Origin: an uncultured delta proteobacterium
Lineage (GTDB): Bacteria > Myxococcota_A > UBA9160 > SZUA-336
DNA: 64,000 nucleotides
Direction: 5' to 3'
Assembly: GCA_963704165.1 (NCBI GenBank)
Contig: CAVPHD010000004.1
Coordinates: forward strand, 192,001-256,000
Shown: piece after piece, positions 1 to 64,000 of the stretch
Layout: every line of letters begins with the position of its first letter
Position numbering within the stretch: the first letter of the stretch is position 1
Notes under the pieces: generated by a model
Told to the model about the DNA's origin: nothing
What the model saw: the letters and a program-made list of their open reading frames with translations, nothing else
The model's database searches: none
Made by a program: the position numbers and the translations under genes

Positions 1-684
1 GCGATACGTGTCGTCGTACTGCTCGATCGGCGCGTAGGCGCCGCCGAGCGGCGCCGCGTACTGGCTCGTCTCGATCACGTACTCGGTGTTCGGGGTCACG
101 AACGTCGCGCCGTGATCCGACTGGATCAGCCCGCTTCGCACGATCTGAATGGTGGTGAAGTCCTCGAGATCGATCACCGCGACGCGAGCGTTCGCCTTGT
201 CGTTGACGAAGAGGAACTCGCCGTCGTAGTCGCCCTTCGTCTCGGAGAGCGCGGGGTGGTGGACGTCGGCCCAGCGCAGCGGAATGCCCTCCGCGTCGCC
301 CTGCGCGAGGATCGCCTCGCTCTGATCGCCGTAGCCGTATCCCTGCCAGGGCTCGGGCGTGAACACGGCGATCACCTTCAGGATCCGCATGCTGGGCAGG
401 CCGATCACGATCACCTGACCCGAGTGTCCGCCCGACGCGAAGATGTAGTACGGGTCGTGGACACCGGTGGGTGTGTAGGTCTTGAGCGCGGCGATCACGT
501 CCTTCTCCGCGAGCCCGCGCTGCTTCATCAAGGCGCTCGTCGATGCTCCGTTCTGGCCGCTCGAGGGCTGGAGTTCCTGGCCCCCCTGGGGTCCGCACGC
601 CGTCGTGCCGACCCCGAGCACGGAGGCGAGCACCAGCGCGGCCAAGCGCGTCCGGTTCTTCGGTGTCGATTCCCACATCTCCAT
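1..684 (-). CDS. nosZ: Nitrous-oxide reductase, clade II (Sec/lipoprotein type), N-terminal part; runs off the window
   Basis: Manual translation (not in ORF track): ...VGTTACG...AALKTYTPTGVHDPYYIFASGGHSGQVIVIGLPSMRILKVIAVFTPEPWQGYG...WADVHHPALSETKGDYDGEFLFVNDKANARVAVIDL. No Tat motif. Alternative ATGs at 696 and 678. Confidence 0.93.
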   Translation of the reverse strand, partial: MEMWESTPKNRTRLAALVLASVLGVGTTACGPQGGQELQPSSGQNGASTSALMKQRGLAEKDVIAALKTYTPTGVHDPYYIFASGGHSGQVIVIGLPSMRILKVIAVFTPEPWQGYGYGDQSEAILAQGDAEGIPLRWADVHHPALSETKGDYDGEFLFVNDKANARVAVIDLEDFTTIQIVRSGLIQSDHGATFVTPNTEYVIETSQYAAPLGGAYAPIEQYDDTYR

Positions 685-698
685 TCTCCTCTTCATCT

Positions 699-1136
699 CT
701 AGGGCGCTTTGCCCAGGCTGCGGACGTGCGCGACGAGTGCTTTGACCACGTCGGCCTTCGCGATCAGATCAGGATTGCTGGGCATCATCGGGCTGCGACC
801 GACCGCGGCGCCGCCGTAGAGAATGATCTTGTTGATGTGGTCGTCGGTGACCGACTGCTGCCAGGCCGTGTCGTGGAAGTTCCTCGGCTTGGGCGTCAGA
901 GCCGCCGACCCCGGTCCATCGCCCATCCCCGTCTTACCGTGACAGGTGTAGCACCGCGTCTCGAATATCTGTATCGCTTCGGCGCGAACTGTCTCACTCG
1001 ACGCGGGTGCGGGCGCCGCCGCGGGTGCAGGCGCTGCGGCTGGAGTGGGGGCTTTTCCCCCTTCATCCGCGGATCCGCACGCGATCAGTGCGCCAACCAG
1101 GGTCAGCGCGCCGGTTACTTTCACGAGGCCCTTCAT
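699..1136 (-). CDS. Monoheme c-type cytochrome lipoprotein, candidate NosZ electron donor
   Basis: Lipobox LIAC, Ala/Pro linker, CYTCH, distal Met (SPMMP); lies directly upstream of nosZ. Confidence 0.85.
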   Translation of the reverse strand: MKGLVKVTGALTLVGALIACGSADEGGKAPTPAAAPAPAAAPAPASSETVRAEAIQIFETRCYTCHGKTGMGDGPGSAALTPKPRNFHDTAWQQSVTDDHINKIILYGGAAVGRSPMMPSNPDLIAKADVVKALVAHVRSLGKAP

Positions 1137-1165
1137 CCGAATCTCCTTTCGCCCTACGCCCCCAA

Positions 1166-1181
1166 TGCACGGAGCAAGCCG
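1166..1181 (-). promoter_or_regulatory. Possible sigma54 promoter for cyt c-nosZ
   Basis: Minus strand CGGCTTG-CTCC-GTGCA has GG-N10-GC spacing, about 30 nt upstream of ATG 1136. Confidence 0.3.
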
Positions 1182-1223
1182 ACTTTCGTCCGGTATGCTG
1201 CGGGTGGAAGCGAGGCAGGCTGC

Positions 1224-2105
1224 ATGATCGACGAACACCCGTTCGGGCGCACCGGACATTCCAGCTCACGCATCCTGTTTGGCGCGGCGGCCCTCGGAGG
1301 CATGAAGGAAGAGCGCGCGGATCACGTGCTCGAGCTGCTTTTCCAATACGGCGTGAACCACATCGACACGGCCGCAAGCTACGGGGATTCGGAGCTGCGG
1401 CTGGGGAAGTGGTTGCGAACGTATCGCGCCGACTTCTTCTTGGCAACGAAGACGGGGGAGCGCTCTTACGAAGGTGCGCGCGCGGAGCTTCACCGTTCGC
1501 TCGAGCGACTCGGTGTCGACCACGTCGATCTGATCCAGATGCACAACCTCGTCGAGCCCGACGAGCAGGCCCGTGCGCTCGGACCGGGAGGCGCGCTCGA
1601 GGCCCTCGTCGAGGCGAGATCGGAGGGACTCGTGCGCTTCATCGGCGTCACGGGCCACGGCACACGCGCGGCGACGATGCACGCCGCGAGCCTGGCCCGC
1701 TTCGATTTCGACTCGGTCCTCCTGCCCTACAGCTACACGATGATGCGTATACCCGAGTACGCGACCGAGTTCGAGGCTCTCGCCGCGCTCTGTTCGGAGC
1801 GCGGTGTTGCCCTGCAGACGATCAAGTCGATCGCGCGGCGCCGCTGGCGGGAGGGCGATGCGTCCCGGCGTTTCAGCTGGTACGAGCCGATCCGCGATCC
1901 CGAGGCGCTGCGCCGTGCGGTCCACTGGGTCTTGGCTCGACCCGGCGTCTTCCTGAACAGCTCGAGTGACGCGACCCTGCTCCCCGCGATTCTCGAGGCG
2001 GCGAATGAGGTCGCCCCGCGCCCCCCGGACGACGCGATGCTCGCCGACGCCGAGCGGCTCGAGGTGGAGCCGCTCTTCGTCCGCGACGTCTCCGACCGGA
2101 TCTGA
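1224..2105 (+). CDS. Aldo/keto reductase
   Basis: FGRTG, IDTAASYGDSE, LATKT, SLERLGVDHVDLIQMH motifs. Confidence 0.9.
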   Translation: MIDEHPFGRTGHSSSRILFGAAALGGMKEERADHVLELLFQYGVNHIDTAASYGDSELRLGKWLRTYRADFFLATKTGERSYEGARAELHRSLERLGVDHVDLIQMHNLVEPDEQARALGPGGALEALVEARSEGLVRFIGVTGHGTRAATMHAASLARFDFDSVLLPYSYTMMRIPEYATEFEALAALCSERGVALQTIKSIARRRWREGDASRRFSWYEPIRDPEALRRAVHWVLARPGVFLNSSSDATLLPAILEAANEVAPRPPDDAMLADAERLEVEPLFVRDVSDRI

Positions 2106-2218
2106 GACCATCGGCCCCAGCATGACGCTCGAAGCCGCCGGGAATCGGAACGCGCCGGAGAAGCCGGGCCACCCGGTGCGCGTCTGGCGCTGGCTTCGGA
2201 ACGGACTCGCGGAGCGCG

Positions 2219-3703
2219 GTGGAAACGCGTGACCGCGTCGTGAGGCATCGAATCCCGGAGCGCGTCGCGGCGCTAGCGCTCTCGATCGCGCTCTGCGTCT
2301 CGTGCGCGTCGCCGCCGCCCGCCTCCAATGCGTCCACTCGAACGGTCGTACTCTCCTCGGCCGACACCGACGCTCGGGCAGACGAGCAGACGAGTCGCGA
2401 CGTCGCGTCGCAGATCGGAGTGGTGAAGGACGAGAAGCTCGCGAGCTACGTGGAGAACCTCGGGCAGAAGCTCGCGCGCTACGCGCCGCGCCAGCCGTTC
2501 ACATGGCGATTCCAGGTCGTCGATCAGTGGAGCCCCAACGCGTTCGCGCTCCCCGGCGGACACATCTTCGTGTCGCGTGGGCTGCTCGTCCTTTCGAACT
2601 CCGAGGACGAGCTGGCCTGCGTCCTCGCGCACGAGATCGTCCACTCCGCTTCGAGGCACCACGCCGGACGCCAGGCCTACGCGGAGCAGTTGAATCCTTT
2701 CTCGCTCGGCATTCCGCGCATGGCGAGTATCGCCGCCTACGCGCGCGATCAGGAGCGCTCCGCCGACACGGGTGGGCAGCGGATCTGCGCCGCGGCCGGG
2801 TACGACCCGCGCGCTCTCGGCGTGTTCCTGCAGTCGCTCGACAAGATCGAGCGTCTGCAGATGGGCATCTCGCGAATCCCGACCTTTCGCGACACGCATC
2901 CGACGAGCCCGGAGCGCATCGCGAACGCGTCGATCACGGCCGCGACGCTCGCAGCGCCCGCAGACCGGGATCTCCGGGTCGCCCGCGAAGCGTACTTCCG
3001 ACGTCTCGACGGCTTGATGATCGGGGCGGATCCGCGAGAGGGGGTCGTTCGAGGTTCGCGCTTCCTCCACCCGGATCTCGACGTCACGCTCGAGTTCCCG
3101 AGTCGCTGGACGATCTCGAACACGCCGGCCGCCGTGGTCGCGATCTCGACGCGAGGCCGCGCGCGCTTCGCGCTCGAGTACGCGGGGAAGGGCACCGATC
3201 CGGAACAAGTCGCGCGCGCCGAGATCGGTACCCGGCTCGCGCAAATGCGCGTCGTGATCGAATCCGCGGAGGCTCAGCCTACACCCTGCTGCAAGGCCTT
3301 CGTCGTGCGCGGCCGCGTCGCCACTCCCCAGGGTGAGATCGCGGGCCAGCTCACCTGGATTGCGCTCGGCGGGCACGTGTACCGGCTCTCCTCGGTCGCT
3401 CACGCGCTGCAGTTCCAGAAGTACGCCGGCCGGACGTCGAGAATGGTGCGCAGCGTGCGATCGCTGACTCCCGAGGAACGAGCGTCGGTGACCGTGGATC
3501 GGCTTCGACTCGCGCGGGCGAAGCAGGGCGAGACGATCGCCGAATTCTCGGCGCGCACGAAGAACGTCTACGACGTTCACCGGACCGCGATCGCGAACGA
3601 CCTCGAGGTGAGTGCGCGTCTCACCCAGGGACAGCTTCTCAAGATCGGAGTACGAGAACCCTACCGCCCCGCGCTCGACGCTGCGGATACCGGCGGCCAC
3701 TGA
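2219..3703 (+). CDS. M48-family zinc metalloprotease with C-terminal LysM-like region
   Basis: [14 protein letters not shown] (HExxH), THP; lipobox-like LCVSC; start uncertain. Confidence 0.85.
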
Positions 3704-3726
3704 TGCCCACGTGGAGGACGACGACG

Positions 3727-5881
3727 ATGGCGAACACGAGATTCCTGATTCTGTCGGCCCTGCTTCTCTCGGCGCTCGCGTGCGGGGAGCGTGAGGAGCA
3801 GAAGCCGCCAGCGGCGGAGGCGGTAGCCCCGGCTCCGGCAGCTGCGCCCGAGGTGGAACCGAAGGCGGGTCGAGTCGATGCCGCGCGCGTCGCAAACGCC
3901 GATCGGGACGCTGGTCAATGGCTGGTGCACGGCCGCACGACGAGCGAGCAGCGCCACAGCCCGCTCGCGTCGATCGGCCGAGGCAACGTGAAGATGCTCG
4001 GGCTCTCGTGGTCCTTCGACCTGGGATCGACGCGCGGGGTGGAAGCCACGCCGATCGTCGTCGATGGCGTGATGTACGTGACCGCGTCGTGGAGCGTGGT
4101 CTTCGCGCTCGACGCGAAAACCGGCAAGCAGATCTGGAAGTACGATCCGGAGGTGCCGGGCGAGTGGGGACGCAACGCCTGCTGCGACGTCGTGAATCGC
4201 GGCGTCGCCGTCTGGGAAGGCTCCGTCTTCGTCGGAACCCTCGACGGACGGCTCGTCTCGCTCGATGCCGCGACGGGTGCGGTGAACTGGGACGTGCTGA
4301 CGATCGACCGCAGCCTGCCCTACACGATCACCGGCGCGCCGCGCGTCGTGAAGGGAAGGGTCGTGATCGGCAACGGCGGCGCGGAGCTCGGCGTGCGCGG
4401 CTACGTGACCGCCTACGACGCGAAGACCGGCGCGCAGGCCTGGCGTTTCTACACGGTGCCCGGCGATCCGTCGAAGCCCTTCGAGCATCCGGAGATGGAG
4501 AAGGCCGCGAAGACCTGGACGGGCGAGTGGTGGAAGGTCGGCGGCGGCGGCACCGCGTGGGACTCGATGGCCTACGATCCCGATCTCGATCTGCTCTACG
4601 TCGGCACCGGCAACGGCTCACCGTGGAGCCGCACCGCCGCGCAGTCCGGGTGGCGGCGACAATCTGTACCTGTCTTCGATCCTCGCGCTGCGCCCCGACA
4701 CCGGCGAGCTCGCGTGGCACTACCAGACCACGCCCGGCGACAACTGGGACTACACCTCCGTGCAGCCGATCGTGCTCGCGGAGCTCGAGATCGGCGGCGC
4801 GAAGCGCAGGGTGCTGATGCAGGCGCCGAAGAACGGCTTCTTCTACGTGCTCGATCGCGAAACGGGCGAGCTGATCTCGGCGGAGCCGTACGTCGCGGTC
4901 ACTTGGGCCACGGGCGTCGATCCGAAGACGGGCCGGCCGGTCGAGACCGCTCACAGCTCCTATCTGCAGGAAGCGAAGCTCATGCTTCCCGGACCGCAGG
5001 GCGGTCACAACTGGCATCCGATGGCGTTCAGTCCGAAGACCGGGCTCGTCTACCTGCCCGCTCACGATACACCGTTCTGGTACAAGGACGAAGGCGTGTT
5101 CAAGCTCCGGCCGGGCACCTGGAATCTCGGGCTCGACATGGATGTCGTCGTCGAGCGCACCGAGAACGAGACGCCCACCGCGAAGGGGCAACTCGTCGCC
5201 TGGGATCCGGTCGCGAAGCAGGCGCGCTGGCGCGTCGAACACGATGGCCATTGGAACGGCGGTGTTCTCTCGACCGAGGGCGGGCTCGTGTTCCAGGGGT
5301 TGGGCAACGGACTGTTCCGAGCCTACGACGACGAAACCGGCGCGGTGCTCTGGGAGGTGCGCTCGCCGACGGGAATCATCGCGCCACCGATCACGTACGC
5401 GATCGGCGACGAGCAGTACGTCGCCGTGGCGACCGGCTGGGGCGGCGGCTCGATCGCGGGCGGACTCGACGAGACCACGGCCATCGCGAAGCATCACAAC
5501 CTGGGCCGCGTGCTCGTGTTCAAGCTCGGAGCGACGGGTGCGATGCCGACCAATCCGCCGCGCGACCGTACCGTTCCGCCGCCGCCGGTGCTCGAAGCGT
5601 CCGCGGAAGCGGTCGCGGCCGGAAAGAACACCTACAACAACTACTGCCTCTGGTGTCACGGCTTCTCGGTCGCGTCGAGCTTCCTCGTTCCGGACCTGCG
5701 CATGATGAGCGCGGAGCGCCACGCGGCCTTCGAAGACATCGTGCTGCGCGGGGCGCTGCGCGGGACGGGTATGCCTCCATTCGAGGGCATGTTGACGCCG
5801 GAAGAGGTCGCGAACGTGCGCGCCTACGTCGTGGGCGAAGCGCGAAAGGCGTACGAGAAGCAGCAGGCGCCCCGGAACTAG
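3727..5881 (+). CDS. Quinohemoprotein (PQQ + heme c) alcohol dehydrogenase, type II; frameshift near 4637
   Basis: [35 protein letters not shown]-terminal CLWCH; joined from two frames. Confidence 0.9.
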
Positions 5882-6561
5882 ATCCAGTCCAACGCGCGCG
5901 CGAGGATTCCCGTCGCATCCTCGCGCGCGCACGCGCCGTGCGCGATCACGAGCCGCTCGGGCTTCCAGCCGAGCACCTTCGTGCGGGCGGCACGCGCGGG
6001 TCCTCGCCGCAGAAAGCTCGCTCGAAGCTCGCGCGGGGCGCTGCCGCGCTCACCCACCAGACCGTCGAGCCGCATCAGCATCCCCTTGAGTCCCCCGAGT
6101 CGTGCCGGATCGTGTCGCTGCACGAGGTCGCCGACGATCGCCGTGCGCGACGGGCGATGGAAGAACGCGACTTCTTCCAGGGCGAACGAGCCGCGGAAGA
6201 TCGTCTGATCGATCTCGTCGGCCCAGGCGGGATCCGCCACGTCTCCGAGCTCCGCGTGAAACCGAAGCTCGGGTTTGCGACGAGCGAGGCCCGGCGGCGA
6301 ATGGAGCCGCGCGTCCGGCCAACGCCTTGCCCACTCCGCCAGGAAGAGGTGGTGGATCTTGTTGGGCGAGACGATCTGGCGAACCGGTCCGATCGCGTCG
6401 ACCGCGCGCTCGAGCTCGGCGGTGAGCGCGATCGGCGACCAGACCCACGCGCTCCCGTCGGCGAGGCGCGCGATCGCCATCCGCGTGGGATAGGGGAAGC
6501 CGTAGAACGAAACCGTGGGACCGTCGGCCAGGTACAGAGAGGGTCCGAACTCCTCGAGCAT
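5878..6561 (-). CDS. DUF4336-like metallo-beta-lactamase-fold protein
   Basis: [35 protein letters not shown]. Confidence 0.72.
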
Positions 6562-6585
6562 TCCGGCATCGTACCGCCGTTCGGC

Positions 6586-7866
6586 TCAGCTCTCCTCGAC
6601 CACGCCCTTGGGCGCCCGCTGATTCATGAACCCGAACATGTAGCCGGCGACGCGGCGCATCTGGATCTCCTCGGCGCCCTCGGTGATGCGGTAGCGGCGG
6701 TGGTGCCGGTAGATGTGCTCGAACGGCTTGTGGCGCGAGTAGCCGAGGCCGCCGTGCACCTGCATGGCGCGGTCGGCCGCCTCGCAGCACAGCCGGTTCG
6801 ACCAGTAGTTGCACATCGAGACCTTGTCGGAGACCGAGAAGCGCCGTTGCGTGTCCATCCGCCAGGCGGTCTTGTGGATCAGCGCGCGCAGCATCTCGCA
6901 CTGCGTCTGCAGCTCGACCAGCGGGAACTGGATCCCCTGATTGCTCGCGAGCGGCTTGCCGAAGGGCTTGCGCACCTTGGCGTACGCCACCGATTCGTTG
7001 ATGCAGAACTGCGCCGCGCCGAGGCTCGAGGCGGCCTGGCGGATGCGGTTCTCGTTGAAGAAGTGCTGCACGACCTGCAGGCCGCGGCCTTCACCGCCGA
7101 AGATCGCGCCGTCCGGCACCCGGACGTTCGTGAGCGAGACACGCGCCGTGATCGGTCGGCATGTTGAAGGTCCACAGCATACTCCTCGATCTTGAAGCCC
7201 GGCGCGTTCGTCGGCACGAGGAACGCGGTGATGCCGTCGCCGTCGCCGGCCTTGCCCGCTGGTGCGCGCGAAGATCAGGTCGTACGGCGCCTGGTGGATG
7301 CCCGTGTTCCAGGTCTTCTCGCCGTTGATGACCCAGTCGTCGCCGTCGCGGACCGCCGTGGTCTCCATGTGGGTGGCGTCGGAGCCGTGGTTCGGCTCGG
7401 TGATGCCGAACGCGAAGCCGCGTCGTGCCCGCGAGCAGGTCCGTCGAGCGCACTCCGCCTTCTGCTCCTCGGTGCCGTACGCGAGCATCAGCAGCAGGCC
7501 GACGTTGTTGCCGACGATCGAGTGCTCGTTCTGCAGGTCGTTGTGCAGGCCGAGACCCTTCGCCGCGAGGTGCTCGCGGATGATCGCCATGCCGAGGTTG
7601 GTGCCGTCCCGGCCGCCGTACTGCTTGGGCAACGGGTAGCGGTAGTGCCCGGCCTCGTCGGCGACGCGTCGCGCCTCGCGCAGCAGCAGCTCCCACTCCT
7701 CGTTCGGCAGTCCGCCGTGCTCCCAGTCGGTGCGCGCGTCCTCGCGGCGGTGGTCGAAGAAGCGGATGTTGTCGTTCTGCTGCTCGAGCGGCTTGATCTC
7801 GCGCTCGATGAATTCGTCGAGCTCGACGAGATAGGCGGCGAGGTCCCGGGGAATGTCGAAGTCCAT
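6586..7866 (-). CDS. Acyl-CoA dehydrogenase (internal compensating frameshifts)
   Basis: [45 protein letters not shown]. Confidence 0.88.
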
Positions 7867-7986
7867 GGCTGCTCCCTGTTGGCTGTCGGGTGGGCAGCAT
7901 CCTACTCCGCCGACCCGGCTCCGCGTCGCCTCGGGCGAACGCCAGGGTCGCGACGAAGCCGAGGGATTCGCGGTACGCTTCGCTCC

Positions 7987-8877
7987 ATGGCAGGCATCAG
8001 TCATCGGACCTTCGTGAGCTACATCGATCGGACGCGCGAGTTCTACGGCGCGCAGGGCTACGAGAAGCCGTACGTCTGGGCGCGCCACATCGAAGCGCCG
8101 TTCGCGCCGCTGTCGAAGCCGCTCGCGCGAGTGCCGTGTCGCGCTCGTGACGACCGCGAGTCCGTGGCGTGACGAGAAGCCGGTCGATGGGGTGCTGCGC
8201 GGCGACAAGGCGGTGTGGTCGGGGCCGACCGAGCACGCCGCCCGAACGCCTGTTCACCGACGACCTCGCCTGGGACAAGGAGGCGACCCACACCAACGAC
8301 GTCGAGTCGTTCCTGCCGATCCGACGTCTGCAGGAGTTCGCCGCGCAGGGCCGGATCGGCAGCGTCGCGGCGCGGTTCCACGGCGTGCCGACCGACTACA
8401 GCCAGCGCCGCACGATCGAGCAGGACGCGCCGGAGGTCCTCGCGCGCTGCCGCGAAGACGCGGTCGACATCGCGCTGCTCGTTCCTCTCTGACCCGTCTG
8501 CCACCAGACCGTGAGTCTGGTCAGCCGGCACCTCGAGGCGAACGGCATCGCGACGGTCGTGATCGGCTCGGCGCGCGACATCGTCGAGGAGTGCGGCGTC
8601 GCGCGCTTCCTGTTCACCGACTTCCCGCTCGGCAATCCGTGCGGGAAGCCGTACGACGTCGAGATGCAGCGCGCGATCATCGGGCATGGCGCTCGATCTG
8701 CTCGAGAGCGCGCGCGTGCCTCGCACGACCGTGCAGACGCCGTTCCCCTGGAGCGAAGACGAGAGCTGGCGGCAGAATTACGCTCGCATCGACCCCGAGC
8801 GAGCCGAGCTCTTGCGCCGGGCGGGCGAGCGCCGACGCGCTCAGCAAACTGCGGGAAAGAAGGCCGATCCCGGATGA
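7987..8877 (+). CDS. Glycine/proline reductase selenoprotein B-family protein with in-frame Sec (UGA 8490-8492); frameshifts near 8130, 8235 and 8682
   Basis: APLSKPL...ALVTTA...DAVDIALLVPL-TGA-PVCHQTVSLVSRHLEANGIATV...FPLGNPCG; UxxC motif, with the family-like sequence continuing across the TGA. Confidence 0.82.
8499..8530 (+). ncRNA. Bacterial SECIS element
   Basis: Stem ACCAGAC (8503-8509)/GTCTGGT (8515-8521); loop CGTGA has G in position 2 and starts 17 nt after the UGA; lower stem TGCC/GGCA. Confidence 0.72.
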
Positions 8878-9257
8878 CCCCACACGCCGCGTCGATCGTC
8901 GCCGCGCAGAAGTGCCTCGACGACTTCATGGCGGCGTTCAACGCCCGCGACCTCGGGGCATTCGAGAAGACGTTCAACTTCCCGAGCGTTCGGCTCGCGT
9001 CGAACACGCTCGTGATCATCGAGCCCGGCTACCACAAGCCGGAGATGTTCGTATCCGGCGCGCTCTCGGACTGGCATCACTCGGCTTGGGAGCGCCGCGA
9101 CGTGATCCACTCCGGCCCCGACAAGGTCCACATCGATACCCGCTTCACGCGCTATCGCGTCGACGGAAGCGCGATCGGCAGCTTCGACTCGATCTACGTG
9201 GTCACGTGCGAGAACGGCCACTGGGGAATCAAGGCACGGTCGAGCTTCGCGCCCTGA
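8874..9257 (+). CDS. NTF2/SnoaL-like protein
   Basis: ATGA overlap with the selenoprotein gene; DDFMAAFNARD...FTRYRVDG...SIYVVT..GHWGI. Confidence 0.6.
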   Translation: MTPHAASIVAAQKCLDDFMAAFNARDLGAFEKTFNFPSVRLASNTLVIIEPGYHKPEMFVSGALSDWHHSAWERRDVIHSGPDKVHIDTRFTRYRVDGSAIGSFDSIYVVTCENGHWGIKARSSFAP

Positions 9258-9946
9258 TCTCCGACGGCGAGCTCATCGCGCCGCTGCGGGCCGGGGTGGA
9301 AGAAGAGTTCCGTCCAGAGCCAGGCGATGGTCTCGGCGAGCACGTCCTTCGCTCCGGCGCTCGTCTGCCACCACGCGTCGAGGTCGTAGGTGGTCGGTCG
9401 AGCCGTGAAGATTCCGATTCGGACCTCCGGGCCGAGCGCGAGTCGATGGAGCGCCCGGGAGCGTCGGCCGTGCACGCCCGACGAGAACACGTCGATCGAA
9501 TCGACATCGACACCGGACCGTGTCACCCACTCGCGTACCATGAGGGCGTTCAGGAAGGATCGGTCGCGCGCCGAGGCCGGGGCGGGAACGGCGACGACCG
9601 AGCCCGCGGCCACGCCGCGAGAGACGATGTAGCGCCTCGCCCGATCCGCGTACGTGTCGGCCGCATCGGGGCGATCGAAGTCGTCCTCGATCGGTCCCCC
9701 CGTCGTCAGGACGAGCTCATGACCATCGCGGCGGACCAGGTCGATGGCCTGGTCGAGCTGACTTCGGGTCAGCCAGCCTTCGACCACCAGGATTCGCGCG
9801 CCGACCGGCTCGTCGATCGCGAGAAAGGTGTGGAGCCGGAGTCCCGCGAGCAGAAGCATCGACCCGCTCGCGATCCCCAGAACGAGCCAGCCCAGAGCCG
9901 TGGGGACGAAGACTTGTCGCCGTCGCAGCAACGCCGGACGCTTCAT
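9194..9946 (-). CDS. YdcF/DUF218-like envelope protein
   Basis: N-terminal TM helix, LVVEGW, TTGG, HGRRS, C-terminal E.IAW. Confidence 0.6.
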   Translation of the reverse strand: MKRPALLRRRQVFVPTALGWLVLGIASGSMLLLAGLRLHTFLAIDEPVGARILVVEGWLTRSQLDQAIDLVRRDGHELVLTTGGPIEDDFDRPDAADTYADRARRYIVSRGVAAGSVVAVPAPASARDRSFLNALMVREWVTRSGVDVDSIDVFSSGVHGRRSRALHRLALGPEVRIGIFTARPTTYDLDAWWQTSAGAKDVLAETIAWLWTELFFHPGPQRRDELAVGDQGAKLDRALIPQWPFSHVTT

Positions 9947-9960
9947 CGCGCGCAGGCGGC

Positions 9961-10584
9961 CTACAGTCGCACTCCCGCGTCGCGCAGGATCGCCGTCAGC
10001 ATTCGCTTCATCACCGCGCGCGCGCTCGTGAGCGAGTTGCCTCGTCCGTGCCGAAGGTGCCCCCAGAGCACGGGCGCCATCGCGGCCGACATCGCCTCGA
10101 GCACCTCGGCCCGATCCGCCGCTTCCAGGTCCGCGAGCTCTCGACGGAACAGACGCTCGACGTCCTGGTGTTGAAGCCGAAGCGCGTCCCTCGACACCCG
10201 CAGGGCCTGATCGGCCGCCGGTCCGATCAGCGTTTGCGCGGTCAGCGCGCGCGTGAATGCCGCCATGGCTTCGAGGAACTTCGAGCGGACCTGCGCCAGA
10301 TGCTCGACGCGGGACGCGATCGGCTCGCGGTCGGAGATCTCCTCCAGGTACGGTGCGCAGCGCTGCATCCCCACTTCGACGACGGCGTCGTAGAGCTCCG
10401 CGAGATCCGCGAAGTGGTTGAAGATCGACCGACGCGAGACGCCCGCGCGCTCGGCGATCTGATCGGCGCTCGGTTGGAGCGCGCCTTCCTGCACGAGATC
10501 CAGGCAGGCTTCACAGATCGCCAAGCGCGACTGAACGGTGCGGCTCTGCCGTCCGTCGAGGTTGCCGGCCGTTCCCGAGGACAT
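9961..10584 (-). CDS. TetR-family regulator
   Basis: IAERAGVSRRSIFNHF HTH. Confidence 0.9.
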   Translation of the reverse strand: MSSGTAGNLDGRQSRTVQSRLAICEACLDLVQEGALQPSADQIAERAGVSRRSIFNHFADLAELYDAVVEVGMQRCAPYLEEISDREPIASRVEHLAQVRSKFLEAMAAFTRALTAQTLIGPAADQALRVSRDALRLQHQDVERLFRRELADLEAADRAEVLEAMSAAMAPVLWGHLRHGRGNSLTSARAVMKRMLTAILRDAGVRL

Positions 10585-10587
10585 GGG

Positions 10588-12429
<1,842 letters not shown>

Positions 12430-12464
12430 CGTGTGGTCATCCTCTGAGCTGGGTTCGGCGATTA

Positions 12465-12481
12465 TTGCACTATGAGTGCAA
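12465..12481. promoter_or_regulatory. Palindromic operator (likely TetR) between divergent BVMO and P450
   Basis: TTGCACT-ATG-AGTGCAA with perfect 7-bp arms in a 71-bp intergenic region. Confidence 0.55.
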
Positions 12482-12500
12482 ATCGTTCAAGCTCGGGTCC

Positions 12501-13762
12501 ATGGCAGAGCAGAGTGCGGTCAAGGCCCGACCGAAGCCGAGCTGGCACGGCGCGGATCCGGCAGAGCCGGCCCTACCTCGACGATCCCTACCCCGTCTAC
12601 CGACGTCTTCGCGAGGAGCACCCGGTCAGCCTGACACCTGATGGTGTCTGGCGGCTCACGCGCTACGACGACTGCCTGCGCATGCTCCGTCTCACCGGCG
12701 CCGGCATGCGGCGCACCGACGGGACGCTTGCCCGGACAGACCCTCGAGGAGGCCGCGGCGGAAGAGCGCGGCCAGTTCATGCTGCTCACGGATCCGCCCA
12801 AGCACACGCGTCTGCGCAAGCTCGTTTCCAAGGCGTTCACGCCGCGCGCGATCGGAGCCTGGCGCCCGCGGATCGAAGCCGTGACCGACGAGCTGCTCGA
12901 CCGCGCGGAGAAGTCGCGGCGAGATGGATCTGATCGCGGACCTCGCGCTGCCGGTTCCCGCGACGCTGATCTGCGAGATGCTCGGCGTGCCGGTGGGAGA
13001 CCGCGACACGTTCACCGAGTGGACGGCCGATGCCACCCACGGCCTCGCGCTGCGCCGCGGAAATTCGCCGCCCGGAGATCGTCGAGCGCGTCGAGAAGGC
13101 TCGCATGGGCCTCGCTGGCTACTTCAACCGGCTGATCCAGGCCCGCCGCGGGCAGACCGGCGACGATCTGCTGAGCGTGCTGATCGCCGCGGAGGAAGAG
13201 GGCGATCGGCTCAGTCCCGAGGAGCTTCTGATCCAGTCGATCGGGCTGCTGATCGCCGGCTTCGAGACGACGATCGGGTTGATCGGCAACGGGCTCACCA
13301 CGCTGATCCGCAACCCCGGCGAGATCGCGCGGCTCCGCGCACAGCCCGAGCTGATCGAGAGCGCGGTCGAGGAGTGCTTGCGCTACTCGGGGCCGATCAC
13401 GTGGACGGTGCGCATCCTCCACGAGCCGGCCGAGTTCGGCGGCTACGCGCTCGACGCGAACGAAGAGGTCGCCGTCGGGCTCGCCGCCGCGAACCGCGAC
13501 CCCGAGCACGTTCGCCGATCCCGAACGCTTCGACATCGCGCGCTTCGCCGCGATCCCCGCACCACCGCCACATCTCTCCTTCGGCGGCGGCGCGCATCTG
13601 TGTCTCGGCGCGCACCTCGCGCGGCTCGAGTCGCAGATCGCCATCGGAAGGCTCGTGCAGCGCTTCACGGATCTCGAGCTCGTCGAGCCGAAGACGACCT
13701 GGGGACGCTCGCTCTTCCGGGTTCCGGCGCGGGTGCCGGTGCGGTTCCGCGCGAGCACCTGA
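12501..13762 (+). CDS. Cytochrome P450 (several frameshifts)
   Basis: DPPKHTRLRKLV, LIAGFETT, EECLR, ANRDP, heme motif FGGGAHLCLG; stop at 13760-13762. Confidence 0.88.
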
Positions 13763-13863
13763 GTGCGCCCATGATCGGGGGATCCGGCTCGCGGCCGCCA
13801 TCTCGGTCCCGCAACGGGACTTTTCGGCGTCGAAATCTGGTCTCTGGGCCGAGTATGAGCCAA

Positions 13864-13879
13864 TATGACGCCGCTCATA
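13864..13879 (+). promoter_or_regulatory. Crp/Fnr-type box TATGA-N6-TCATA upstream of the LuxR-type gene
   Basis: TATGACGCCGCTCATA; -10-like TACGGT at 13901 puts the box centre at -41.5. Confidence 0.65.
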
Positions 13880-13916
13880 CGCCGCGTTTGCACGCGGGAG
13901 TACGGTGTCACTGTCA

Positions 13917-14441
13917 ATGAAGACGAACTCCGAAATGAGCGAGATCCCGGCCGTTGTCGTGGCCCAGGTGAACGGCCGCGTGGTGAACCAGAACGCGACC
14001 GCCCGTCGCCTGATGGGAGACGGCGAAGGCCGCGACTGCTGGCACGTCGTCGGAGGTCTGAAGGACGCGGAAGGCTTGCCGTGTCGCACGGGCTGCGTCC
14101 GTGAGCTGCTCGCGAGCGGAATGGACCGCGCCCGGCACACGCGCATCTCGCTCGCCGGGCGACAGCACTCCCTGACCTGCGTGCCGATCGAGGGCGCGGT
14201 CGTCTGTTCGCTGAGCTCGCCCTCGGCGCAGCAGCCGGAGACGTGGGAGCTGCTCACCGCGCGCGAGCGCGACGTGCTTCGGCTTCTCGCGCTCGGAAAG
14301 ACCGACCGCGCGATCGCGGCCGACCTCGGGCTCAGCAGCTCGACGGTGCGAACCCACGTCGAGCACATGCGCTCCAAGCTCGGCGTCGGCACGCGGGCCG
14401 CGTTGGTCGCCCGCGGCTTCGACCTGGGTTTCCTGTGCTGA
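13917..14441 (+). CDS. LuxR-family HTH regulator with PAS-like Cys-containing N-terminus
   Basis: LTARERDVLRLLALGKTDRAIAADLGLSSSTVRTH; N-terminal NQNATARRLMG..CWH..CRTGC. Confidence 0.85.
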   Translation: MKTNSEMSEIPAVVVAQVNGRVVNQNATARRLMGDGEGRDCWHVVGGLKDAEGLPCRTGCVRELLASGMDRARHTRISLAGRQHSLTCVPIEGAVVCSLSSPSAQQPETWELLTARERDVLRLLALGKTDRAIAADLGLSSSTVRTHVEHMRSKLGVGTRAALVARGFDLGFLC

Positions 14442-14470
14442 CGCCGCTCGCCGCGGCTTCGCGCTTCGAG

Positions 14471-14488
14471 ATCGGTCAAATGACCGAT
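14471..14488. promoter_or_regulatory. 18-bp palindrome upstream of the nod-like gene
   Basis: ATCGGTCA-AA-TGACCGAT, 120 bp upstream of ATG 14608. Confidence 0.5.
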
Positions 14489-14607
14489 TCGCAGCAGATC
14501 CGACCCTGCCTAGGATCTCGCCGGATTTCCATCCGGACGTTTTCGATTCCAAGACGGGAATGGTGCCGTCTTGTTGTGTCGCCTCCAACCGACCGAGGGA
14601 GCCAGAA

Positions 14608-16931
14608 ATGAGCAATGAGAAGAGGAACCTAGCCCAAGTACTGCACGACAAGAAAACGTGGTGGGTCCACTTTCTGATCGTCGCTGCAATCTGTCTGAGC
14701 GGGCTCGTCTATCTCGGCACGGAGACCTACTACGGGGGCTCCGCCGCTCGAGAGCTACGTCTCGACCTCGGGCGAGGTGGTGATCCCGCTCGAGCAGATC
14801 AAGCAGGGTCAGGAGGTCTTCCACCTCCGCGGTCTGATGCTCTACGGCTCCTTCTGGGGTGACGGTGCCGAGCGCGGGCCGGACTTCACGGCCGACGCCC
14901 TGCACCGGACCGCCGTCGCGATGCGGGAGTACTACGAGCGGCACACGGAAGGGGCGCTGACGCAGTACGACAAGGACGCGATCAGGGCCCGGGTGATCCG
15001 CGAGATCAAGACGAACACCTGGAACGAGGGCGCGAAGAACATCGTGGTCAACGATGCTCAGATCCACGCGTTCCAGGAGCTGAAGACGCACTACACCAAG
15101 ATGTTCAACGACCCCGAGTACGCGGAGGCGTTCGAGCCGACGGGATTCATCAGCGACCAGGCCCAGCTCGACGCCCTGTCGGCGTTCTTCTTCTGGGGTG
15201 GTTGGGTTTCCGGCGCGAAGCGGCCGGGTCAGGAGTACAGCTACACGCACAACTGGCCGTACGATCCGGAGGCCGGCAATCTCGCGACGAACGAGACCCT
15301 GATCTGGAGCGTGGTCTCCATCTTCGGACTCTTCCTCGGCGTGCTCGTCATCCTGTACGTCTACGGCCAGTTCAAGGAGGAGGGCGATCCGTTCACGGGT
15401 AACGGGACGTCGCTCACCACGAACGACCTCGAGGTGGGCCGCATCCGCGCTACGCAGAGGGCCTGCTACAAGTTCTTCGTCCTCTCGATCATCCTGTTCG
15501 GGCTCCAGGTTCTCGCGGGAATGCTCGCGGCCACCGACTTCGTTCGCCCGTTCGGGATCTCGCTCGCGAGCATCATCCCGTTCACCGTTCTGCGCAGCTA
15601 CCACACGCTGTTCCAGATCTACTGGTTCTTCATGGCATGGGTCGGCTACACGGTCTTCTTCCTGCCGCGAATCTCGCGAGTTCCGGATGGCCAGCTCTTC
15701 CTGATCAACCTGCTCTTCGCGATCTGCATCGTGACGGGCGTCGGCGCGCTGGTCGGCATCTACGCCGGACAGACCGGAATGATCACCGGTCAGACCGCCT
15801 ACTGGTTCGGAAGCCAGGGCTGGGAGTTCATGGAGCTCGGCCGCGCCTTCCAGTACACGCTGCTCAGCTCGTTCGCGCTGTGGATCTTCATCATCTACCG
15901 CGCGGTCAAGCCGTGGCTGACGACGAAGAACGTCTGGTCGGTTCCTTCGTGGCTGCTCTACGGCAGCGGCATCATGGTCGGCTTCCTGTTCTTCGGGCTG
16001 ATGATCTCGCCCGATCAGAACTGGGCCGTCGCCGACTACTGGCGCTGGATGGTCGTGCACATGTGGGTGGAGGTGACCTTCGAGGTCTTCACCACCGTGA
16101 TCGTCGGCTACATGCTCGTACAGATGGGCCTGATCTCGCGCATGATGTGCGAGCGGGTCATCTTCCTGGCCGTCATGATGTTCCTCGTCACCGCGACGCT
16201 GGGCATCTCGCACAACTTCTACTGGATCGCGAAGCCGACCGGCATCATCGCGGTGGGCGGAGTCTTCTCCACCCTCCAGGTGCTGCCGCTGCTGCTCCTG
16301 ACGCTCGATGCGTGGCGCATGAAGTCCGAGGCGGTCCGCGCGCGGACGCACCTCCTCGCGGGACGGCAGGTCTACGTGATGGAAGGTGTCTGGCTGTACG
16401 TCCTCGCGGTCAACTTCTGGAACATCTTCGGAGCCGGCGTCTTCGGCTCGCTCATCAACCTTCCGATCGTCAACTACTACGAGCACGCGACCTACCTCAC
16501 CGGCAACCACGCACACGCGGCGATGTTCGGTGTGAAGGGCAACATCGCGATCGGCGGAATGCTGTTCTGCGCTCAGCACCTGCTCCCGAACAAGGTCTGG
16601 AACGAGAAGCTGATCCGGACGTCCTTCTGGTCGATGCAGATCGGTCTGCTTGATGATGATGGGTCTGGATCTGTTCCCGGTCGGCGTCTACCAGCTCATG
16701 CTCGTCTTCCGGGAAGGCCTGTGGTTCGCACGGACCCAGGAGGTTCTGACCGGGCCGGTGTGGGCGACCCTGACCTACATGCGCTCGATCGGTGGAACGC
16801 TGTTCATCGTGGGCGGCGTGCTGCCCCTGATCTGGCTGTTCCTGTCCAGGGCCGGCCAGCTTCGGCAGGAGACCCCGGAGCTCGAGCAAGAGGGCGAGTG
16901 GACCGTCTACGAGAAGGACTGGGCAGCGTGA
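14608..16931 (+). CDS. nod: qNor-family protein with NO dismutase (Nod) signature; frameshifts near 14731 and 16650
   Basis: YGSFWGDGAERGPDFTADALH, YTHNWPYDP, RSYH, HMWVEVTFEVF, GISHNFYW, FSTLQVLP, NHAHAAMFG, RSIGG. Confidence 0.85.
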
Positions 16932-16946
16932 GCTGACCCGGACGAG

Positions 16947-16999
16947 GAGGGGGTTCCGGCGCACAGCGGGTCGAGCCCGTCGGACGCCGGAGCCCCCTC
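16947..16999 (+). terminator. Strong GC-rich hairpin after the nod-like gene
   Basis: GAGGGGGTTCCGGCG/CGCCGGAGCCCCCTC (15 bp, one G-U pair) enclosing CGGG/CCCG; weak U tract. Confidence 0.45.
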
Positions 17000-17082
17000 G
17001 ACGTTTCCATCGCGCTCGCGGGATAATGTGATGGGTCCGGTCGCGCACCGCGCGAATCGGATCGTGAGCTGGGAGTGCGCCC

Positions 17083-17460
17083 GTGGCCAACATGATCACC
17101 GAGGAATGCGTCAATTGCGGTGCATGTGAGCGCATGTGCCCGGGCGGCGGGATCTCCCAAGGGGAAGAGACGTTCGTCATCGATCCCAGCCGCTGCACCG
17201 AGTGTGTCGGCTTCCATCACACGCAGCAGTGCGCGCGGGTCTGCCCGGTCGATTGCTGCGTGATCGATCCGAACAACATCGAGACCGAGGCCGTGCTCTT
17301 CGAGCGCGCACAGAAGCTGCACGACATCACGGGCCGCGAAGTCGTGCTCGGGCCGGAGACTTCGCACTACCAAGCCCACAAGCGCACGCTCGGCACGACG
17401 CTGAAGAAGCTGAGCCGAGGCCTGACCGACGTCCTTCAGGGGCCTCGACGGCGTTCCTGA
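17083..17460 (+). CDS. YfhL-like 2x[4Fe-4S] ferredoxin
   Basis: CVNCGACERMCP and CTECVGFHHTQQCARVCPVDC. Confidence 0.88.
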   Translation: MANMITEECVNCGACERMCPGGGISQGEETFVIDPSRCTECVGFHHTQQCARVCPVDCCVIDPNNIETEAVLFERAQKLHDITGREVVLGPETSHYQAHKRTLGTTLKKLSRGLTDVLQGPRRRS

Positions 17461-17508
17461 ATCGCTCCGCTGCGAGAGCCTGACTCCCCTGCGTCGAGCC
17501 CCATGACA

Positions 17509-17524
17509 TATGATCGACGTCATG
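17509..17524 (+). promoter_or_regulatory. Crp/Fnr-type box (one mismatch)
   Basis: TATGATCGACGTCATG; GACAAT at 17546 gives a centre at -41.5. Confidence 0.5.
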
Positions 17525-17607
17525 GAGAATCCTGCCTTCGCTGACGACAATTCGAAGAAGCCCATGATGATCCCGCTTTCATCCTCTACCGGTCGGGTGC
17601 TTTAGAG

Positions 17608-17895
17608 ATGTGGAAGTACTACGCGCTGATGTTCGTCGCCGTTGCGCTGATTCTCGCGTACACGTACGTTGCGGACCCCTGCCACAAGATGCTTCGAACC
17701 GACTTCGCGAAGGCGAATCCCAACTTCGTGATCCTGGATTCGGAGGCCGAGTCGGGTGCCCCGGAGAGTGTTCACTGCCGGATCTCGTATCAGAAGCCCG
17801 GTGACGACGGGACGTACGAAGACGTCTGGGTCTACCACCGGGGGAGACGGGTTGGGAGTTCTCCCGGGTCAGCGAGTCGGGAGCAAAGAGGCTGA
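17608..17895 (+). CDS. Small membrane-anchored hypothetical protein
   Basis: MWKYYALMFVAVALILAYTYV TM segment; 3' end possibly frameshifted. Confidence 0.55.
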   Translation: MWKYYALMFVAVALILAYTYVADPCHKMLRTDFAKANPNFVILDSEAESGAPESVHCRISYQKPGDDGTYEDVWVYHRGRRVGSSPGSASREQRG

Positions 17896-17944
17896 CCTCC
17901 CCGTGACCTACGGTCCGCATCGCGTATCGGCGAATAGCGGCTGG

Positions 17945-18961
17945 ATGTGTCCCCGTTTCAACTCGGCGAGCCTTTTGCGCATGGTCCGCGAAGTGGCCCC
18001 GGGAGTTCTCGGCTTTCAGATGGGCGTGGAGCTGCGATTGTGGCTTCAGCGTCGGCGGGTCGGTGGAGAGCGCGTGCTTCCGACGGCGCTCTATCTCGAG
18101 ACGTCGAGCTACTGCGCCGGCGCCTGCGCCAATTGCTATGTGCCGGCCGTCGATCGTCGCCAACACCTCCAACTCGATGTCGGCATGCTCGATCGTCTGC
18201 TCGTCGCTGCAGAGAAGCTGCCGATCGCGTACGTCTGCATCGTCGGTGGCGAGCCGCTGGACCCATCGATCGTCGATCTCAACTTGCGCCTCGTGCGCGA
18301 GCACCCGCGCACGCGGTTCCTGATCTGCACGAGCGGTGAGCCGGAGATCGGGCCGGAGCTCGGACGCGAGCTCGGTGCGCTCCGCAACCTCTCCCTTCTG
18401 ATCTCGTTCGAAGGCCTTCCCGAGACGCATCAGAGCATCCGCCCCCGCGGCTCCTTCGACAACGCGAGCGCCGCCTTGGATGCCTACCGTCGCTACAGCG
18501 GCAGTCTGTGCGGAGCGAGCGTCACGCTCCGTCCGGACAACTGGCAAGAGGCCACGGGTCCGGAGTTCTTCCGGCAGCTCACGAGCGCGGGTGCTCAGTA
18601 CTTCGTCTACGCTCCGTGTGAGACCCGAACCGGGAACCAGATGCTGAGCCCGGAGCTGCACGCCAGCGCTCTCGATCGACTCGCCGAGCTCTCCGCATCG
18701 TCGAGTGCGCTGGTCTTCTCGTACCCCTTCGGACAGATCCAGGGACGACGAATCGCGCCCGCTCGACGCTTTCGTTCCCTCACCGTGGACTACCTGGGCA
18801 ACGTCTACATCGCGCGCCGTGGTGCGTGCTTCGGCAACGTCTACGACACCGACCTCGCTACGCTGCTCTCTCGGCCCGCGCTCCAGACCGCGTACAGTCA
18901 GGCCGCCGCTGGCCCCGCCCACTGGCGTCCGACGTCGGTGCCGACGGGCGCTTGGACCTGA
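17945..18961 (+). CDS. Radical SAM protein of unknown function
   Basis: CAGACANCY, GGEP, ISFEG; start uncertain. Confidence 0.8.
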   Translation: MCPRFNSASLLRMVREVAPGVLGFQMGVELRLWLQRRRVGGERVLPTALYLETSSYCAGACANCYVPAVDRRQHLQLDVGMLDRLLVAAEKLPIAYVCIVGGEPLDPSIVDLNLRLVREHPRTRFLICTSGEPEIGPELGRELGALRNLSLLISFEGLPETHQSIRPRGSFDNASAALDAYRRYSGSLCGASVTLRPDNWQEATGPEFFRQLTSAGAQYFVYAPCETRTGNQMLSPELHASALDRLAELSASSSALVFSYPFGQIQGRRIAPARRFRSLTVDYLGNVYIARRGACFGNVYDTDLATLLSRPALQTAYSQAAAGPAHWRPTSVPTGAWT

Positions 18962-18979
18962 GCTCGACGATTCACGTCC

Positions 18980-19597
18980 TCACAGGTAGAGGCAGACGTA
19001 GAGCACGGGCCAGATGCCGACGGCGAAATACCACGAGATGCACGCGGCCGAGAAGGCGCTGCTACTCAGCGCGGCCCTCGCGGGGACGTTCTCATCGCGG
19101 AAGGGCTTGAGGCGCAGCCAGATGACGCTCAGGAAGCTCAGCGTCCCCACCACGTGCAAGGCGTGCATTCCGACGATGATGCAGAAGAACACGCCGTGAT
19201 CGCTCGAGGTCAGCGTCAGGCCGTCGTCGATCAAGTTGCGCCACACGATGCCCTGGAAGAACAGGAAGAAGCTGCCCAGAACGATCGCGGCCAGGAGGAG
19301 TGGACCGATTCGCGCGTCTCGATTGTCCCAGGTGCGCGCTGCCCGGAACACGAGGGCGCCGCTTGCCAGCAGTGCGGCGGTGTTGATCGCGGTCTCGCCC
19401 AGCGGGAACCAAGGCTGATTCGGGGGCGGCCAGACGGTGCCATCTACCGATCGCGTCAGCATGAACGCGGTCACCATTCCGAGGAACATCATCGCCTCGG
19501 AGACCACGATGACGATCATCGCGACCATGCCGCGATCGATCGCGAATCGGCGCGCGCGTCGATGCGGCTGAATCGAGACCACGTTCTGTCCGCTCAT
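18980..19597 (-). CDS. Heme-copper oxidase subunit III / NorE-like membrane protein
   Basis: SEAMMF, NTAALLASG, GMHALHV, WYFAVGIW. Confidence 0.78.
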   Translation of the reverse strand: MSGQNVVSIQPHRRARRFAIDRGMVAMIVIVVSEAMMFLGMVTAFMLTRSVDGTVWPPPNQPWFPLGETAINTAALLASGALVFRAARTWDNRDARIGPLLLAAIVLGSFFLFFQGIVWRNLIDDGLTLTSSDHGVFFCIIVGMHALHVVGTLSFLSVIWLRLKPFRDENVPARAALSSSAFSAACISWYFAVGIWPVLYVCLYL

Positions 19598-19719
19598 GCG
19601 CTGGACTCCCGCACGGGGCCGCTCGTCGGTGGGCACCACCGTCACGGCTTTCGAACGAATCGCATTCTATCAGTCGGCGACGCCGTCCGCCCAGGTCCGG
19701 CGGCAGAGGCTTCGGAAGC

Positions 19720-20373
19720 ATGCGAGTGACGGCGATCATCTTCGACATGGACGGCACGCTCGCCGATTCCATGGAGCAGTACTACGGGATGGCACGCGAC
19801 GTCACGGAGCTGGCGGGCGCGCCACCGGTCTCGCGCGAGCGCGTCCTGGCCCTGATGGGCAGCGGAGAGCCCGAGCTTCTCCGGCGTCTGCTCCCGGACG
19901 ACTTCCTCGACGCCGAGGCCGTGTTGCAGCGCGTGGTGCGCATGCGGATGGCAAGCTGGATCCGCAGCCTCGACGAGATCGATCCGCTGCCCGGCTGTGT
20001 CGATCTGCTCCGCCACCTGCACGGCGAAGGCCGTCAGCTCGGAATCGCCACGTCGTCGGGGCGCGCGCTTCCGTACCTGGACCGTTGGGGTGTGCGCGGT
20101 GTCTTCTCGTCGATCGTCGGTCGCGAAGACGTGGCCAATCGCAAGCCGCACCCCGAGCCGGTTCTCCGTTGCCTCGCCGGCCTCGGAGTCGCGAACGAGC
20201 GCGCGCTCTACGTCGGAGATTCGCCGATCGACATCGCCGCCGGGCGCGCAGCGGGCGTGCGCACCGTCGGTGTTCTCACCGGCACCAGCACGCGCGATGT
20301 GCTCGAAGCCGCGGAACCCGACCACGTACTCGCGAGCGCGGCCGAGCTGCCGGAGCTGCTCCGCGACGAATGA
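19720..20373 (+). CDS. HAD-family hydrolase
   Basis: FDMDGTL, KPHPEP, YVGDSPID. Confidence 0.9.
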   Translation: MRVTAIIFDMDGTLADSMEQYYGMARDVTELAGAPPVSRERVLALMGSGEPELLRRLLPDDFLDAEAVLQRVVRMRMASWIRSLDEIDPLPGCVDLLRHLHGEGRQLGIATSSGRALPYLDRWGVRGVFSSIVGREDVANRKPHPEPVLRCLAGLGVANERALYVGDSPIDIAAGRAAGVRTVGVLTGTSTRDVLEAAEPDHVLASAAELPELLRDE

Positions 20374-20391
20374 GGCGTCGATGGGTTCCGG

Positions 20392-20719
20392 TCAGATTGC
20401 GCCGAGAAGACCGAGAGGCGTGCCGTCCGCGCTCACGAACGCGAGAGGTGGATCGGCGGGGTAGCCGAGATCGACGAGCTGCGCGCGCCAGGCGTGCACC
20501 GTCGCGCCGGCCATCAGAAGCACCCGCGTAGTGCGCGGCTGATCCGGGGACGATCTCGAATTCGATCTCGTGCGCCTCTTCCCCGAGTCGTCCCAGGCGC
20601 CACGGGCGAATTGTGATCAGCTCGGGATCGCCGGATCCCGCCCCCACGAGGCACACGAGGCCGCTCGCTGCGAGTCCTCCCGCAATTCCAGCACTCGAAG
20701 GTCGCGCGGCGAGATCCAT
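20392..20719 (-). pseudogene. nirE: Internally deleted remnant of uroporphyrinogen-III C-methyltransferase (NirE/CobA)
   Basis: VCLVGAGSGDPELIT, GEEA..FEIVPG..YAG, then in another frame LLMAG...LVDLGYPADPPLAFVSADGT; about 110 codons in total. Confidence 0.6.
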
Positions 20720-20894
20720 GCCGCGCTACTGAGGCGGAACGCCCTCTTTTGCCGACCGATCTCGACAGAAGCGCCACAACGATAGCGAGTGGATAGTGGC
20801 AATTTGCACCATAATTCGTGGTTCCTGCCCATCCGATCCGGCTCCAGACGGCTCGCAGCGAATCTGGCGCGTGCGGCGACGCCGTCCTCGGAGC

Positions 20895-20910
20895 GGGTAT
20901 CCGACTTGCA
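20895..20910 (+). promoter_or_regulatory. Possible sigma54 promoter of nirS
   Basis: GGGTATC-CGAC-TTGCA with GG-N10-GC spacing, 24 nt before ATG and RBS GGGAGG. Confidence 0.45.
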
Positions 20911-20934
20911 ATTGGCCGCCGCGGGAGGTCCGAC

Positions 20935-22617
20935 ATGCGCCATCTCGCAACGAATCGCACCCACTCTTTCGAACGAGCCCTCGCCCTGACGGCGCGAGTG
21001 CTCGGGTGCGTGCTCGCGATCGCGATCCTGGCGGGGTCCGCGTTTGCGGCCGAGCCCGCCAAGACCCCGGCGGTGGTCAAGCAGCCGGTGCCGAAGCTCA
21101 CCCCTGCCGAGCTCGCGGAGGGCACGCAGATCTACTTCGATCGCTGTGCGGGCTGCCATGGAACGCTTCGCAAGGGCGCGACCGGACCGAAGATCGACGA
21201 CGAGGCGATGCTCGAGAAGACTCTTTCGAAGCTCGAGGAAGTCATTCACGACGGCACCGACGCCGGCATGCCGGGCTGGGGCCGCACCGGCGAGATGACC
21301 GCGGCGCAGACCAAGCTGATGGCGAAGTTCCTGCAGAACCCGCCTCCGATTCCGCCCGAGATGAGCCTCGCGGACATGAAGAAGAGCCACAAAGTCTACG
21401 TGCCCGTCGACAAGCGGCCGACGAAGCCGCAGCACAAGTACGACGTGGACGAGCTCTTCGGCGTGATTCTGCGCGACGCGGGCAAGGGCGCGATCATCGA
21501 CGGCAAGAGCAAGGAGCTCATGACCGTCGTCGACACCGGCTTCGCGGTCCACATCTTCCGCTCGTCGGGGACCGGCCGCTACTTCTACACGATCGGCCGC
21601 GACGGCAAGGTGAGCCTGATCGACCTGTTCGCAGCCAAGCCCACCGTGGTCGCCGAGGTTCGAACTTGTTCCGACGCGCGCAGCGTCGAGGTTTCGAAGT
21701 ACAAGGGTCCGAAGGGCGACTTCGTCGACAAGCTCGCGATCGTCGGCTGCTACTGGCCGCCGCAGCTCGTGATCCTCGACGGGCAGACGCTCGAGCCCAA
21801 GAAGGTCATCTCCACCCGATCGATGACCTACGACACCAACGAGTACCACCCCGAGCCGCGCGTTGCGACGATCATCGCTTCGCACTTCGACACGGAGTGG
21901 GTCATCGCGATCAAGGAGACGGGTCTCGTCTGGCTGCTCGACTACTCGGACCTCGTCAACGTCAAGATGCACCAGATCGAGACCGAGCGGTTCCTCCACG
22001 ACGGCGGATGGGACGCGACGAAGCGCTACCTGCTGATCGCCGCCAACATGCGCGACCAGATGGTCGTCGTGGATACGAAGGAGAAGAAGTTCGTCACCAA
22101 GTTCGAGACCGGCGTGAAGCCCCATCCCGGGCGTGGCGCGAACTGGGACGATCCGGAGTTCGGTCCGGTGAGCGCGACCACGCACCTCGGCGAGGGGAAG
22201 ATCACGGTCTACGGATCCGACCCCGCGGGTCATCCGCAGCACGCGTGGAAGATCGTGCGTGAGCAGGAGACGGCGGGTCCGGGTCTCTTCCTCAAGACCC
22301 ACCCGAAGAGCGAGAACGTCTGGACCGACGCGACCTTCGCGAAGGACGGCAACTCGAATCAGACGATCTGTGTCTTCAAGAAGAAGAGCTTCGACGACGG
22401 CGCCCAGTGTTTCGAGGCGACCAAGCACGGGAAGATCGTGCACTTCGAGTACAACAAGGCCGGCGACGAGGTCTGGGCGTCCGTCTGGGACAGGAAGGGC
22501 GTGCTGATCGTCTACGACGACAAGACGCTCGAGGAGAAGGCTCGGATCGAGGCGGACTGGCTGGTGACTCCCACCGGGAAGTGGAACGTCTACAACACCG
22601 TTCACGACGTCTACTGA
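20935..22617 (+). CDS. nirS: Cytochrome cd1 nitrite reductase
   Basis: CAGCHGTLRKGATG, GRDG, YWPP, YHPEPRVA, FLHDGG, PHPGRGAN, TPTGKWNV. Confidence 0.96.
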   Translation: MRHLATNRTHSFERALALTARVLGCVLAIAILAGSAFAAEPAKTPAVVKQPVPKLTPAELAEGTQIYFDRCAGCHGTLRKGATGPKIDDEAMLEKTLSKLEEVIHDGTDAGMPGWGRTGEMTAAQTKLMAKFLQNPPPIPPEMSLADMKKSHKVYVPVDKRPTKPQHKYDVDELFGVILRDAGKGAIIDGKSKELMTVVDTGFAVHIFRSSGTGRYFYTIGRDGKVSLIDLFAAKPTVVAEVRTCSDARSVEVSKYKGPKGDFVDKLAIVGCYWPPQLVILDGQTLEPKKVISTRSMTYDTNEYHPEPRVATIIASHFDTEWVIAIKETGLVWLLDYSDLVNVKMHQIETERFLHDGGWDATKRYLLIAANMRDQMVVVDTKEKKFVTKFETGVKPHPGRGANWDDPEFGPVSATTHLGEGKITVYGSDPAGHPQHAWKIVREQETAGPGLFLKTHPKSENVWTDATFAKDGNSNQTICVFKKKSFDDGAQCFEATKHGKIVHFEYNKAGDEVWASVWDRKGVLIVYDDKTLEEKARIEADWLVTPTGKWNVYNTVHDVY

Positions 22618-22632
22618 TCGGAGGAAGGATTC

Positions 22633-23242
22633 ATGCAGCGTCTCCTGATCGCGGTCGTATCCGCGTGCGTCTTGGGTCTCGTATCGGGACCGGCGCACGC
22701 GGACGGAAAGAAGCCCCACCAGTTCGCCGGGGCCGTGAAGTGCCGGTCCTGCCACGAGAAGGACGAGATCGGAAACCAGTACGGGAAGTGGCTGGACTCG
22801 AAGCACGCAAAAGCTTGGAGCACGCTCGCGTCCGACAAGGCGAAGGAGTGGGGCAAGAAGCGGGGGATCGACGATCCCCAGGCTTCCGACAAGTGCGTCA
22901 AGTGCCACGTTGCCGCGCACGGCGAGCCCAAGCCGCGTCTCAGCATGAAGTACTCCCCCAAGGAGGGCGTGACCTGCGAGGCGTGCCACGGCCCGGGAAG
23001 CGACTACCGGAAGAAGAAGATCATGATGAACCAGGACGAGGCGGTGAAGAGGGGCCTCGATCCTGCAGACCGAGAAGGTCTGTCTGACCTGCCACAACGA
23101 CGAGAGCCCGGCTTGGGATCCCGCACGCTACAAGCTGGCCGGCGGCAAGACGGCGGGGTTCGACTACGAGCAGGCGAAGAAGGCGATCGCTCATCCCGTG
23201 CCCGAGGGGTACGACCCCTCGAAGGACAGCGGGGACGAGTAG
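22633..23242 (+). CDS. Periplasmic tetraheme cytochrome c (c554-like); frameshift near 23060
   Basis: Signal peptide; CRSCH, CVKCH, CEACHGPGS, CLTCH. Confidence 0.82.
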
Positions 23243-23267
23243 AGAATGCTGGACGAGGAGGGGCACG

Positions 23268-23889
23268 GTGAAGAGCTCGGGTAAGCGCGTTCTAGCCGCG
23301 ACCTGGACGGTCCTCGGCGGAGCTCTCGTCACCGTCCTCATGCTCTTCACGCTCCAGTGCTCCCACGACAAGGACGGGAGTCGCAGCGACTACCCGAGTC
23401 GCACTACTTCCACCCGAGCCCGCGCCCGTGCTCCTGGCCAGCCCCGAGCCGAGCGACGACTACTTTCCCTGCAGCGACTGCCACGACGAGACCATGAAGA
23501 CCAATCGAGCGCGCCGCGATGCTCGAGGACGATCACGACGATCTCGAGGCTCGCTCACGGAGATCTCTGGTGCCTGCAGTGCCACGTCGGCCGAGGACCG
23601 CGACTTGCTGCACCTCTCCGACGACACGGCCGTCGAGTTCGGGGAATCCTGGAAGCTCTGCACGCAGTGCCACGGAAAGAAACTCGCGGATTGGCAGGCG
23701 GGAGTGCACGGAAAGCGCACCGGTCACTGGTGGGGGCCGAAGGAGTACCGGACCTGCGTCTCCTGCCACGATCCTCACTCGCCGCGCATTCAAGGGAATC
23801 GAGCCGCGACCGCGGCCCCGGCGACCGGAAGAGATCCGCCGCGCGGCCGCCGTCGCCGAGGAAGCGCGTCCGCAGGAGGTCTCCGATGA
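23268..23889 (+). CDS. Membrane-anchored tetraheme cytochrome c (frameshifted)
   Basis: N-terminal TM; CSDCH, CLQCH, CTQCH, CVSCHDPH across frames. Confidence 0.75.
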
Positions 23890-24820
23890 AATCCGATGAT
23901 CGCGACGCGCCGCTCGACGCGAAGGGAGCCTCCCGGCGCAAGTTCCTGCGCACCGCAGTCGCGGGAGCGGCGGCGGTCACGGGGGTTGGCGCGCTCACCG
24001 GCTGCGAGTTCGACCTCGAGAGCGTGCTGCAGAGGCCATTTCCGCGAGATGTCGCGCGCGGATCTCGACCGGGTCCTCGAGCGGCTCCAGAAGAAGTACT
24101 CCACGCGTTACGGCGAAGGACGTGAAGGTCACCGCGACCGGGCCGATCGACGGGGTCGTCTTCGGCTACGGCCTCGACATCTCGCGCTGCGTCGGCTGTC
24201 GCAAGTGCGTGTACGCCTGCGTGGACGAGAACAACCAGTCGCGGGATCCGCAGATCCAATGGATCCGCGTCCTCGAGTTCGAGCGCGACCAGGTGATCCG
24301 CGGGATCAACCTCGAGGACGGCAACCCCTACTACGAGCACGAGCAGGTTCCCGCGGAGGACAAGATGTACCTCCCCGTCGCCTGCCAGCACTGCGACGAC
24401 TCTCCGTGCACGCAGGTCTGCCCGACGGGGGCGACGTGGATGGAGCCCGACGGAATCGTCGTGATCGACTACGACTGGTGCATCGGCTGCCGCTACTGCA
24501 TGGCGGCTTGCCCGTACGGCGCGCGCAAGTTCAACTGGGGCGAGCCGAATCTCCCCGCCGACGAGGTGAATCCGGACATGCACCTCCTCGGCAATCGCCC
24601 CCGGGCGCGGGGCGTCGTCGAGAAGTGCAGCTTCTGCATCCAGCGCGTGCGCGACGGGCGCTACCCCGCATGCCTAGAGGCGTGTCCGGTGGGCGCGCGG
24701 AAGTTCGGAAATCTCCTCGACCCGAACAGCGAGATCCGGCAGCTGCTCGCGACCAAGCGCACGTTCGTGCTCAAAGCCGAGCTCGAGACCCATCCCAAGT
24801 TCTTCTACTTCTGGGGCTGA
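23886..24820 (+). CDS. Tat-exported NrfC/PsrB-type 4x[4Fe-4S] protein (frameshifted at 5' end)
   Basis: SRRKFLR; CVGCRKCVYAC, CQHCDDSPCTQVCP, CIGCRYCMAACP, KCSFC, PACLEACP. Confidence 0.88.
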
Positions 24821-24824
24821 TTCG

Positions 24825-26049
24825 ATGAACTCGGTTCTCCACTTCTGGCGCTTCATCGACGGCAGCGCGCGCGTGGTGGCGCGCGGCAATGCCGCGGCTA
24901 CTACGCGTGGCTCGGTCTCCTCGTGGCGGCTGATCGTGATCGGCGTCCTCGCATTCGGAAACCAGACTCAGAACGGCCTGATCGTCTCGAACATGCGCGA
25001 TCAGGTCTCCTGGGGCTTCTACATCGGGAACTTCGCCTTCCTCGTCGGTGTGGCCGCGGCGGCGGTCATCCTGGTGATTCCCGCCTACGTGTACAGGTGG
25101 GGACCGATCAAGGAGGTGGTGATCCTCGGCGAGATCCTCGCGGTCTCCGCGATCATCATGTGCATGCTCTTCGTCGCGATCGACGTCGGACGCCCCGACC
25201 GGTTCTGGCACCTGTTTCCTGGTGCCGGGACGCCGCACTTCCCCAGCTCGCTGCTGGTCTGGGACATCCTCGTCCTGAACGTCTACTTCGTGATCAACTT
25301 GTTCGTCGTCACCTACCTCGTCTTCAAGAGCTACATGGGCCAGCAGTACAACGTCGTCGTTCATCATGCCGGTGATCTTCCTCTCGATCCCGTTGGCGGT
25401 CGAGCATTCACACCGTGACCGCGTTCCTGTTCATGGGGCTGAAGTCGCGGCCGTTCTGGAACAGCGCGATCCTCGCGCCGCGCTTCCTCGCGAGCGCGTT
25501 CTGCTCCGGCCCGGCGCTGATGGTCCTGATCTTCTCGATGCTTCGGTCGGTTCGCCCGATTCCGATCTCCGGACACGGCGCTGCGAAAGATCGGCGAGCT
25601 GCTTGCCTACGCGATGGCGGCCAACCTGTTCTTCCTCGGCTGCGAGGTCTTCCGCGAGTTCTACTCGGCCAGCGCTCACTCGGTCCACGCCGAGTTCCAG
25701 TGGTTCGGGATCGAGGAGCGCGGAATCGCCGGCTACACGTGGTTCGCGCTCGCCTGCAACTCCATCGCGTTCGTGATCTTCCTGGTCCCCGCGCTGCGCG
25801 ACCGCATCCGGACCTCTGAGCGTGGGCTGTGCGCTCGCGGTGATGGGGGTCTTCATCGAGAAGGGCCTGGGACTTCTGCTCCCCGGGCTCACACCCGACG
25901 CGCTCGGCGAGGTCTACCACTACACCCCGAGCGTGAACGAGGTGCTCGTCGGCCTCGGGATCTGGGCCATCGGGGCGCTCTGCTTCACGCTGATGACGAA
26001 GGTCTCCATCGCCATCACGCTCGGCGAGTTCCGCCACCAGAAGACCTGA
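24825..26049 (+). CDS. NrfD/PsrC-family membrane quinol-interacting subunit (frameshifted)
   Basis: VSWGFYIGNF, DVGRPDRFWH, FPSSLLVWD, RPFWNSAILAPRF, YTPSVNE. Confidence 0.85.
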
Positions 26050-26104
26050 AGCTCGTCGGGTCGCGCAAGGTCGTCTCCGACCGCGACCTGCCTTCTCGAA
26101 GCAG

Positions 26105-26536
26105 CTACTTCGGTCCCGGGAGCGTGCGCACGAAGGCGACCATTCCCCAGATCTTCTCGTCGCTCCACGACTTGTCGGAGCCGGGGCCGAAGGCGGGCAT
26201 CTGCGAGCGCGGTGCGCCGCCCTTGAGGATCTGCCAGAAGAGCTGTCCGTCGGTTCGAGTTCCCATGTACGCGGAATCGGTGAGATCGACCGGTGGAACG
26301 GCTTGCCCCGTGGCCTCGTCGCCTCCGCCGTCGCCATTCGCACCGTGACAGCGCGCGCAGTTTGCCTTGAACTGTTTTGCGAAATAGGCCTGCTTCTTCG
26401 CGTCGAGCACGACCGGGTTCGTCGTCGTCGCGATCTCGGGCGGTGTATCGTCGCGCGCCGTCGATGACGATGCGCAGGCGAGAACCGCCACGAAGATCGG
26501 GATCGACAGAAGGCCGGTGATACGAGTCGGGTGCAT
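26105..26536 (-). CDS. Monoheme cytochrome c lipoprotein
   Basis: VLAC lipobox, CARCHG, MPAF. Confidence 0.82.
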   Translation of the reverse strand: MHPTRITGLLSIPIFVAVLACASSSTARDDTPPEIATTTNPVVLDAKKQAYFAKQFKANCARCHGANGDGGGDEATGQAVPPVDLTDSAYMGTRTDGQLFWQILKGGAPRSQMPAFGPGSDKSWSDEKIWGMVAFVRTLPGPK

Positions 26537-26559
26537 GGGGGCTCCTTCGACGGCGCCTC

Positions 26560-28020
26560 TCAGGGTTCGAGGCGCGTCTTGTTCCAGGCGTTGTACTTCC
26601 CGACCGGCATCGCGAAGGGCAGGCGCGCGACCTCCGCGAGGCTCCGCGAGTCGTAGGCGACGACGGCTCCTTCCGAGTGCCAGACGCTCACGAGTGCACG
26701 GTCTCCCTCCTTGGTGAACTCCGTGTGCATGGCGATCTTGCCGGGCGCCGGCACCAGAGCCTTCGCTCGAAGCTCGAGCGTGTCCTTGCGGACGAGCTGG
26801 ATCGCCTCGGTATTCGTGTCCACCCAGAGAAAAGGCGTCCCCGGGTGCGTGCGCACGAAGTATCCCTCTCCGCGCAGTGCGATCTCCTTCACGACCTCGA
26901 AGCGATCGAGCCGCACGATCGAGAGCCGCGGCGCGCCCGCGTGATTGAACGCGGCGTACGGCACCCCGTCGCGCTCGAAGAAGCACGAGGAGAAGAGGTG
27001 CGGCAATCCCTCCGTCGTCAGGGAACCGGCCTCGGCGCCCCGTTCGAGATCCCACAGGATCAACCGGGTTCCCCCGCGCGAGCTCGCGACGAGCTTCCGC
27101 GTACCGGGAACGAACGCGAAGTCCTCGAAAGGCTCCGGTAGATCGATCTGGCGAATCGAGAGATCGTCGGTGGACAGGAACAGCATTCGCGGTGAGTCGC
27201 GCAGCGTCAGCACGAAGCGGTCCTCGCCCGGCAGCGCGTAGACCGCGCTCGGTTTGCCGTCGAGGGCAAGCGAGGCGAGCGGGCGAAGATCGCCGTCGAG
27301 CACGACGAGAGATGCCGGGAGTTGATTCGCCACGACGACGCGGTCTCCGGCCGCGGAGATCGCGAGATTTCGCGTGTTGGCCGCGACCTTGATCCGTGCG
27401 ACCGGACGCCCGCGCGCGAGGTCGTAGAGAACGACCGTCCCGTCGCGGGTGGCGGCGACGACCTTCGTGAAGGCCGAGTCGAACTTGGGCCCGCCGTGGA
27501 TCTTTCCGGCGTCGAAGCGGTCGAGCTCGCGAAGCGAGTCACCGTCGAGAACGGCGATCCGCCCCGCGTCGCGCTCGACGACGAGGATGATGTTCTCGCG
27601 GTGGACCTCGGATGAAATCCTGTCCGCGTTGGCGGAAAACTCGGTCCGGCTTCGCGCGGCATCCTCGGTTCCCCAGGTGACCGACTCGACCGGTGTTCGC
27701 ATGAACGCGACCAGGCGCGCGGTCGTCGATTCGTCGACGACCGCGCGGAACGGCGGCATCTGGGTCGCGGGAAGTCCGTCGCGGATCACGGCGGCGAGCG
27801 TCGCGTCGTCCCTGCGTGCGAGTAGGTCCGGAAGCAGAGGCGGCGCGTAGCCGCCGTAACGGCGCTCTCCGTGACACGACGCGCAATGCTCCTGGTAGAC
27901 CGTGGCGGCCTCGGGCGTGTCCGCGGCGTGCGCGGGCGCGACGGGGATGAGCGTGAGGGACGACGAGATCCATCCGAGTAGGAGCAGCGCATTCACGTGG
28001 GGCATTGTAGCGAGGTGCAT
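26560..28020 (-). CDS. nirN: NirN, dihydro-heme d1 dehydrogenase
   Basis: CASCHG plus d1-type propeller: HGGPKF, RDG, PHL, FVRTHP, HTEFT, MPVGKYN. Confidence 0.85.
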   Translation of the reverse strand: MHLATMPHVNALLLLGWISSSLTLIPVAPAHAADTPEAATVYQEHCASCHGERRYGGYAPPLLPDLLARRDDATLAAVIRDGLPATQMPPFRAVVDESTTARLVAFMRTPVESVTWGTEDAARSRTEFSANADRISSEVHRENIILVVERDAGRIAVLDGDSLRELDRFDAGKIHGGPKFDSAFTKVVAATRDGTVVLYDLARGRPVARIKVAANTRNLAISAAGDRVVVANQLPASLVVLDGDLRPLASLALDGKPSAVYALPGEDRFVLTLRDSPRMLFLSTDDLSIRQIDLPEPFEDFAFVPGTRKLVASSRGGTRLILWDLERGAEAGSLTTEGLPHLFSSCFFERDGVPYAAFNHAGAPRLSIVRLDRFEVVKEIALRGEGYFVRTHPGTPFLWVDTNTEAIQLVRKDTLELRAKALVPAPGKIAMHTEFTKEGDRALVSVWHSEGAVVAYDSRSLAEVARLPFAMPVGKYNAWNKTRLEP

Positions 28021-28165
28021 CCGGTCAGCGATCCGCTCTCGCGCCGCCGTCGTACCCACGGGCTCGCTCGGGCGAGGCGGTCGTCGCTCCTGCGCGGAGG
28101 CGAGCAGGGATCGGAAATCCGTGCCTCCGAAATGACACACTCTCGTTCCGGTTGGAGGCGACGAG

Positions 28166-29650
28166 ATGTCCGAGCCGAGCAAGACCCGTCCGACGCGACC
28201 CCGACGGCTCGCGGCCGTCGACCGCTGGGACATCGAGACCGACGTCGCGGTGATCGGCTTCGGTGGTGCCGGAGCGTGCGCCGCCATCGAGGCGCACGAT
28301 GCGGGAGCGGCGACGATCCTCTTCGAGCTCGCCAGTGCCGCGGGTGGATCGACGGCGCTGTCGAGCGCGGAGATCTACATGGGCGGGAACGGCGGCACGC
28401 GAGTCCAGCGCGCCTGCGGATACCAGGACTCCACGGAGGACATGTACCGCTACCTGATGCTCGCCGGCGGCGAGCAGGTCGACGAGGCCAAGGTGCGGAC
28501 GTACTGCGACGGCAGCGTCGATCACTTCGACTGGCTGGTCGCCTGTGGGGTTCCCTACAAGGACAGCGAGTACAGAGAGCGCGCGATCATGGCGCTGAAC
28601 GACGACTGCCTGCTCTACACGGGAAACGAAAAGGCGTGGCCCTTCAGCGCAGTCGCCGCGCCCTGTCCTCGCGGGCACAACCTCCAGGTCGAGGGTGACA
28701 ACGGCGGCCCTCTGCTGATGAAGATCCTCGGCGAGAACGTCGTCGAGCGCGGCATTCGGGTCGAGTACGACGCACGCGCCCTGACCCTGATCGCCGACGA
28801 AGACAATCAGGTGCACGGCGTCGTCGTCCGCATCGACCAGCGGGAGCTCAACGTCCGGGCTCGTCGGGGCGTGGTGCTCTGCGCCGGCGGCTTCGTGATG
28901 AACCCGTCGATGCTGAAGAAGTACGCTCCAATGCTGCTGCGAGGAAGCATGCCGATCGGAAATCCGGGCGATACCGGCTCCGGCATCCTGATGGGCATGG
29001 GCGTCGGGGCCGCGACGATCAACATGCACGAGGGCTTCATCAGCATCCCCTTCTACCCACCCGCCGCGACCACGTTCGGCATCTTGATCAACGCGCGGGG
29101 GCAACGTTTCATCAACGAGGATTGCTACCACGGACGGGTCGGCTGGCATCTGCTCCACCAGATCGGGGATCGTTTCTACTTCGTTCTCAGCGCCGAAGGT
29201 TTCAAGCGACCTTCGTTCCTGAACGCCGACATCGCGGGAACCGGTGAGACGATCGCCGAGCTGGCCGAAGAGCTCGGTCTCGATGCGGAGGAGCTCGGTC
29301 ACACCGTCGAGTTCTACAACCGTCATGCGGAGCAGGGCGTCGATCCGCTGTTTCACAAACACCGGGACTGGTTGAAGCCGATCGAGCCCCCGTACGTCGC
29401 GCTCGATTGCACACCCGGACGCGGCGTGATCATCCCGTACTTCACGCTGGGCGGGCTCGACACCCTGCCGACCGGAGAGGCCCTGACGGGCGAACGCGAG
29501 CCGATCCCGGGCCTCTACGCAGCGGGGCGCACGACCGCGGGACTTCCCCGGACCGGCTCCGGCTACAGCAGCGGAATGTCCGTAGGCGACGTCACGTTCT
29601 TCGGAAGAATGGCGGGCCGGGCGGCGGGACAGGCCCCACGTCGCGGCTGA
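28166..29650 (+). CDS. FAD-binding oxidoreductase (3-ketosteroid dehydrogenase/fumarate reductase-like)
   Basis: GFGGAG, GGSTALS, LCAGGF, DTGSG, GQRFINED, TLGGL, GLYAAG. Confidence 0.85.
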   Translation: MSEPSKTRPTRPRRLAAVDRWDIETDVAVIGFGGAGACAAIEAHDAGAATILFELASAAGGSTALSSAEIYMGGNGGTRVQRACGYQDSTEDMYRYLMLAGGEQVDEAKVRTYCDGSVDHFDWLVACGVPYKDSEYRERAIMALNDDCLLYTGNEKAWPFSAVAAPCPRGHNLQVEGDNGGPLLMKILGENVVERGIRVEYDARALTLIADEDNQVHGVVVRIDQRELNVRARRGVVLCAGGFVMNPSMLKKYAPMLLRGSMPIGNPGDTGSGILMGMGVGAATINMHEGFISIPFYPPAATTFGILINARGQRFINEDCYHGRVGWHLLHQIGDRFYFVLSAEGFKRPSFLNADIAGTGETIAELAEELGLDAEELGHTVEFYNRHAEQGVDPLFHKHRDWLKPIEPPYVALDCTPGRGVIIPYFTLGGLDTLPTGEALTGEREPIPGLYAAGRTTAGLPRTGSGYSSGMSVGDVTFFGRMAGRAAGQAPRRG

Positions 29651-29654
29651 GGCC

Positions 29655-30866
29655 GTGGGCTATGCTGCCACCATGCTCCCCGTCAGCGATTTGCTCGAGG
29701 TCGCGCGCCGGTCCGTTTCCGGAACCGACGTCGGTGCGCGCGCGCCCGCGCGGTTCGCGCCCCCCGGCGATGTGCCGTTCGTCGTGGTCTGGAACATCGG
29801 CATCCACTGCAACATGAGCTGTCCGCACTGCTATGCGGCTGCGACCTCGCGGCCCTCCCCGCACGACCTCGATACGAACGAAGGTCTCCGACTGCTCGAG
29901 CAGATGGCCGAGGCAGGCGTTCGCGTGCTGATCGCGAGCGGTGGCGAGCCGCTGCTGCGGCCGGACGTCTTCACGCTCCTCGCTCACGCTCGCGATGTCG
30001 GCCTCTCGCCGCAGTTGTCCACCAACGGTGTGCTGATCGACGAGGAGATCGCGGGCCGTCTCGCCGCCTGCGGCGTCGGGTACGTGGGCGTCAGCCTCGA
30101 CGGACTGCGCGACTGGAACGACGAGTACCGCGGGCTCGCCGGGGGTTTCGATCGCGCGGTCGCCGGCCTCGGGTTCGCGCGGGCCGCGGGCATGCGGACG
30201 GGCGTGCGCATGACCCTCACGCGGCGCAACGTCGATCAGCTCGACGGAGTCGCCTCGATCGCGGTCGAGTGCGGTGCCGACCGCTTCTACGTCTCGCACC
30301 TGGTCGATTCGGGTCGAGGCGCGAAGCTCGTGGGCGACGATCTCGATCGGGGCGAGGGTCGCGAGATGCTCGGGATCCTCTTCGAAACCGCCGAGCGTTG
30401 GCTCGATCGTGGCTGCGCGACGCGCGTCGTGACCGGATCGAACGATTCCGATGGTCCCTTCCTGCTGCGCTGGATCGAAGCGCGTTACGGCGCGGAGGCC
30501 GCCGGTCCGGTCGAGAAGCTCCTGCTCGAGCGCGGCGGCAACTCCGCCGGAGAGCGCATCTTGTCCGTCGATCATCGCGGGCGCGTCCATCCCGATCAGT
30601 TCTGGCGCTCGGCGGTGCTCGGCGAAGTGCGAACGACTCCGTTCGCGGAGATCCTCAAGCATCCGCTGCGCGAGCAGCTTCGCAATCGACTCGCGCACCT
30701 CGAGGGCCGTTGCGGTGCGTGCGGCTATCGCGCGCTCTGCCGCGGCTCGCACCGCGAGCGCGCGATCGCGCGTCACGGCGAGCTCTGGTCGCCGGATCCA
30801 GCGTGCGTCCTCGAGGATCACGAGATCGGCGTAGAGGAAGTTTCGGTCGGAGAGGTGCGCGCATGA
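29655..30866 (+). CDS. nirJ: Heme d1 biosynthesis radical SAM protein
   Basis: VWN..CNMSCPHCY, SGGEPL, FYVSHL, GGNSAG, VHPDQFW, DPAC. Confidence 0.88.
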   Translation: MGYAATMLPVSDLLEVARRSVSGTDVGARAPARFAPPGDVPFVVVWNIGIHCNMSCPHCYAAATSRPSPHDLDTNEGLRLLEQMAEAGVRVLIASGGEPLLRPDVFTLLAHARDVGLSPQLSTNGVLIDEEIAGRLAACGVGYVGVSLDGLRDWNDEYRGLAGGFDRAVAGLGFARAAGMRTGVRMTLTRRNVDQLDGVASIAVECGADRFYVSHLVDSGRGAKLVGDDLDRGEGREMLGILFETAERWLDRGCATRVVTGSNDSDGPFLLRWIEARYGAEAAGPVEKLLLERGGNSAGERILSVDHRGRVHPDQFWRSAVLGEVRTTPFAEILKHPLREQLRNRLAHLEGRCGACGYRALCRGSHRERAIARHGELWSPDPACVLEDHEIGVEEVSVGEVRA

Positions 30867-32041
30867 GGCGGGCCGCGCTCGCGGCGCTCGTCGCCGTGCT
30901 CTCGATCGCTTCCGTCGTCCACGGCTCGGGCGTCGGCTCGCGCGTCTTCGTCGTCGAGCGTTCCTCCGGAACTCTCGCCGTCTACGACCTCGATCAGCGC
31001 GCTCTTCTTCCCGGTCGGATCGAGGGGCTCGGCGACCTCAGTCACGCGACCATGACGTTCACGCCCGATCTGCGCTCGGGATTCCTCGCGACCCGCGGCG
31101 GCAAGGTGACGCGGATCGACCTCGAGACCGCGAAGGCCGCGGGTGAAGTGTTGACGTCGCAGAACTCGATCGACAACGCGATCAGTCAGGACGGACGCTA
31201 TCTCGCCGTCGCCGAGTACAAGCCCGGCGGCGTCACGATCCTCGACGCACGCGACCTCAGCGTGGTTGCAAAGCATGCGGCGAAGTTCGAGCGAGACGGC
31301 CGCACGCTCGAGAGCCGCGTGACCGGGATCGTCGACGCTCCCGGCAACCGCTTCGTATGCGTGCTCATCGAAGCGGGCGAGATCTGGGTGATCGACGCAT
31401 CGAAGCCGGGATTCCCGATCGAACGTCGCATCCCGACACCGCACGCCATGCCGTACGACGCGATGATCACGCCCGATGGCCGGAACTACCTCGTCGGCCA
31501 TCTCGAATCGGCGAAGGTCTCCGTGCTCGACCTCACCCGGCCCGAGGCCGGAGTTCGCGTGATCGACTTCGCCGACCCGAGCTTCGAGCGCGGCGCGCCG
31601 GTCAAGCTGCCGCACATGGCGTCGTGGGCGGTCGCGGGCGATCGGGTCTTCGTTCCGCTCGTCGGCGAGAAGAGGCTCGCGGTACTCGACCGCGCGACGC
31701 TCGCCTTCCAGAGTTCGCTCGCCGTGCGCGGGCATCCGGTGTACGCGGTCCGTTCGCCGACGGAGCGTGAGGTCTGGGTGAGCTTCTCTGGCGAGGAAGA
31801 CGACGCGTTCGTTCAGGTCATCGACGTCGAATCACTCGCGATCAAGGACACGATTCGCCTTGGAGGTCGTATCTACCACATGGACTTCACGCCGCGCGGA
31901 TCGCACGTGCTCGTCACGGCCAATCGCGACAACAAGCTGATCCTCGTGAACGCCGCGACGCGTGAGATCGAAGACGTCGAAGAGCTCGCCTCTCCGTCGG
32001 GGATCTTCGGCGTCTGGCGCGCCTTTCGGATCGGACTCTAG
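30863..32041 (+). CDS. nirF: Heme d1 biosynthesis protein NirF
   Basis: GLGDLSHA, NSI..AISQDG, PYDA, KLPHM..W, SPSGIF; ATGA overlap with nirJ. Confidence 0.88.
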   Translation: MRRAALAALVAVLSIASVVHGSGVGSRVFVVERSSGTLAVYDLDQRALLPGRIEGLGDLSHATMTFTPDLRSGFLATRGGKVTRIDLETAKAAGEVLTSQNSIDNAISQDGRYLAVAEYKPGGVTILDARDLSVVAKHAAKFERDGRTLESRVTGIVDAPGNRFVCVLIEAGEIWVIDASKPGFPIERRIPTPHAMPYDAMITPDGRNYLVGHLESAKVSVLDLTRPEAGVRVIDFADPSFERGAPVKLPHMASWAVAGDRVFVPLVGEKRLAVLDRATLAFQSSLAVRGHPVYAVRSPTEREVWVSFSGEEDDAFVQVIDVESLAIKDTIRLGGRIYHMDFTPRGSHVLVTANRDNKLILVNAATREIEDVEELASPSGIFGVWRAFRIGL

Positions 32042-32043
32042 CG

Positions 32044-33051
32044 ATGGGACTGTCCGATTCGGATCGAAATCGGCTGGTGCGGCACGTGCAGGACGCGATT
32101 CCGTTCGTCGAGAAGCCGTTCGGAGTGATCGCGTCCGATCTCGGGCTCGACGAAGCCGAAGTGCTCGCGGAGCTCTGCGCGCTGCGGGAGTCGGGCCTGC
32201 TCCGCGAGATCTCTGCCGTGCTCGAGGGGAGCGCGCTCGGGTACGACAGCGCGCTGGTCGCGGGCACCGTCGCCCCGGCCGATCTTGCGCGCGTCGTCGA
32301 GGTGGTCAACGCGCACCCGACGGTGACGCACAACTACCTGCGGGAGCACGCGTACAACCTCTGGTTCACGATCGCGGTCCCGGTCGAGATGGGCCTCGAC
32401 GCGACCTTGCGCGCGCTCGCTCGCGCAGCCGGAGTCGAGACCTTCCACGCCCTGCGGCGGACCGTGACCTTCAAGATCGGCGTCAACTTCGATCTCGAGA
32501 CCGGCACCAACAAGACCGAGGCCCAGGAGATCGTCCCGGTCGCACCGATGCACGCGAGCGAGCAGGACCGCCGGATCTTCCGCGCGCTGCAGACGCCGCT
32601 GCCGCTCGTCGCGCGCCCGTTCGACGAGGTCGCGCGCTCGTGCGGATGCTCGACCGACGAATTGCTGCGTTTCGCTCGCTCCCACCTCGGTGGCGCGATT
32701 CGCCGCTACGTGGGCACGCTTCGGCACCGCAAGGCGGGCGTGCGCGCGAACGGAATGGCGGTCTGGCAAGTCGAAGGCGGCGACGTGGAGCGGGTCGGCC
32801 GCAGGCTCGCTGCCGCTCCCGAGGTCAGCCACTGCTACGCGCGAAATTCGATCGCCGGATTCCCGTACACCGTCTACAGCATGCTGCACGCGCCCACGCG
32901 CGAGGCGTGCCTGTCGATCGCGGCCGGGCTTTCCGAGCAGATCGCCGTCTCCGACTACGTGGTCCTGTTCAGCGTCGAGGAGTACAAGAAGGTCAGGCTT
33001 CGCTACTTCCTGCCCGAGCTCGACCAGTGGTGGGAGGCGCATCGCCGCTAG
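32044..33051 (+). CDS. nirDL: Fused siroheme decarboxylase (NirDL/AhbAB type)
   Basis: Two Lrp-like halves: VTHNYLREHAYNLWFT and HRKAGVRANGM...VSHCYAR...YSMLH. Confidence 0.85.
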   Translation: MGLSDSDRNRLVRHVQDAIPFVEKPFGVIASDLGLDEAEVLAELCALRESGLLREISAVLEGSALGYDSALVAGTVAPADLARVVEVVNAHPTVTHNYLREHAYNLWFTIAVPVEMGLDATLRALARAAGVETFHALRRTVTFKIGVNFDLETGTNKTEAQEIVPVAPMHASEQDRRIFRALQTPLPLVARPFDEVARSCGCSTDELLRFARSHLGGAIRRYVGTLRHRKAGVRANGMAVWQVEGGDVERVGRRLAAAPEVSHCYARNSIAGFPYTVYSMLHAPTREACLSIAAGLSEQIAVSDYVVLFSVEEYKKVRLRYFLPELDQWWEAHRR

Positions 33052-33084
33052 CGCATCCGACCGAATCGATCCCGCGCACGACGG

Positions 33085-34224
33085 TCACTTCGACTCGATC
33101 ACCCCCGGTGCCTTGATCTGCTCCAAGAGATCGTTGTCCCACTCGCCCTCGACCACGACGTGCGCCGCGGCTCCCTTCAGGACCGCGTCGATCAGGTTGT
33201 GGTTCAGGTACACGTACAGACCCGGCTGCTCGAACGTGTAGAGAGCCGCTCCAGCGGTTCCGCCCGGAATGAACCAGGTCTCCTGGTTCGTCTGGGGCGG
33301 ATCGTTGAAGGAGCCCGTCGCCCACACGAAATCCCCGTGACCGCCGATCAGGTGCGGTCGAGTGTCTCGATTGGCCTGCGAGTGGAGGAACAGGACGGTC
33401 TCTCCGACGTTGGCCTTGAGTGCATGCTCGCCGGTCAGCGCGCCCACGGCGCCATTGAACACGACATGGCTGGGCTCGTTGGTGAGCATCACTTCGAGCG
33501 TGTCGGGCATGGCGGTCAAGACCGAGTCGAAGTTCTTGTACTTCCCATCGCTACCCTTGGGAATGTAGAGATCCTGCTCGCCGATGTAGTACGCGCGGTC
33601 GTAGTGTAGCGGGTTCCCCTTCGGATCCTTCAGGCCGTCGCGTGGAAGAACCATGATCGCGCCGTTCATTCCCGTCACGACGTGGTAGGGGATCATCGCG
33701 CCGCCGGGCGCACAGTGGTAGACGAAGACGCCGGGCTTGGTCGCCTTGAAGCGAATCGTCGCTTCCTGGCCGGGAGCGATCAGCGAGAGACCCGCGCCCC
33801 CGAGCGCGCCCGTGGCGGCGTGGAAGTCGATGTTGTGACTCATCACGTTGCCAGGGAAACCATCCCAGTGCTCCGGATTTGCGACGCCGGGCGCTTTTCG
33901 GGGTCTGTTGACCAGTGTGAGCTCCACGTAGTCGTTCTGGTGCACGACGATCATCGGCCCCGGAACGGTTCCCTGAAAGGTCATCGCATTGATCGTCGTT
34001 CCGTCCGGATCGATGACGAGCCTGCGTTCCTCGACCTCGAGTCGGACCTCGACGATCCTCGGGCCACCGTCGGCCTTCTGCGAGTGCTTCGGGAGCAACG
34101 GCGGTGCCACGAGGACCTGCTTCACGCGCGGAAGCCCCTTGGCCTTCGAAGGCTTGTCCGCCAGCACCGTGGCTGCGGGGAAGCAGATGGCAACGGCCAG
34201 GAACGCGCAGGCGACTCGTTTCAT
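33085..34224 (-). CDS. nirK: Copper-containing nitrite reductase
   Basis: [35 protein letters not shown]. Confidence 0.96.
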
Positions 34225-34976
34225 TTCCTGTTCTCCTCGGTGTCTCGATCATGGTGTGGAAGTGGAGGGTTGGCGGGGTGTTCGACCGCCTTGGAATCAC
34301 ATCCGGAAGTCACATCGCACGGCGCGCCGTCCGTCGCCTGCGCGAGCAGCGAGCGCACGGCACGCTCCATCTCTGGAAGCGGTGACCCCGAGAAGAAGAG
34401 CCCACGTGTGCGGCCATCGCCGTCGAGCAGGTAGATCTGCTGCGCGTGGGTGTAGAGGTACGACTTCTCGGTGAACGACTTCGAGCGGTGGTACTCCGTG
34501 CTCACCTCTACGTCGTGCGTGCGATGGTGTTCCGCCATGTAGAGGGCCGCGATCCGGTTGATCTGCTCGGGAGTTCCGGTGAGACCCACGAAGCGGGAGT
34601 CGAACTGCGCGAGATACGTCGCGAGTGTCTCCGCGGTGTCGGTCTCGGGGTCGACGGTGACGAAGAGAACTTGCACGCCTTCCGCCGCCGTCCCGAGGCG
34701 ACCGACCAGCGCATCGAGGTGAGCGAGCGTGACCGGGCAGACATCCTGGCAGCTCGTGTACCCGAAGAAGAGCAGCACGACCTTGCCGCGGTAGTCGGTC
34801 GTACGCACCTCGTGACCGAGACTGCTCGGCGCAGCGAAATCGCCCCCGATGCCGTCGAGGATCGGCAGTGCTTCGTCGGAATTCGCGCGTACCGCAGAGG
34901 CAGCGCCGAGGCTCAGCGTCAGGAGCGCGCCGGCGAGAAGCAGATAGGCGCGCACTCGGCAACGCGGCTCAATCAC
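34221..34976 (-). CDS. SCO-family copper chaperone
   Basis: [20 protein letters not shown]; overlaps the nirK start. Confidence 0.88.
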
Positions 34977-35508
34977 AGACGATCCGCGGCCCGGTCCCGG
35001 GGAACGGAAGGGCGAGACGCTGATCGATCTGCACCACGCTGGGCACACCGTCGGCGCTGAAGCGCAACCGCCAAGTCTGGTCGAAGCGAGCAACGTGGAT
35101 GGATCGGTCCGCGAAATGCGCTCTCCGCTCGACTTCGAATCGGGCACGGTACAGGCCGCCGGGCTCGAGCGTGATCCGTATCGAGTCGATGGCGTATTCG
35201 ACTCGCGCGCTCGACGGCCGAAGCTCTTCGAGCCAGATCGCGACATCGTCCGTGCGCCGCCCGGCCGTGTCGGCGACGGAGATCTCGAGCGACGACCCGA
35301 GTTCAAGTGCCGCCAGCGACCGTTGCTGCGCCGGGGCGGCCGCGAGCTCATGGAACCAGTCGCGGATTCGGGACTCGATCGCGTCAGCGGGCGCCTGAAC
35401 GACCTCGGGGCTCAGGCTCGAGTCCGGTTCGCCCTTGGTCGCTGGGACCGCGGCGATCAAAACCACAAGGGTCGTGAGAAGCGATGAGGTGCTCGAGGAT
35501 CCGCTCAT
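34969..35508 (-). CDS. Exported hypothetical protein (possibly NTF2-like)
   Basis: Signal-like N-terminus; overlaps the SCO gene start. Confidence 0.55.
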   Translation of the reverse strand: MSGSSSTSSLLTTLVVLIAAVPATKGEPDSSLSPEVVQAPADAIESRIRDWFHELAAAPAQQRSLAALELGSSLEISVADTAGRRTDDVAIWLEELRPSSARVEYAIDSIRITLEPGGLYRARFEVERRAHFADRSIHVARFDQTWRLRFSADGVPSVVQIDQRLALPFPGTGPRIVCD

Positions 35509-35702
35509 TTAGGGCTCATTCGAGGCGTGTCACGGGCCTCGTCGTCAAACCGTGTAGAAGAGAACGTGAGCAGCAATCGGCCTGGTCGGGAATGCCCCTA
35601 GCCTGCCATGCGGATTCGGTTGCAGATCCAGCGCGCGAACTCGTTCGCGGATATCGCCCCCTCGCTCGCTCAAACAGCCTCGCACCCGAACCGCTCGCCG
35701 GA

Positions 35703-35718
35703 TATGACCGCGGTCATA
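35703..35718 (-). promoter_or_regulatory. Crp/Fnr-type box upstream of the hyp-sco-nirK operon
   Basis: Perfect palindrome TATGACCGCGGTCATA; minus-strand TGcGAGGCT -10 at the same 37-nt offset as other copies. Confidence 0.65.
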
Positions 35719-37066
35719 GGGGCGGTCCGCCGCGCCGCACCGCATTCGCGAGGCCGGCGAGGAGCGCGAGCCCGGTCGTCATGAGAAGTACACCCGCGGC
35801 GCGAGCGAGCGAGTCGGAGCGCAGCGCGATCGCCAGTCCGCCGACGACCAGCGTCGTCGAGTGCAGCGCGAAGCAGGTCTGCGTCCACGAATCGGGAAGG
35901 AGCGCGCGGGCCGAGGGCACGCCGGGCTCACCGGCGCGCGGTGCAAATCGGTGCAGCCATACCAGGAACGGAACGATCCGCCCGAGCATTCCGTGGACGA
36001 TCATCCCGGCCCAGCCGAAGAGCGCGAGCCAGCCGAGCAATACGCCCCAACGCGGATCGGCGGCGAAGTAGGCGACCACCGCGACGATCCCGCAGAAGGG
36101 CGCGACGAGAAGCGCGGTGTTCCAGAAGAGCAGGTTCGGATCCGAGCGGCGTCGCCGTCGCACGCGAAGGCTCCGGAGGATCACGAACGGATGAATCCCC
36201 CAAACCGCGACGACCGCGGGGAGCGCCGCGGCTGCGGCCAGGCGCGAGGCGTGGACGTCGCTGTCGCCGATCGCGCCCGTGTAGAAGAGCACGAGCACGA
36301 CGACCGGAAGCAGCGCGCCGGCAGTCGCGAGTCCCGCCACCCAGCGCCTCGAGGTCGGGTGAACCTGCGGCGAGAGAGTGAAGAGCGGGAGCACCTGCCA
36401 CGAGACCGCGACGATCAGGCCTCCGACCCAGCCGAGCAGTCCCACGCACAGGTGCACCTGGATGAACAGCCCGCGTGGCCCGGGAAAGCGCATGCCGCTG
36501 TGGCCGTGCGCCATCCAGAGACCGAGCAGCGCCGTCAAGAAGAAGGCGAGCAGGGCGGCCATCATCCCGACCACGGTCTCGTTTCGCACGGGAGCGCGGA
36601 AGAGCGCGCGCCCGATCGGAATCACGAAGAGCAGCACGGCGGGGGTGATCAGCGCGATGGCCCAGAAGACCAGGCGCGGAAATCCTCCCACGATGCCGAC
36701 GATCAGGCCCGCGACCCCGATCACGAAGAGCGCGTGAACGGTGTGCCCGACACGGATACGGCCGACCGGGTTGCCCGCGATGACCGCCGTCATCTGGTAG
36801 AGCGCGCCCATCATCACGAGCGTCAAGAATCCGAGTGTTCCGAGGTGCGCGATCGCGAGCGTGATCGACGCGAATCCCGTTGCGATCGAGTACTCCCCGT
36901 AGGTGGCGAGCAGCGCCCCGGCCGCGAGGAAGGCGAGCGGTGCCGTCAGGAAGAACGAGAGCGGAACCCAGAGTGGTGGCGCGCTGGAGAGTTGGAGCCC
37001 GTCGGTCTTCAACGCGATGGACTCAATCGTCGGCCGGACGCTCGACGTAGACGAGTCCGCTCCCAT
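35714..37066 (-). CDS. Polytopic membrane protein with intramembrane His residues (DUF2249-associated type)
   Basis: About 12 TM segments; AHLGTLGF..MMGALYQM, VHLC.GLLGW, GMLGRIVPFLVW. Confidence 0.7.
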   Translation of the reverse strand: MGADSSTSSVRPTIESIALKTDGLQLSSAPPLWVPLSFFLTAPLAFLAAGALLATYGEYSIATGFASITLAIAHLGTLGFLTLVMMGALYQMTAVIAGNPVGRIRVGHTVHALFVIGVAGLIVGIVGGFPRLVFWAIALITPAVLLFVIPIGRALFRAPVRNETVVGMMAALLAFFLTALLGLWMAHGHSGMRFPGPRGLFIQVHLCVGLLGWVGGLIVAVSWQVLPLFTLSPQVHPTSRRWVAGLATAGALLPVVVLVLFYTGAIGDSDVHASRLAAAAALPAVVAVWGIHPFVILRSLRVRRRRRSDPNLLFWNTALLVAPFCGIVAVVAYFAADPRWGVLLGWLALFGWAGMIVHGMLGRIVPFLVWLHRFAPRAGEPGVPSARALLPDSWTQTCFALHSTTLVVGGLAIALRSDSLARAAGVLLMTTGLALLAGLANAVRRGGPPL

Positions 37067-37436
37067 CGGACTCTTCGACAGCCGCCCAGAGCAGCCGCTT
37101 CTGCTCGAGGATGGGCAGGAGCATCCGCGGGAGTCGCGGTGTCCGCGCGGCGATCGCAGCTCCGGGGGCGAGACTCGCGCAGGCTCCGAGGATTCTCTCC
37201 ATCGGTTCGGGTGCAGGCAGGTCGCGCAGGTCGAGAACCGCGTCCGGGGGAAGGCGACTCACTCGCGCGAAGAACTCCGCGGCGTCGACGGAGTTCCGAA
37301 AGCCCGGGGCTGCGACGAATGACGGATGTGCGCCCGTCTCCGATCCGCTTCCCTCCGTCGGACGGGAAGGCTTGCGCTCCGATCTGTCGTTGCTCACGTC
37401 GCGCGATACCCTACCCGCAATCACGGAGGTTCGCAT
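37023..37436 (-). CDS. DUF2249 (TusA-like) protein; true start probably downstream of 37436
   Basis: LDLRDLPAPEPMERIL...P..LLPIL. Confidence 0.65.
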   Translation of the reverse strand: MRTSVIAGRVSRDVSNDRSERKPSRPTEGSGSETGAHPSFVAAPGFRNSVDAAEFFARVSRLPPDAVLDLRDLPAPEPMERILGACASLAPGAAIAARTPRLPRMLLPILEQKRLLWAAVEESDGSGLVYVERPADD

Positions 37437-37884
37437 GACGGACGCGGCTCAGGGACTCGTAGAGCACTTCACGAACGACCATCGAACCTGTGACGAACTC
37501 TGGGGCGATGTCGAGGCCGCGGGCGAGGCAGGCGATCGCGCGCGGACCGAGGCCGCGTGGAAGCGCTTCGACCTCGCCATGCGCACCCACCTCGGCCACG
37601 AGGAGGAAACCCTCTTTCCCGCGTTTGAAGCCGCGACGGGAATGACGAACGCCGGGCCGACCTTCGTGATGCGCTCCGAGCACGTGCAGATGCGCGCGCT
37701 GCTCGACCGGATGCAGGCCGCGGTCGATCGGGGCGATCTCCGCGAGCTGCTCGATCAGGGGGATTCACTCCTGATCCTGATCGGGCAGCACAACTCGAAA
37801 GAGGAAGGGATGCTCTACCCGTTGGCGGAGCGCGCCCTCGCCGCGAAGTGGCCGGAGATCCGCGCGCGCGTCCAGGCGCGCTAG
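37435..37884 (+). CDS. Hemerythrin HHE-domain protein
   Basis: DHRTCD, HLGHEEETLFP, GPTFVMRSEH, HNSKEEGMLYP. Confidence 0.88.
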   Translation: MTDAAQGLVEHFTNDHRTCDELWGDVEAAGEAGDRARTEAAWKRFDLAMRTHLGHEEETLFPAFEAATGMTNAGPTFVMRSEHVQMRALLDRMQAAVDRGDLRELLDQGDSLLILIGQHNSKEEGMLYPLAERALAAKWPEIRARVQAR

Positions 37885-37890
37885 CCGGGA

Positions 37891-39156
37891 TCAGCGGCCG
37901 CCGGCCAGCAGCGCCGCGACGGTGGCGTGGGGCTCGAGCGTAGCTTCGCGGCGACGCACGGCGGCAAACGCCTCGTCGCTGACGGCCAGCGTCTTGTCGA
38001 CGTCTCCCTCCCCGAGGGCCGCGCACACGAACATGTTGTGCCACGGGTGCAGATAGACACCGCGCTTCACCGCTTCCCCGGTCCAAGCAAAGCCGCGCCG
38101 GAAGTCCGGGTCGTCCTCGAACCGGACGAGCGGCATCTGCGCGGGCCCGGTCTGGCGCAGCCGATAGCCATGCGCGGCGGCCAGCTCCGCCAGTCCCTGG
38201 CGCAGTCTCGTTCCGAGGCTGCGCGTGCGTTCCAGATAGTCGGACTCGCGAACCCGTCGAAGGGTCGCCAGGGCGGCGGCCATCGGCGCGGCCTGGAACC
38301 AGAACGAGCCCGTGACGTACAGCCGGCTCGCAGCCGCGCGCACGTTCTCGGAACCGAGAAGGGCCGAGATCGCGTGCCCGTTCGCCAGGCATTTTCCCCA
38401 GGCGGAAAGGTCCGGAGCAACACCGAGGTGTGTCCAAGAGCCATCGCGAGACAGGCGAAATCCGCCGCGCACCTCGTCCAGGATCAGGAGCGCGGAGCTC
38501 CGGTCGCAGTGTTCGCGGACCGCGCGCGCGAATTCCGGCGTGGGAAGCTCCTGGTCGACGAAGGCATCGTGCTTGAATGCCGAGACGAACACACCCGCGA
38601 GATCGGTGCCGGCCTCGCGGACGGCGCGCTCGAGGCTGTCGAGATCGTTGTAGACGAACGAGATCAGGTGAGCGCGGTCCTCCGCCACGACGCCCGCCGG
38701 CACCGGCGTGCTCCAAGGCTGCGCGCCGTGGTACGCGCCCTTCGCGATCAGGATCTTGCGGCGGCCCGTGTGCGCGCGCGCTGCCATCATCGCGAGCGTC
38801 GTCGCGTCACTGCCGTTCTTGCAGAACATCGCCCAGTCCGCGTGTGCGACCATCGCGACCAGCTCTTCCGCGAGGTCGACCATCAGCTCCGTCGGTCCGG
38901 TCAGCGCGTCGCCGCGCGCGAGCTGCTCGATCGCGGCGCGGTCGATCTCGGCGTCCGCGTAACCGAACAGGTTCGGTCCGTAGGCGCACATGTAGTCGAT
39001 GTATTCGTTGCCGTCCGCGTCCCAGAGCCGCGAGCCAGCGGCGCGCGAGAAGAACTGCGGATACCCCGCGGGCAGAAGCGCCGTCGATTCGTGCCCGTAC
39101 ATCCCCCCGGGGATCACGCGCGCCGCGCGTTCCCGCAGCTCTGCATCCCGGCTCAT
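37891..39156 (-). CDS. Class III PLP aminotransferase (GSA aminomutase-like)
   Basis: WDADGNEYID, NGSDAT, YHG, LILDEVRGGFR, WGKCLANG. Confidence 0.85.
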   Translation of the reverse strand: MSRDAELRERAARVIPGGMYGHESTALLPAGYPQFFSRAAGSRLWDADGNEYIDYMCAYGPNLFGYADAEIDRAAIEQLARGDALTGPTELMVDLAEELVAMVAHADWAMFCKNGSDATTLAMMAARAHTGRRKILIAKGAYHGAQPWSTPVPAGVVAEDRAHLISFVYNDLDSLERAVREAGTDLAGVFVSAFKHDAFVDQELPTPEFARAVREHCDRSSALLILDEVRGGFRLSRDGSWTHLGVAPDLSAWGKCLANGHAISALLGSENVRAAASRLYVTGSFWFQAAPMAAALATLRRVRESDYLERTRSLGTRLRQGLAELAAAHGYRLRQTGPAQMPLVRFEDDPDFRRGFAWTGEAVKRGVYLHPWHNMFVCAALGEGDVDKTLAVSDEAFAAVRRREATLEPHATVAALLAGGR

Positions 39157-39309
39157 CGATCGCGGCATCGGGTCATGGCCTCCGCGGCTGTTGCGTCTCC
39201 ACTATACCGTGACGGAGTTGACGTCGGGTCGCGAACCGGTCTAGCATGCGCTTGAAAACGAAATCGCGTTTCTGTTTTTCTCGTCTCTGACGTATTTCGG
39301 GAGGAAGCG

Positions 39310-40491
39310 ATGAGCGGAACGACGAGGTTGGAGTTGGTCGAGCGGGCGCGGAAGCTGGCGCCGGCGCTGGCGGCGCGGGCCGAGGAGTGCGAGCGACTGC
39401 GGCGGCTCCCGGACGCGACGATCGAGGATTTCCGCCGCGAGGGCCTGCTTCGCGCCTTCGTCGCGCCGACGTACGGCGGTTACGGGCTCGAACTCGCGAC
39501 GGTGATCGAGACCTCGCGCGAGATCGGACGGGCGTGCGGCAACAGCGCATGGTGTCTGGCGATCTGCACGCTCCACAATCACATCGTGTCGGCCTTTCCG
39601 GACGCGGTGCAGGCTCAGGTGTTCGCGCGGGGTCCCGATCCGGTCGTCTGCGGCGTGTTCGTGCCGGGCGGGACGGCCGTCGCGACGGACGGCGGCTACC
39701 GCCTCTCGGGACGCTGGGACTTCGCCAGCACCTGCGACCACGCGGACTTCGCGGTGCTCGCCGCCTTCGTGGTCCCGGCGCCGGGCGCCGAGCCGACGGG
39801 CATGGCGAGCTTCCTGATCGAGCGCGCGCAGTTCTCGATCGAGGACAATTGGCACGTGTCGGGCTTGTCGGGCACCGGGAGCAAGCGCGTCATCGTCGAC
39901 GACGTGACGGTCGCGGCCGAGCGCGCGCTGCCCACGTCGCTCGACGCCGCGATCACCGGCGATCGCGAAATCACGGCGCGCGGCCGGCAGTCGGCCGGGC
40001 TTCCCGGAAGCTCGGTCGCGACCCTCGGGCTCGCCGGAGTGGCGCTCGGTATCGCGTACGGTGCGATCGACCGCTTTCGCGAGCGACTGTCGAGCAAGCT
40101 GCGAATCGCGTCGCCGAAGTCCGTCGAGCAGAACGTCGGCGCGCAGCTTCGCTTGGCCGAAGCGGCGACCGAGGTCGACGCCGCGGAGCTGCTCGTGCTT
40201 CGGGACTGCGAGGAAATGACCGCCGACGCGCAGGCCGGGCGACCCGCGACCCTGCTTCAGCGCGCTCGCTACCGGCGCGACGCTGCGTGGGCGGTGCAGA
40301 CCTGCGCGCGTGCGGTGCAGCGGCTGCAGCCGGCCGCCGGCGCGCACGGAATCTTCCTGGATCAGCCGATCCAGCGCGCGACGCGCGACATCCAGGCCTT
40401 CGCCGCGCACGTCGTGTCCGACTGGGACGCGAGCGGTGAGTCCTACGCGCGCGCGCTGCTCGGCCTGCCGAAGAACGATCCCCTGGTCTGA
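39310..40491 (+). CDS. HsaA-like flavin-dependent monooxygenase oxygenase component
   Basis: E..RRLP, CGNSAW, LSGRWDFAS, WHVSGLSGTGS, QRATRD. Confidence 0.85.
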   Translation: MSGTTRLELVERARKLAPALAARAEECERLRRLPDATIEDFRREGLLRAFVAPTYGGYGLELATVIETSREIGRACGNSAWCLAICTLHNHIVSAFPDAVQAQVFARGPDPVVCGVFVPGGTAVATDGGYRLSGRWDFASTCDHADFAVLAAFVVPAPGAEPTGMASFLIERAQFSIEDNWHVSGLSGTGSKRVIVDDVTVAAERALPTSLDAAITGDREITARGRQSAGLPGSSVATLGLAGVALGIAYGAIDRFRERLSSKLRIASPKSVEQNVGAQLRLAEAATEVDAAELLVLRDCEEMTADAQAGRPATLLQRARYRRDAAWAVQTCARAVQRLQPAAGAHGIFLDQPIQRATRDIQAFAAHVVSDWDASGESYARALLGLPKNDPLV

Positions 40492-40509
40492 AACGAGGAG
40501 GGCATCCCG

Positions 40510-41025
40510 ATGGCATCGCCGAAGAAGCTCGCGCACATCGCGCTGGCGACGAACGACGTGACCCGAATGCGAGACTGGTACTGCCGCGTGCTCGAGGCGC
40601 GCGTGGTCTTCGAGAACGAAATGCTCTGCTTCACGACCTACGACGACGAACACCACCGGGTGGTCTTCGCCAAGCCGCCGGGATTCGAGGCGAAGCCCGG
40701 CACGGCGCAGAACCTGCACCACTTCTCGTTCACGTACGCGACGCTGGGCGAGCTGCTCGCGACGTACGAGCGACTGCGAGACGACGACATCCGACCCTGG
40801 TGGACGATCCACCACGGCCCGACGCTGTCGATGTACTACCGCGACCCCGACGGGAACAACGTCGAGCTGCAGATCGACACCATGACGATGGATCAGGCCG
40901 GCGAGTTCCTCCGCAGCGGCGCGTTCGCGAAGAACCCGATCGGAATTCCGTTCGACCCCGAGGAGCTCGTCTCGCGTCATCGAGCGGGTGCGAGCGAGAC
41001 GGAGCTCTTGCGGTATGGCAGCTGA
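40510..41025 (+). CDS. VOC/glyoxalase-family protein (extradiol dioxygenase-like)
   Basis: LAHIAL, DDEHHR, HHGPTLSMYYRDPDGNNVE. Confidence 0.85.
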   Translation: MASPKKLAHIALATNDVTRMRDWYCRVLEARVVFENEMLCFTTYDDEHHRVVFAKPPGFEAKPGTAQNLHHFSFTYATLGELLATYERLRDDDIRPWWTIHHGPTLSMYYRDPDGNNVELQIDTMTMDQAGEFLRSGAFAKNPIGIPFDPEELVSRHRAGASETELLRYGS

Positions 41026-41668
41026 CTCCGCCCTCGGCGCTTCGGCCGACCGGCTCGAATCCGTCGTCGAGACCGCGGAACGGCTTTTCGCGTCGCGTGG
41101 CTTCGAGAAGACCGGAATGCGCGAGCTGGCGGCCGAGACGGGGATCTCGACCGCGACGATCTACGCGCGATTCCGAAGCAAGCGGCGGCTGCTCGCGGAG
41201 ATCGTCGAACGTCGCCTCGACGAGGCGCTGCAGATCGCGGACGGATTTCCGGTCGCGACCGACGACTCGTCCGGACCGACACACCCGCTCGACGTGTATC
41301 TCGACACGATCCGCAGACTCAATCGTCACTTCTCCGGCGACCCGTTGCTGCGCCGGATCTTCGCGTTCGAGAGCCACGTGCGCGACCGCCGCGTCCTGCA
41401 GCACGCTCGGCGGGTCGATCGAGAGCTGACCGCGCGTTCGGCCGCCACGCTCGCGCGCCTGTCGGCCGACGGCTGGATCCGCTGCGAAGACCCGGAGGCC
41501 CTCGCGCACTTGATCAGCCTGAGCGTGCAGGGCTGGCTCGCCTACGAGAGCCGCCACGGCGCACCGCTCAGTGAGGAGCGTCTGACCGCCGCGTTGATCG
41601 AGTCACTTCGCGCGCTGGCGCTTCCCGGGCCGTCGCGATCCCGAACCACCACGAGGAGACCCAGATGA
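41015..41668 (+). CDS. TetR-family regulator
   Basis: GFEKTGMRELAAETGISTATIYARFRSK. Confidence 0.88.
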   Translation: MAADSALGASADRLESVVETAERLFASRGFEKTGMRELAAETGISTATIYARFRSKRRLLAEIVERRLDEALQIADGFPVATDDSSGPTHPLDVYLDTIRRLNRHFSGDPLLRRIFAFESHVRDRRVLQHARRVDRELTARSAATLARLSADGWIRCEDPEALAHLISLSVQGWLAYESRHGAPLSEERLTAALIESLRALALPGPSRSRTTTRRPR

Positions 41669-42213
41669 CGTCCCCGATCCCGAAGCTTCACTTCAGCCAC
41701 CTCGGATTCCAGGTGCGCGACATCGACCGCATGATCGAGTTCTACACCGGTCAGCTCGGCTTCGTGCTCACCGACCGCGGGCACCTCGAGGTGCTGCCGG
41801 GAAAGCCGCAGATCGCCTTCCTCAGCCGTGACCCCGACGAACATCACCAGATCGCGCTGGTCGAAGGACGGCCGCCGACCGGCGAGGGAACGGTGAATCA
41901 GATCTCGTTCCGCGTCGATAGCCTCGCGGACTTGCGCGCGCTGCGCGCGCGCCTCGAGGCCGCGGGCGTGACGCGCTTCCTGCCGTTGAGCCACGGCAAT
42001 GCCTGGTCGGTCTACTTTCCGGACCCCGAGGGCAACGCAATCGAGTGTTTCGTGCCGAGCCCCTTTCACACGCGACAGCCGGTCGCGGACCCGCTCGATC
42101 TCTCGCTCAGCGACGAGGAGATCGTGGCGCAGACCGAAGCGAAGTACCGCAACTCACCCGACTTCCAGCCCCGCGCGAGCTGGCGCGCGGCCTTCGAGAA
42201 GCGGCTGGGCTGA
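41665..42213 (+). CDS. VOC-family protein
   Basis: FSHLG, DEHHQ, HGNAWSVYFPDPEGNAIE. Confidence 0.85.
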   Translation: MTSPIPKLHFSHLGFQVRDIDRMIEFYTGQLGFVLTDRGHLEVLPGKPQIAFLSRDPDEHHQIALVEGRPPTGEGTVNQISFRVDSLADLRALRARLEAAGVTRFLPLSHGNAWSVYFPDPEGNAIECFVPSPFHTRQPVADPLDLSLSDEEIVAQTEAKYRNSPDFQPRASWRAAFEKRLG

Positions 42214-42258
42214 CCTGCGCGCGCGGAGCCGGTAGATTGGCGGAGGGAGGACCGAGCC

Positions 42259-42760
42259 ATGAACCATGACATCGACCGAGCGCGAGGATCGATCAGTCGC
42301 CGCGAGATCCTGCTGGGAACGGCCGGACTCGCGACCGCGGCAGTCGCGATGAGGGTCTCTGCCGCCGAGGAGCACGCAGGCCACGCCGCCGGAGCCGAGC
42401 CGAAGTACTCCGAGGCCCAGGCGTACAAGAGACACGCAGCCGCCGTCGCGGCGGCGGAGAAATGCCTGAGCACCGGCCGCGCATGCCTGAGCCATTGCTT
42501 CGAGACGTTCGTCGCCGGCGACACGACGATGGCGAAGTGCGCGGCGTCCGTCGCGCAGATCGATCCGCGTCTGCGACGCATTTGCCTACCTCGCGGCGAA
42601 CGGCTCGAAGCAGCTCGCCCCGATGGCGCGTGCGTGCATCGCGGTCTGCGAGGACTGCGAGAAGGAGTGCCGCGTGCACGAGGACCACCAGCCCGAGTGC
42701 AAGGCCTGCGCGGATGCCTGTGCGGAGCTCGTCGTCGAGGCGAAGAAGCTGATCGCCTGA
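42259..42760 (+). CDS. Tat-exported Cys-rich copper storage protein (Csp1-like); frameshift near 42560
   Basis: SRREILLG; CLSTGRACLSHC, CIAVCEDCEKECRVHEDHQPECKACADAC. Confidence 0.8.
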
Positions 42761-43919
42761 TCAGAGCATCGCCTTCTCGGTGCCGATTCCGAGAAGCACG
42801 CGGCCGACGACTTCGAGCGTCGGCTCGGCGACCATGAGGTGTTGCGTGGCGACGTGCACGTCGCGGAAGCAGCGCGAGAGCGGGCTCGCGTCGTAGATCG
42901 CGGTGCCGCCCGCGGCCTGGTAGACCTGATCGACCGCATGGGCGGAGCGCCAGGTCGCGTGCGTGGCCGCGAGCCGCAGCAGCGCGCGCGCCTCGGTGTT
43001 CAGCGCTCCGCGCTGCGCGACCGCCCACACCTCGTCGAGCACCTCGAACAGGAACGCGCGCGCCGCGCGCAGCGAGGCCTCGGCATCCGCGACGGCGCGT
43101 TGCGCAAGCGGTCGGTTCGCGAGCGTGCGCGCGCTGCCCGTCGGCACCTTTCCGACGGCGAGCGCCAGGAACTCCTGGATCGCCCGGCGCGCGATCCCGA
43201 GCGACACCGACGTGACGCCGAGCGCGAGCAGTCCCAGCGTGGGGAACTGGAAGAGCGGCCCCTCGATGCGCGGGCGTCCGCCGAGCAGGACGGATCGGCC
43301 CTCGGGCACGAAGGCGTCGTTCACTTCGAAGTCGTGGCTTCCCGTGCCGCGCAGACCCGACGTGTGCCAGGTGTCGAGCACGCGGACCTGTCCGGGCTCG
43401 AAGAAGAACAGCCGTCGTCTCGCTGCCGGACGGCCCCGTCGCGGCAGTCTCGCCGTTCGCCTCGGCGACGACGCAACCGCCGGCGATCCAGTCGGAGTGG
43501 TGGATGCCGCTGGCGAACGGCCAGCTGCCGCGCACCACGTGGCCACCGGCGACGGGCCGCGCCACGCCGCCGGAACGCACGACGCCGCAGGTCGCGACGT
43601 TCGGATCCGAGCCGTAGATCTTGCGCGCCCATTCGTCGGGGAGCGAGCTCGCGAGCAGCCCGGTCGTCGCTCCGATCATCGTACACCAGCCGGTGGAGCC
43701 ATCGGCGCGACCGATCTCCTCGATCACGCGCACCACGTCGCGGACGTGACGCTCGCTGCCCCCGTAGCGCGCCGGGACGCAGACACGGAACAGGCCGGCC
43801 TCGGCCAGCTTCCGCGCCAGGTCGCGCGGGATCGCGCGCTGCACGTCTCCCTCTGCGGCCCGCTCCGAGATCAGATCCGCCAGACCCCGCGCTGCTTCGA
43901 ACTCCGGGCACTCATTCAT
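42761..43919 (-). CDS. Second HsaA-like flavin-dependent monooxygenase (frameshifted)
   Basis: ADGSTGW, GSWPFASG, TWHTSGLRGTGSHD, RCFRDVHVATQH. Confidence 0.83.
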
Positions 43920-44907
43920 CGCGCGATCTTGATCCGTCGGTCGGTCCCCACGCAACCGGCGCCGAGTGCCGCAGCGCATCGATCCGCACGCGATGTGCGA
44001 TTCCGATCGGGCAGCTCTCCTCGCAGGCTCCGCAGCCGGTGCACGCGTCGAGGACGCTCCTCGGAATCGCGCGCGCGGCCGGATCGGAGCGCTGCGCGAG
44101 CAGCAGCCGCATCGGCGAGAGCGGATGCCCCTCGCGCGCGGGGGGCAGGCGACATCGCAGCGAGCGCAGCCGCTGCACGCGGCGAGCTGCAAACGCAGCC
44201 GCCACGGGAGTCGTCCACGCGCGTCGATCGCAGGAGGAACGGCGGGCTCGCGCGCATTCAGCAGGATCGAAAGCGGCGCGGCGAGAACGTGGCGAAGCCT
44301 CGTGAACGGGATCGCCGCGAGCAGCGCGGTGGCGGAGGCGATGTGAGCGACGTGGAGGACGCCGAAAGTCGCGGCACCCGCGAGTCCGGATCGCACGAAG
44401 AGCCGCGCGAGTGCGTGCCCGAGCCAGAGCTCGGCCTGCGCGTCGGCCGGCACGAGGGCGAGGCGTGCCCCTTCGACGAGAAATCCGCTCACGGGCACCG
44501 CCAGCAAGAGGACGAGCACGAGACCATCTCCGGGGAGGTCGACCTGCAACCGCTGCCAACGCCGCACGAAGCGGCGGTACAGGGCCATGGCCCCGCCGAG
44601 TGCCAAGGCCACTCCCGAGATCTCGCGCGTCAACGGAAGCCAGGCCTCGAGCGCGTGGAGAACGGCCGGCCGTGAAACGCCGGCGTGCGCCCAACGCTCG
44701 AGCGCCGTCGCCACGACGAGTCCCGCGGCGCCCCAGGACAGAAGCGAGTGCATCAGCGGTGCCCGCCAGCCTCCGCGGCGAATTCCGGACTGGACGATTG
44801 CGCGCTGCCAGAATTCGGTCGAGCGCGCCCCCCCGGCCCGGCGCGCTCAGCACCCGGGAGTCGATGATCCCGTCCCCGGTTCGAAAACCTGGTCCGTGTG
44901 CGAGCAC
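43912..44907 (-). CDS. NarI/HdrE-like membrane domain fused to a 4Fe-4S dicluster (frameshifted, start uncertain)
   Basis: MHSLLSWG, SGFLVEGAR, PFTRLRH, CSGCARCDVACP, CTGCGACEESCP. Confidence 0.65.
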   Translation of the reverse strand: MLAHGPGFRTGDGIIDSRVLSAPGRGGALDRILAARNRPVRNSPRRLAGTADALASVLGRRGTRRGDGARALGARRRFTAGRSPRARGLASVDARDLGSGLGTRRGHGPVPPLRAALAAVAGRPPRRWSRARPLAGGARERISRRRGTPRPRAGRRAGRALARARTRAALRAIRTRGCRDFRRPPRRSHRLRHRAARGDPVHEASPRSRRAAFDPAECARARRSSCDRRAWTTPVAAAFAARRVQRLRSLRCRLPPAREGHPLSPMRLLLAQRSDPAARAIPRSVLDACTGCGACEESCPIGIAHRVRIDALRHSAPVAWGPTDGSRSRDE

Positions 44908-45086
44908 CGTTCAGCTTTCCGAACGCGGGATTTCCCCTTCGCGAGCGGCCGTCTTCCGGCCCCGCGTCCGGTGCGCCCGAGGGAGCGTTCGAATCGTCGA
45001 ACCGGGGCGCGGGTGGCTCGGATCAGCACTTCGAAAAACCTCAGCATCTTCAACCGGTTTCGTGTGTCGCGAAATCGAGATCCCAA

Positions 45087-45102
45087 CGGCAAGCAACTTG
45101 CA
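45087..45102 (+). promoter_or_regulatory. Sigma54 promoter upstream of the WD40 genes
   Basis: CGGCAAG-CAAC-TTGCA, close to the consensus TGGCACG-N4-TTGCW. Confidence 0.6.
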
Positions 45103-45153
45103 TTCCGACCCGGCTTGCGGCCGTGGGGATCGCGATGGGGATGGGAGGAACGT

Positions 45154-46968
45154 GTGGAGATTCGTGCATCGGAGGACGCGGCGGCCGGACACTCCGCGCC
45201 AACGTGGATGGTGAGCTGGAGCCCCGACGGGACGACGCTCGCGTCGAGCTCCGAGGATGGCTCGGTGATTCTCTGGGACGCGCGAACGGGCGCTCCGCTC
45301 CGGCGGCTCTCTGGACACGACCGCGCCGTCTGGTCGGTCACGTGGCGCCCGGACGGGAGACGCCTGGCGACGGGCAGCGACGACGGGACCGCGGCGATCT
45401 GGGATCCGGCCGACGGCCGGCGCGTTCACGTGCTCACCGGTCATGCGGCCGGGGTCTGGGCGACCGGCTGGAGTGCCGACGGCCGACGGCTCGTCACGGG
45501 CGCGAGTGACTCGCGAATGTGTGTCTGGAACGGTGACAGCGGCGAGCTCGTCGCCGTGATCGAAGATCACCCGGCACTGCCGAAGGATGCGCGCTTCTCG
45601 CCCGACGGTCGCTGGCTCGCGACCTGTTGCGACGACCACCGGGTGCGCATCTTCGACGCGACGAACTTCACGCTGACGTGCGAGCTCGAAGGCCACACGC
45701 ATCACGTCAACACCGTCGATTGGACCCCGGATTCGCGATTCGTGGTGAGCGCTTCACACGACCGCACCGTGCGCGTCTGGGACGCGCTCGAACACCGACC
45801 GGTCCGCACGATCGAAGCCCACGAGGACGACATCGACGCCGCCAGCGTTTCTCCCGACGGGCGGCTGATTGCGAGCGCGGGGCACGATCGCGACCTGCGC
45901 GTGTGGGATCTTGCGACGGGCCGGCGCGTCGCCAGCCTCGCCGGGCACACGGACGAGATCGAGTGGGTTTCGTGGTCGCCCGACGGCCGACGTCTGGCCA
46001 CCACGTCGATCGACGCCCGGGTCCGGATCTACGACTTCGAACGCCGCGAGCTGCAGCACGTTCTGCCCGGACGCAATCGCTCGGTGTCGCGCGTGCGGGT
46101 CGCGCCCGGCGGTGAACGCATCGCCATCGCCGGAGCCGATCGATCGCTGCGCGTGCTCGACGGCTCGGGCGCGCCGATCGAAGCGCTCGACGACGTGCAC
46201 CCGAAGGCCGTCAAGGGAATGGAATGGTCGCCCGACGGTCAGCGCCTCGCGACCACGTCGCTCGACGGGGGTGTCGCCGTCTGGGAGTCGAGCCCGAGCG
46301 GCGTCGATTCCGTTCCGACGCGTTTCCAGCTCCCCGTCGGTGTCTATGCCGTGACCTGGTCACCCGACGGGCGGCGCCTGGCGGTAGGATTGGAGGACGG
46401 CGCGGTCGAGGTTCTCGACGCGCGAAGCGGGTCGAGGATCCGCAGCTTCCGCGATCACGACGAGCCGGTCTACTGCGTGGCCTGGTCGCCGGACGGCGAG
46501 TGGATCGCGTCGGCCTCGCGCGACGCCACGGTGGGAATGCACTCCGATCGCGACGACCGCCGCATCGAGTGTCGCGGACATACCGACCTTCTCTTCTCCA
46601 CGACCTGGTCGCCCGACGGCCGGCTGCTCGCGTCGAGCTCGCGCGACCGCACGACCCGAATCTGGGATCTCGACGGACGCTGCCTTCGGGTGCTCGACGG
46701 GCACGCGCTCAGCGTCTGGGACGCGCGCTTCTCGCTCGATGGAAAGCGCATCGCGTCGTGCTCCTTCGACGCCACGATCCGCGTCTACGACGTGGTCACG
46801 GGCGAGTCACTCGCTTGTCTGCACGGGCACACGCGCCAGGTCTCCAGCATCGACTGGGGCCCCGACGGGAGGCTGTGGAGCGGCAGCCGCGACGGGACCT
46901 GTCGCGTGTGGGACCTCGATCGCGGGACCCACGAGGTGCGAATTCCGAATCCGACGGAGATCTCATGA
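45154..46968 (+). CDS. WD40-repeat protein (about 14 repeats)
   Basis: Repeated GH...V.WSPDG..LAS.S.D..V.IWD; GTG start after GGAGG. Confidence 0.88.
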   Translation: MEIRASEDAAAGHSAPTWMVSWSPDGTTLASSSEDGSVILWDARTGAPLRRLSGHDRAVWSVTWRPDGRRLATGSDDGTAAIWDPADGRRVHVLTGHAAGVWATGWSADGRRLVTGASDSRMCVWNGDSGELVAVIEDHPALPKDARFSPDGRWLATCCDDHRVRIFDATNFTLTCELEGHTHHVNTVDWTPDSRFVVSASHDRTVRVWDALEHRPVRTIEAHEDDIDAASVSPDGRLIASAGHDRDLRVWDLATGRRVASLAGHTDEIEWVSWSPDGRRLATTSIDARVRIYDFERRELQHVLPGRNRSVSRVRVAPGGERIAIAGADRSLRVLDGSGAPIEALDDVHPKAVKGMEWSPDGQRLATTSLDGGVAVWESSPSGVDSVPTRFQLPVGVYAVTWSPDGRRLAVGLEDGAVEVLDARSGSRIRSFRDHDEPVYCVAWSPDGEWIASASRDATVGMHSDRDDRRIECRGHTDLLFSTTWSPDGRLLASSSRDRTTRIWDLDGRCLRVLDGHALSVWDARFSLDGKRIASCSFDATIRVYDVVTGESLACLHGHTRQVSSIDWGPDGRLWSGSRDGTCRVWDLDRGTHEVRIPNPTEIS

Positions 46969-48816
46969 GACCGGACGATCGACCGTCGGAAGGCGCTGCG
47001 CACGTCGCGCCGATCAGCTGCGCGACGGTATCGGCCGACGCGCGCTGGATCGCGTCCGGAAGTTACGACGCGACGATCCGAATCTGGGACGCGACGACGG
47101 GAAGCGTGGTCCGCGTGATCGAAGCGACGAGTCTCGTGAACGGGATCGACTTCTCGCCGGACGGGCGCTTCATCGCGAGCGGAGAGTGCGATCACGTGGC
47201 GTACCTCCGCGACGTCGAGAACGGGGAGCACGCTCCGCGACGCTGCGCGGTCACACCGATGACGTGAACACCGTCGCGTTCTCGCCCGACGGCAGGAGCC
47301 TGGCGACGGCGAGCTTCGACGACACCGCGCGGATCTGGGATTTGGAGAGCGGCGCTTGCCTGCACGTACTCGCGGGGCACGCCGACGACGTCAACGGCGT
47401 GCACTGGAGCCCCGACGGCAGCACTCGTCTCCACCGCCTCCGACGACGGCACCGCGCGCCTGTGGGAAGCCGAGACCGGCAAGCAGCTCGCGGTTCTCGA
47501 AGGCGCGCAGGACTGGTGCGATCAAGCCCCGTTCTCGCCCGACGGCCGCCACATTCTGTGCTCGTCGATGGACGGACGTGCGCGGATCTTCTCCGTGCCC
47601 GATGGCCGACTCGTGCGCGTGCTGGCGGACCACGGCGGCCCGGTGAAGGCAGCGGCGCTGGAGCCGCGACGGGCGTCGAATCTGCACGGCGAGCTACGAC
47701 CATCGCCTTCGCGAGTTCGTCGCACGAATTCGGGAGAGCTGCTCCGCGAGACCTCGAGCGCGTGGATGTGGACTCGGACCATCACCGAGATCGGCACCGG
47801 GCGCGGCTGGGTCACCGGCTCGTTCGAAGGTGCGCCGATCGTCTGGAGTCCCGACGGCGAAGCGCAGGGGCTCGTCGCGGCGCCGACGCACGGCGCGGGC
47901 GCCGCGGCGGTCTCGCCCGACGAACGCCTCGTCGCGGTTCCGTCCGACGACGGCTTCACCGGCGTGTATCGATTCGAAGACGGCGTGCGCGTGGCTTCGC
48001 TTCGCGGTCACGCCGGTCCGCCGATCTGCGCCGCCTTCTCGCCCGACGGTCGCCGCCTCGCCACCGGCATCCTGGGACGACTCCGTCGCGGTCCACGACA
48101 CCGCGAGCTTCGAGCTCGTGACGCGGATCCGGGGCCTGAACGACATCGTCTGTGCGCTCGCGTTCTCGGCAGACGGACGGGAGATCGTCACCGCGCATTA
48201 CTCCGGCGCCGTGGTTCGATGGGATGCCTCGAGCGGGCAGATCATGGGCCTGCTCACCTCACACCATGGATCGGCGAAGGCGCTCTGCCTCGGCCCGGAC
48301 GGCAGCTACCTGAGCGCCGGGCGAGACGGAGCCGTTCATCGCAGTCACGGGACCGGGGCTCCGACACGCTGGTCGCTCGCGCGAACGATCGTGAACGGCG
48401 TCGCGCTCGATCCCGCCGGACGACGATTCGTGACCGGCTCGCGCGACCACGGAGTCCGCGTTCACGATGTCGTGACGGGTGACGTGCTCGCCTCCTACGA
48501 CGGTCACGAATGCTCGGTCAAGACGGTGGCGTGGTCGTGCGATGGGACGCGCGTGGCCGCGGGCTACTACGACGGCTGCGTGCTGCTCTGGGAGCCGGAG
48601 AGCGGACGTGCGCGCGTGGTGTCACCCGTGAACGGCCATTCGGTGAGTCAGGTGACGTTCAAGAGCGACGGCGGGCTCGTGATCTCGTCCTGGAATCCGA
48701 CCGGCGAGATCGCGGTGACCGATGCCGACGGGATCGTGCGCGCGACCTTCGGAGGCACCGGGCATTCACTGGAGCGAAGCGTCGGAACGTGCCTGTCCGC
48801 GTCGGACGCGGCCTAG
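46965..48816 (+). CDS. Second WD40-repeat protein (multiple frameshifts)
   Basis: ATGA overlap; WD40 units across several frames. Confidence 0.8.
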
Positions 48817-48823
48817 CGCAGCG

Positions 48824-49489
48824 TCAGGTCCCCGCGTCCTCGCCGCCACGGGCGATCCTCTCGAGCTCGGGCCGATCGACGATTCGCACCCAGCCGACGC
48901 CGCCCTCGATCCAGCCGGCCTTCTCGAAACGCCGAAGCACGCGGATCGCGGTCTCGACGGTCGTACCGGCGGACTCGCCGAGCACGCGCCGCGTGGTCTC
49001 GATGCGATCATCCTCGGCCGTTTCGAGCAGGGCGCGCGCCATCCGTGCCGTGACGCTGTCGTGCGCGAACGAGCAGAGCCGATCGTGCGCCCGCTGCAGC
49101 CGCGTGGCGACGATCGCGAGAAGCGCGCGACTCACGTCGGGGTTCTTGTCCATGAGCGAAATCACGACGCGCCGGGGCACGCACCAGGCCTCGGAGGCGG
49201 TGACCGCCTGGGTGCTCTCGGTATAGGCGGCGTCCGCGCTCAGCGAGGCCATCCCGAACGGATCGCCCGGGTGCAGCGTCTCGAGGGTGATCACGCGCCC
49301 CGATGCGCTGGCCTTCAGCGCGCGGACCTCCCCGCTGCGCATGGTCCAGAAGCGCGCCGCGGGCTCCCCCTCGTGGTACAGGTAACGGCCTTCCGCGAAC
49401 TTCTTGAGGGTCAGGTAGGGCCGGAGCTGGTCGATCTTGGGCAGGAAGATCTTGTAGAGGGAGGTCTTCTCCAGCGGCGTCGACTTCAC
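48824..49489 (-). CDS. Crp/Fnr-family regulator (no FNR Cys cluster)
   Basis: LYHEGEPA, SGEV, PGDPFG, RMARALL, HTH GTTVETAIRVL. Confidence 0.9.
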   Translation of the reverse strand: MKSTPLEKTSLYKIFLPKIDQLRPYLTLKKFAEGRYLYHEGEPAARFWTMRSGEVRALKASASGRVITLETLHPGDPFGMASLSADAAYTESTQAVTASEAWCVPRRVVISLMDKNPDVSRALLAIVATRLQRAHDRLCSFAHDSVTARMARALLETAEDDRIETTRRVLGESAGTTVETAIRVLRRFEKAGWIEGGVGWVRIVDRPELERIARGGEDAGT

Positions 49490-49530
49490 GTCGGGCCCCC
49501 GGCGGGGCGCAGACAGCGCGAGGCGACGGT

Positions 49531-49546
49531 TATGACAGGCGTCATA
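49531..49546 (+). promoter_or_regulatory. Crp/Fnr-type box between the regulator and hemerythrin genes
   Basis: TATGAC-AGGC-GTCATA; TACACT -10 at 49569. Confidence 0.7.
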
Positions 49547-49583
49547 CGGCACATCCTCGCACACTGTTTACACTGAATTTCTG

Positions 49584-50008
49584 ATGGCGGAAAAGCGCGC
49601 GGGCGAACTCGCCGTTCGAGAGAACCTCGATCGATGGTGGGAGGAGCACAGCGAACTCGACCGGCTGGTCGCGGCGCTGGAGGAGTCGCTGAACGGGGGC
49701 CGGATCGAGGCGAACCGCGGCGCGCTCGACGAGCTGGCGGCGGCCTTCGAGTCCCACTTCGACGTCGAGGAGCGCGTCTATTTCCCCTGATCGAGCGCTT
49801 CTCGCCCGAGCACTCCGTGAGCGTGCGAGCGGCGCGCCTTGCGCATTCGAAGGTCGCGGAGACCCTCGAGAGCCTGCGCGCCCTGATCGAGCACGGAGAC
49901 CTCCCCGAGGCCCGCAGCGTGCTTGCTTTCCTGCTCGACAACTTCCGCACCCACGAAGCGGCAGAAGCCAAGCTCATCGCCGCACTCGAGCGCAGTCGGG
50001 CCTCCTGA
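49584..50008 (+). CDS. Hemerythrin HHE-domain protein; frameshift in the C run near 49786
   Basis: EEHSELD, HFDVEERVYFP, AH, HEAAE. Confidence 0.75.
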
Positions 50009-50054
50009 CGTCCCGGTCGTGCGTGCCGGTCCGGGTCGCTGGTAGCATGCCCGG

Positions 50055-51497
50055 ATGGACGACCTGACGTACGCGACCGCGGGCGAGCTCGCGCGCAAGA
50101 TCCGAAACAAGGAGCTCGGCTCCCTCGAGCTGACCGATCACTTCATCGCACGGATCGAACGGATCGACGCCGAGCTGAACGCCGTGGTCGTGCGCGACTT
50201 CGAGCGCGCACGCGCGGCCGCGCGTGCAGCCGACGCGGCGCCCCGAAGCGACGCCCCGCTGCACGGGGTGCCGATGACGATCAAGGAGTCGTACGACATC
50301 GCGGGTCTGCCGACGACCTGGGGATTCCCGATCTTCAAGGGCAACGTCGCGGCGACGGACGCGCAGGCGGTTCAGGCGTTCAAGCAGGCCGGTGCGGTGT
50401 TCATGGGGAAGACGAACGTTCCCCTCGGCCTCGCCGACTTCCAGAGCTACAACGAGATCTACGGCACGACCCGAAACCCCTGGGACCTCGCTCGGAGTCC
50501 CGGTGGCTCGTCCGGTGGAGCGGCGGCAGCGCTGGCGTCGGGGATGACCCCGCTCGAGTGCGGCTCCGACATCGGTGGGTCGATCCGGAACCCCGCCCAC
50601 TACTGCGGCGTGTACGGACACAAACCGACCTGGGGAATCGTGCCGCCGCAGGGACACGCGCTTCCCGGAATGGTCGCTGCGTCCGACATCGCGGTCTGCG
50701 GTCCCCTCGCGCGCAGCGCGGAAGATCTGCGTCTGGCGCTGGACGTGCTCGTCCGGCCGGAGCCCCTCGACCGACGTGGCTGGCGGATGCACCTGCCCGC
50801 GCCGACGAAGACCGCGCTTCGCGACTTCCGGGTCGCCATCTGGCCGACCGACGCTCGCGCACCGGTGACCTCCGAGATTGCCGACCGCGCGGCCCGAATC
50901 GGTGACATGCTCGCGCGTCGCGGCGCCAGGGTGTCGGATTCGGCCCGGCCCGAGATCGATCCCGGACTGGCGAACATCACCTACCTGAACCTGCTCAACT
51001 CGATCATCGGTGCGGGCGTCCCGCCCGAGATCTACGCGCGATCGCAGGCGCTCGCGGCGCAGACCGACCCGAACGATCTCTCCGATCCGGCCGTGATGGC
51101 GCGCGCCGCCGTCCTGAGCCACGCCGACTGGCTCCGGGCCGACAATGCGCGGGAGCTGCTCCGCTACGCCTGGCGGAAGTTCTTCGACGAGTGGGACGTT
51201 CTGATCTGCCCGCAGGTCGCCACGCCGGCCTTCGAGCACGACCACGCTCCAATCGATCAGCGCGTTCTCGAGGTCGATGGGGAGGAGCAGCGCTATTTCC
51301 AGCAGCTCTTCTGGGCGGGGCTGATCACCGGTCCGTACCTGCCAAGCACGGTGTTCCCGACGGGTCTCTCGGTCTCGGGCCTGCCGATCGGGCTTCAGGC
51401 CGTCGGCGCCGAGTACGACGACCTGATCACGATCGACTTCACCCGGCTCGTCGCGCAGGAGATCGGCGGCTTCGTGCCGCCACCGGCGTACCGCTAG
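50055..51497 (+). CDS. Amidase signature family protein
   Basis: GVPMTIKE, GKTNVP, PGGSSGG, GSDIGGSIRNPA. Confidence 0.93.
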   Translation: MDDLTYATAGELARKIRNKELGSLELTDHFIARIERIDAELNAVVVRDFERARAAARAADAAPRSDAPLHGVPMTIKESYDIAGLPTTWGFPIFKGNVAATDAQAVQAFKQAGAVFMGKTNVPLGLADFQSYNEIYGTTRNPWDLARSPGGSSGGAAAALASGMTPLECGSDIGGSIRNPAHYCGVYGHKPTWGIVPPQGHALPGMVAASDIAVCGPLARSAEDLRLALDVLVRPEPLDRRGWRMHLPAPTKTALRDFRVAIWPTDARAPVTSEIADRAARIGDMLARRGARVSDSARPEIDPGLANITYLNLLNSIIGAGVPPEIYARSQALAAQTDPNDLSDPAVMARAAVLSHADWLRADNARELLRYAWRKFFDEWDVLICPQVATPAFEHDHAPIDQRVLEVDGEEQRYFQQLFWAGLITGPYLPSTVFPTGLSVSGLPIGLQAVGAEYDDLITIDFTRLVAQEIGGFVPPPAYR

Positions 51498-51640
51498 ACA
51501 CGTCGTCGTTCCGAGCGGGTGGAAGTTGGAACACTTCGTGTTGACTTCTCCCCACCCGATGCTCACGCTGCGCCGTGCTCGCGGTGGTTTTGACGGTGGA
51601 GTCGGACGCGTTCCCGATCTTCGGTCGGGCGCGGGAGGTC

Positions 51641-52333
51641 ATGAGAATGGGCGCGGTATCGGCAGTCGCAGGGGTTCTCGCATCGGCGTTCGTCGTGCTC
51701 GGCGTCGGGCAAGCCCATGCGGCGGTGGTCACGTTCACGGGCGGGACCGTCACGCGTCTCGACGCGACGACGCAGACCACGAACAATTCGATCGACTGGG
51801 ACAACGTCGACTACTACGAGGAGAACGGATTCCGCTTGGACTTCGCGCCGAACTCCGGAAGCGCGTTCTTCTCCACTCACGTCGGCGATTACTATTCGGC
51901 CGGGAACGACGTGATTCACGGTCATTGGGCGACCGGTGACTTCGGTTTTCTCACCGCGATCGAGATCACCAAGATCGGCGGCGGCACGTTCGACCTCAAC
52001 TACTTCATCCTCGTGTCGAACACCGAAATCGGCGGAGGCCCGGCCAGCGGGTTCGAGCAGGCGTGGATCGAGGGCTTCAACTCCAACGTCAGCACCGGTT
52101 CGCCCGTGCTGCTTCCGTCCGAGAACTGGGCTTTTCCGGCGACGCAGATCTACCTGGGTTCCAATTTCGACTCGGTCGATCTGGTTCGCTTCTACGTCAC
52201 GAACGCGGTCGACTGCTACGGCATGGACGAGTTCTACATCGACGAGCCCGCGCCGGTGCCCGAACCCTCGACCGCTCTCCTCGCGGTTGTCGGGTTCGCA
52301 GCGCTTTTCGCCGGAGCTCTTGATCGCCGGTAG
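51641..52333 (+). CDS. PEP-CTERM exosortase target protein
   Basis: Signal peptide ..QAHA; C-terminal VPEPSTALL-TM-RR. Confidence 0.85.
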   Translation: MRMGAVSAVAGVLASAFVVLGVGQAHAAVVTFTGGTVTRLDATTQTTNNSIDWDNVDYYEENGFRLDFAPNSGSAFFSTHVGDYYSAGNDVIHGHWATGDFGFLTAIEITKIGGGTFDLNYFILVSNTEIGGGPASGFEQAWIEGFNSNVSTGSPVLLPSENWAFPATQIYLGSNFDSVDLVRFYVTNAVDCYGMDEFYIDEPAPVPEPSTALLAVVGFAALFAGALDRR

Positions 52334-52521
52334 GGATGCGAGCTGAAGCGCCCCATCGCCTCGGATCGGCGACGTGCAGGCCGCGTGCAGCTCTGGTTCC
52401 GACACCGCCGGGTGACGGGGGCTTCTGAAGATCGCTGAGCCCGCCGGCGCCGGCCGCGAGCTTCCGCTTCGCTCACGGGCGGACCTGGCAGGGTGTATCG
52501 TGGTGCAGACGGAGTTCGAAG

Positions 52522-53568
52522 GTGGCTGAATCCAAAGCGAGGGCTGCGCCGCCTCGAGGCGCGGGAGGTGGCAGCCGCTCCGGCCTGCTCGACGTCGTGC
52601 GGCTCTTCTCCGGCTTCGACATCGTGGCCTTCCACACGAGCTCTGCCCTCGGTGACAGCTCCGCGTTCCGACTCGGCATCGGAATGGCGATCTTCCTGTT
52701 GATGAGCGCGGTGAGCGTGGGGATGTACGCCGGTGAGCGCCCGTTCCGTCCATTCCTCGCGGAGCGCAGCCGACGCTACCTGATTCCCTACGCGTTCTGG
52801 TGGGTCGTGTACTTCGTCATCAAGACGGCGATGGCACTTCGGCACGACGAATCGGCGTTCGGCTGGTTCGATCCGAGCATGCTCTGGCAGGGAACCTACT
52901 ACCACCTCTGGTTCATGCCGGTGGCGCTCGGTGTCTGCGTCGCGGTAGAGGGACTCCGGCGCGCGACGCGGCAGGTGTCGACCGGGGGCTTCCTCGCCGT
53001 CGTCCTGTTGCTGTCGCCGCTCTTCTTCTACGCCGGTCCCACTCTGCGCCCGATCGTCGGGGTCGGTTGGTTCCAATGGGTCTGGATGATTCCCGCGGTA
53101 CCGATGGGGGTGGCGTTCGGGCGGATCATCGCGCTACCGAGGACGCCGCGCTGGGGCTTCGCGATGCTCGTCTTCTCCGGCGTGCTCGCCGCGAGCGGTG
53201 TCGCCGTCTGGTCCGCCGTCGACGACACCTACCCACTGCGTTTCGCGCTGGGTGCGCTCCTGATCGGAATCGGCTTCGCGATTCCCTTTCCCTCGAATGC
53301 GTTTCTGTACCGCGCTCGGACGGTGTCTGCCGGCATCTTCCTGTGCCACCCGATGGTCCTGCGCGTCATGCTGCGCTTCTTCGATCAGCTTCCGATCGCG
53401 TTGGTCGCGGCGGTCATGTGGGCTCTTTCCGGCTGCTTGACGCTGTCGCTTCAGCGAACCCGTCTCGCGCGCTTCGTCGGCGACCCACCCGCCGCCGGGA
53501 GCATCGTCCCGAAGCGGGTTCGGAGTCCTGAGCTCCGAGATACTGTGCGGAGTCACTCGGTAACCTAG
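52522..53568 (+). CDS. Acyltransferase family 3 membrane protein
   Basis: LDVVR..VAFH, FLLMS, RYLIPY, YHLWFM, GIFLCHP. Confidence 0.8.
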   Translation: MAESKARAAPPRGAGGGSRSGLLDVVRLFSGFDIVAFHTSSALGDSSAFRLGIGMAIFLLMSAVSVGMYAGERPFRPFLAERSRRYLIPYAFWWVVYFVIKTAMALRHDESAFGWFDPSMLWQGTYYHLWFMPVALGVCVAVEGLRRATRQVSTGGFLAVVLLLSPLFFYAGPTLRPIVGVGWFQWVWMIPAVPMGVAFGRIIALPRTPRWGFAMLVFSGVLAASGVAVWSAVDDTYPLRFALGALLIGIGFAIPFPSNAFLYRARTVSAGIFLCHPMVLRVMLRFFDQLPIALVAAVMWALSGCLTLSLQRTRLARFVGDPPAAGSIVPKRVRSPELRDTVRSHSVT

Positions 53569-53648
53569 AGCTTGCCGAGAACGGCGGCGCGCGGCTCGAC
53601 GAATGGGGACCATCGCCCGTCCGCAAGCGGATGAGTGCCGGAGCTGGC

Positions 53649-53677
53649 GTGACTTCTACCCTACACCGGGGTATGTT
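53649..53677 (+). promoter_or_regulatory. Sigma70 promoter for the riboswitch transcript
   Basis: GTGACT-17 nt-TATGTT, ending 10 nt before the aptamer. Confidence 0.55.
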
Positions 53678-53686
53678 ACGCGCGAA

Positions 53687-53815
53687 GCATTCAGAGTGGC
53701 TCGACCGATCGAGCCCGGCAACCTGGGGGGCCAACCCAAGGTGCCAATCCCACCGAGATCAGGTCTGGGCGGGAGATGCGGTCACGGCGGGGAGCCGTGG
53801 CAAGCGAAGTGGCCC
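53687..53815 (+). ncRNA. SAM-I/IV variant riboswitch
   Basis: P1 GCAT/ATGC, CAGAG junction, P2 GGCTCGA/TCGAGCC, P3 GGCAACC..GGTGCC, P4 TCCC/GGGA, P5 CACGGC/GCCGTG, pseudoknot of L3 GGGCCA with TGGCCC (53810-53815). Confidence 0.8.
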
Positions 53816-53872
53816 AAGCGACTCGTTCGAGTCGCCCGGAACTCGGATGCTTCCTCGATAGGAGAGGGCATC

Positions 53873-54508
53873 ATGGCATCCGACGACGAGGCGCTCGAAG
53901 AGTACGACTGGGAGACCGAGTCGGAAGACGACGACGATCTCGACGACGACGAGATCACCCTCGCCGCCTTGCTCCAGACGCTCGAAGGTGAGATCCAAAG
54001 CTTTCCGCTCGCCGACGGATCGACGGCCCTTCGCTTGGCGGAATGCGCGTACACCCTCGAGCACTGCCTCGGCTCCGACTTCTCGGAGTTGTTCAAGATG
54101 TTCTTCCTGCACCAGCACTACTCGAGCGACCTTGCGCGCGCGGGCTTCGCTTCCGAGACGCTGGCGTCGATCGGATTCGGCAACACGGCTCCAGGGATGT
54201 CCGGGTCGGTGGACCTCACCGTCCTCATTTTCCCTTTCGGCCTGCGCGTGTACCTCGGGCGGAACGACTGGGACGGGTGCCGACTCCTCGGTGGCGGCGT
54301 ACCGAACGAAGCTGAGGGTGCAGATCAGCTCGCCGCGCGCGGGCTCGAGGAAGTGGTGCGCGGCCGCGATCTCCCTCCACACATCCGCGACGCGCTGCTC
54401 GCCGTGCTGGAGTGTGCCGGCACCGCGGCCCTCGAGAACCTGGAGCACCGCGATGTGGTGTCACTCTGGCTGGAGGAGGTGCGCCCACTCCGCAGTCGCA
54501 GCGAGTGA
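53873..54508 (+). CDS. Hypothetical protein with acidic N-terminus
   Basis: RBS GGAGAGG; MASDDEALEEYDWETESEDDDDLDDDE; no recognised domain. Confidence 0.6.
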   Translation: MASDDEALEEYDWETESEDDDDLDDDEITLAALLQTLEGEIQSFPLADGSTALRLAECAYTLEHCLGSDFSELFKMFFLHQHYSSDLARAGFASETLASIGFGNTAPGMSGSVDLTVLIFPFGLRVYLGRNDWDGCRLLGGGVPNEAEGADQLAARGLEEVVRGRDLPPHIRDALLAVLECAGTAALENLEHRDVVSLWLEEVRPLRSRSE

Positions 54509-54546
54509 CCACGACCGAGCGCGATCGCTCCGACGTTGCTTCTTGC

Positions 54547-54588
54547 TGGCGCAGCTCGGGATCGAACCGGGGAGCGGCGGATATTCAG
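54547..54588 (-). repeat. Degenerate copy of the tRNA-Phe 3' half (att-like)
   Basis: 37/42 identical to 55711-55752, same orientation. Confidence 0.8.
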
Positions 54589-54657
54589 AGTGGAGTTGCC
54601 CCACCTAGGTGGACACCTTCGCGCTGGAGGGCTCGGCTTCAAGGGCGATCCCACCGC

Positions 54658-55410
54658 CTACTCTCGGCCCGGCTCGCGCCCCAGCACCATCAACGGATCG
54701 GCATCACGTACGGCGATCCACCGCTCGAGGAATTCGAGTCTGGGAACGAGCCGTGCTCCCAAGGCGATTTTGTAGTCCATCCACGGGTATCCCATGTTCC
54801 AGAACACATAGCCCAGGTTCCGCAGCCTCTCGGCCAACAAGACCATCTGCAGGGTTCCAAAGTGCTTCCAGCGCTCCTCACCCCGAACACAGAATCCCGA
54901 GAGGCTCGTGTAGCTACGCCCAATGGTGTAGCCCAACTCGCCCGCAATCAGCCGTCCGGCCTTGTTCGACCACAGCTCGATCCCGTGAATCGCGAAGTGC
55001 GGATAGGCGCTGCGCTCGAGTTCCCGAACGAGTTCGCAGTACGGCGGCAGCAGCCAGGTTCGTGGGCGGTGATAGTCGACTAGACGCTCCAGCACCTGTG
55101 AGCAATCGGGGGCAACTCGAAGCTCGACTTGCTCCTCAGCGAGCCGCCCCGATGCGATGAGCCAACGCAGGTTTCTCGACAGGTGGAGGTTTCGCCAATC
55201 GAGAACCGCAAAGGTCTTCTCGAGTTCAGGAAGCAGTACGACGCCCAGGTCTGCTTCGTCGCTCGCGATCGAGATGAATCCCGCTCGCGCAAGCGAGACG
55301 TAGAGTCGCGGATCCCAGGAGTCAGACCAGAAGTGCGTCCGAGGCGCGCGGGGATAGATGCGGGAGTGGAGGAGATCCTCCCGAATGTGGGCTAGTGCAA
55401 TCCGCTCCAT
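54658..55410 (-). CDS. Leu/Phe-tRNA-protein transferase-like protein
   Basis: LHLSRNLR, HGIELW..LIAGELG..IG..YTSLSGF, LGARLVPR.EF. Confidence 0.65.
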   Translation of the reverse strand: MERIALAHIREDLLHSRIYPRAPRTHFWSDSWDPRLYVSLARAGFISIASDEADLGVVLLPELEKTFAVLDWRNLHLSRNLRWLIASGRLAEEQVELRVAPDCSQVLERLVDYHRPRTWLLPPYCELVRELERSAYPHFAIHGIELWSNKAGRLIAGELGYTIGRSYTSLSGFCVRGEERWKHFGTLQMVLLAERLRNLGYVFWNMGYPWMDYKIALGARLVPRLEFLERWIAVRDADPLMVLGREPGRE

Positions 55411-55707
55411 CTTGAACCTGCGTTCGTTGCCGGGAGGGTGGGTCGGTAGTCTAAGGCGATCGGCGGCTGGATGTCTGGAGTCGACCCGGTTTCGTGGACT
55501 CCTGATCGCGGCTCGACCACGCCCACGTCCCGCCTTCTCGAGCTCTGTCAGCCGGCGTCGCAGCTCAGCCGGGTACCGCGACGGATGTCCTCCCGGAATC
55601 TCGAACGCCCTGATCCCAAGTGGCCAGGAGTCCACGAAACCGGGTCGACTCTAGTCGCCGCCGTCCGCACGCCCGCGTCGAAAAGCGAGCACCGTCGCGC
55701 TCTTCCC

Positions 55708-55783
<76 letters not shown>

Positions 55784-55801
55784 GTGGGCGCGCAGTATGG
55801 C

Positions 55802-56383
55802 TCAGCGGGGCTCGACCGTCACGCTCTCGACCCGGACGTCGGCGAGCGGGCGGTCGTTCGCGTCACGCGGGGCGGCCGAGATGCGATCGACGACGTCCTG
55901 GCCCGAGACGAGCTGGCCGAAGACCGTGTACTGGCCGTCGAGCTGCGGGCGCCACGCGTCGGAGGCGGTGGTCATGATGAAGAACTGCGAGCCGGCGGTG
56001 TCGGGGCCGGAGGCGCGGCCCATCGAGACGGTGCCCGGAAGATGGGGGACGTCGTTGAACTCGGCCTTCAGGGCGTAGCCGGGGCCGCCGAAGCCGTCGT
56101 TCGTCGGGTCGGCGTCCTTCGAGTTCGGGTCGCCGCCCTGGATCATGAAGCGCGGGATGACGCGGTGAAACGTGGTGCCGTCGTAGAAGCGCGCGGCGGC
56201 GAGCGACTTGAAGCTCGCGACGTGGCGCGGCGCCTGGTCGGCGAGAAGCGCGAAGCGGATCTCGCCGAAGTCACGCACGCGGACGACGGCGATCTCGCGG
56301 GTTGCGGGCGTTTCCGAGCCGCATGCGAGGAGCACGGACGCGGCGCACGCGGCGAGCAGCGGAAGCAGCCGATGGGGACGCAC
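55802..56383 (-). CDS. Cyclophilin-type peptidyl-prolyl isomerase (lipoprotein)
   Basis: FYDGTTFHRVIPRFMIQGGDP, GSQFFI, LDGQYTVFG. Confidence 0.92.
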   Translation of the reverse strand: MRPHRLLPLLAACAASVLLACGSETPATREIAVVRVRDFGEIRFALLADQAPRHVASFKSLAAARFYDGTTFHRVIPRFMIQGGDPNSKDADPTNDGFGGPGYALKAEFNDVPHLPGTVSMGRASGPDTAGSQFFIMTTASDAWRPQLDGQYTVFGQLVSGQDVVDRISAAPRDANDRPLADVRVESVTVEPR

Positions 56384-56433
56384 GGCCGCGAACGCTAGCA
56401 CGCGCGCGAGAGCGCGTGATACGGTCCGCGACC

Positions 56434-58156
56434 ATGCGCAGTTTCTCTCGCGTCCTCGGTCCCGTCGTCGGCATCTTGCTTCTGCTCGCGCCGCTCGCGC
56501 TCGCGGTCGAGCCCGGGCCGGCGTGGGGCCATCGCGGCATGGTCGTGACGTCGGTCGGGCCGGCGGCGTCCGCCGGGCGCGAGATCCTCGGGCGCGGCGG
56601 AAACGCGGTCGACGCGGCGGTCGCGACGGCGTTCGCGGCCGGGGTCGCGCACCAGTACAGCTCGGGAATCGGCGGCGGCGGATTCGCGGTGGTGTACATG
56701 GCGGAGTCCGGCGAGGTGACGACGCTCGACGCGCGCGAGACCGCGCCCGCTTCGGCCAACGAGCTGCGTCTACCTCGACGATCAGGGAAAGCCCATCCCC
56801 CGCGCGACGCTCGCCGGTCCTCGCGCGGTGGCGGTGCCGGGACTCGTGCAGGGACTCTACGAATTGCACCAGCGCTACGGCTCGCTCGAATGGCACGAGC
56901 TCTTGAAGCCGGCGATCCGGCTCTGCCGCGACGGCGTCGAGATCGCGCCCGCGGAGCGGCGCATGCTGCAGATCGTCGCGCCGCGGCTCGCCGATTTTCC
57001 GGAGACCGCGCGCATTCAGCTCGACGCCGGGCAGGTGCCGCCGCTCGGCTGGCGGCTCTACCAGCCCGATCTCGCGCGCACGCTCGAGCAGATCGCGGCG
57101 CGCGGCGGCTTCGCGCTCGTCTACGGCGACCTCGCGCGCAAGATCGTCGACGCGACCGGTGGCGCGCTCACGCTCGACGACCTCGCCGGCTATCAGCCGA
57201 TCTGGCGCGATCCTGTGCGCGGCACGTACCGCGGGCTCGAGATCGTCTCGATGCCGCCGCCGAGCTCGGGCGGCGTGCTGCTCGTCGAGATGCTCAACGC
57301 CCTCGAGCCCTACGACCTCGGTGCGCTCGGTCTGAACTCGAGTGAGACGGTGAATCTCGTCGCCGGCGCGATGAAGCTCGCGTTCGCGGACCGCGCCGAG
57401 TATCTGGGCGATCCGGGATTCGTCCGCGTCCCGACCGACCATCTCGCCTCGAAGGCGTACGGACACGAGCTCGCCGCGTTGCTGCGGCCGCCCTTCTTTC
57501 TGCTGCGCGCGCCGTGGAACTGGGGCAAGCCGGTGATTCCGAACACGCGCCGCGCAGCGCCCGCGCCGCCCGACGACGGCGGCACGACACAGATCTCGGT
57601 CGTCGACGAGCAGGGCAACGCCGTCTCTCTCACGCAGACCGTGAACACGCTCTTCGGCTCGCTGATCACCGTGCCGGGGACGGGCATCGTTCTCAACAAC
57701 GAGATGGACGACTTCTCCCTGCCCGGTACGCCGAACGCGTGGGGCGCGGTGGGGCAGTCGGCGAACTCGATCCAGCCCGGAAAGCGACCGCTCTCGAGCA
57801 TGACGCCGACGATCGTGCTCGAGAACGGCGAAGTCCGGTACGTCCTCGGCAGCCCGATGGGGACGTTCATCATCTCGAGCGTGCTGCAGACGCTGCTCAA
57901 CAGCGTCGACTTCAAGCTCGGTCCCGAGCAGGCGGTGTCGATGCCGCGCTTCCACCACCAGTGGAGCCCCGACACGCTGATGGTCGAGCCGACGCACCCG
58001 CGCGACGTCGTCGAGAAGCTGCGCGACTGGGGCCACACCGTCGAGCCGAGTCGCTTCCCGATGGGGGCCGTGCAGCTGATCGTCCGAGACAAGCCGTCCG
58101 AGACCTGGTTCGGCTCGACCGATCCGCGCCGCGATGGCGCGGCGCTCGGGTACTGA
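56434..58156 (+). CDS. ggt: Gamma-glutamyltransferase; frameshift near 56765
   Basis: GGNAVDAA, SGIGGGGF, DARETAP, PPPSSGG, TTQISVVD, LNNEMDDF, PLSSMTP. Confidence 0.92.
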
Positions 58157-58165
58157 CGGGGCCCG

Positions 58166-60807
58166 CTACTTCACGATCGCGATCACCGGCGCGTCGAGGT
58201 GGATCACGCGCTTCGCGACGCGCTTCACGTCGTCGACGGTGACCGCGCTGATCCGCTCGTCGTAGTCCAGGTGGTGCGTGGCTCCCAGGCCATAGAGAGC
58301 GTCGAGCGAGAGCAGGCTCGCCTGCGTGCCGAACCGCTGCAGCGAGACGGCCTGGCTCCCGATCAGGTACGCCTTCGCGCGCGCGAGCTCCGCGTCGGGA
58401 ATCGGATCCTCGACGATCTTCGCGAGCTCGCGCTCGATCCCGCTCGTCATTTCGCCGAGCTTCGCGGGCTCGCCGGCGATGTAGACGCCCCAGATGCCCG
58501 CATCCACTCCTTCGAGGTCGAACGCGGTAACCGTGTAGGCCAGACTCTGCTTGTCCCGGAGCTCGAGAAAGAGCCGCCCACCCTGGCCGGAAAGCACTTG
58601 CGTCATCACGTCGAGGGCCGGCAGATCGGGATCTCCGATCGTGAGGGCGAGGAAGCCGTAGACGACGTGCGCCTGGTTCTTCTTCTTCTCGAGCACGACC
58701 TCGCGCTCGCGCATCGGTGACTCGGGAGTCGCGCGGGCCGGGAGCGCGACGGGTCCGGTGTCCGACCATCCCGACAAGTGCGAGGCGATCGCGGCGACGA
58801 TTCGATCCGGATCGGCGGCTCCGACCACGCTCAGCACCCCGTTCGACGGCTGCGCGTAATGCGCGAAGTATCGGGCCAGGGATTCGCGGTCGAGCTTCTC
58901 GATCGACTGCGCGGTTCCGATCGACGAGAAGCGGTACGGATGCGCAGGGTAGATCGCCTGCTGAAACAGCTCGAACGCCTTCGTCGACAGGCTGTCCTCG
59001 CGTCGGCGCAACGCGGCCATTCGCTCGACCTTGACCTTGGTGATCTCTTCCTGCGGAAACGCCGGGTGCAGGAGCACGTCGGAAAACAGATCGAGGCCGG
59101 TGTCGAGCGAGTTGGCGAGGAACTCCGCCTGCAGTCCGAAGCTGTTGCGCCCCGCGAAACCGGAGAGATCGCCCGCGATGTCGTCGATCTCGGTCGCGAG
59201 CTGCGTCGAGCTTCGCGACGTCGTCCCGCGCGAGAGCATCTCGGCGACGAACGAGGTGATGCCCTGCGTGCTCTCGGTCTCGGCGAGCAGTCCGCCGAGG
59301 AACGACAGGCGCATCGAGACGAGCGGCACGTTCTCGTTGCGCTTCACCACCACGCGCAGGCCGTTCGGGAGCTGGTACTCGCGAATTCCGTCGCGGAGCT
59401 CCTTCCACGTGAGGGACGGACCGGCGCTGCCGTAGCCGCGCGCGAGCGCCGCGAGAAGCCCGGCTGGATCGACCGAGCCATTCGCATCCTTCGCCGTCAG
59501 CGCGACACCGTCGCGCGCTCGGGCGTCAGGTACGTCTGCGCGACCCGCTGAAGATCGGCTTGCGTGGCGCGGCGCACGCTCTCGAGGTACGTCGCTTCGG
59601 CCTCGATCCCGCCTGCGAGCACCTCGAAGTAGCCGAACTTCTGCGCCTGTCCCTGCATCGTCTCGCGCTCGTGCACCTGGCTCGCGAGCAGATTCGTGCG
59701 CGCGCGCTCGAGCTCCGCTTCGGACGGACCGAGATCGCGCACGCGCCGGATCTGCTCGGCAATCGCGCCGACCGTGGCGTCGATCTTGTCCGCGTCGAGC
59801 TCCGCATCGACGACGAAGAGCCCGGGATCGAGCGGCGTGTAGGAGCTCGCGTGTATGCCGTGGACGAGCTGGTCGCGGTCCTTCACCTCGCGGTAGAGCC
59901 GCGAGCTGTCGCCCGAGCCGAGCACCATTCCCAGCAGGTCGAGGTACGGCGTGTCCTCGTGCCGGAAGGCGGTGATCTTCCAGCCGATGCCGAGCAGGGA
60001 TTGCTCGAACTCGCTCTGCACGACGGCAGCGCGCGCCACGGACTGCTCGGGCTCGGATGCGCGCGGGTGCGCGAGATCCGCGCGCGGCTTCGCGCTCGCG
60101 AACGCGCTCTTGATCTGCTCGAGCACGGCGTTCGGGTCGAAGTCGCCGACCGCGATGAAGGTCATGTTGTTCGGCACGTACCACGCGCGGTAGAAGTCGA
60201 GCAGACCTTCGCGTGTGAAGCTCCGCACACTCGCCTGCGTGCCGATCACGTCCTTGCGATAGGGGTGTGTCTCGAACGCGGTCGCGAAGAGCTTCTGAGA
60301 CAGGACGTTGTCGGGCGAGTCGTCGGAGCGCCGGATCTCCTCGATCACGACCTCTTCTTCCTTCGCGAGCTCGGCGGCGTCGAAGGTCGAGCTCTGCATC
60401 GCGTCCGCGAGTACGTCGATGCCGACCGAGACGTCACGGCTCGCCATCGTGATGTGGTAGACGGTCATGTCGTACGAGGTGAAGGCGTTGATGTTCCCGC
60501 CCGCTCCCTCGACCGTGCTCGCGATCTCGCCGACGCCGCGGCGCTCGGTGCCCTTGAAGAGCATGTGCTCGTGCACGTGCGCCATGCCCCACTGCTCGTC
60601 GCGCTCGTCGGCGCCGCCGACCCGCACCCAGACGTTCATCGCCACGACCGGCGCCGAGTGGTCCTCGACCAGGATGACCTCGAGACCGTTGGGCAGTGTG
60701 GTTTGGAGCATTCCGTCCTTCTTCGGGGCCATCGGTTCGGGGCTCGAGGGCAGGAGCGCGCATGCGCTCTGCAGACACAGCAAGGCGATTCCAAGGCTAT
60801 GACGCAA
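58166..60807 (-). CDS. M16 (pitrilysin-family) zinc peptidase; frameshift near 59500
   Basis: AHVHEHMLFKGT, INAFTS, duplicated LPNGL domains. Confidence 0.9.
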
Positions 60808-60853
60808 TCTCTCGCTCCCCCCTACGCGCTTCGGGGCGCATAGGATACGGGCG

Positions 60854-62038
60854 TTGGCTTCCCAGACAAGCGGCGCCGAGGGCGCAGGTGACCTCGGACT
60901 GTACGTCCACGTGCCGTTCTGCGAGCACGTCTGCCCGTACTGCGACTTCGCCGTACTTCCCGTGCGCCAGCTCTCGGAGCGGGACGAGCGGGAATTCGTC
61001 GATCTCGTGCTTCGCGAGTTCGGGCGCGTTCGCGAGAGGGTCGCGGGTCGCGAGGTCGCGAGCGTCTACTTCGGGGGCGGCACGCCGTCCCTGCTCCGGG
61101 CGGAGTCGGTCGCGCGCTTGCTCGAAGCCTTTGCCGCCGACCTCCACTTCGCATCGCCCGAGATCACCGTCGAGCTGAACCCCGGCCAGCTCGAGGTCTC
61201 GCGCGTGCCGGGGTTCCGCGCGGCCGGCGTGACGCGCCTGTCCGTCGGCGTGCAGGCGTTCGACGACGCGGTGCTGCGAAAGCTCGGCCGCGCTCAGAAG
61301 GGTAGGGAGGCGCTCCACGGGCTCGAGGCCTGCCTCGCGGCCGGCTTCGACTCGCTCTCCGTCGACCTGATCTACGGCGCGCCCGGTCAGACGCTCGACG
61401 CGTTGCTCGGCGACGTCGAGACCGCGATCGATCTCGGCGTTCCGCACGTCTCGGCCTATGCGCTGACGCTCGAGCCCGGTACGCCGATCGCGCTCGGAGT
61501 CGAGCGAGGCGTGATCGAGCTACCCGACGAGGACACCGTGCTCGAAATGAGCCGGCTTCTGCGCTCGCGCCTCTCGGCGGCTGGGATCCCGCAGTACGAG
61601 ATCTCGAGCTACGCGCGTCCCGGGCACCGCTCGCGCCACAACGAGCGCTACTGGCTGCGCCGTGACGTGCTCGGGCTCGGCCCGTCGGCGGCGAGCCTGA
61701 TCGGCGCGACGCGCTCGCAGAACGTTCGCGCGCTTCGCGAATGGAAAGCAGCACTCGTCGAGGACCGGCCTGCGGTCTCGGAGTCCGAAACCCTGAGCGA
61801 AGCCGCGGCACGGCGCGAGACGCTCTTCCTGGGGCTGCGCCGCCTCGACGGTGTCCGGCGTGCGGACTTCCTGCGTCGCTTCGGTGCGGCGCCGGAGGCG
61901 TTCTTCTCGACCGAGCTCGAGGCGCTGCGGGGTCGAGGCCTCGTCCTGGAGGAGGCCGGTGCGATCCGGCTCTCCGAGCGGGGAATCCTCTTCGCGGACG
62001 AGGTTTTCGCCGGCCTGCTCGGCGACGACGAGCGTTGA
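60854..62038 (+). CDS. hemW: Radical SAM heme chaperone HemW
   Basis: LYVHVPFCEHVCPYCDF, GGGTPS, YEISSYA, HNERYW; upstream of hrcA. Confidence 0.9.
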   Translation: MASQTSGAEGAGDLGLYVHVPFCEHVCPYCDFAVLPVRQLSERDEREFVDLVLREFGRVRERVAGREVASVYFGGGTPSLLRAESVARLLEAFAADLHFASPEITVELNPGQLEVSRVPGFRAAGVTRLSVGVQAFDDAVLRKLGRAQKGREALHGLEACLAAGFDSLSVDLIYGAPGQTLDALLGDVETAIDLGVPHVSAYALTLEPGTPIALGVERGVIELPDEDTVLEMSRLLRSRLSAAGIPQYEISSYARPGHRSRHNERYWLRRDVLGLGPSAASLIGATRSQNVRALREWKAALVEDRPAVSESETLSEAAARRETLFLGLRRLDGVRRADFLRRFGAAPEAFFSTELEALRGRGLVLEEAGAIRLSERGILFADEVFAGLLGDDER

Positions 62039-62071
62039 CACGATGAATCGGGCGCGGCTAGCCTCGATTCC

Positions 62072-63130
62072 GTGAGAACCGTGGCCGAGCCGAGCGCAGC
62101 CGTGCACGAGCTTCGCGAGCTGCCCGAGCGCCTCTCCGAAGTGCTGCTCGCCGTGCTGCGCGCCTACGTCGAGAGCGGGCAGCCGATCGGCTCACGCGAC
62201 GCGCGCGAGCAGAGCAGCCTCAAGGTGTCGTCGGCCACCGTGCGCGGGGTGATGGGCGAGCTGATGGATCTCGGCCTGCTCGAGCAGCCGCACACGTCGG
62301 CGGGACGGATTCCGACCGACGCGGCGTTCCGGCTCTGGGTCGATCAGCTGCTGCACGCTCCCGGGCACGGTCGAGCGGTGCCGCGAGATCTCTCGCGCGA
62401 GTTCAGCGAGCCGGTCGCCGCGGTCGAGGACGGACTGCGGCGTGCGGCGGACGTGCTCACGCACGTCACCGGCCAGCTCGGCTTCTGCGTGGCGCTCGAG
62501 AGCGAGCGCGTGCGTCTGAAGTGCCTGCGCTTCGTGCGCGTCTCGAGCGAGCGCGTGATGGCGCTCCTGGTCTCGGAAGGCGACGTCGTGCGCACGCGTC
62601 TGCTCGACGAGCGAGAGTGTGACCAGCGCAGGCTCGATCGCATTTCGGGCTCGCTCTCGCGGCTGGTCGCCGGCCTGACGCTCGAAGACGCCCGCGCCCG
62701 ACTCTCGGCCGAGATCGACGGCGATCACGCGCAGCGCGACGCGCTCTGGCGAAAGCACCTCGCGCTCGGCCGGCTCGGGCTCGACGTCGAGATCGAGGCG
62801 GAGCTGTACGTCGGTGACCGCACGCAGATTCTCAACCAGCCCGAGTTCGAAGACGGCGCGCGGCTGCGCGAGCTGCTTCGCGCTCTCGACGAGAAGCAGC
62901 GCATGCTGGCGCTACTCGACAACGTCTTGAAGGCCGGCGAGATGCGCGTCGTGATCGGAGAGGAGCTCGGCGATCCTCGTGTCGCGCGCTGTGCCGTGGT
63001 GGCGGAGCCGGTCGGCTCGGCACCCCTGCGTGGCGGGCTCGGCGTGATCGGTCCGGTGCGCATGCGCTACGATCGGGTGATCCCGATGGTGCGCTACGTA
63101 TCCGGGAAGCTCGGACCCGCCCTCGCCTGA
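62072..63130 (+). CDS. hrcA: Heat-inducible repressor
   Basis: PIGS, SSATVR, QPHTSAGRIPTD, GVIGPVRMRY. Confidence 0.93.
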   Translation: MRTVAEPSAAVHELRELPERLSEVLLAVLRAYVESGQPIGSRDAREQSSLKVSSATVRGVMGELMDLGLLEQPHTSAGRIPTDAAFRLWVDQLLHAPGHGRAVPRDLSREFSEPVAAVEDGLRRAADVLTHVTGQLGFCVALESERVRLKCLRFVRVSSERVMALLVSEGDVVRTRLLDERECDQRRLDRISGSLSRLVAGLTLEDARARLSAEIDGDHAQRDALWRKHLALGRLGLDVEIEAELYVGDRTQILNQPEFEDGARLRELLRALDEKQRMLALLDNVLKAGEMRVVIGEELGDPRVARCAVVAEPVGSAPLRGGLGVIGPVRMRYDRVIPMVRYVSGKLGPALA

Positions 63131-63163
63131 CACTTCACGGCGCGCGAGTCCGAAGGATAGGGA

Positions 63164-64000
<837 letters not shown>

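Follow-up and report, generated by a model that had tools for sequence, protein, structure and literature searches.

We identify a conserved nod module within a denitrification island of an uncultured myxococcotal bacterium. Its genes encode a LuxR-type regulator, a putative NO dismutase (Nod), a ferredoxin, a small membrane-anchored protein and a COX3 paralogue specific to nod loci, and a palindromic 'nod box' precedes nod. In the reading that we prefer, to which we give slightly less than an even chance, this module is the core of the island, NO is shared between Nod and a second exit through an NO reductase of the eNOR type and NosZ, and any O2 released by Nod would likely enter a general pool, not the four oxygenases encoded nearby. 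A preliminary description of this locus had proposed that nitrite-derived O2 could support oxygenase attack on cyclic, steroid-like or aromatic substrates in anoxia. The genes concerned are real and that proposal is partly supported; this locus does not settle how Nod is used outside the methanotrophs.

The locus and its gene calls

The window, namely the entire stretch of 64,000 nucleotides that was analysed, corresponds to positions 192001-256000 of contig C4 in a 3.87 Mb genome that is 84% complete and has a GC content of 68%. Genes in the window were called using Pfam and NCBIfam profile searches (Table 1). Many of them, including nod, nosZ, HsaA2 and the P450 and NrfD genes, are frameshifted in this assembly, raising the alternative that nod and several of its neighbors are decaying pseudogenes and that there is no active system. 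However, comparison with a sister species of the same genus (G007; 80-87% nucleotide identity) revealed 43 isolated extra bases and 4 missing ones over 108 kb, patchily spread across several contigs. This is the pattern of read errors, and hence the breaks, including those of the P450 gene, whose pieces keep the I-helix, the ExxR motif and the heme cysteine, are likely to be assembly errors. Further, nod displays a dN/dS of ~0.17 (dN 0.076, dS 0.45) and the G007 nod is an open frame of 774 residues. Accordingly, we consider decay very improbable.

Table 1. Features of the nod region, in window positions
Feature	Position	Strand	Remark
nosZ, clade II (Sec-type), 5' end	1..696	-	runs off the window; TIGR04246 pieces
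TetR regulator	9961..10584	-	paired with the BVMO gene; same pair on another G007 contig
type I Baeyer-Villiger monooxygenase (BVMO), PtlE-like	10588..12429	-	not conserved beside nod
cytochrome P450	~12560..13762	+	start approximate; split over several frames
LuxR-type regulator, Cys-containing N-terminal part	13917..14441	+	single copy
palindromic nod box, TCSGTCA-WW-TGACSGA type	14472..14487		120 bp upstream of the nod ATG
nod, putative NO dismutase	14608..16931	+	single-base shifts near 14730 and 16650
YfhL-type 2x[4Fe-4S] ferredoxin	17083..17460	+	
small membrane-anchored protein	17608..17895	+	no family
radical SAM protein	17981..18961	+	
extra COX3 (subunit III-like) paralogue	18980..19597	-	
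nirS, multiheme cytochrome-4Fe4S-NrfD module, cytochrome c, nirN, nirJ, nirF, nirDL	20935..33051		
nirS	20935-22617		
KstD-like flavoprotein inside the nir block	28166-29650		missing at this place in G007
membrane protein, unknown ORF, SCO, nirK on one strand	33085..37066	-	
nirK	33085-34224		above the TIGR02376 cut-off
HsaA-like flavin monooxygenase, VOC, TetR, VOC (self-contained block)	39310..42213	+	block also occurs away from nod
HsaA1 (HsaA-like)	39310-40491	+	
two VOC proteins	40510-41025 and 41665-42213	+	
HsaA2, second HsaA-like monooxygenase	42761..43919	-	split in two frames

A conserved module around nod

Alignment of the nod product with the Geobacillus qNor revealed that H508, E512 and H559 are kept, alongside the changes H560N, E581Q, H328T, E332R and D746G, with F336 falling in an alignment gap. 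The FeB histidine 560 is thus an asparagine (GISHNFYW, encoded at 16211), Glu581 is a glutamine (FSTLQV), and the quinol site is lost, with E332 and F336 being what we take to be further quinol-site residues in addition to H328 and D746. The glycine at position 746 is seen both in the G007 orthologue and in the shifted frame of the window gene, and the quinol site and the catalytic glutamate are also replaced in the Nod proteins of the relatives. In a FastTree phylogeny the window protein falls among the Nod proteins and separately from qNor and cNor (support 99), bearing out its earlier description as nod-like. The closest named relatives of the G007 Nod (79-88%) come mostly from Myxococcales, Myxococcota or Deltaproteobacteria records; the host probably belongs to class UBA9160 of the Myxococcota. 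Ettwig et al. 2012 (PMC3413370) report the same substitution set for the Nod of Ca. Methylomirabilis oxyfera and the gammaproteobacterium HdN1. Conversion of NO to N2 and O2 is a putative activity that is unproven for the family as a whole: according to the accessible text of two reports (PMC11549561, PMC13386854) Nod has never been purified and contradictory results on it exist.

Examination of the 12 kb on either side of nod in 13 related loci recovered the YfhL-type ferredoxin in 11, the COX3 paralogue in 9, the LuxR gene in 8 and the 95-residue membrane protein, also found in some Gammaproteobacteria, in 7 of them; the radical SAM gene is near nod in just two, and on contig C46 of G007. 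The six best matches of the nod-side COX3 copy all come from nod-bearing genomes, a seventh such genome carries a more divergent copy next to nod, and the remaining relatives appear, as judged by score, to carry only the copy associated with the aa3 oxidase. Together with the nod box, these genes (the radical SAM gene apart) constitute the conserved unit.

Using a matrix built from nine sites, we scanned the regions upstream of nod in 80 nod loci and recovered the box in 21, namely in all 15 loci with this LuxR gene and 6 of the 65 without it; outside the training set the corresponding counts were 11 of 11 and 3 of 62. This association makes it likely that the adjacent LuxR protein regulates nod and that the box, which it is predicted to bind, is its candidate operator. 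In the window the box scores 26 bits at nod. A weak version of it (11.8 bits) lies at 37311, ahead of the nirK operon, whereas nirS and nosZ reach at most 0.9 bits. Among the relatives it also precedes nirK operons and the genes for YfhL and Rrf2 and, twice, an AurF-like gene adjoining nod. A search for FNR/DNR boxes allowing one mismatch gave 0 matches versus 1.8 expected.

Of the 35 oxygenase-family loci in the genome one has a good box (18 bits), a divergent halogenase-like pair on contig C11 that heads two AurF-like genes and a desaturase gene. By score alone this site is within chance, with 7 matches of at least 17 bits as against 0-8 for 12 shuffled matrices; the orthologues of the pair in G056 have a box and lie 1 kb from nod. 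Of 17 distal matches to the box pattern in the relatives, 11 lie inside called genes and the other 6 adjoin no called oxygenase. A general AurF regulon was rejected, as 20 regions (125 kb) with AurF-like genes not directly beside nod contained no site of 13 bits or more, and a supposed box near a P450 gene in locus L065 was dropped, as it precedes an ORF of unknown kind.

NO sources and a second exit for NO

The two NO-producing enzymes of the preliminary description, NirS and NirK, are both encoded in the window. So is the 5' end of nosZ, which that description had passed over and which is followed by nosD (NosD profile match) and ABC genes. Its statement that canonical norB and norC are lacking also stands, and extends to the whole assembly, in which cNorB and qNor queries match nod alone. 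The further search for another nor that it called for nevertheless uncovered an NO reductase candidate that it had missed. The assembly codes for three heme-copper subunits: that of the aa3 oxidase, Nod and a third at C7:174692-176494, which has Gln, Ser, His and Tyr at the positions of ba3 Y237, S309, T312 and Y248. These are the diagnostic residues of eNOR in Dataset S1 of Murali et al. 2024 (PMC11214002), and likewise in PMC8756737, as far as the accessible text goes. Consistent with this, the locus (C7:174208-176494) codes for a CuA subunit II upstream of the catalytic subunit and a heme o synthase downstream, with the gene for heme a synthase (ctaA) elsewhere in the genome. We accordingly predict this protein to be an NO reductase. 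The available text of PMC11214002 reports the biochemical characterization of eNOR from Rhodothermus marinus, with reduction of NO to N2O proven, and its expression under microoxic conditions only. Given that eNOR and NosZ are encoded, the lack of norB and norC does not make Nod the sole NO sink; if the expression pattern of Rhodothermus holds here, Nod could still be the sole sink in full anoxia.

Across 60 relatives, of which 9 have nod and 16 an eNOR-like gene, the latter is found in 7 of the 9 nod-bearing genomes and 9 of the 51 others, where the motif was read in the window genome and G007 and the other calls rest on 57-82% identity. In addition, nosZ is present in 11 of 13 nod genomes. 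Heme a for eNOR comes from an O2-dependent synthase, and the O2 for its synthesis, and thereby for eNOR maturation, might be supplied by Nod. The same question of O2 supply is raised in the accessible text of a preprint on Ferrigenium (10.64898/2026.01.22.701106). A search of the genome recovered no cytochrome bd, and none of the 6 scanned loci, out of 7 molybdopterin-family matches, exceeded the Nar or Nap cut-offs, though their pieces are frameshifted and the genome is incomplete. A type II DMSO-family enzyme, which may hydroxylate without O2, is also encoded.

The oxygenases near nod

The BVMO and P450 genes just upstream of luxR-nod and the two HsaA-like and two VOC genes at the other end are in place, as previously described. 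The BVMO has the FxGxxxHxxxW motif and matches solved BVMOs but falls below its equivalog cut-off. Both HsaA-like proteins are group D flavin monooxygenases according to Pfam; they score 261 and, for the fragmentary second one, 87 bits, as against the cut-off of 450 for HsaA (NF045629), and no HsaB, HsaC or HsaD neighbors were called in the window. The monooxygenase families require O2, as stated in the preliminary description; the VOC proteins are single-domain and at most putative dioxygenases or users of O2. Three of the four oxygenase genes adjoin TetR genes of their own, and neither a nod box nor an FNR box was found upstream of the four (nod box scores: BVMO -3.0, P450 -3.0, HsaA1 0.9 and HsaA2 -1.2 bits).

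The G007 gene order from nosZ to LuxR-nod-YfhL is that of the window, minus the TetR-BVMO-P450 segment between the flanking gene and LuxR. In G007 the TetR-BVMO pair is on a different contig and the six P450 genes all lie outside both the nod contig and C46; neither the BVMO nor the P450 gene is linked to nod in G007 or eight other nod-bearing relatives, and wherever a nod-bearing relative has a BVMO orthologue it is off the nod contig. Contig C46 ends with the genes that here come after YfhL, the nir genes being elsewhere in G007, and carries HsaA2 (91%), HsaA1 (86%), a PhyH dioxygenase and an HpaB-like enzyme. If its join with the nod contig C12 holds, which synteny makes likely (a contig overlap was sought and none found), the PhyH and HpaB genes lie between the HsaA pair and nod. 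The HsaA pair is therefore probably near nod in G007 too, a link confined to the genus that sits less easily with a shared O2 pool. The HsaA1-VOC-TetR block is on nod-free contigs in G017 and G022, and close homologues of it are found in two relatives that lack nod. These differences indicate that the island gains and loses blocks freely, and that the oxygenase blocks have separate histories. Apart from the probable HsaA link, none of the four oxygenases at this locus showed the coupling to nod, through conserved linkage or common regulation, that would mark an intra-aerobic system of the Methylomirabilis/HdN1 type.

The preliminary description had allowed that this adjacency might be chance. 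The oxygenase families that we modelled have a member in 17% of 22.3-kb windows of the genome; a P450, BVMO or HsaA-like gene is found in 351 of 3606 (9.7%) and two such genes in 86 (2.4%). Four such genes within 35 kb occur in 2 of 3456 windows, the genome maximum, albeit with limits drawn around the oxygenases themselves.

To place this in a wider context we compared the 9-kb flanks of 13 related nod loci (nine relatives and four further loci; 198 kb) with those of 16 eNOR and 13 cNor/qNor loci (454 kb), annotating cluster representatives of 180-650 residues with our own profiles and Pfam. The Pfam screen covered 126 of the 128 representatives from control loci and 42 of the 50 from nod loci, the remainder having been labelled beforehand. 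The oxygenase count omits nitronate and amine oxidases as well as the luciferase-like and halogenase-like families. Any oxygenase family is present at 9 of 13 nod loci versus 5 of 29 controls (Fisher 0.003), 6 versus 4 when AurF-like genes are excluded (0.046), and 5 versus 1 for P450, BVMO and HsaA (0.007), P values that overstate the case because related genomes do not count as independent, a P450 (88%) is common to two loci and the BVMO and HsaA counts are partly assumed. With the analysis limited to the nine relatives, the last count becomes 2 of 9 (P 0.11 relative to genome density). The oxygenase genes involved are non-orthologous. AurF-like diiron genes, a family chosen after sighting, are beside nod at 8 of 13 loci versus 0.5 expected, and comprise at least three subfamilies with an R2/R2lox-like fold; the window genome has none within 100 kb of nod. 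The enrichment leans largely on this family. Neighbors independent of O2 (ACAD or luciferase-like) are not enriched (4 of 13 versus 6 of 29). Such a distribution would fit a mild selective pull of oxygenases towards nod, with those nearby gained and lost.

Beyond these relatives, 29 of the 80 nod loci, from many phyla, have an oxygenase-family gene within 10 kb, a count without a control and from profiles seeded on the same loci. Among them are a P450-AlkB-like-nod arrangement with all genes on the same strand (L068, L069), runs of AurF-like, SCP2-like and nod genes (L130, L134, L135, L137), and PhyH, TauD-like and UbiM genes adjoining nod in other lineages. An earlier label of 'CYP153' for L068 and L069 is withdrawn, the evidence giving just a P450 and an AlkB-like desaturase.

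Alternative explanations

Under the shared-pool reading that we prefer, NirK and NirS would make NO, with LuxR switching on nod and probably nirK as well. The NO would be divided between Nod and eNOR/NosZ, and Nod would dismutate its part to N2 and trace amounts of O2. The consumers of this O2 would be the aa3 oxidase, heme a synthase (for eNOR maturation) and oxygenases that their own substrates would induce via the TetR repressors. A different possibility, which we hold to be rather unlikely, is that Nod is an N2O-forming NO reductase or detoxifier fed with electrons by the ferredoxin and the membrane proteins, in a facultative aerobe whose oxygenases use outside O2 and adjoin nod through a shared variable region. 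The ferredoxin, needless for a pure dismutase, the frequency of nosZ in nod genomes and the spread of the box over what resembles an NO-response set (nirK operons, YfhL and Rrf2) are all in keeping with such a reductase, and the product is left open in the accessible text of Elbon et al. (10.1101/2023.11.21.568154) and of Fuchsman et al. Likewise, the free exchange of genes in the island and the presence of P450, BVMO or HsaA genes within 10 kb of 9 of 44 ACAD genes are as expected of a variable region. Against this, the replaced quinol site and catalytic glutamate speak against a reductase, as does the separate working-type reductase in the genome, and the O2-independent ACAD and luciferase-like genes are not enriched around nod.

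The proposal of the preliminary description, that the BVMO, P450 and HsaA-like enzymes nearby use nitrite-derived O2 from Nod to attack cyclic or steroid-like compounds in anoxia, appears decidedly unlikely to us as a dedicated four-enzyme system. Two of the outcomes that this description had itself named as counting against it are seen in part, namely another NO reductase, though of a non-canonical type, and the lack of conserved linkage for the BVMO and P450 genes. It draws strength from the unusual density of these families around nod here and their excess around related nod loci, from the HsaA pair in G007 and from the one-strand arrangements of L068 and L069; it is weakened by the eNOR and NosZ genes, the unlinked BVMO orthologues, the lack of boxes, the occurrence of the HsaA1 block away from nod and the hydroxylation that the type II DMSO-family enzyme may perform. 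The general idea survives in the HsaA pair and the oxygenase enrichment. A further reading, which we regard as unlikely, is that in Myxococcota and Gammaproteobacteria Nod generates O2 under the control of LuxR, with a ferredoxin and a subunit-III-like partner of its own, and that O2-dependent enzymes are repeatedly parked beside it, sometimes under the same operator. The parked enzymes would be the diiron AurF-like, P450, AlkB-like, PhyH, TauD and UbiM proteins, and in this genome O2 would truly serve heme a synthesis for eNOR and the C11 cluster of halogenase-like, AurF and desaturase genes that has a box. If so, the co-occurrence of nod and eNOR would be explained.

Relation to known systems

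As in the intra-aerobic pathway of Methylomirabilis and HdN1, an NO source and Nod are encoded in one genome; a LuxR neighbor of nod has already been noted in the available text of Elbon et al. and of PMC13386854; the G007 Nod is 64% identical to a Methylomirabilota Nod. Unlike in those organisms, nod here is single-copy, no pMMO or alkane hydroxylase gene was seen adjoining it, the host keeps eNOR, NosZ and the aa3 oxidase, and the ferredoxin, the COX3 paralogue and the small membrane protein are additional. With R. marinus (PMC11214002, accessible text) the genome shares the CuA subunit and the Q, S, H and Y residues of eNOR, as well as NirS, NirK and NosZ; it differs in that eNOR co-occurs with Nod, that ctaA is elsewhere and that the NO reductase activity of eNOR is here a prediction. 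The oxygenases share family motifs and folds with PtlE, CHMO-type BVMOs and HsaA, but all are below the equivalog cut-offs.

Parts of this picture are in print. The accessible text of Elbon et al. reports nod in Alpha- and Gammaproteobacteria and Myxococcota of ODZs, in Myxococcota once with nirS, and with LuxR and ferredoxin neighbors; it finds no consistent nod neighborhood, and does not mention the box, the COX3 paralogue or the oxygenase enrichment. Dataset S6 of Murali et al. 2024 lists NOD in UBA9160. The intra-aerobic idea is likewise published in the parts available of Ruff et al. (PMC11549561), PMC11828985 and the 2026 survey PMC13386854, the last of which, in that part, reports finding no O2-consuming enzymes adjoining nod in its MAGs. 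In the literature covered, which leaves out most subscription papers, we found nothing on the box, the COX3 paralogue or the oxygenase excess.

The candidate operator offers a handle for defining the Nod regulon, the strong nod-eNOR co-occurrence is a further one, and the accessory genes may be needed for expressing active Nod. This genome also warns that absence of norB is not absence of Nor. Better test cases are L068 and L069, the nod-bearing records L098 and L128, which have titles of cultured strains, and G013, which has nod, nirK and a diiron gene 480 bp away, and in which, at 89% completeness, no eNOR, cNor, qNor or nosZ was found.

Oxygenase-family genes at nod loci

Comparison of nod (putative NO dismutase) loci recovered from many phyla revealed several distinct arrangements in which oxygenase-family genes lie beside nod. 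In two Rhodobacterales MAGs a P450, an AlkB-like desaturase and nod follow one another on the same strand (L068:5755-10690; L069:7428-12334), with the desaturase separated from nod by 86-121 bp. An AurF-like diiron gene, an SCP2-like gene and nod form what appears to be a single operon (L134:8390-12367; likewise L130, L135 and L137) in Binatia, Myxococcota and one Thermodesulfobacteriota record. Among Proteobacteria, a gene for a UbiM-type ubiquinone hydroxylase is found immediately downstream of nod (L100, L101, L104), and a Rieske oxygenase gene occurs with NnrS upstream of it (L094, L101, L102, L104, L105).

Closer to the source genome, contig C14 of the related genome G013 (L037, L038) carries nod, an AurF-like gene at a distance of 480 bp and two P450s; eNOR, cNor, qNor and nosZ were all not found in this genome, which is 89% complete. 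Coq4-like genes recur close to nod in the clade of the source genome (L061, L062, L066), and another relative, G017, displays two tandem copies of nod (C65:19455-23580; L045), the second being broken or truncated by the contig end. In the source genome itself, the C11 cluster contains a site at 226708 resembling the nod box, the palindrome upstream of nod that is a candidate LuxR operator; this site is common to G056.

Probable electron supply to NirS and other features

The NrfD-containing module directly past nirS is retained in the sister species G007 and in G022, G033, G038 and G040, and is likely to function as a quinol oxidase supplying NirS. The clade II nosZ at the window edge was overlooked in the preliminary description. 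The tRNA-Phe gene possibly marks an edge of the variable region.

Features of the source genome and window
Feature	Window	Contig (locus)
Clade II nosZ, nosD, ABC genes	1-696	C4:190690-192696
Multiheme cytochrome, 4Fe-4S, NrfD module	22633-26049	
Long WD40-repeat gene, split over several frames	44587-48816	
tRNA-Phe(GAA)	55708-55783	
eNOR (non-canonical NO reductase) operon: CuA subunit, cytochrome b/Fe-S protein, heme o synthase		C7:172500-180860 (L189)
TetR and a PcrA/EbdA-like member of the type II DMSO enzyme family, with heme b gamma subunit		C9:57880-62450 (L184)
Desaturase, pair of divergent halogenase-like genes, two AurF-like genes, luciferase-like gene		C11:224500-231630 (L216)

Follow-up and report, generated by a model that had tools for sequence, protein, structure and literature searches.

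The cAMP receptors CRP/CAP and GlxR bind TGTGA-N6-TCACA, and the box of E. coli FNR and of DNR-type class II activators is TTGAT-N4-ATCAA. LuxR/NarL-type activators bind inverted repeats whose centres lie at about -42.5 to -44.5. According to the text of PMC1274295, HcpR boxes read wyTTGAC-N4-GTCAArw in Geobacter/Desulfuromonas and wTGTGA-N6-TCACAw in Desulfovibrio, and HcpR regulons often include ferredoxin-, hemerythrin- or cytochrome-like genes. LuxR genes lie beside nod, the gene of the putative NO dismutase, where their connection to nod has been called unclear and the products of putative Nod uncertain (bioRxiv 10.1101/2023.11.21.568154); beyond this preprint, our literature search found nothing on nod regulation. 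For the motif TATGA-N6-TCATA, searched in several spellings, no publication was found.

The window, i.e. the whole 64,000-nt stretch of DNA analysed, carries three exact copies of this motif, at 13864, 35703 and 49531 (Table 1). The fourth copy counted in an earlier, sequence-only reading, at 17509, has one mismatch (TATGA-N6-TCATG) and scores 19.4 bits with the matrix. In 100 shuffles of the window the mean was 0.00 exact and 0.10 one-mismatch matches, and the observed counts were reached in none. The box at 35703 overlaps the stop codon of an upstream membrane-protein gene, ~240 nt ahead of the next start. The box at 49531 had been assigned to both hemerythrin and crp-fnr; it faces the hemerythrin-like gene and not crp, whose ORF is on the minus strand. 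In 11 of 13 loci, a box that is exact or has a single mismatch is present upstream of crp. The scan proposed for genome-wide enrichment returned nine exact copies against 0.006 expected from half-site counts, all at spacer 6; the remaining spacers between 0 and 12 gave zero or one each. The matrix scan gave 13 strong sites, nine of them outside the window, when matches below 15 bits (27 of the 40 listed) were taken as background. Intergenic placement was borne out as well, with 128 of 132 sites outside predicted genes, and conservation is limited to the half-sites. The likely operator is written as the palindrome TATGA(C/T)-N4-(G/A)TCATA.

Table 1. Features of the box-bearing loci in the window (hexamer offsets are in nucleotides from the start of the box or palindrome).
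Feature	Position	Strand	Remarks
Crp/Fnr-type box 1, TATGACGCCGCTCATA	13864..13879	+	precedes luxR
-10-like hexamer TACGGT, box 1	13901..13906	+	offset 37
LuxR-type regulator	13917..14441	+	PF00196 GerE HTH; N-domain possibly PAS-like, five Cys
Second palindrome, ATCGGTCA-AA-TGACCGAT, candidate LuxR operator	14471..14488	+	nod promoter
-10-like hexamer TAGGAT, nod promoter	14511..14516	+	offset 40 from second palindrome
nod-type (putative NO dismutase) gene	14608..16931	+	HMWVEVTFEVF and GISHNFYW motifs
YfhL-type 4Fe-4S ferredoxin	17083..17460	+	downstream of nod
Crp/Fnr-type box 2, TATGATCGACGTCATG	17509..17524	+	one mismatch; precedes 95-aa hypothetical and radical SAM gene
-10-like hexamer GACAAT, box 2	17546..17551	+	offset 37
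hyp-sco-nirK operon, box 3 target	33085..35466	-	TIGR02376 nirK above cut-off; SCO1-SenC
-10-like hexamer GAGGCT (weak), box 3	35676..35681	-	offset 37
Crp/Fnr-type box 3, TATGACCGCGGTCATA	35703..35718	-	top-scoring site genome-wide
Crp/Fnr-family regulator, 221 aa	48824..49489	-	helix GTTVETAIR; PF00027 and PF13545 above cut-off
Crp/Fnr-type box 4, TATGACAGGCGTCATA	49531..49546	+	between crp and divergent hemerythrin-like gene
-10-like hexamer TACACT, box 4	49569..49574	+	offset 38
Hemerythrin (HHE)-like gene	49584..50008	+	frameshifted near 49790; PF01814 on an orthologue

The box shares with that of E. coli FNR and the DNR type the 16-bp frame, the TGA-N6-TCA core and a site centred near -41.5, but it has A for T before TGA, a strongly conserved outer T/A and a preference for C after TGA. 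As had been read from the sequence, it differs from both TGTGA of CRP and TTGAT of FNR/DNR. The A at position 3 is also absent from the HcpR motifs quoted in the text of PMC1274295. With HcpR it has in common the TGAC-N4-GTCA core and the divergent arrangement with a redox or NO-stress gene; hcp was not found among the annotated target clusters. The fold, the 6-bp spacer and the class II position are shared with CRP/CAP and GlxR. The genome contains no exact TTGAT-N4-ATCAA (46 with one mismatch) and one exact TGTGA box.

The four -10-like hexamers stand where the sequence-only reading had placed them (Table 1). The class II geometry proposed for them holds, because 101 of 131 sites have an nAnnnT hexamer that begins 37-38 nt after the first base of the box, whereas control offsets give 7-18; the other 30 have none at 37/38. 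Among 164 gene-facing orientations, offsets 37 and 38 together account for 96 hexamer matches and each other offset for 0-9, compared with 7 matches at 37 and 38 in the 72 orientations without a gene ahead. The idea that crp activates itself was discarded, as 0/11 boxes had a -10 at 37/38 toward crp; repression of crp via its box is possible. In a sediment metatranscriptome (one run, share 0.05), contigs were mostly 90-95% alike or less and therefore come from relatives.

The recognition helix of the local regulator reads GTTVETAIR, in agreement with the earlier assignment of VETAIR rather than an FNR-type helix. Its ET[AT]IR form differs both from RExxR of CRP and from ExxSR of FNR, the latter written ExSR in text of PMC3590769. 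The predicted structure (pLDDT 91.5) matches CRP structures with a TM-score up to 0.81. E179 and R183, equivalent to CRP Glu181/Arg185, are invariant in the alignment, and Val178, at CRP position 180, and I182 are invariant in the clade. FNR/DNR likewise keep Glu181 and Arg185 and have a non-Arg residue at 180, whereas CRP/CAP and GlxR, 25-28% identical to our protein, have Arg and HcpR has Ser, Pro or Arg there. The cAMP-pocket Glu/Arg of Mycobacterium and Thermus CRP are replaced by Met80/Tyr89. Unlike FNR with its four-Cys Fe-S cluster, the protein has only two cysteines (103 and 139), neither invariant; according to the text of PMC1274295, the FNR cysteines are missing from DNR, NnrR and HcpR too. 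Residue comparison found no recognised sensing motif. A motif around His135, a candidate heme ligand, occurs in 68 of 80 loci. In a tree built by a quick method from GTTVET[AT]IR proteins and paralogues, without DNR, NnrR or HcpR references, the 41 GTTVET[AT]IR proteins separate from 10 paralogues with support 98. In the three other Crp paralogues of the genome position 180 is still Arg, and none of their genes has a box close to it.

Co-occurrence across genomes suggests that the local Crp/Fnr protein is, as had been proposed, the likely cognate regulator. In a survey of 225 genomes of the class, at least three boxes were present in 46 of the 57 regulator-positive genomes and in 3 of the 168 negative ones (mean exact boxes 6.1 and 0.29, respectively); p-values overstate this difference since the genomes counted are related. 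Two of the three box-rich "negative" genomes do carry the regulator gene, truncated by a contig end and accompanied by a box. Seven of the 57 positives have at most one exact box. Within mixed genera, genomes with the regulator had more boxes in 14 of 15 cases, with one tie. In other phyla, 28 exact boxes were found at 23 of 40 distant GTTVET[AT]IR loci, none at spacers 4, 5, 7 or 8, together with one TGTGA box and no TTTGA box; the other 17, including most Nitrospirota loci, lack an exact box within 3 kb. Over 80 loci (40 close and 40 distant), 70 TATGA boxes compare with no TTTGA-N6-TCAAA; the boxes published for DNR, NnrR and HcpR are of the TTGAT, TTGC, TTGAC or GTGA types. No match above 5.2 bits was found at ten non-orthologous Crp paralogue loci.

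The box at 13864 had been linked to luxR upstream of nod. It does precede luxR, but its effect on nod is probably indirect, as the nod promoter contains a palindrome of its own that goes with LuxR. The nod gene is frameshifted near 14700 and 16650 in the assembly and unbroken in relatives. Its product has a qNor scaffold with active-site substitutions (HMWVEVTFE/GISHN, compared with HLWVEGFME/GTFHH in qNor), which we take to be the Nod signature, and is 61-67% identical to tandem Methylomirabilia-class genes and 33-34% to qNor. The LuxR protein shares with LuxR/NarL-type activators the GerE HTH and an inverted repeat at activator distance. It differs in its predicted target, nod, and in its sensor, a small five-Cys domain that is neither autoinducer-binding nor a receiver, and whose PAS-like character is only a lead; Cys 41/56/60/88/97 are invariant in 21/21 aligned sequences. 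The second palindrome is an 18-bp inverted repeat whose centre would lie at -42.5/-43.5 as judged from the nod -10 element. LuxR occurs in 7 of 41 genomes, exactly the seven whose nod has this palindrome; an eighth nod genome has neither. At metagenome LuxR loci the palindrome was found in 9/9 nod upstream regions. Of 17 Methylomirabilia-class loci searched ahead of nod, 16 did not show it, and the remaining one gave a weak match. No LuxR box was found before nirK in the window (best 3.9 bits). The Crp box precedes luxR in 6/6 genomes with both regulators. Among 43 metagenome loci it does so in 7, and among the 9 of these where nod is adjacent, in 1; the predicted control of luxR by Crp is not a general arrangement.

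The four promoters had been taken for a small NO/O2 regulon. The predicted regulon instead extends to 13 sites, mostly before redox and lipid-catabolic enzymes. Outside the window, sites precede genes for Coq4-like, AurF-like, PhyH, Baeyer-Villiger-type and nitroreductase proteins, acyl-CoA dehydrogenase, methylmalonyl-CoA mutase and ferredoxin. Oxygenase families are well represented in this genome, with 11 AurF-like, 21 luciferase-like and 10 P450 paralogues. The NO-related targets and neighbours comprise nirK, luxR-nod, hemerythrin, NorQ, cNor and NnrS, alongside many catabolic targets. In another genome (G017), a box and GAGCCT at the same offset precede the hyp-sco-nirK operon.

We propose, with a probability of about 0.8, that the box is the operator of the protein encoded at 48824-49489, a class II activator, and that a cascade leads from luxR to nod. 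A dimer would bind the box, and Glu179 and Arg183 would recognise its TGA core in the same way as their counterparts in CRP and FNR. The preference for A, where CRP takes G and FNR takes T, could stem from the invariant residues Val178 and Ile182. The protein would activate promoters from sites centred near -41.5/-42.5. From the box at 13864 it would turn on the cysteine-rich LuxR, which would then activate nod from the palindrome at 14471-14488 in a two-tier cascade. We lean, with the least assurance of any part of the model, toward NO or low oxygen as the signal, perceived without cAMP or an FNR-type cluster; heme, together with the conserved His135, may do the sensing.

An organic ligand fits as well as NO, because most targets in the class are oxidoreductases of lipid-type catabolism. 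With operator and regulator unchanged, a CprK/HbaR-like effector would place a lipid- or steroid-like catabolic regulon at the centre and make nod and nirK recruited electron-acceptor genes. We consider this somewhat unlikely, yet it agrees with the supported-promoter targets in 13 genomes (acyl-CoA dehydrogenase in 5, type II DMSO-reductase-family subunits in 6, oxygenase families in 8), with the thiolase, CoA ligase and molybdoenzyme clusters that flank crp in relatives, and with the 6 of 13 regulator-positive genomes in which no nod was found. Against it, no target is conserved as widely as the hemerythrin-like gene (9/13), and clade members in other phyla adjoin or target NO-stress and low-oxygen genes (cNor, NirK, cbb3 oxidase, NnrS, DUF542, DUF2249, hemerythrin), not lipid catabolism. 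That the divergent hemerythrin-like protein is itself the sensor, controlling the Crp/Fnr protein by direct contact, seems very improbable. The 40 close loci contribute 37 members to its cluster, and its His/Glu residues are invariant beside a Crp protein with no recognised sensing motif; but the gene has a class II promoter just as other targets do (12/14 rows), and the 40 distant loci, which still have boxes, contain no member of the cluster.

For nod, direct transcription from the box at 13864 as a luxR-nod-ferredoxin operon, with the second palindrome a terminator or incidental, is improbable. In G000, G007 and G020 luxR and nod are neighbours on the same strand, and read-through is conceivable. 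However, the palindrome and its 39-40 nt spacing to TAnnnT are kept where luxR lies elsewhere (G017, G022, G033 and G032), and in G022 and G033 the palindrome also precedes the nirK operon. It is unfit as a hairpin because its 2-nt centre is too short for a loop. We give least credence to a box bound by another co-segregating factor, such as LuxR or a TetR, or arising as a repeat or by chance. TetR and LuxR genes do occur near some sites, but LuxR, besides its restricted occurrence, was not found in 7 of 13 box-rich genomes, and the box tracks the Crp helix across phyla despite different neighbours; conservation of half-sites only, the strict spacer and the low expected count speak against a repeat or chance.

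If the preferred reading of a Crp/Fnr operator and a LuxR cascade is correct, A at position 3 would be a new base in the helix-to-DNA recognition code of Crp/Fnr proteins, and so sharp a motif may allow regulon prediction in many uncultured lineages. A LuxR operator in the promoter, beneath a lineage-specific Crp/Fnr tier, would provide a testable model for switching on nod, a gene of disputed function, and both regulators are small soluble proteins. More speculatively, and in our view unlikely, this cross-phylum Crp/Fnr branch, reading ATGA by a Val/Ile helix code, might in these Myxococcota-labelled bacteria be a master switch for intra-aerobic life, in which NO or anoxia would induce nitrite reductase, an Fe-S-type LuxR acting on nod and, simultaneously, oxygenases that would use up the O2 formed by Nod, the alternative to them being O2-independent molybdenum hydroxylases. 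If true, such wiring would couple dark oxygen production to oxygenase chemistry.

The sequence-only reading had reported four copies of the Crp box, the palindrome TATGA-N6-TCATA, in the window; three are exact, whereas the copy at 17509 carries one mismatch. The -10-like nAnnnT hexamers that it assigned to the four were located 37, 37, 37 and 38 nt from the box start (the offset). None of 100 shuffles reached the window box counts. In the source genome (G000; 3.87 Mb, 84% complete), spacer 6 yields nine exact copies, where half-site counts would lead one to expect 0.006 by chance; no other spacer between 0 and 12 gives more than one. A scoring matrix made from 118 sites of relatives, with G000 left out, placed 13 G000 sites at 17 bits or more, after which scores fall to background; nAnnnT occurs at offset 37 or 38 in 11 of the 13. 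In consensus form the box reads TATGA(C>T)-N4-(G>A)TCATA.

Features of the window relevant to the Crp box and nod
Feature	Coordinates	Strand	Description
P450 gene	12472-13762		frameshifted
Crp box	13864		exact
LuxR	13917-14441		cysteine-rich, PAS-like/GerE regulator
Second palindrome	14471-14488		candidate LuxR operator
nod	14608-16931		putative NO dismutase; frameshifted
Crp box	17509		one mismatch
nrfD	24825-26049		frameshifted
Cytochrome cd1/heme d1 cluster	26560-33051		nirS-like, nirJ, nirDL-like
Crp box	35703		exact
Genes adjoining box 35703	35714-37884		450-aa membrane protein without Pfam match; second hemerythrin gene
Second hemerythrin gene	37435-37884		intact
WD40 proteins	44587-48816		frameshifted
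Crp/Fnr regulator	48824-49489	minus	221 aa; cNMP-binding-like domain and Crp HTH; CRP-like fold
Crp box	49531		exact
Hemerythrin gene	49584-50008		frameshifted

Promoter geometry was analyzed in 13 regulator-positive genomes, which supplied 132 sites carrying no more than one mismatch; four of these sites are inside predicted genes. Of the 164 orientations that point at a gene start lying 45-260 nt off, 55 have nAnnnT at offset 37 and 41 have it at 38, whereas every remaining offset between 20 and 61 gives 0-9; the 72 orientations facing no gene give four and three, respectively. Per site, the hexamer is at 37/38 in 101/131, compared with 7-18 for control offset pairs, which supports the class II geometry proposed from the sequence alone. 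With the -10 hexamer at its standard place, -12 to -7, the box would be centred at -41.5 or -42.5. The hexamer at the crp/hemerythrin box points toward hemerythrin in 12/14 rows and toward crp in 0/11. A sigma54-like element, (T/C)GGCA(C/T)-N5-CTGC, is aimed at crp in five of 13 crp/hemerythrin intergenic regions (L010, L011, L012, L013 and L016) and is absent from the window.

Regulator orthologues (E 1e-30 or better) are present in 57 of the 225 genomes of the class that were searched. These 57 contain 349 exact boxes (mean 6.1) and the 168 others 48 (mean 0.29). Three or more boxes occur in 46/57 positive versus 3/168 negative genomes; the genomes are related and not independent, so that p-values overstate the significance. 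In two of the three negative exceptions (G049 and G104), the gene is cut by contig ends and a box lies beside it. Only two positive genomes lack an exact box, and in both of them one-mismatch boxes adjoin the regulator gene; five other positive genomes have a single exact box. Of the 15 genera that include both kinds of genome, 14 have more boxes where the regulator is present, and one shows a tie.

Species genomes were also scanned with helix and C-helix patterns, and GTTVET[AT]IR is found in 80/80 of the best 80 of 563 relatives. The 40 closest have 42 exact boxes in 29 loci. The nearest relatives come from records labelled Myxococcota or Deltaproteobacteria, and the taxon assigned to this DNA rests solely on those labels. 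The 40 distant relatives (28-36% identity; records labelled Binatia, Methylomirabilota/Rokubacteria, Zixibacteria, Bdellovibrionales, Acidobacteriota, Planctomycetia, Ignavibacteria, Nitrospirota and others) have 28 exact boxes in 23 loci, none at spacers 4, 5, 7 or 8, and at spacer 6 one TGTGA-type and no TTTGA-type box. No exact box lies within 3 kb in 17/40 distant loci, including most Nitrospirota loci. Box and gene neighbours in these phyla comprise DUF2249, DUF542, DUF59, hemerythrin, NirK-like copper proteins, cNor, cbb3 oxidase and NnrS. At ten non-orthologous Crp loci, the best box score is 5.2 bits. A quick tree, with no DNR, NnrR or HcpR reference included, sets 41 GTTVET[AT]IR proteins apart from 10 paralogues (support 98).

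The regulator's GTTVET[AT]IR helix is nearly fixed in the orthologues, with V178, E179, T180, I182 and R183 invariant in two alignments, and V178, E179 and R183 align with CRP R180, E181 and R185. PMC1274295 ties CRP R180 to G3 of the site and E181 to A6; a non-Arg residue followed by Glu should therefore go with a base other than G ahead of an unaltered TGA, which is what the box shows. Arg is kept at the R180 place in the three other Crp/Fnr proteins of the genome. Unlike CRP, the regulator has its cAMP-pocket Glu and Arg replaced, and unlike FNR it is without the FNR cysteine set. In its predicted action at class II promoters the system resembles FNR/DNR/HcpR, but it differs from them in the box and helix that define them. 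His135 is invariant among 36 close orthologues and present in 68/80 loci. According to PMC12750200, heme-based NO sensing is established for the cysteine-free relatives HcpR and DNR, and ligands are poorly conserved. We favour NO or low oxygen as the signal, at a probability of about 0.6; an organic ligand appears rather unlikely.

Predicted targets were tallied by genome (n=13) over 95 promoters with a supported -10. Hemerythrin-like proteins are targets in 9/13 genomes, acyl-CoA dehydrogenase and LuxR in five each, type II DMSO-reductase-family gamma and alpha subunits in five and three, Coq4-like and luciferase-like proteins in four each, and nitroreductase, AurF-like protein and small ferredoxin in three each; at least one oxygenase-family target is found in eight. 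The target molybdoenzymes match perchlorate-reductase-like structures and those of ethylbenzene dehydrogenase with almost the same scores, so that either type of substrate would fit. Seven of the 13 regulator-positive genomes have nod, versus 1/28 negative genomes. In G000 and G017 the hyp-sco-nirK operon lies behind a Crp box, in G022 and G033 behind a LuxR box (the second palindrome), and in G007 and G013 behind neither; nirK was not found in G020. From this spread, the small NO/O2 regulon first proposed proves too narrow: its four sites are a subset, lipid/redox enzyme families are also predicted targets, and the regulator cannot be called nod-specific.

Both Coq4-like paralogues of G000 (C1:207987 and C3:368246) adjoin a box. 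In G013, G019 and G034 (L068, L074, L151 and L114), the regulator is flanked by clusters in which several alpha paralogues of the type II DMSO-reductase family share beta/gamma subunits; the same clusters include acyl-CoA dehydrogenase, thiolase and CoA ligase, with a box at each block. The cd1/heme d1 cluster beside nirK has neither a Crp box nor a LuxR box upstream. The membrane protein by box 35703 recurs near nod and crp in relatives. In relatives, both nod and the hemerythrin gene are intact, and where nod is broken in the window, RNA contigs from relatives show one-base indel differences close by; the window frameshifts are therefore likely assembly errors.

The nod gene bears Nod-type motifs, which we take to be a Nod signature. 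Nod differs from qNor at few residues, as stated in PMC11549561. Comparison of nod upstream regions revealed the second palindrome, ATCGGTCA-AA-TGACCGAT, followed by TAGGAT at offset 40. It is the best match in the genome to a matrix trained on five sites, itself among them, and the G007 and G020 palindromes matched though outside the training set. The palindrome precedes nod in 7/8 nod genomes, and LuxR occurs in exactly those seven of 41 genomes; the nod genome G013 (89% complete) has neither. Among 43 LuxR metagenome loci, some of them near-copies, 9/9 nod upstream regions bear the palindrome at 21.8-29.7 bits, where shuffled sequence has its 99th percentile at 11.7 bits. A Crp box precedes luxR in 6/6 genomes with both regulators and in 7/43 metagenome loci, and is absent before luxR in G032, which is without the Crp regulator.

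In some metagenome loci (L258, L262, L270, L271, L277 and L294), one or two copies of the LuxR palindrome close to luxR stand ahead of genes other than nod. In G017, a second Nor-like gene directly 3′ of nod (L146:5142-6881) has the intermediate motifs HMWLEAFFELF and GIGHNFYW. Ten of 201 Methylomirabilia-class genomes contain 17 nod loci; a Cys-containing LuxR homologue is encoded upstream in 9/17, and the second palindrome gave one weak match only. These loci (L299-L315) share a different motif 250-450 nt upstream of nod, ATGCAT(A/T)TGCAT and after it a stretch resembling TTGA(G/T)TCAAT, in many cases as two copies, adjoining a homologous PAS/Cys-LuxR.

LuxR genes beside nod are reported, and the link called unclear, in bioRxiv 10.1101/2023.11.21.568154. 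A description of the motif or helix was not found in the literature searched, mainly the main text of open-access papers, and ATGA is absent from the main text of PMC3590769 and PMC8510549. Judging from the distribution of the palindrome, LuxR and the Crp box, LuxR-nod appears to be a portable module that in this lineage has come under the Crp/Fnr protein. The main added value is a proposed two-tier cascade to nod that can be put to the test.

What the first reader, a model, noticed from the sequence alone, without database searches (positions are those of the whole stretch)
14608..16931. Putative NO dismutase (Nod) rather than a normal qNor
Seen: a qNor-family protein that keeps its heme ligands (RSYH, NHAH) and HMWVE, but differs at four sites. 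GISHN (16211-16216) replaces the paired FeB histidines, and STLQV (Gln at 16277) replaces the conserved Glu. AATDFV (~15533) and RSIGG (~16791) replace the quinol-site His and Asp. Established: this combination marks the proposed NO dismutases of Methylomirabilis (NC10) and gammaproteobacterium HdN1 (2NO to N2 + O2); the activity itself is not biochemically proven. Inference: a Nod in a heterotrophic host with no methane-oxidation genes in this window.
Basis: partly seen in the sequence, partly recalled or inferred. Interest (0 to 1): 0.93.

Follow-up and report, generated by a model that had tools for sequence, protein, structure and literature searches.

The report
Putative NO dismutase with di-iron companions
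This gene is a real member of the already catalogued "nitric oxide dismutase" family, in an uncultured Myxococcota denitrifier; it likely turns some nitric oxide into oxygen (a reaction never shown for a purified member), and in related genomes it travels with one kind of di-iron enzyme that is predicted to consume oxygen.

Summary
Observation confirmed. The gene (14608-16931, two single-base frameshifts, probably assembly errors) carries His560Asn, Glu581Gln, His328Thr, Glu332Arg and Asp746Gly, keeps the other five histidines, is 63% identical to Methylomirabilis DAMO_2434 and sits inside the Nod clade (100/100). It is a Nod, not a qNor. That is not new: a 2024 survey lists NOD in 16 phyla, including 12 species of the probable host class (Myxococcota_A UBA9160), and this scan found Nod 22 times before on other DNA. 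The chemistry is unproven. The host also encodes NirS, NirK, NosZ and an eNOR-type reductase, so Nod is an addition to a full nitrite-to-N2 route, as in HdN1. New here: among 191 genomes of the class, an AurF-like di-iron subfamily occurs in 15 of 17 nod genomes against 6 of 174 others (control paralog 8/17 against 70/174); an unnamed membrane protein occurs in 14/17 against 3/174; and a conserved palindrome precedes nod. These give a candidate oxygen sink and testable partners, but the link is absent from HdN1 and does not prove O2 formation.

The parts
14608..16931 (+). nod gene, 773 codons when read through two single-base insertions (pieces 14608-14736, 14735-16651, 16650-16931)
   Evidence: Pfam PF22085 + PF00115
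15533..15547 (+). Quinol-site substitutions His328Thr (15533) and Glu332Arg (15545)
   Evidence: same pattern described in PMC10286720
16211..16216 (+). His559 kept, His560 replaced by Asn (non-heme metal ligand)
16277..16279 (+). Glu581 replaced by Gln
16794..16796 (+). Gly at the quinol-site Asp position
14471..14488 (.). 8-2-8 palindrome 120 bases before the start; predicted operator of the adjacent LuxR-type regulator
   Evidence: best site in the genome; similar sites before nod in 11 of 41 held-out loci, 0 of 47 in-gene controls
13905..14441 (+). LuxR/GerE-type regulator directly upstream
   Evidence: cluster present in 17 of 81 nod loci; LuxR neighbours already noted by Elbon et al.
17083..17460 (+). 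YfhL-family 2[4Fe-4S] ferredoxin directly downstream
   Evidence: above cut-off; near nod in 8 of the 11 nearest named loci by tblastn
17608..17895 (+). Unnamed ~100-residue protein with a predicted N-terminal membrane anchor and two conserved Cys; C-terminus diverges from homologs, probably a further frameshift
   Evidence: 14 of 17 nod genomes, 3 of 174 others; also beside gammaproteobacterial nod
18980..19645 (-). Extra oxidase subunit III (COX3)-like gene that accompanies nod in this class
2..684 (-). 5' part of clade II (Sec-type) nosZ; the rest and nosD/F/Y lie just outside the window (context)
20818..22617 (+). nirS (cytochrome cd1); heme d1 genes follow at about 26500-33000 (context, NO source)
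33088..34206 (-). nirK copper nitrite reductase (context, NO source)
   Evidence: TIGR02376 above cut-off

Best explanation
The gene encodes a Nod-family membrane enzyme (qNor scaffold, quinol-site residues lost, one metal ligand changed to Asn) that likely draws off part of the NO made by the host's NirS and NirK and would split it to N2 and trace O2 for oxygen-dependent enzymes, while most NO likely goes through the separate eNOR-type reductase and NosZ. Shown: the residues, the tree position, the gene content, the co-occurrence counts. Inferred: two hemes and a non-heme metal are bound; no quinol is used; the LuxR protein switches nod on through the palindrome. Untested: the products, and that the AurF-like di-iron enzymes and flavin halogenase-like pair are the O2 users. 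Family membership about 0.97; the confidence given is for the whole mechanism.
For: Defining substitutions of PMC3413370 section 7 all present. Nested with DAMO_2434 (CBE69496.1; 62.7% identity) and HdN1 Nod at 100/100. The host has another NO reductase candidate on contig C7: B-family-like, Gln at the cross-link Tyr, the eNOR diagnostic in PMC8756737, with a CuA-type subunit II, SCO and heme O synthase beside it. 12 of 17 nod genomes of the class hold another NOR-type gene, so Nod is usually an addition, as in HdN1, which has both. 16 of 17 have nirS or nirK. An AurF-like subfamily with a full di-iron ligand set (E96, E126, H129, E175, E205, H208) is in 15 of 17 nod genomes against 6 of 174, lies 0.3-8.8 kb from nod in 7, and follows nod within seven genera; a control paralog does not (8/17 against 70/174). 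The genome has an A-type oxidase, heme A synthase and 14 P450-family matches.
Against: No Nod has been purified (PMC13386854; PMC11549561). O2 was not detected in HdN1. Foraminifera with a Nod-like Nor make N2O (PMC6783311). nosZ is in 15 of 16 nitrite-reductase-positive nod genomes against 16 of 37 without nod, and 5 of 17 nod genomes show no other NOR, 4 of them with nosZ, which fits N2O as product. The AurF-like subfamily was not found in HdN1, an alpha-type host or an Acidobacteria host (0 matches in 3 of 5, weak in 1, 46-47% in 1). The operator was found before only 1 of 25 AurF-type loci. Co-transfer on one island could explain part of the co-occurrence, and kin are not independent. No reads or expression data for this genome were found.
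Confidence: 0.45

Rival explanations
1. Nod is a non-canonical NO reductase or detoxifier that makes N2O, taking electrons from something other than quinol (for example the neighbouring ferredoxin or a subunit III-like partner); NosZ finishes the job.
For: nosZ enrichment (15/17 against 62/174); 5 of 17 nod genomes without another NOR match; N2O from foraminifera; ODZ correlation with N2O cited by Elbon et al.; many altered active sites still reduce NO (PMC11214002). eNOR needs heme A, whose synthesis needs O2, so Nod could be the anoxic stand-in.
Against: Quinol residues lost in 80 of 80 Nod-clade rows (none keeps His328 or Asp746); M. oxyfera makes N2 without nosZ and with little N2O; among nitrite-reductase-positive genomes nod does not replace other NORs (11/16 against 28/37, p 0.74).
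Confidence: 0.35
2. Nod yields neither free O2 nor respiratory N2O in bulk but an activated N-O species, or a mixed dismutation to N2O plus O2, used by or protecting the di-iron enzymes.
For: Alternative uses of N-O species are discussed for HdN1; NO dismutation to N2O plus O2 is reported for N. maritimus, which lacks nod; would fit both nosZ and di-iron co-occurrence.
Against: No direct evidence for this enzyme family.
Confidence: 0.13
3. The copy in this genome is a pseudogene broken by two real frameshifts.
For: Two frame breaks; no run holding this genome was found to check them (best share 0.08).
Against: 92.5% identity to an intact homolog over 773 residues with no internal stop; 3 of 10 neighbouring genes compared with a same-genus genome are frame-broken, nosZ three times; contigs of relatives lack the base at 16651.
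Confidence: 0.05
4. It is an ordinary quinol-dependent NO reductase.
For: Same Pfam architecture; best solved-structure match is qNor 3AYF; most database names say nitric oxide reductase.
Against: 32-35% identity of the intact homolog to qNor references against 62-63% to named Nods; separate clade; five qNor-invariant residues changed.
Confidence: 0.02

Closest known systems
Putative NO dismutase DAMO_2434 (CBE69496.1) of Ca. Methylomirabilis oxyfera
   Same: 62.7% identity over 789 columns; identical HMWVEVTFEV, GISHN and NHAHAAMFGVKGNI stretches; same clade.
   Different: Single copy; host is not a methanotroph as far as tested, and has nosZ and an eNOR-type gene.
Nod of gammaproteobacterium HdN1 (FP929140) and gamma-type ODZ Nod (NP964, PBRC01000062)
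   Same: 62-66% identity to the intact homolog; same diagnostic residues; LuxR neighbour; Nod beside a complete N2O route. NP964 shares the palindrome and the small membrane protein.
   Different: HdN1 has a canonical qNor, no match to the AurF-like subfamily and no scoring operator.
NODs of Myxococcota_A class UBA9160 listed in Ruff et al. 2024 (PMC11549561, Table S1)
   Same: 12 species of that class are listed with NOD; named records with the same project prefixes (L004, L009, L016) branch with the window protein.
   Different: Only listed, not analysed; I found no description of their gene context in the searches run.
Quinol-dependent NO reductase of Geobacillus stearothermophilus (3AYF/3AYG)
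   Same: Scaffold, heme ligands, H508, E512, H559.
   Different: H328, E332, D746, H560, E581, Y660 changed.

Membership tests
Nod (putative NO dismutase) | His560 replaced by Asn, other five histidines kept | tested here: met
   definition
Nod (putative NO dismutase) | Catalytic Glu581 replaced by Gln | tested here: met
Nod (putative NO dismutase) | Quinol-site residues (His328, Glu332, Asp746) lost | tested here: met
   T, R, G
Nod (putative NO dismutase) | Branches with M. oxyfera and HdN1 Nod, apart from qNor | tested here: met
   IQ-TREE 29 rows, 100/100; FastTree 90 rows
Nod (putative NO dismutase) | Full-length qNor-like chain with heme-less cytochrome c domain | tested here: met
   773 residues when read through; PF22085 + PF00115; no structure model was obtained
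Nod (putative NO dismutase) | Score against the published NOD HMM | not testable with these tools
   HMM not held in the libraries; NCBIfam gave no family
Nod (putative NO dismutase) | Converts 2 NO to N2 + O2 | not testable with these tools
   needs biochemistry; not shown for any member
qNor | Histidine sextet, Glu581 and quinol site intact | tested here: not met
   9 of 9 references keep them, the window protein does not
eNOR (second gene, contig C7, outside the window) | B-family-like subunit I with Gln at the cross-link Tyr, plus cupredoxin subunit II | tested here: met
   activity not tested

The most novel reading that the evidence does not exclude
In this Myxococcota class Nod is the core of an oxygen-supply module: a LuxR operator, a ferredoxin, an unnamed membrane-anchored accessory protein and a subunit III-like protein serve a Nod whose O2 feeds a dedicated AurF-like di-iron oxygenase subfamily and a flavin halogenase-like pair, and possibly the heme A synthesis that eNOR needs. 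This would be a genomic O2 sink for a Nod outside methane and alkane oxidisers.
Probability: 0.25. Interest if true: 0.8.

Novelty: new member of a known kind. Interest (0 to 1): 0.45.

Why it matters
Whether Nod makes N2 + O2 or N2O is an open question of 15 years that affects N2O budgets and the idea of dark oxygen production. One more Nod gene does not move it. The companions might: a 2026 study found no clear oxygen-consuming system next to nod in its non-methanotroph genomes (PMC13386854), whereas here a predicted di-iron oxygenase subfamily tracks nod closely. The small protein, the subunit III-like protein and the operator are also concrete candidates to include when trying to express an enzyme that nobody has yet purified.

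Tried and rejected
Reads: no public run held this genome (shares 0.05-0.08); the four runs laid are relatives' contigs, so they say nothing on habitat, expression or this genome's own bases. Gap-filling idea (Nod as the only NO reductase between Nir and NosZ): dropped for this genome once the eNOR-type gene was found. BVMO and P450 genes directly upstream as conserved O2 sinks: matched in only 1 and 2 of 80 named loci, rejected. Shared regulon of nod with nirS, nirK, nosZ or eNOR: no second site in the window, L148 or L166; no FNR/DNR-type box in the window with the recalled consensus and one mismatch. Shared operator with the halogenase-like pair: present here (23.5 bits; 4 of 60 column-permuted matrices reach that score somewhere in the genome) and in one close ortholog (21.5), weak or absent in the other 28 of 30 loci, so only a lead. 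Complex prediction of Nod with the small protein was not available, and no structure model was returned (job unfinished), so binding and folds are untested. Atlas search of the small protein gave only unnamed clusters under 0.9. The first IQ-TREE run on 90 rows did not finish. No clear NarG or NapA among 7 molybdopterin matches, 4 of them scanned; a DMSO-reductase type II operon on C9 is unassigned.

Full report
1. Observation. The stretch 14608-16931 (+) holds one gene in three frames. Against intact homologs the pieces join without loss at about 14735 and 16650; read through, it is 773 residues and 92.5% identical to P0001. Counting on the printed alignment to Geobacillus qNor 3AYF, His355, His508, Glu512, Glu516, His559, His651 and His653 are kept, while His328, Glu332, Gly513, His560, Glu581 and Tyr660 become Thr, Arg, Val, Asn, Gln and Lys. 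The Gly at 16794 aligns with the quinol-site Asp of other qNors. In a 90-row alignment, 80 of 80 Nod-clade rows have Asn560, Gln581 and Lys660 and 9 of 9 qNor references have His and Glu. The breaks look like assembly errors: 3 of 10 neighbouring genes compared with a same-genus genome are frame-broken. Reads of this genome were not found.

2. Family. PMC3413370 (passages and section 7 read) defines Nod by His to Asn, Glu to Gln and loss of the quinol site; PMC11549561 (passages, section 6 and table rows read) says all NODs have the Asn; PMC10286720 (passages) reports His328Thr with Glu332Arg as the commonest pattern in its sequences. M. oxyfera DAMO_2434 was retrieved (CBE69496.1) and is 62.7% identical. 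In IQ-TREE (29 rows chosen from the larger set, LG+G4) the window protein lies in a 100/100 clade with DAMO_2434 and HdN1 Nod, apart from 8 qNor references; FastTree on 90 rows, after dropping 16 duplicate or truncated rows, agrees.

3. Host and prior knowledge. The three named hits among the 120 best homologs of the window's HrcA are all Myxococcota, as are most of the nearest named nod loci. Several of those records carry project prefixes that are genus names of Myxococcota_A class UBA9160 in Table S1 of PMC11549561, which lists 12 species of that class with NOD among 16 phyla; the class assignment of the host is therefore probable, not shown. Non-methanotrophic nod hosts are common (66 of 1,362 genomes in PMC13386854, passages; Elbon et al., parts 1-3 of 5 read, supplements closed; PMC11828985 and PMC10359470, passages). 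This scan holds 22 earlier findings with these words, one in a Myxococcota-like genome.

4. Genomic context. The window is a denitrification island: clade II nosZ with nosD/F/Y, nod, nirS with heme d1 genes, nirK, hemerythrin and a Crp-type regulator. The genome (84% complete) has three heme-copper oxidase genes: an A-type oxidase, nod, and a B-family-like protein with Gln where the ba3 oxidase has its cross-link Tyr. That is the eNOR diagnostic (PMC8756737, passages); an eNOR has been shown to reduce NO and to need heme A (PMC11214002, passages). So the route from nitrite to N2 is complete without Nod. No pmoA-family match (control silent) and only two weak PF02332 matches.

5. Distribution in the class. 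Of 191 genomes at least 80% complete, 17 have a match of 68% or more to P0001 (two are contig-end fragments; one 42% Nod-like row was not counted; motifs checked in 16 loci). Of these 17, 16 have nirS or nirK (37 of 174 others), 15 nosZ (62 of 174), 11 the eNOR-type gene (31 of 174; Gln checked in the 10 loci fetched) and 12 some other NOR-type gene. This fits NO as substrate but does not choose between products: nosZ enrichment favours N2O, coexistence with other NORs favours a separate job. Kin are not independent, so the p-values overstate.

6. Companions. Clustering of ORFs over 80 named loci plus the window gave a LuxR regulator (17 loci), an unnamed membrane-anchored protein (16), a YfhL ferredoxin (11) and a subunit III-like gene (8). 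The small protein is in 14 of 17 nod genomes and 3 of 174 others. A palindrome at 14471-14488 recurs: a matrix trained on 7 sites scores 13 bits or more before nod in 11 of 41 held-out loci (starts could be placed in 47 of 80) and in 0 of 47 in-gene controls; among held-out loci it goes with the LuxR neighbour, 9 of 12 against 2 of 29. The second-best site in the genome lies on contig C11 between two divergent flavin halogenase-like genes followed by two AurF-like genes, with a desaturase beside them. The orthologous pair sits next to nod with the same site in L004, but most orthologs lack the site. The second AurF-like protein keeps a full di-iron ligand set. Its subfamily (E at most 1e-90, one threshold, at most 11 candidates scored per genome) is in 15 of 17 nod genomes and 6 of 174 others, 14 of 16 against 3 of 37 among nitrite-reductase-positive genomes, within 9 kb of nod in 7, and in seven genera with mixed nod status it falls in the nod-bearing members, with one extra. 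A control AurF-like paralog shows no association. Against a general rule: no match in HdN1 and two other Nod hosts, and the operator precedes only 1 of 25 AurF-type loci. The named loci and the class genomes overlap in part, so these counts are not separate evidence. That AurF-like di-iron proteins and flavin halogenases use O2 is established family knowledge (recalled); substrates here are unknown. Searches and the findings look-up showed no description of this link; subscription papers and closed supplements may hold one.

7. Mechanism. Most likely (0.45) Nod is a side branch: NO from NirS/NirK is split without external electrons to N2 and trace O2 for oxygen-dependent enzymes, while eNOR and NosZ carry respiration, the arrangement proposed for HdN1 (PMC3151549, passages, where O2 was not detected). 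The main rival (0.35) is N2O formation with another electron donor, supported by foraminifera (PMC6783311, passages) and the nosZ enrichment.

8. Verdict. A correct and genuine new member of a known, still unproven family, in a lineage where it is already catalogued. Interest 0.45: ordinary as a Nod, lifted by companion genes that make the open question more testable.

Noticed in passing
G000:C7:174232-176488 (L166:6232-8488): eNOR-type operon: CuA-type subunit II, subunit I with Gln at the cross-link Tyr, SCO, a cytochrome b/Fe-S fusion and heme O synthase fused to DUF420; homologs in 42 of 191 class genomes.
   Followed up: partly
G000:C9:125817-129896 and G000:C5:300885-305113: Two rpoB-like genes, about 40-57% identical; the C9 copy is intact, the C5 copy lies in several frames. 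Duplication or contamination not resolved.
   Followed up: no
window 22633-26046: Multiheme cytochromes, a 4Fe-4S protein and an NrfD-like membrane protein directly after nirS: a probable quinol-to-cytochrome c module.
   Followed up: no
G000:C11:224522-230496 (L193:3522-9496): Desaturase, divergent flavin halogenase-like pair and two AurF-like di-iron genes, with a nod-type palindrome between the pair; product unknown.
   Followed up: partly
L187 (G052:C64:25001-45000): A genome with the operator, LuxR, ferredoxin, small protein, subunit III-like, AurF-type and nirK genes but no nod match in the stretch or in the genome search: possible loss or assembly gap.
   Followed up: partly
window 35738-36973 (-) and 17957-18895 (+): An unnamed 412-residue protein and a radical SAM protein that recur near nod in some relatives.
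   Followed up: no
window 39331-43922: HsaA-like flavin monooxygenases and glyoxalase/extradiol dioxygenase-family genes, suggesting aerobic steroid or aromatic degradation.
   Followed up: no
G000:C9:57883-62421 (L195): DMSO-reductase type II operon (alpha, beta, heme b gamma), frame-broken; could be the nitrate, chlorate or selenate reductase of this host.
   Followed up: partly
Atlas cluster 2: A cluster of 98 AurF-like proteins close to the nod-tracking subfamily has Methylomirabilota as commonest phylum among 15 members with a record; not checked whether these are nod-bearing genomes.
   Followed up: no

Follow-up and report, generated by a model that had tools for sequence, protein, structure and literature searches.

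The DNA analysed here, a 64,000-nucleotide stretch from an uncultured delta proteobacterium (the window), carries on its + strand a gene for cytochrome cd1 nitrite reductase, nirS (20935..22617), that is intact, encodes one heme c motif, and matches both Cytochrom_D1 (E 8e-122) and cd1 structures (E ~1e-165). It is followed on the same strand by a module of four genes encoding a c554-like tetraheme cytochrome with a signal peptide, predicted to be a soluble carrier (cytA, 22633..23242; PF13435, E 7e-16), a tetraheme cytochrome with an N-terminal membrane helix (cytB, 23246..23899), a DsrO-like, Tat-exported 4x[4Fe-4S] protein (23887..24820; NCBIfam), and a DsrP-like membrane protein of the NrfD family (24825..26049; PF03916). 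Gaps of 15 nt, 3 nt and 4 nt separate nirS from cytA, cytA from cytB, and the Fe-S gene from the NrfD gene, and the Fe-S gene overlaps cytB. The original prediction had described this order, strand and spacing, as well as a gene run with no molybdopterin subunit and no nrfA, and the locus bears out both descriptions. Since the same order is kept in relatives, the arrangement is confirmed as real rather than a chance order.

Converging on the module from the - strand is a monoheme cytochrome c gene (26105..26536) that occupies the same place in relatives and that we take, from its position, to be NirC-like; it lies beside a gene for a nirN-like heme d1 biosynthesis protein (26560..27987, - strand). 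The heme d1 biosynthesis genes nirJ, nirF and nirDL are intact and lie further along on the + strand (29655..33051). No same-strand terminator-like site was found within 20300-26700 and no sigma-70 promoter upstream of nirS; a search for a shared FNR-type box upstream of nirS returned a loose match in two of eight relatives and none in the window. Across 12 loci the gaps between module genes are mostly below 70 nt or are overlaps, and the gap between nirS and cytA, as given by automatic start calls, is 170-320 nt in three of the 12.

Frame breaks in the module genes

Each of the four module genes has at least one frame break in the assembly, and the copies in relatives are intact. Alignment to intact orthologues places one break in cytA (near 23059), five in cytB, two in the Fe-S gene and six in the NrfD gene, 14 in total; a fifteenth, near 23280, was spotted by eye (5-6 for cytB). 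This density, 14 breaks in 3.4 kb where the coding sequences of nirS, nirN, nirJ, nirF, nirDL and nirK have no break, is what would be expected if the module were a decaying pseudogene set in this genome, with NirS fed through alternative complex III and small cytochromes. We consider such decay unlikely. In 13 of the 14 cases the break is one surplus base, and none of the genes contains an in-frame stop; all eight heme motifs and all four cluster motifs are intact, and the identity of the module to that of genome G007 (73-90%) is comparable to that of nirS (84%). Furthermore, the genes for EF-G and CarB are likewise broken in the same assembly, and a genome-wide frame-switch scan, which counts gene junctions too and was therefore used for the pattern only, found the breaks to be patchy and spread across unrelated genes. 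The 14 breaks are probably sequencing errors.

Subunits of the module and their relatives

The CxxCH motifs of cytA lie at 22741, 22894, 22975 and 23081, and its family profile matches Nitrosomonas c554 (1bvb) across all four hemes (E 4e-18). The protein falls in the wider family PF13435; identity with the CycA equivalog of c554 was rejected on score (69.5 bits against a cut-off of 400) and for want of a hydroxylamine oxidoreductase (HAO) context. Cytochrome c554 serves as electron carrier between an enzyme of the periplasm and a quinone-linked cytochrome in the membrane (PMC9250108), whereas in cytA the expected direction is the opposite, and no HAO is encoded at the locus. A role as a basic shuttle between acidic partners was also rejected, as the net charge of 10 orthologues ranges from -10 to +4. 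The structure model of cytA is of low confidence (mean pLDDT 53.5); a fold search with it returned nothing at E <= 0.001, the top row being c554 at E 0.019, and a complex prediction for NirS, cytA and four hemes scored 0.00, which counts neither for nor against contact.

The only invariant extra ligand candidates in cytA are two His and one Met, which may leave one heme without its sixth ligand. Because c554 itself contains a five-coordinate heme and can reduce nitrite or NO in vitro (PMC9250108), its homolog cytA could, as has been proposed for c554, bind or reduce NO, with the membrane module recharging it and the pair buffering the NO made by NirS. This role is very unlikely: the same study assigns c554 to electron transfer, paralogues sharing the ligand pattern of cytA adjoin porin-decaheme genes with no NO context, and a near-invariant N-terminal His could occupy the fourth site.

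In cytB the CxxCH motifs lie at 23470, 23571, 23659 and 23755, and four invariant additional His residues lead to a prediction of bis-His ligation for all hemes. Its structure model is again of low confidence (mean pLDDT 57.4) and gave nothing at E <= 0.001 in a fold search; by profile, cytB is homologous to the tetraheme cytochrome of loci with the gene order O-P-cyt (DsrO-like, DsrP-like, cytochrome; 87-119 bits). The Fe-S protein has an RRKFL twin-arginine leader and four cluster motifs, with 16 Cys in 13 of 14 orthologues, and its best NCBIfam match is DsrO (195.6 bits, compared with 120.5 for NrfC). Intact orthologues of the NrfD-family subunit exceed the NCBIfam DsrP cut-off (366-367 versus 350 bits) and have no match to the NCBIfam NrfD model at 1e-8. 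The label NrfC-NrfD in the original prediction was therefore wrong, the best matches being to DsrO and DsrP; passing the DsrP cut-off does not imply sulfate reduction.

Quinol-interacting subunits of the NrfD family are recognized by a quinone-site Asp or His plus Ser, a gate Arg or Lys, and 8-10 membrane helices. The sequence of the subunit in the window has these site residues and 9-10 hydrophobic segments, and it keeps the quinol-site Tyr, Asp, Ser and Asp together with the gate Lys, corresponding to Tyr52, Asp106, Ser124, Asp129 and Lys329 of DsrP (positions from PMC8076601). DsrP binds menadiol at the corresponding site (bioRxiv 2026.08.25.746951).

An NrfD phylogeny, proposed alongside the original prediction, was built with FastTree and, on thinned sets of 46 and 22 rows, with IQ-TREE. 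With ActC as outgroup, the subunit in the window falls in a cyt-O-P clade (100/98) apart from the O-P-cyt clade (100/99), which stands in for the cable-bacteria type, and from canonical DsrP; joint monophyly of the cyt-O-P and O-P-cyt clades against canonical DsrP has a support of 62/63 only. The O-P-cyt (DsrPh) rows are stand-ins chosen by gene order, whose relatives include a Sulfuritalea sp. member, and none of the published DsrOh/DsrPh accessions (Table S3) is among the listed members of 10 clusters.

The O-P-cyt loci resemble the 'DsrOhPh-tetrahaem' module (DsrOhPhCyt) of cable bacteria, some Desulfobulbales, and Beta- and Gammaproteobacteria, the function of which is unassigned and for which transfer from quinol to the periplasm has been proposed (PMC13047784; bioRxiv 10.64898/2026.08.25.746951). 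As in that module, DsrO-like and DsrP-like genes lie outside dsrMKJOP, with no dsrMK at the locus, and adjoin a homologous tetraheme gene with four extra invariant His and predicted His-His ligation throughout. The two differ in gene order (cyt-O-P here, O-P-cyt there), in a quinol-site residue that is Asp here and His in seven of seven O-P-cyt rows, and in the c554-like gene and the link to nirS, which goes unmentioned in the main text of PMC13047784. By sequence comparison, the module with its cytB is probably a sister subfamily of DsrOhPhCyt; its parts belong to a known family, and the attachment to nirS and the c554-like gene are the added features.

Other known systems were rejected as homes for the module. 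It shares with DsrJOP of DsrMKJOP the passed DsrP cut-off, the quinol-site residues and the cytochrome-Fe-S-NrfD order, but has a tetraheme in place of the triheme DsrJ, which has no match to the cytB profile, and its NrfD clade is apart from canonical DsrP; dsrM, dsrK and triheme dsrJ are absent from the window and from the relatives' loci and present in control loci. Geobacter Cbc4 (CbcSTU) likewise combines an anchored tetraheme, a 4x[4Fe-4S] protein and an NrfD-type subunit with no catalytic subunit. Its CbcS, however, is 160 aa long and fits a second module adjoining ours in Geobacter-type loci, the cytochrome of which scores only 20-28 bits and the NrfD of which lies far outside the DsrP-like group; membership was rejected on cytochrome length, score and NrfD placement, the Cbc4 stand-ins being inferred from length and layout. 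Enteric NrfABCD also feeds a periplasmic nitrite reductase through a multiheme, Fe-S and NrfD module (NrfBCD), but the partner here, NirS, yields NO rather than ammonium, the NrfC score of 120.5 falls below the cut-off of 378, and no nrfA lies at the locus. Finally, alternative complex III is defined by an ActB molybdopterin-like fusion, ActD/E/F, and an ActC-type NrfD with a quinol-site His; the complete set of act genes is clustered separately, on C5, and its ActC, the sole other NrfD of the genome, is an outgroup in the tree.

Linkage to nirS and other gene contexts

This NirS clade is present in 15 of the 151 genomes of the class. In all 15, cytA directly follows nirS, and in 13 the full run lies on one contig. 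The 15 module-linked NirS form a single clade (100/100) and hence have a single origin, so that, on the evidence of this tree, the linkage of nirS and module is one inherited event. The cytA tree contains all 14 nirS-adjacent copies in one clade of 19 (100/100), the others being two linked to napAB, one before nirJ, one cut by a contig end and one alone; cytA paralogues outside this clade are mostly beside porin-decaheme, NapC-like or cytochrome b genes. Elsewhere in the phylum, the module was beside nirS in none of the 11 nirS genomes fetched, six of which have a second heme motif in nirS, perhaps a fused donor.

The three-gene core with cytB is present in 84 of the 301 genomes of the phylum, compared with 20 for nirS, and in many other phyla; nirS adjoins three of the best 80 cross-phylum module loci. 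In the closest NrfD clade (16 rows), two copies are linked to napAB (G284, G068) and three lie by porin-multiheme or other multiheme clusters (G013, G019, G034), in genomes in which nirS was not found. The module type is thus not specific to NirS. The neighbourhood survey proposed with the original prediction therefore divides, with the module kept beside nirS in one clade, near orthologues beside napAB or multiheme genes, and the core widespread without nirS. The claim had been said to fail if homologs consistently partnered another enzyme, and the neighbourhoods of those five close copies, with the widespread core, partly bear this out.

Such contexts raise the alternative of a general quinol-to-periplasm hub, co-regulated with nirS and not dedicated to it, that would serve NirS, NirK, NosZ, Nap and a heme-copper NO reductase. 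The same NrfD and cytA clades occur beside napAB, more distant copies adjoin napA in G015 and four Desulfobacterota loci, and genes for NirK, for a NosZ-like protein of the Sec type and for an eNOR-like oxidase are present in this genome. We nevertheless find the hub doubtful, given that cytA comes directly after nirS in every genome of the clade, and that the nap operons lying 3' of the module on the same strand, as in four of the 15 genomes, bring NapG/NapH-like genes of their own.

A candidate electron supply for NirS

Within this genome, which is 84% complete, we found no NapC/NirT above cut-off and no canonical bc1, the sole cytochrome b match being a fusion in a heme-copper oxidase cluster. 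NirS could also be fed by alternative complex III, which the genome encodes in full, or by one of its several monoheme cytochromes. The original prediction had model NirS enzymes fed by bc1 and small cytochromes or cupredoxins, an account that omits a bc1-independent route already known, NirT to NirM to NirS (PMC9600427). In that Pseudomonas route, too, a nir-associated membrane protein oxidises quinol and a soluble cytochrome carries electrons to NirS; NirT, however, is one NapC-family tetraheme, in contrast to the three unrelated membrane subunits and c554-like carrier found here.

We propose that the four genes after nirS probably constitute its own electron supply line from quinol. The DsrP-like protein would oxidise quinol, the DsrO-like protein and membrane-anchored cytB would lead the electrons out into the periplasm, where cytA would shuttle them to NirS. 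The module would thus do the job of NirT with other parts, bypassing alternative complex III, as a portable quinol-to-periplasm adapter attached to nirS once in this lineage. We infer co-transcription, flow towards NirS, the sequence in which the carriers act and the contact with NirS. The supply line is supported by the nirS-cytA link in 15 of 15 genomes, the small gaps, the kept quinol-site residues and the failure to find NapC/NirT or bc1; by analogy, Cbc4, which has the same layout and passes electrons to a soluble periplasmic cytochrome (bioRxiv 2025.04.14.648717), also counts for it. Counting against it are the single origin, the contexts without nirS, alternative complex III, the long nirS-cytA gaps in three of 12 loci, and the frame breaks. 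The dedicated quinol-to-NirS pathway of the original prediction thus stands as the best reading, weakened by the close orthologues beside other enzymes.

Flow could also run in reverse, with cytochromes of the periplasm delivering electrons to the quinone pool, such as those released when NirN matures heme d1; we regard this as extremely unlikely. Although the module borders on nirN and its monoheme partner at most loci, nirN lies on the opposite strand here, and cofactor maturation requires little electron flux. NrfD-family complexes such as Qrc do run towards quinone (PMC8076601), but DsrP, the nearest structurally studied relative, oxidises quinol (bioRxiv 2026.08.25.746951).

If the supply line exists, it would join complex III and NirT as another means of feeding NirS and would affect how much energy these uncultured organisms gain from denitrification. 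Two 2026 papers give the DsrOP-like plus tetraheme module no known function (PMC13047784; bioRxiv 10.64898/2026.08.25.746951), and our literature search found no publication connecting it with nirS. The nirS-attached lineage, together with sister copies by napAB and porin-cytochrome clusters, suggests a testable job, namely export from quinol to the periplasm for interchangeable terminal reductases. A bolder and rather speculative proposal, which we hold to be improbable, is that NirS, the c554-like tetraheme and the DsrOP-like proteins make up a dedicated quinol:nitrite oxidoreductase that possibly also translocates protons. It would be the first complex of the NrfD family to supply an enzyme that forms NO, its c554-like subunit may in addition bind NO at a heme with an open site, and the widespread DsrOP-plus-tetraheme family would gain a first physiological job. 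The further suggestion that the pathway is suited to high NO output is unsupported: nirS is absent from nine of 16 genomes encoding a Nod-like protein, and such a protein is encoded in only seven of the 15 genomes with nirS plus module.

Gene content and integrity of the nirS locus

The nirS gene (20935-22617, + strand) is followed on the same strand by four closely packed genes, here called the module: cytA, encoding a c554-like tetraheme cytochrome (22633-23242, +), starts 15 nt after nirS; cytB, encoding a second tetraheme cytochrome with an N-terminal membrane helix and four extra invariant His residues (23246-23899, +), lies 3 nt further on and is overlapped by a twin-arginine Fe-S gene (23887-24820, +); an NrfD-family gene (24825-26049, +) begins 4 nt after the latter. 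These coordinates bear out the original prediction of such a run with short gaps and an overlap. The order is conserved in relatives, and the arrangement is real and conserved. A monoheme cytochrome gene and nirN converge on the module, and beyond them lie nirJ, nirF, nirDL and nirK (33085-34224, -), the last scoring above cut-off and belonging to the same cluster as nirS.

The NrfC/NrfD label proposed for the last two module proteins had to be replaced. The best-scoring families are DsrO for the Fe-S protein and DsrP for the membrane protein, whose intact orthologues score above the DsrP cut-off and are not matched by the NrfD model at 1e-8. The quinone-site and gate residues assigned in DsrP by PMC8076601 are retained, and menadiol has been seen bound at the DsrP quinone site by cryo-EM (preprint 10.64898/2026.08.25.746951).

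Alignment to intact orthologues revealed 14 frame breaks in the module genes (1, 5, 2 and 6, respectively), 13 of them a single extra base, with no in-frame stops in the four genes; nirS and five other nir genes have unbroken coding parts. Every heme and cluster motif is preserved, and the EF-G and CarB motifs are likewise split between reading frames in this assembly. The source of the breaks is very probably assembly error, and the module is probably functional. An extra, shorter rpoB/rpoC pair at the end of contig C5 (near 303600-307700) possibly reflects misassembly or contamination; the intact pair is on C9.

Linkage to nirS and to other partners

nirS was found in 16 of 151 genomes of the class, and 15 of the 16 NirS proteins form one clade. 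Within that clade cytA lies directly 3' of nirS in every genome (15/15), and the whole run occupies one contig in 13, a contig end cutting the NrfD-family gene in 3; of the other two, G223 is split between two contigs and G865 is cut within cytA. The sixteenth genome, G015, has a divergent nirS without the module, and its module sits before napA. Members of the module Fe-S family were found in 27 of the 151 genomes, 12 of which yielded no nirS. A survey of 301 genomes of the phylum placed cytB in 84 and nirS in 20; outside the class, 11 genomes have nirS, in each case without the module beside it, and seven of the 11 have cytB elsewhere. The best 80 cross-phylum loci, many of them short, included nirS in three, all repeats of contigs already counted. 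Because all 15 linked NirS proteins fall in one clade and adjacency was absent outside the class, the linkage is tight but of single origin.

A second heme motif is present in 6 of the 11 NirS fetched from outside the class, a set that leaves out three second nirS copies. Module-less NirS (loci L182-L185 and L190-L192) often carry an additional CxxCH and are longer by about 100 residues, which may represent a fused donor cytochrome.

The NrfD clade carrying cytA (16 rows) comprises nine nirS-linked copies, two in nir clusters without visible nirS, two after napAB and three beside porin-multiheme or other multiheme genes. In the cytA tree, a 19-member clade (100/100) holds all 14 nirS-adjacent and both napAB-linked copies; the paralogues that fall elsewhere in the tree are found mainly with porin-decaheme, NapC-like or cytochrome b genes. 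Four Desulfobacterota loci (L198-L201) have the order octaheme cytochrome, cytB, Fe-S, NrfD, tetraheme, napA, a candidate nitrate-ammonification conduit. The module acts as a portable adapter, recurrently found with nitrogen-oxide reductases. Its proposed dedication to NirS stands for the operon in this lineage, where cytA invariably follows nirS, but not for the module type, given its napAB and porin-multiheme neighbours.

In G068 (L181:2062-15688), two napA genes lie in tandem, each with its own cytB/Fe-S/NrfD module. A second c554-like tetraheme type (L243-L255), with a longer charged tail, occurs in many class genomes beside porin-decaheme (MtrAB-like), NapC-like or cytochrome b sets and is possibly a general periplasmic carrier.

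Relationship to DsrOP-containing systems

A DsrOhPh-tetrahaem locus of unknown function is described in PMC13047784, and its O-P-cytochrome order (DsrO-like, DsrP-like, tetraheme) was deduced from consecutive Table S3 accessions. Burkholderiales and Desulfobacterota loci of this order were picked by gene order as stand-ins, with canonical dsrMKJOP loci as controls. Profile comparison showed the stand-in tetraheme to be homologous to cytB (87-119 bits), whereas DsrJ of the canonical dsrMKJOP controls gave no match. In trees built on 46-row and 22-row subsets of a 165-row alignment, the window's NrfD-family protein falls in a clade with the cytochrome gene first (cyt-O-P; support 100/98), separate from the O-P-cytochrome (100/99) and canonical DsrP (98/97) clades, the branching order among the three being unsettled in these trees. 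At the quinol site the window protein has Asp, versus His in all seven O-P-cytochrome rows aligned. Because the clades are separate and this residue differs, the module is best placed, by comparison with stand-ins chosen by gene order, as a sister subfamily and not within the cable-bacteria clade of DsrOhPh-tetrahaem. The His of the seven stand-ins (L164-L172, L204-L213) is as in ActC; canonical DsrP has Asp. Cbc4 shares the module's layout, but its CbcS of 160 aa (10.1101/2025.04.14.648717) fits a different module, which adjoins ours in Geobacter-type loci.

A putative quinol route to NirS

Electron transfer from quinol to nitrite is strongly downhill. We infer each step of a route that we consider fairly likely overall: quinol electrons would enter via the DsrP-like protein and pass to the Fe-S protein, would be relayed from there to cytB and cytA, and would finally be transferred from cytA to heme c of NirS. 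By analogy with DsrP (preprint 10.64898/2026.08.25.746951), proton release would be on the periplasmic side. NirT and NirM are stated to be a quinol route to NirS in PMC9600427, and the quinol-to-NirS concept is therefore not new. Literature searches covering few subscription papers found no description of a nirS link with NrfD, DsrOP, c554 or polysulfide reductase; "NrfD" appears 0 times in the NirS phylogeny paper PMC10999283, and term look-up in PMC10732223, PMC11896075, PMC10926707 and preprints including bioRxiv 2023.11.21.568154 found no description of a nirS-module link. The linkage is of value in giving a family without assigned function a role that can be tested.

In the source genome (12 contigs, 84% complete) no NapC/NirT scored above cut-off and no close napA was found. 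The sole cytochrome b match is a cytochrome b/Fe-S/MvhD fusion in a cluster on contig C7 (L194:6738-11508) with SCO and a heme-copper oxidase that we take to be eNOR-like. NirS has another possible supply, because the genome also encodes a complete alternative complex III along with several monoheme cytochromes. In several relatives, nirS is immediately preceded by a cluster like that on C7.

A qNor-family gene (14560-16936, +; frame-broken near 16660) lies 4 kb upstream of nirS; its product's motifs are presumably Nod-like, with a substitution at one position of the usual His pair. Close homologues occur in 16 of the 151 class genomes, nine of these carriers lacking nirS, and of the 15 genomes with nirS and the module only 7 have the protein. 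The adjacent LuxR-type gene (13905-14441) parallels the LuxR regulators noted beside nod in bioRxiv 2023.11.21.568154. Between the Nod-like gene and nirS, positions 17608-19645 hold a small ORF, a radical-SAM-like ORF that matched no family and a COX3-like gene. A frame-broken nosZ-like gene of Sec type (1-696, -) overruns the window start.
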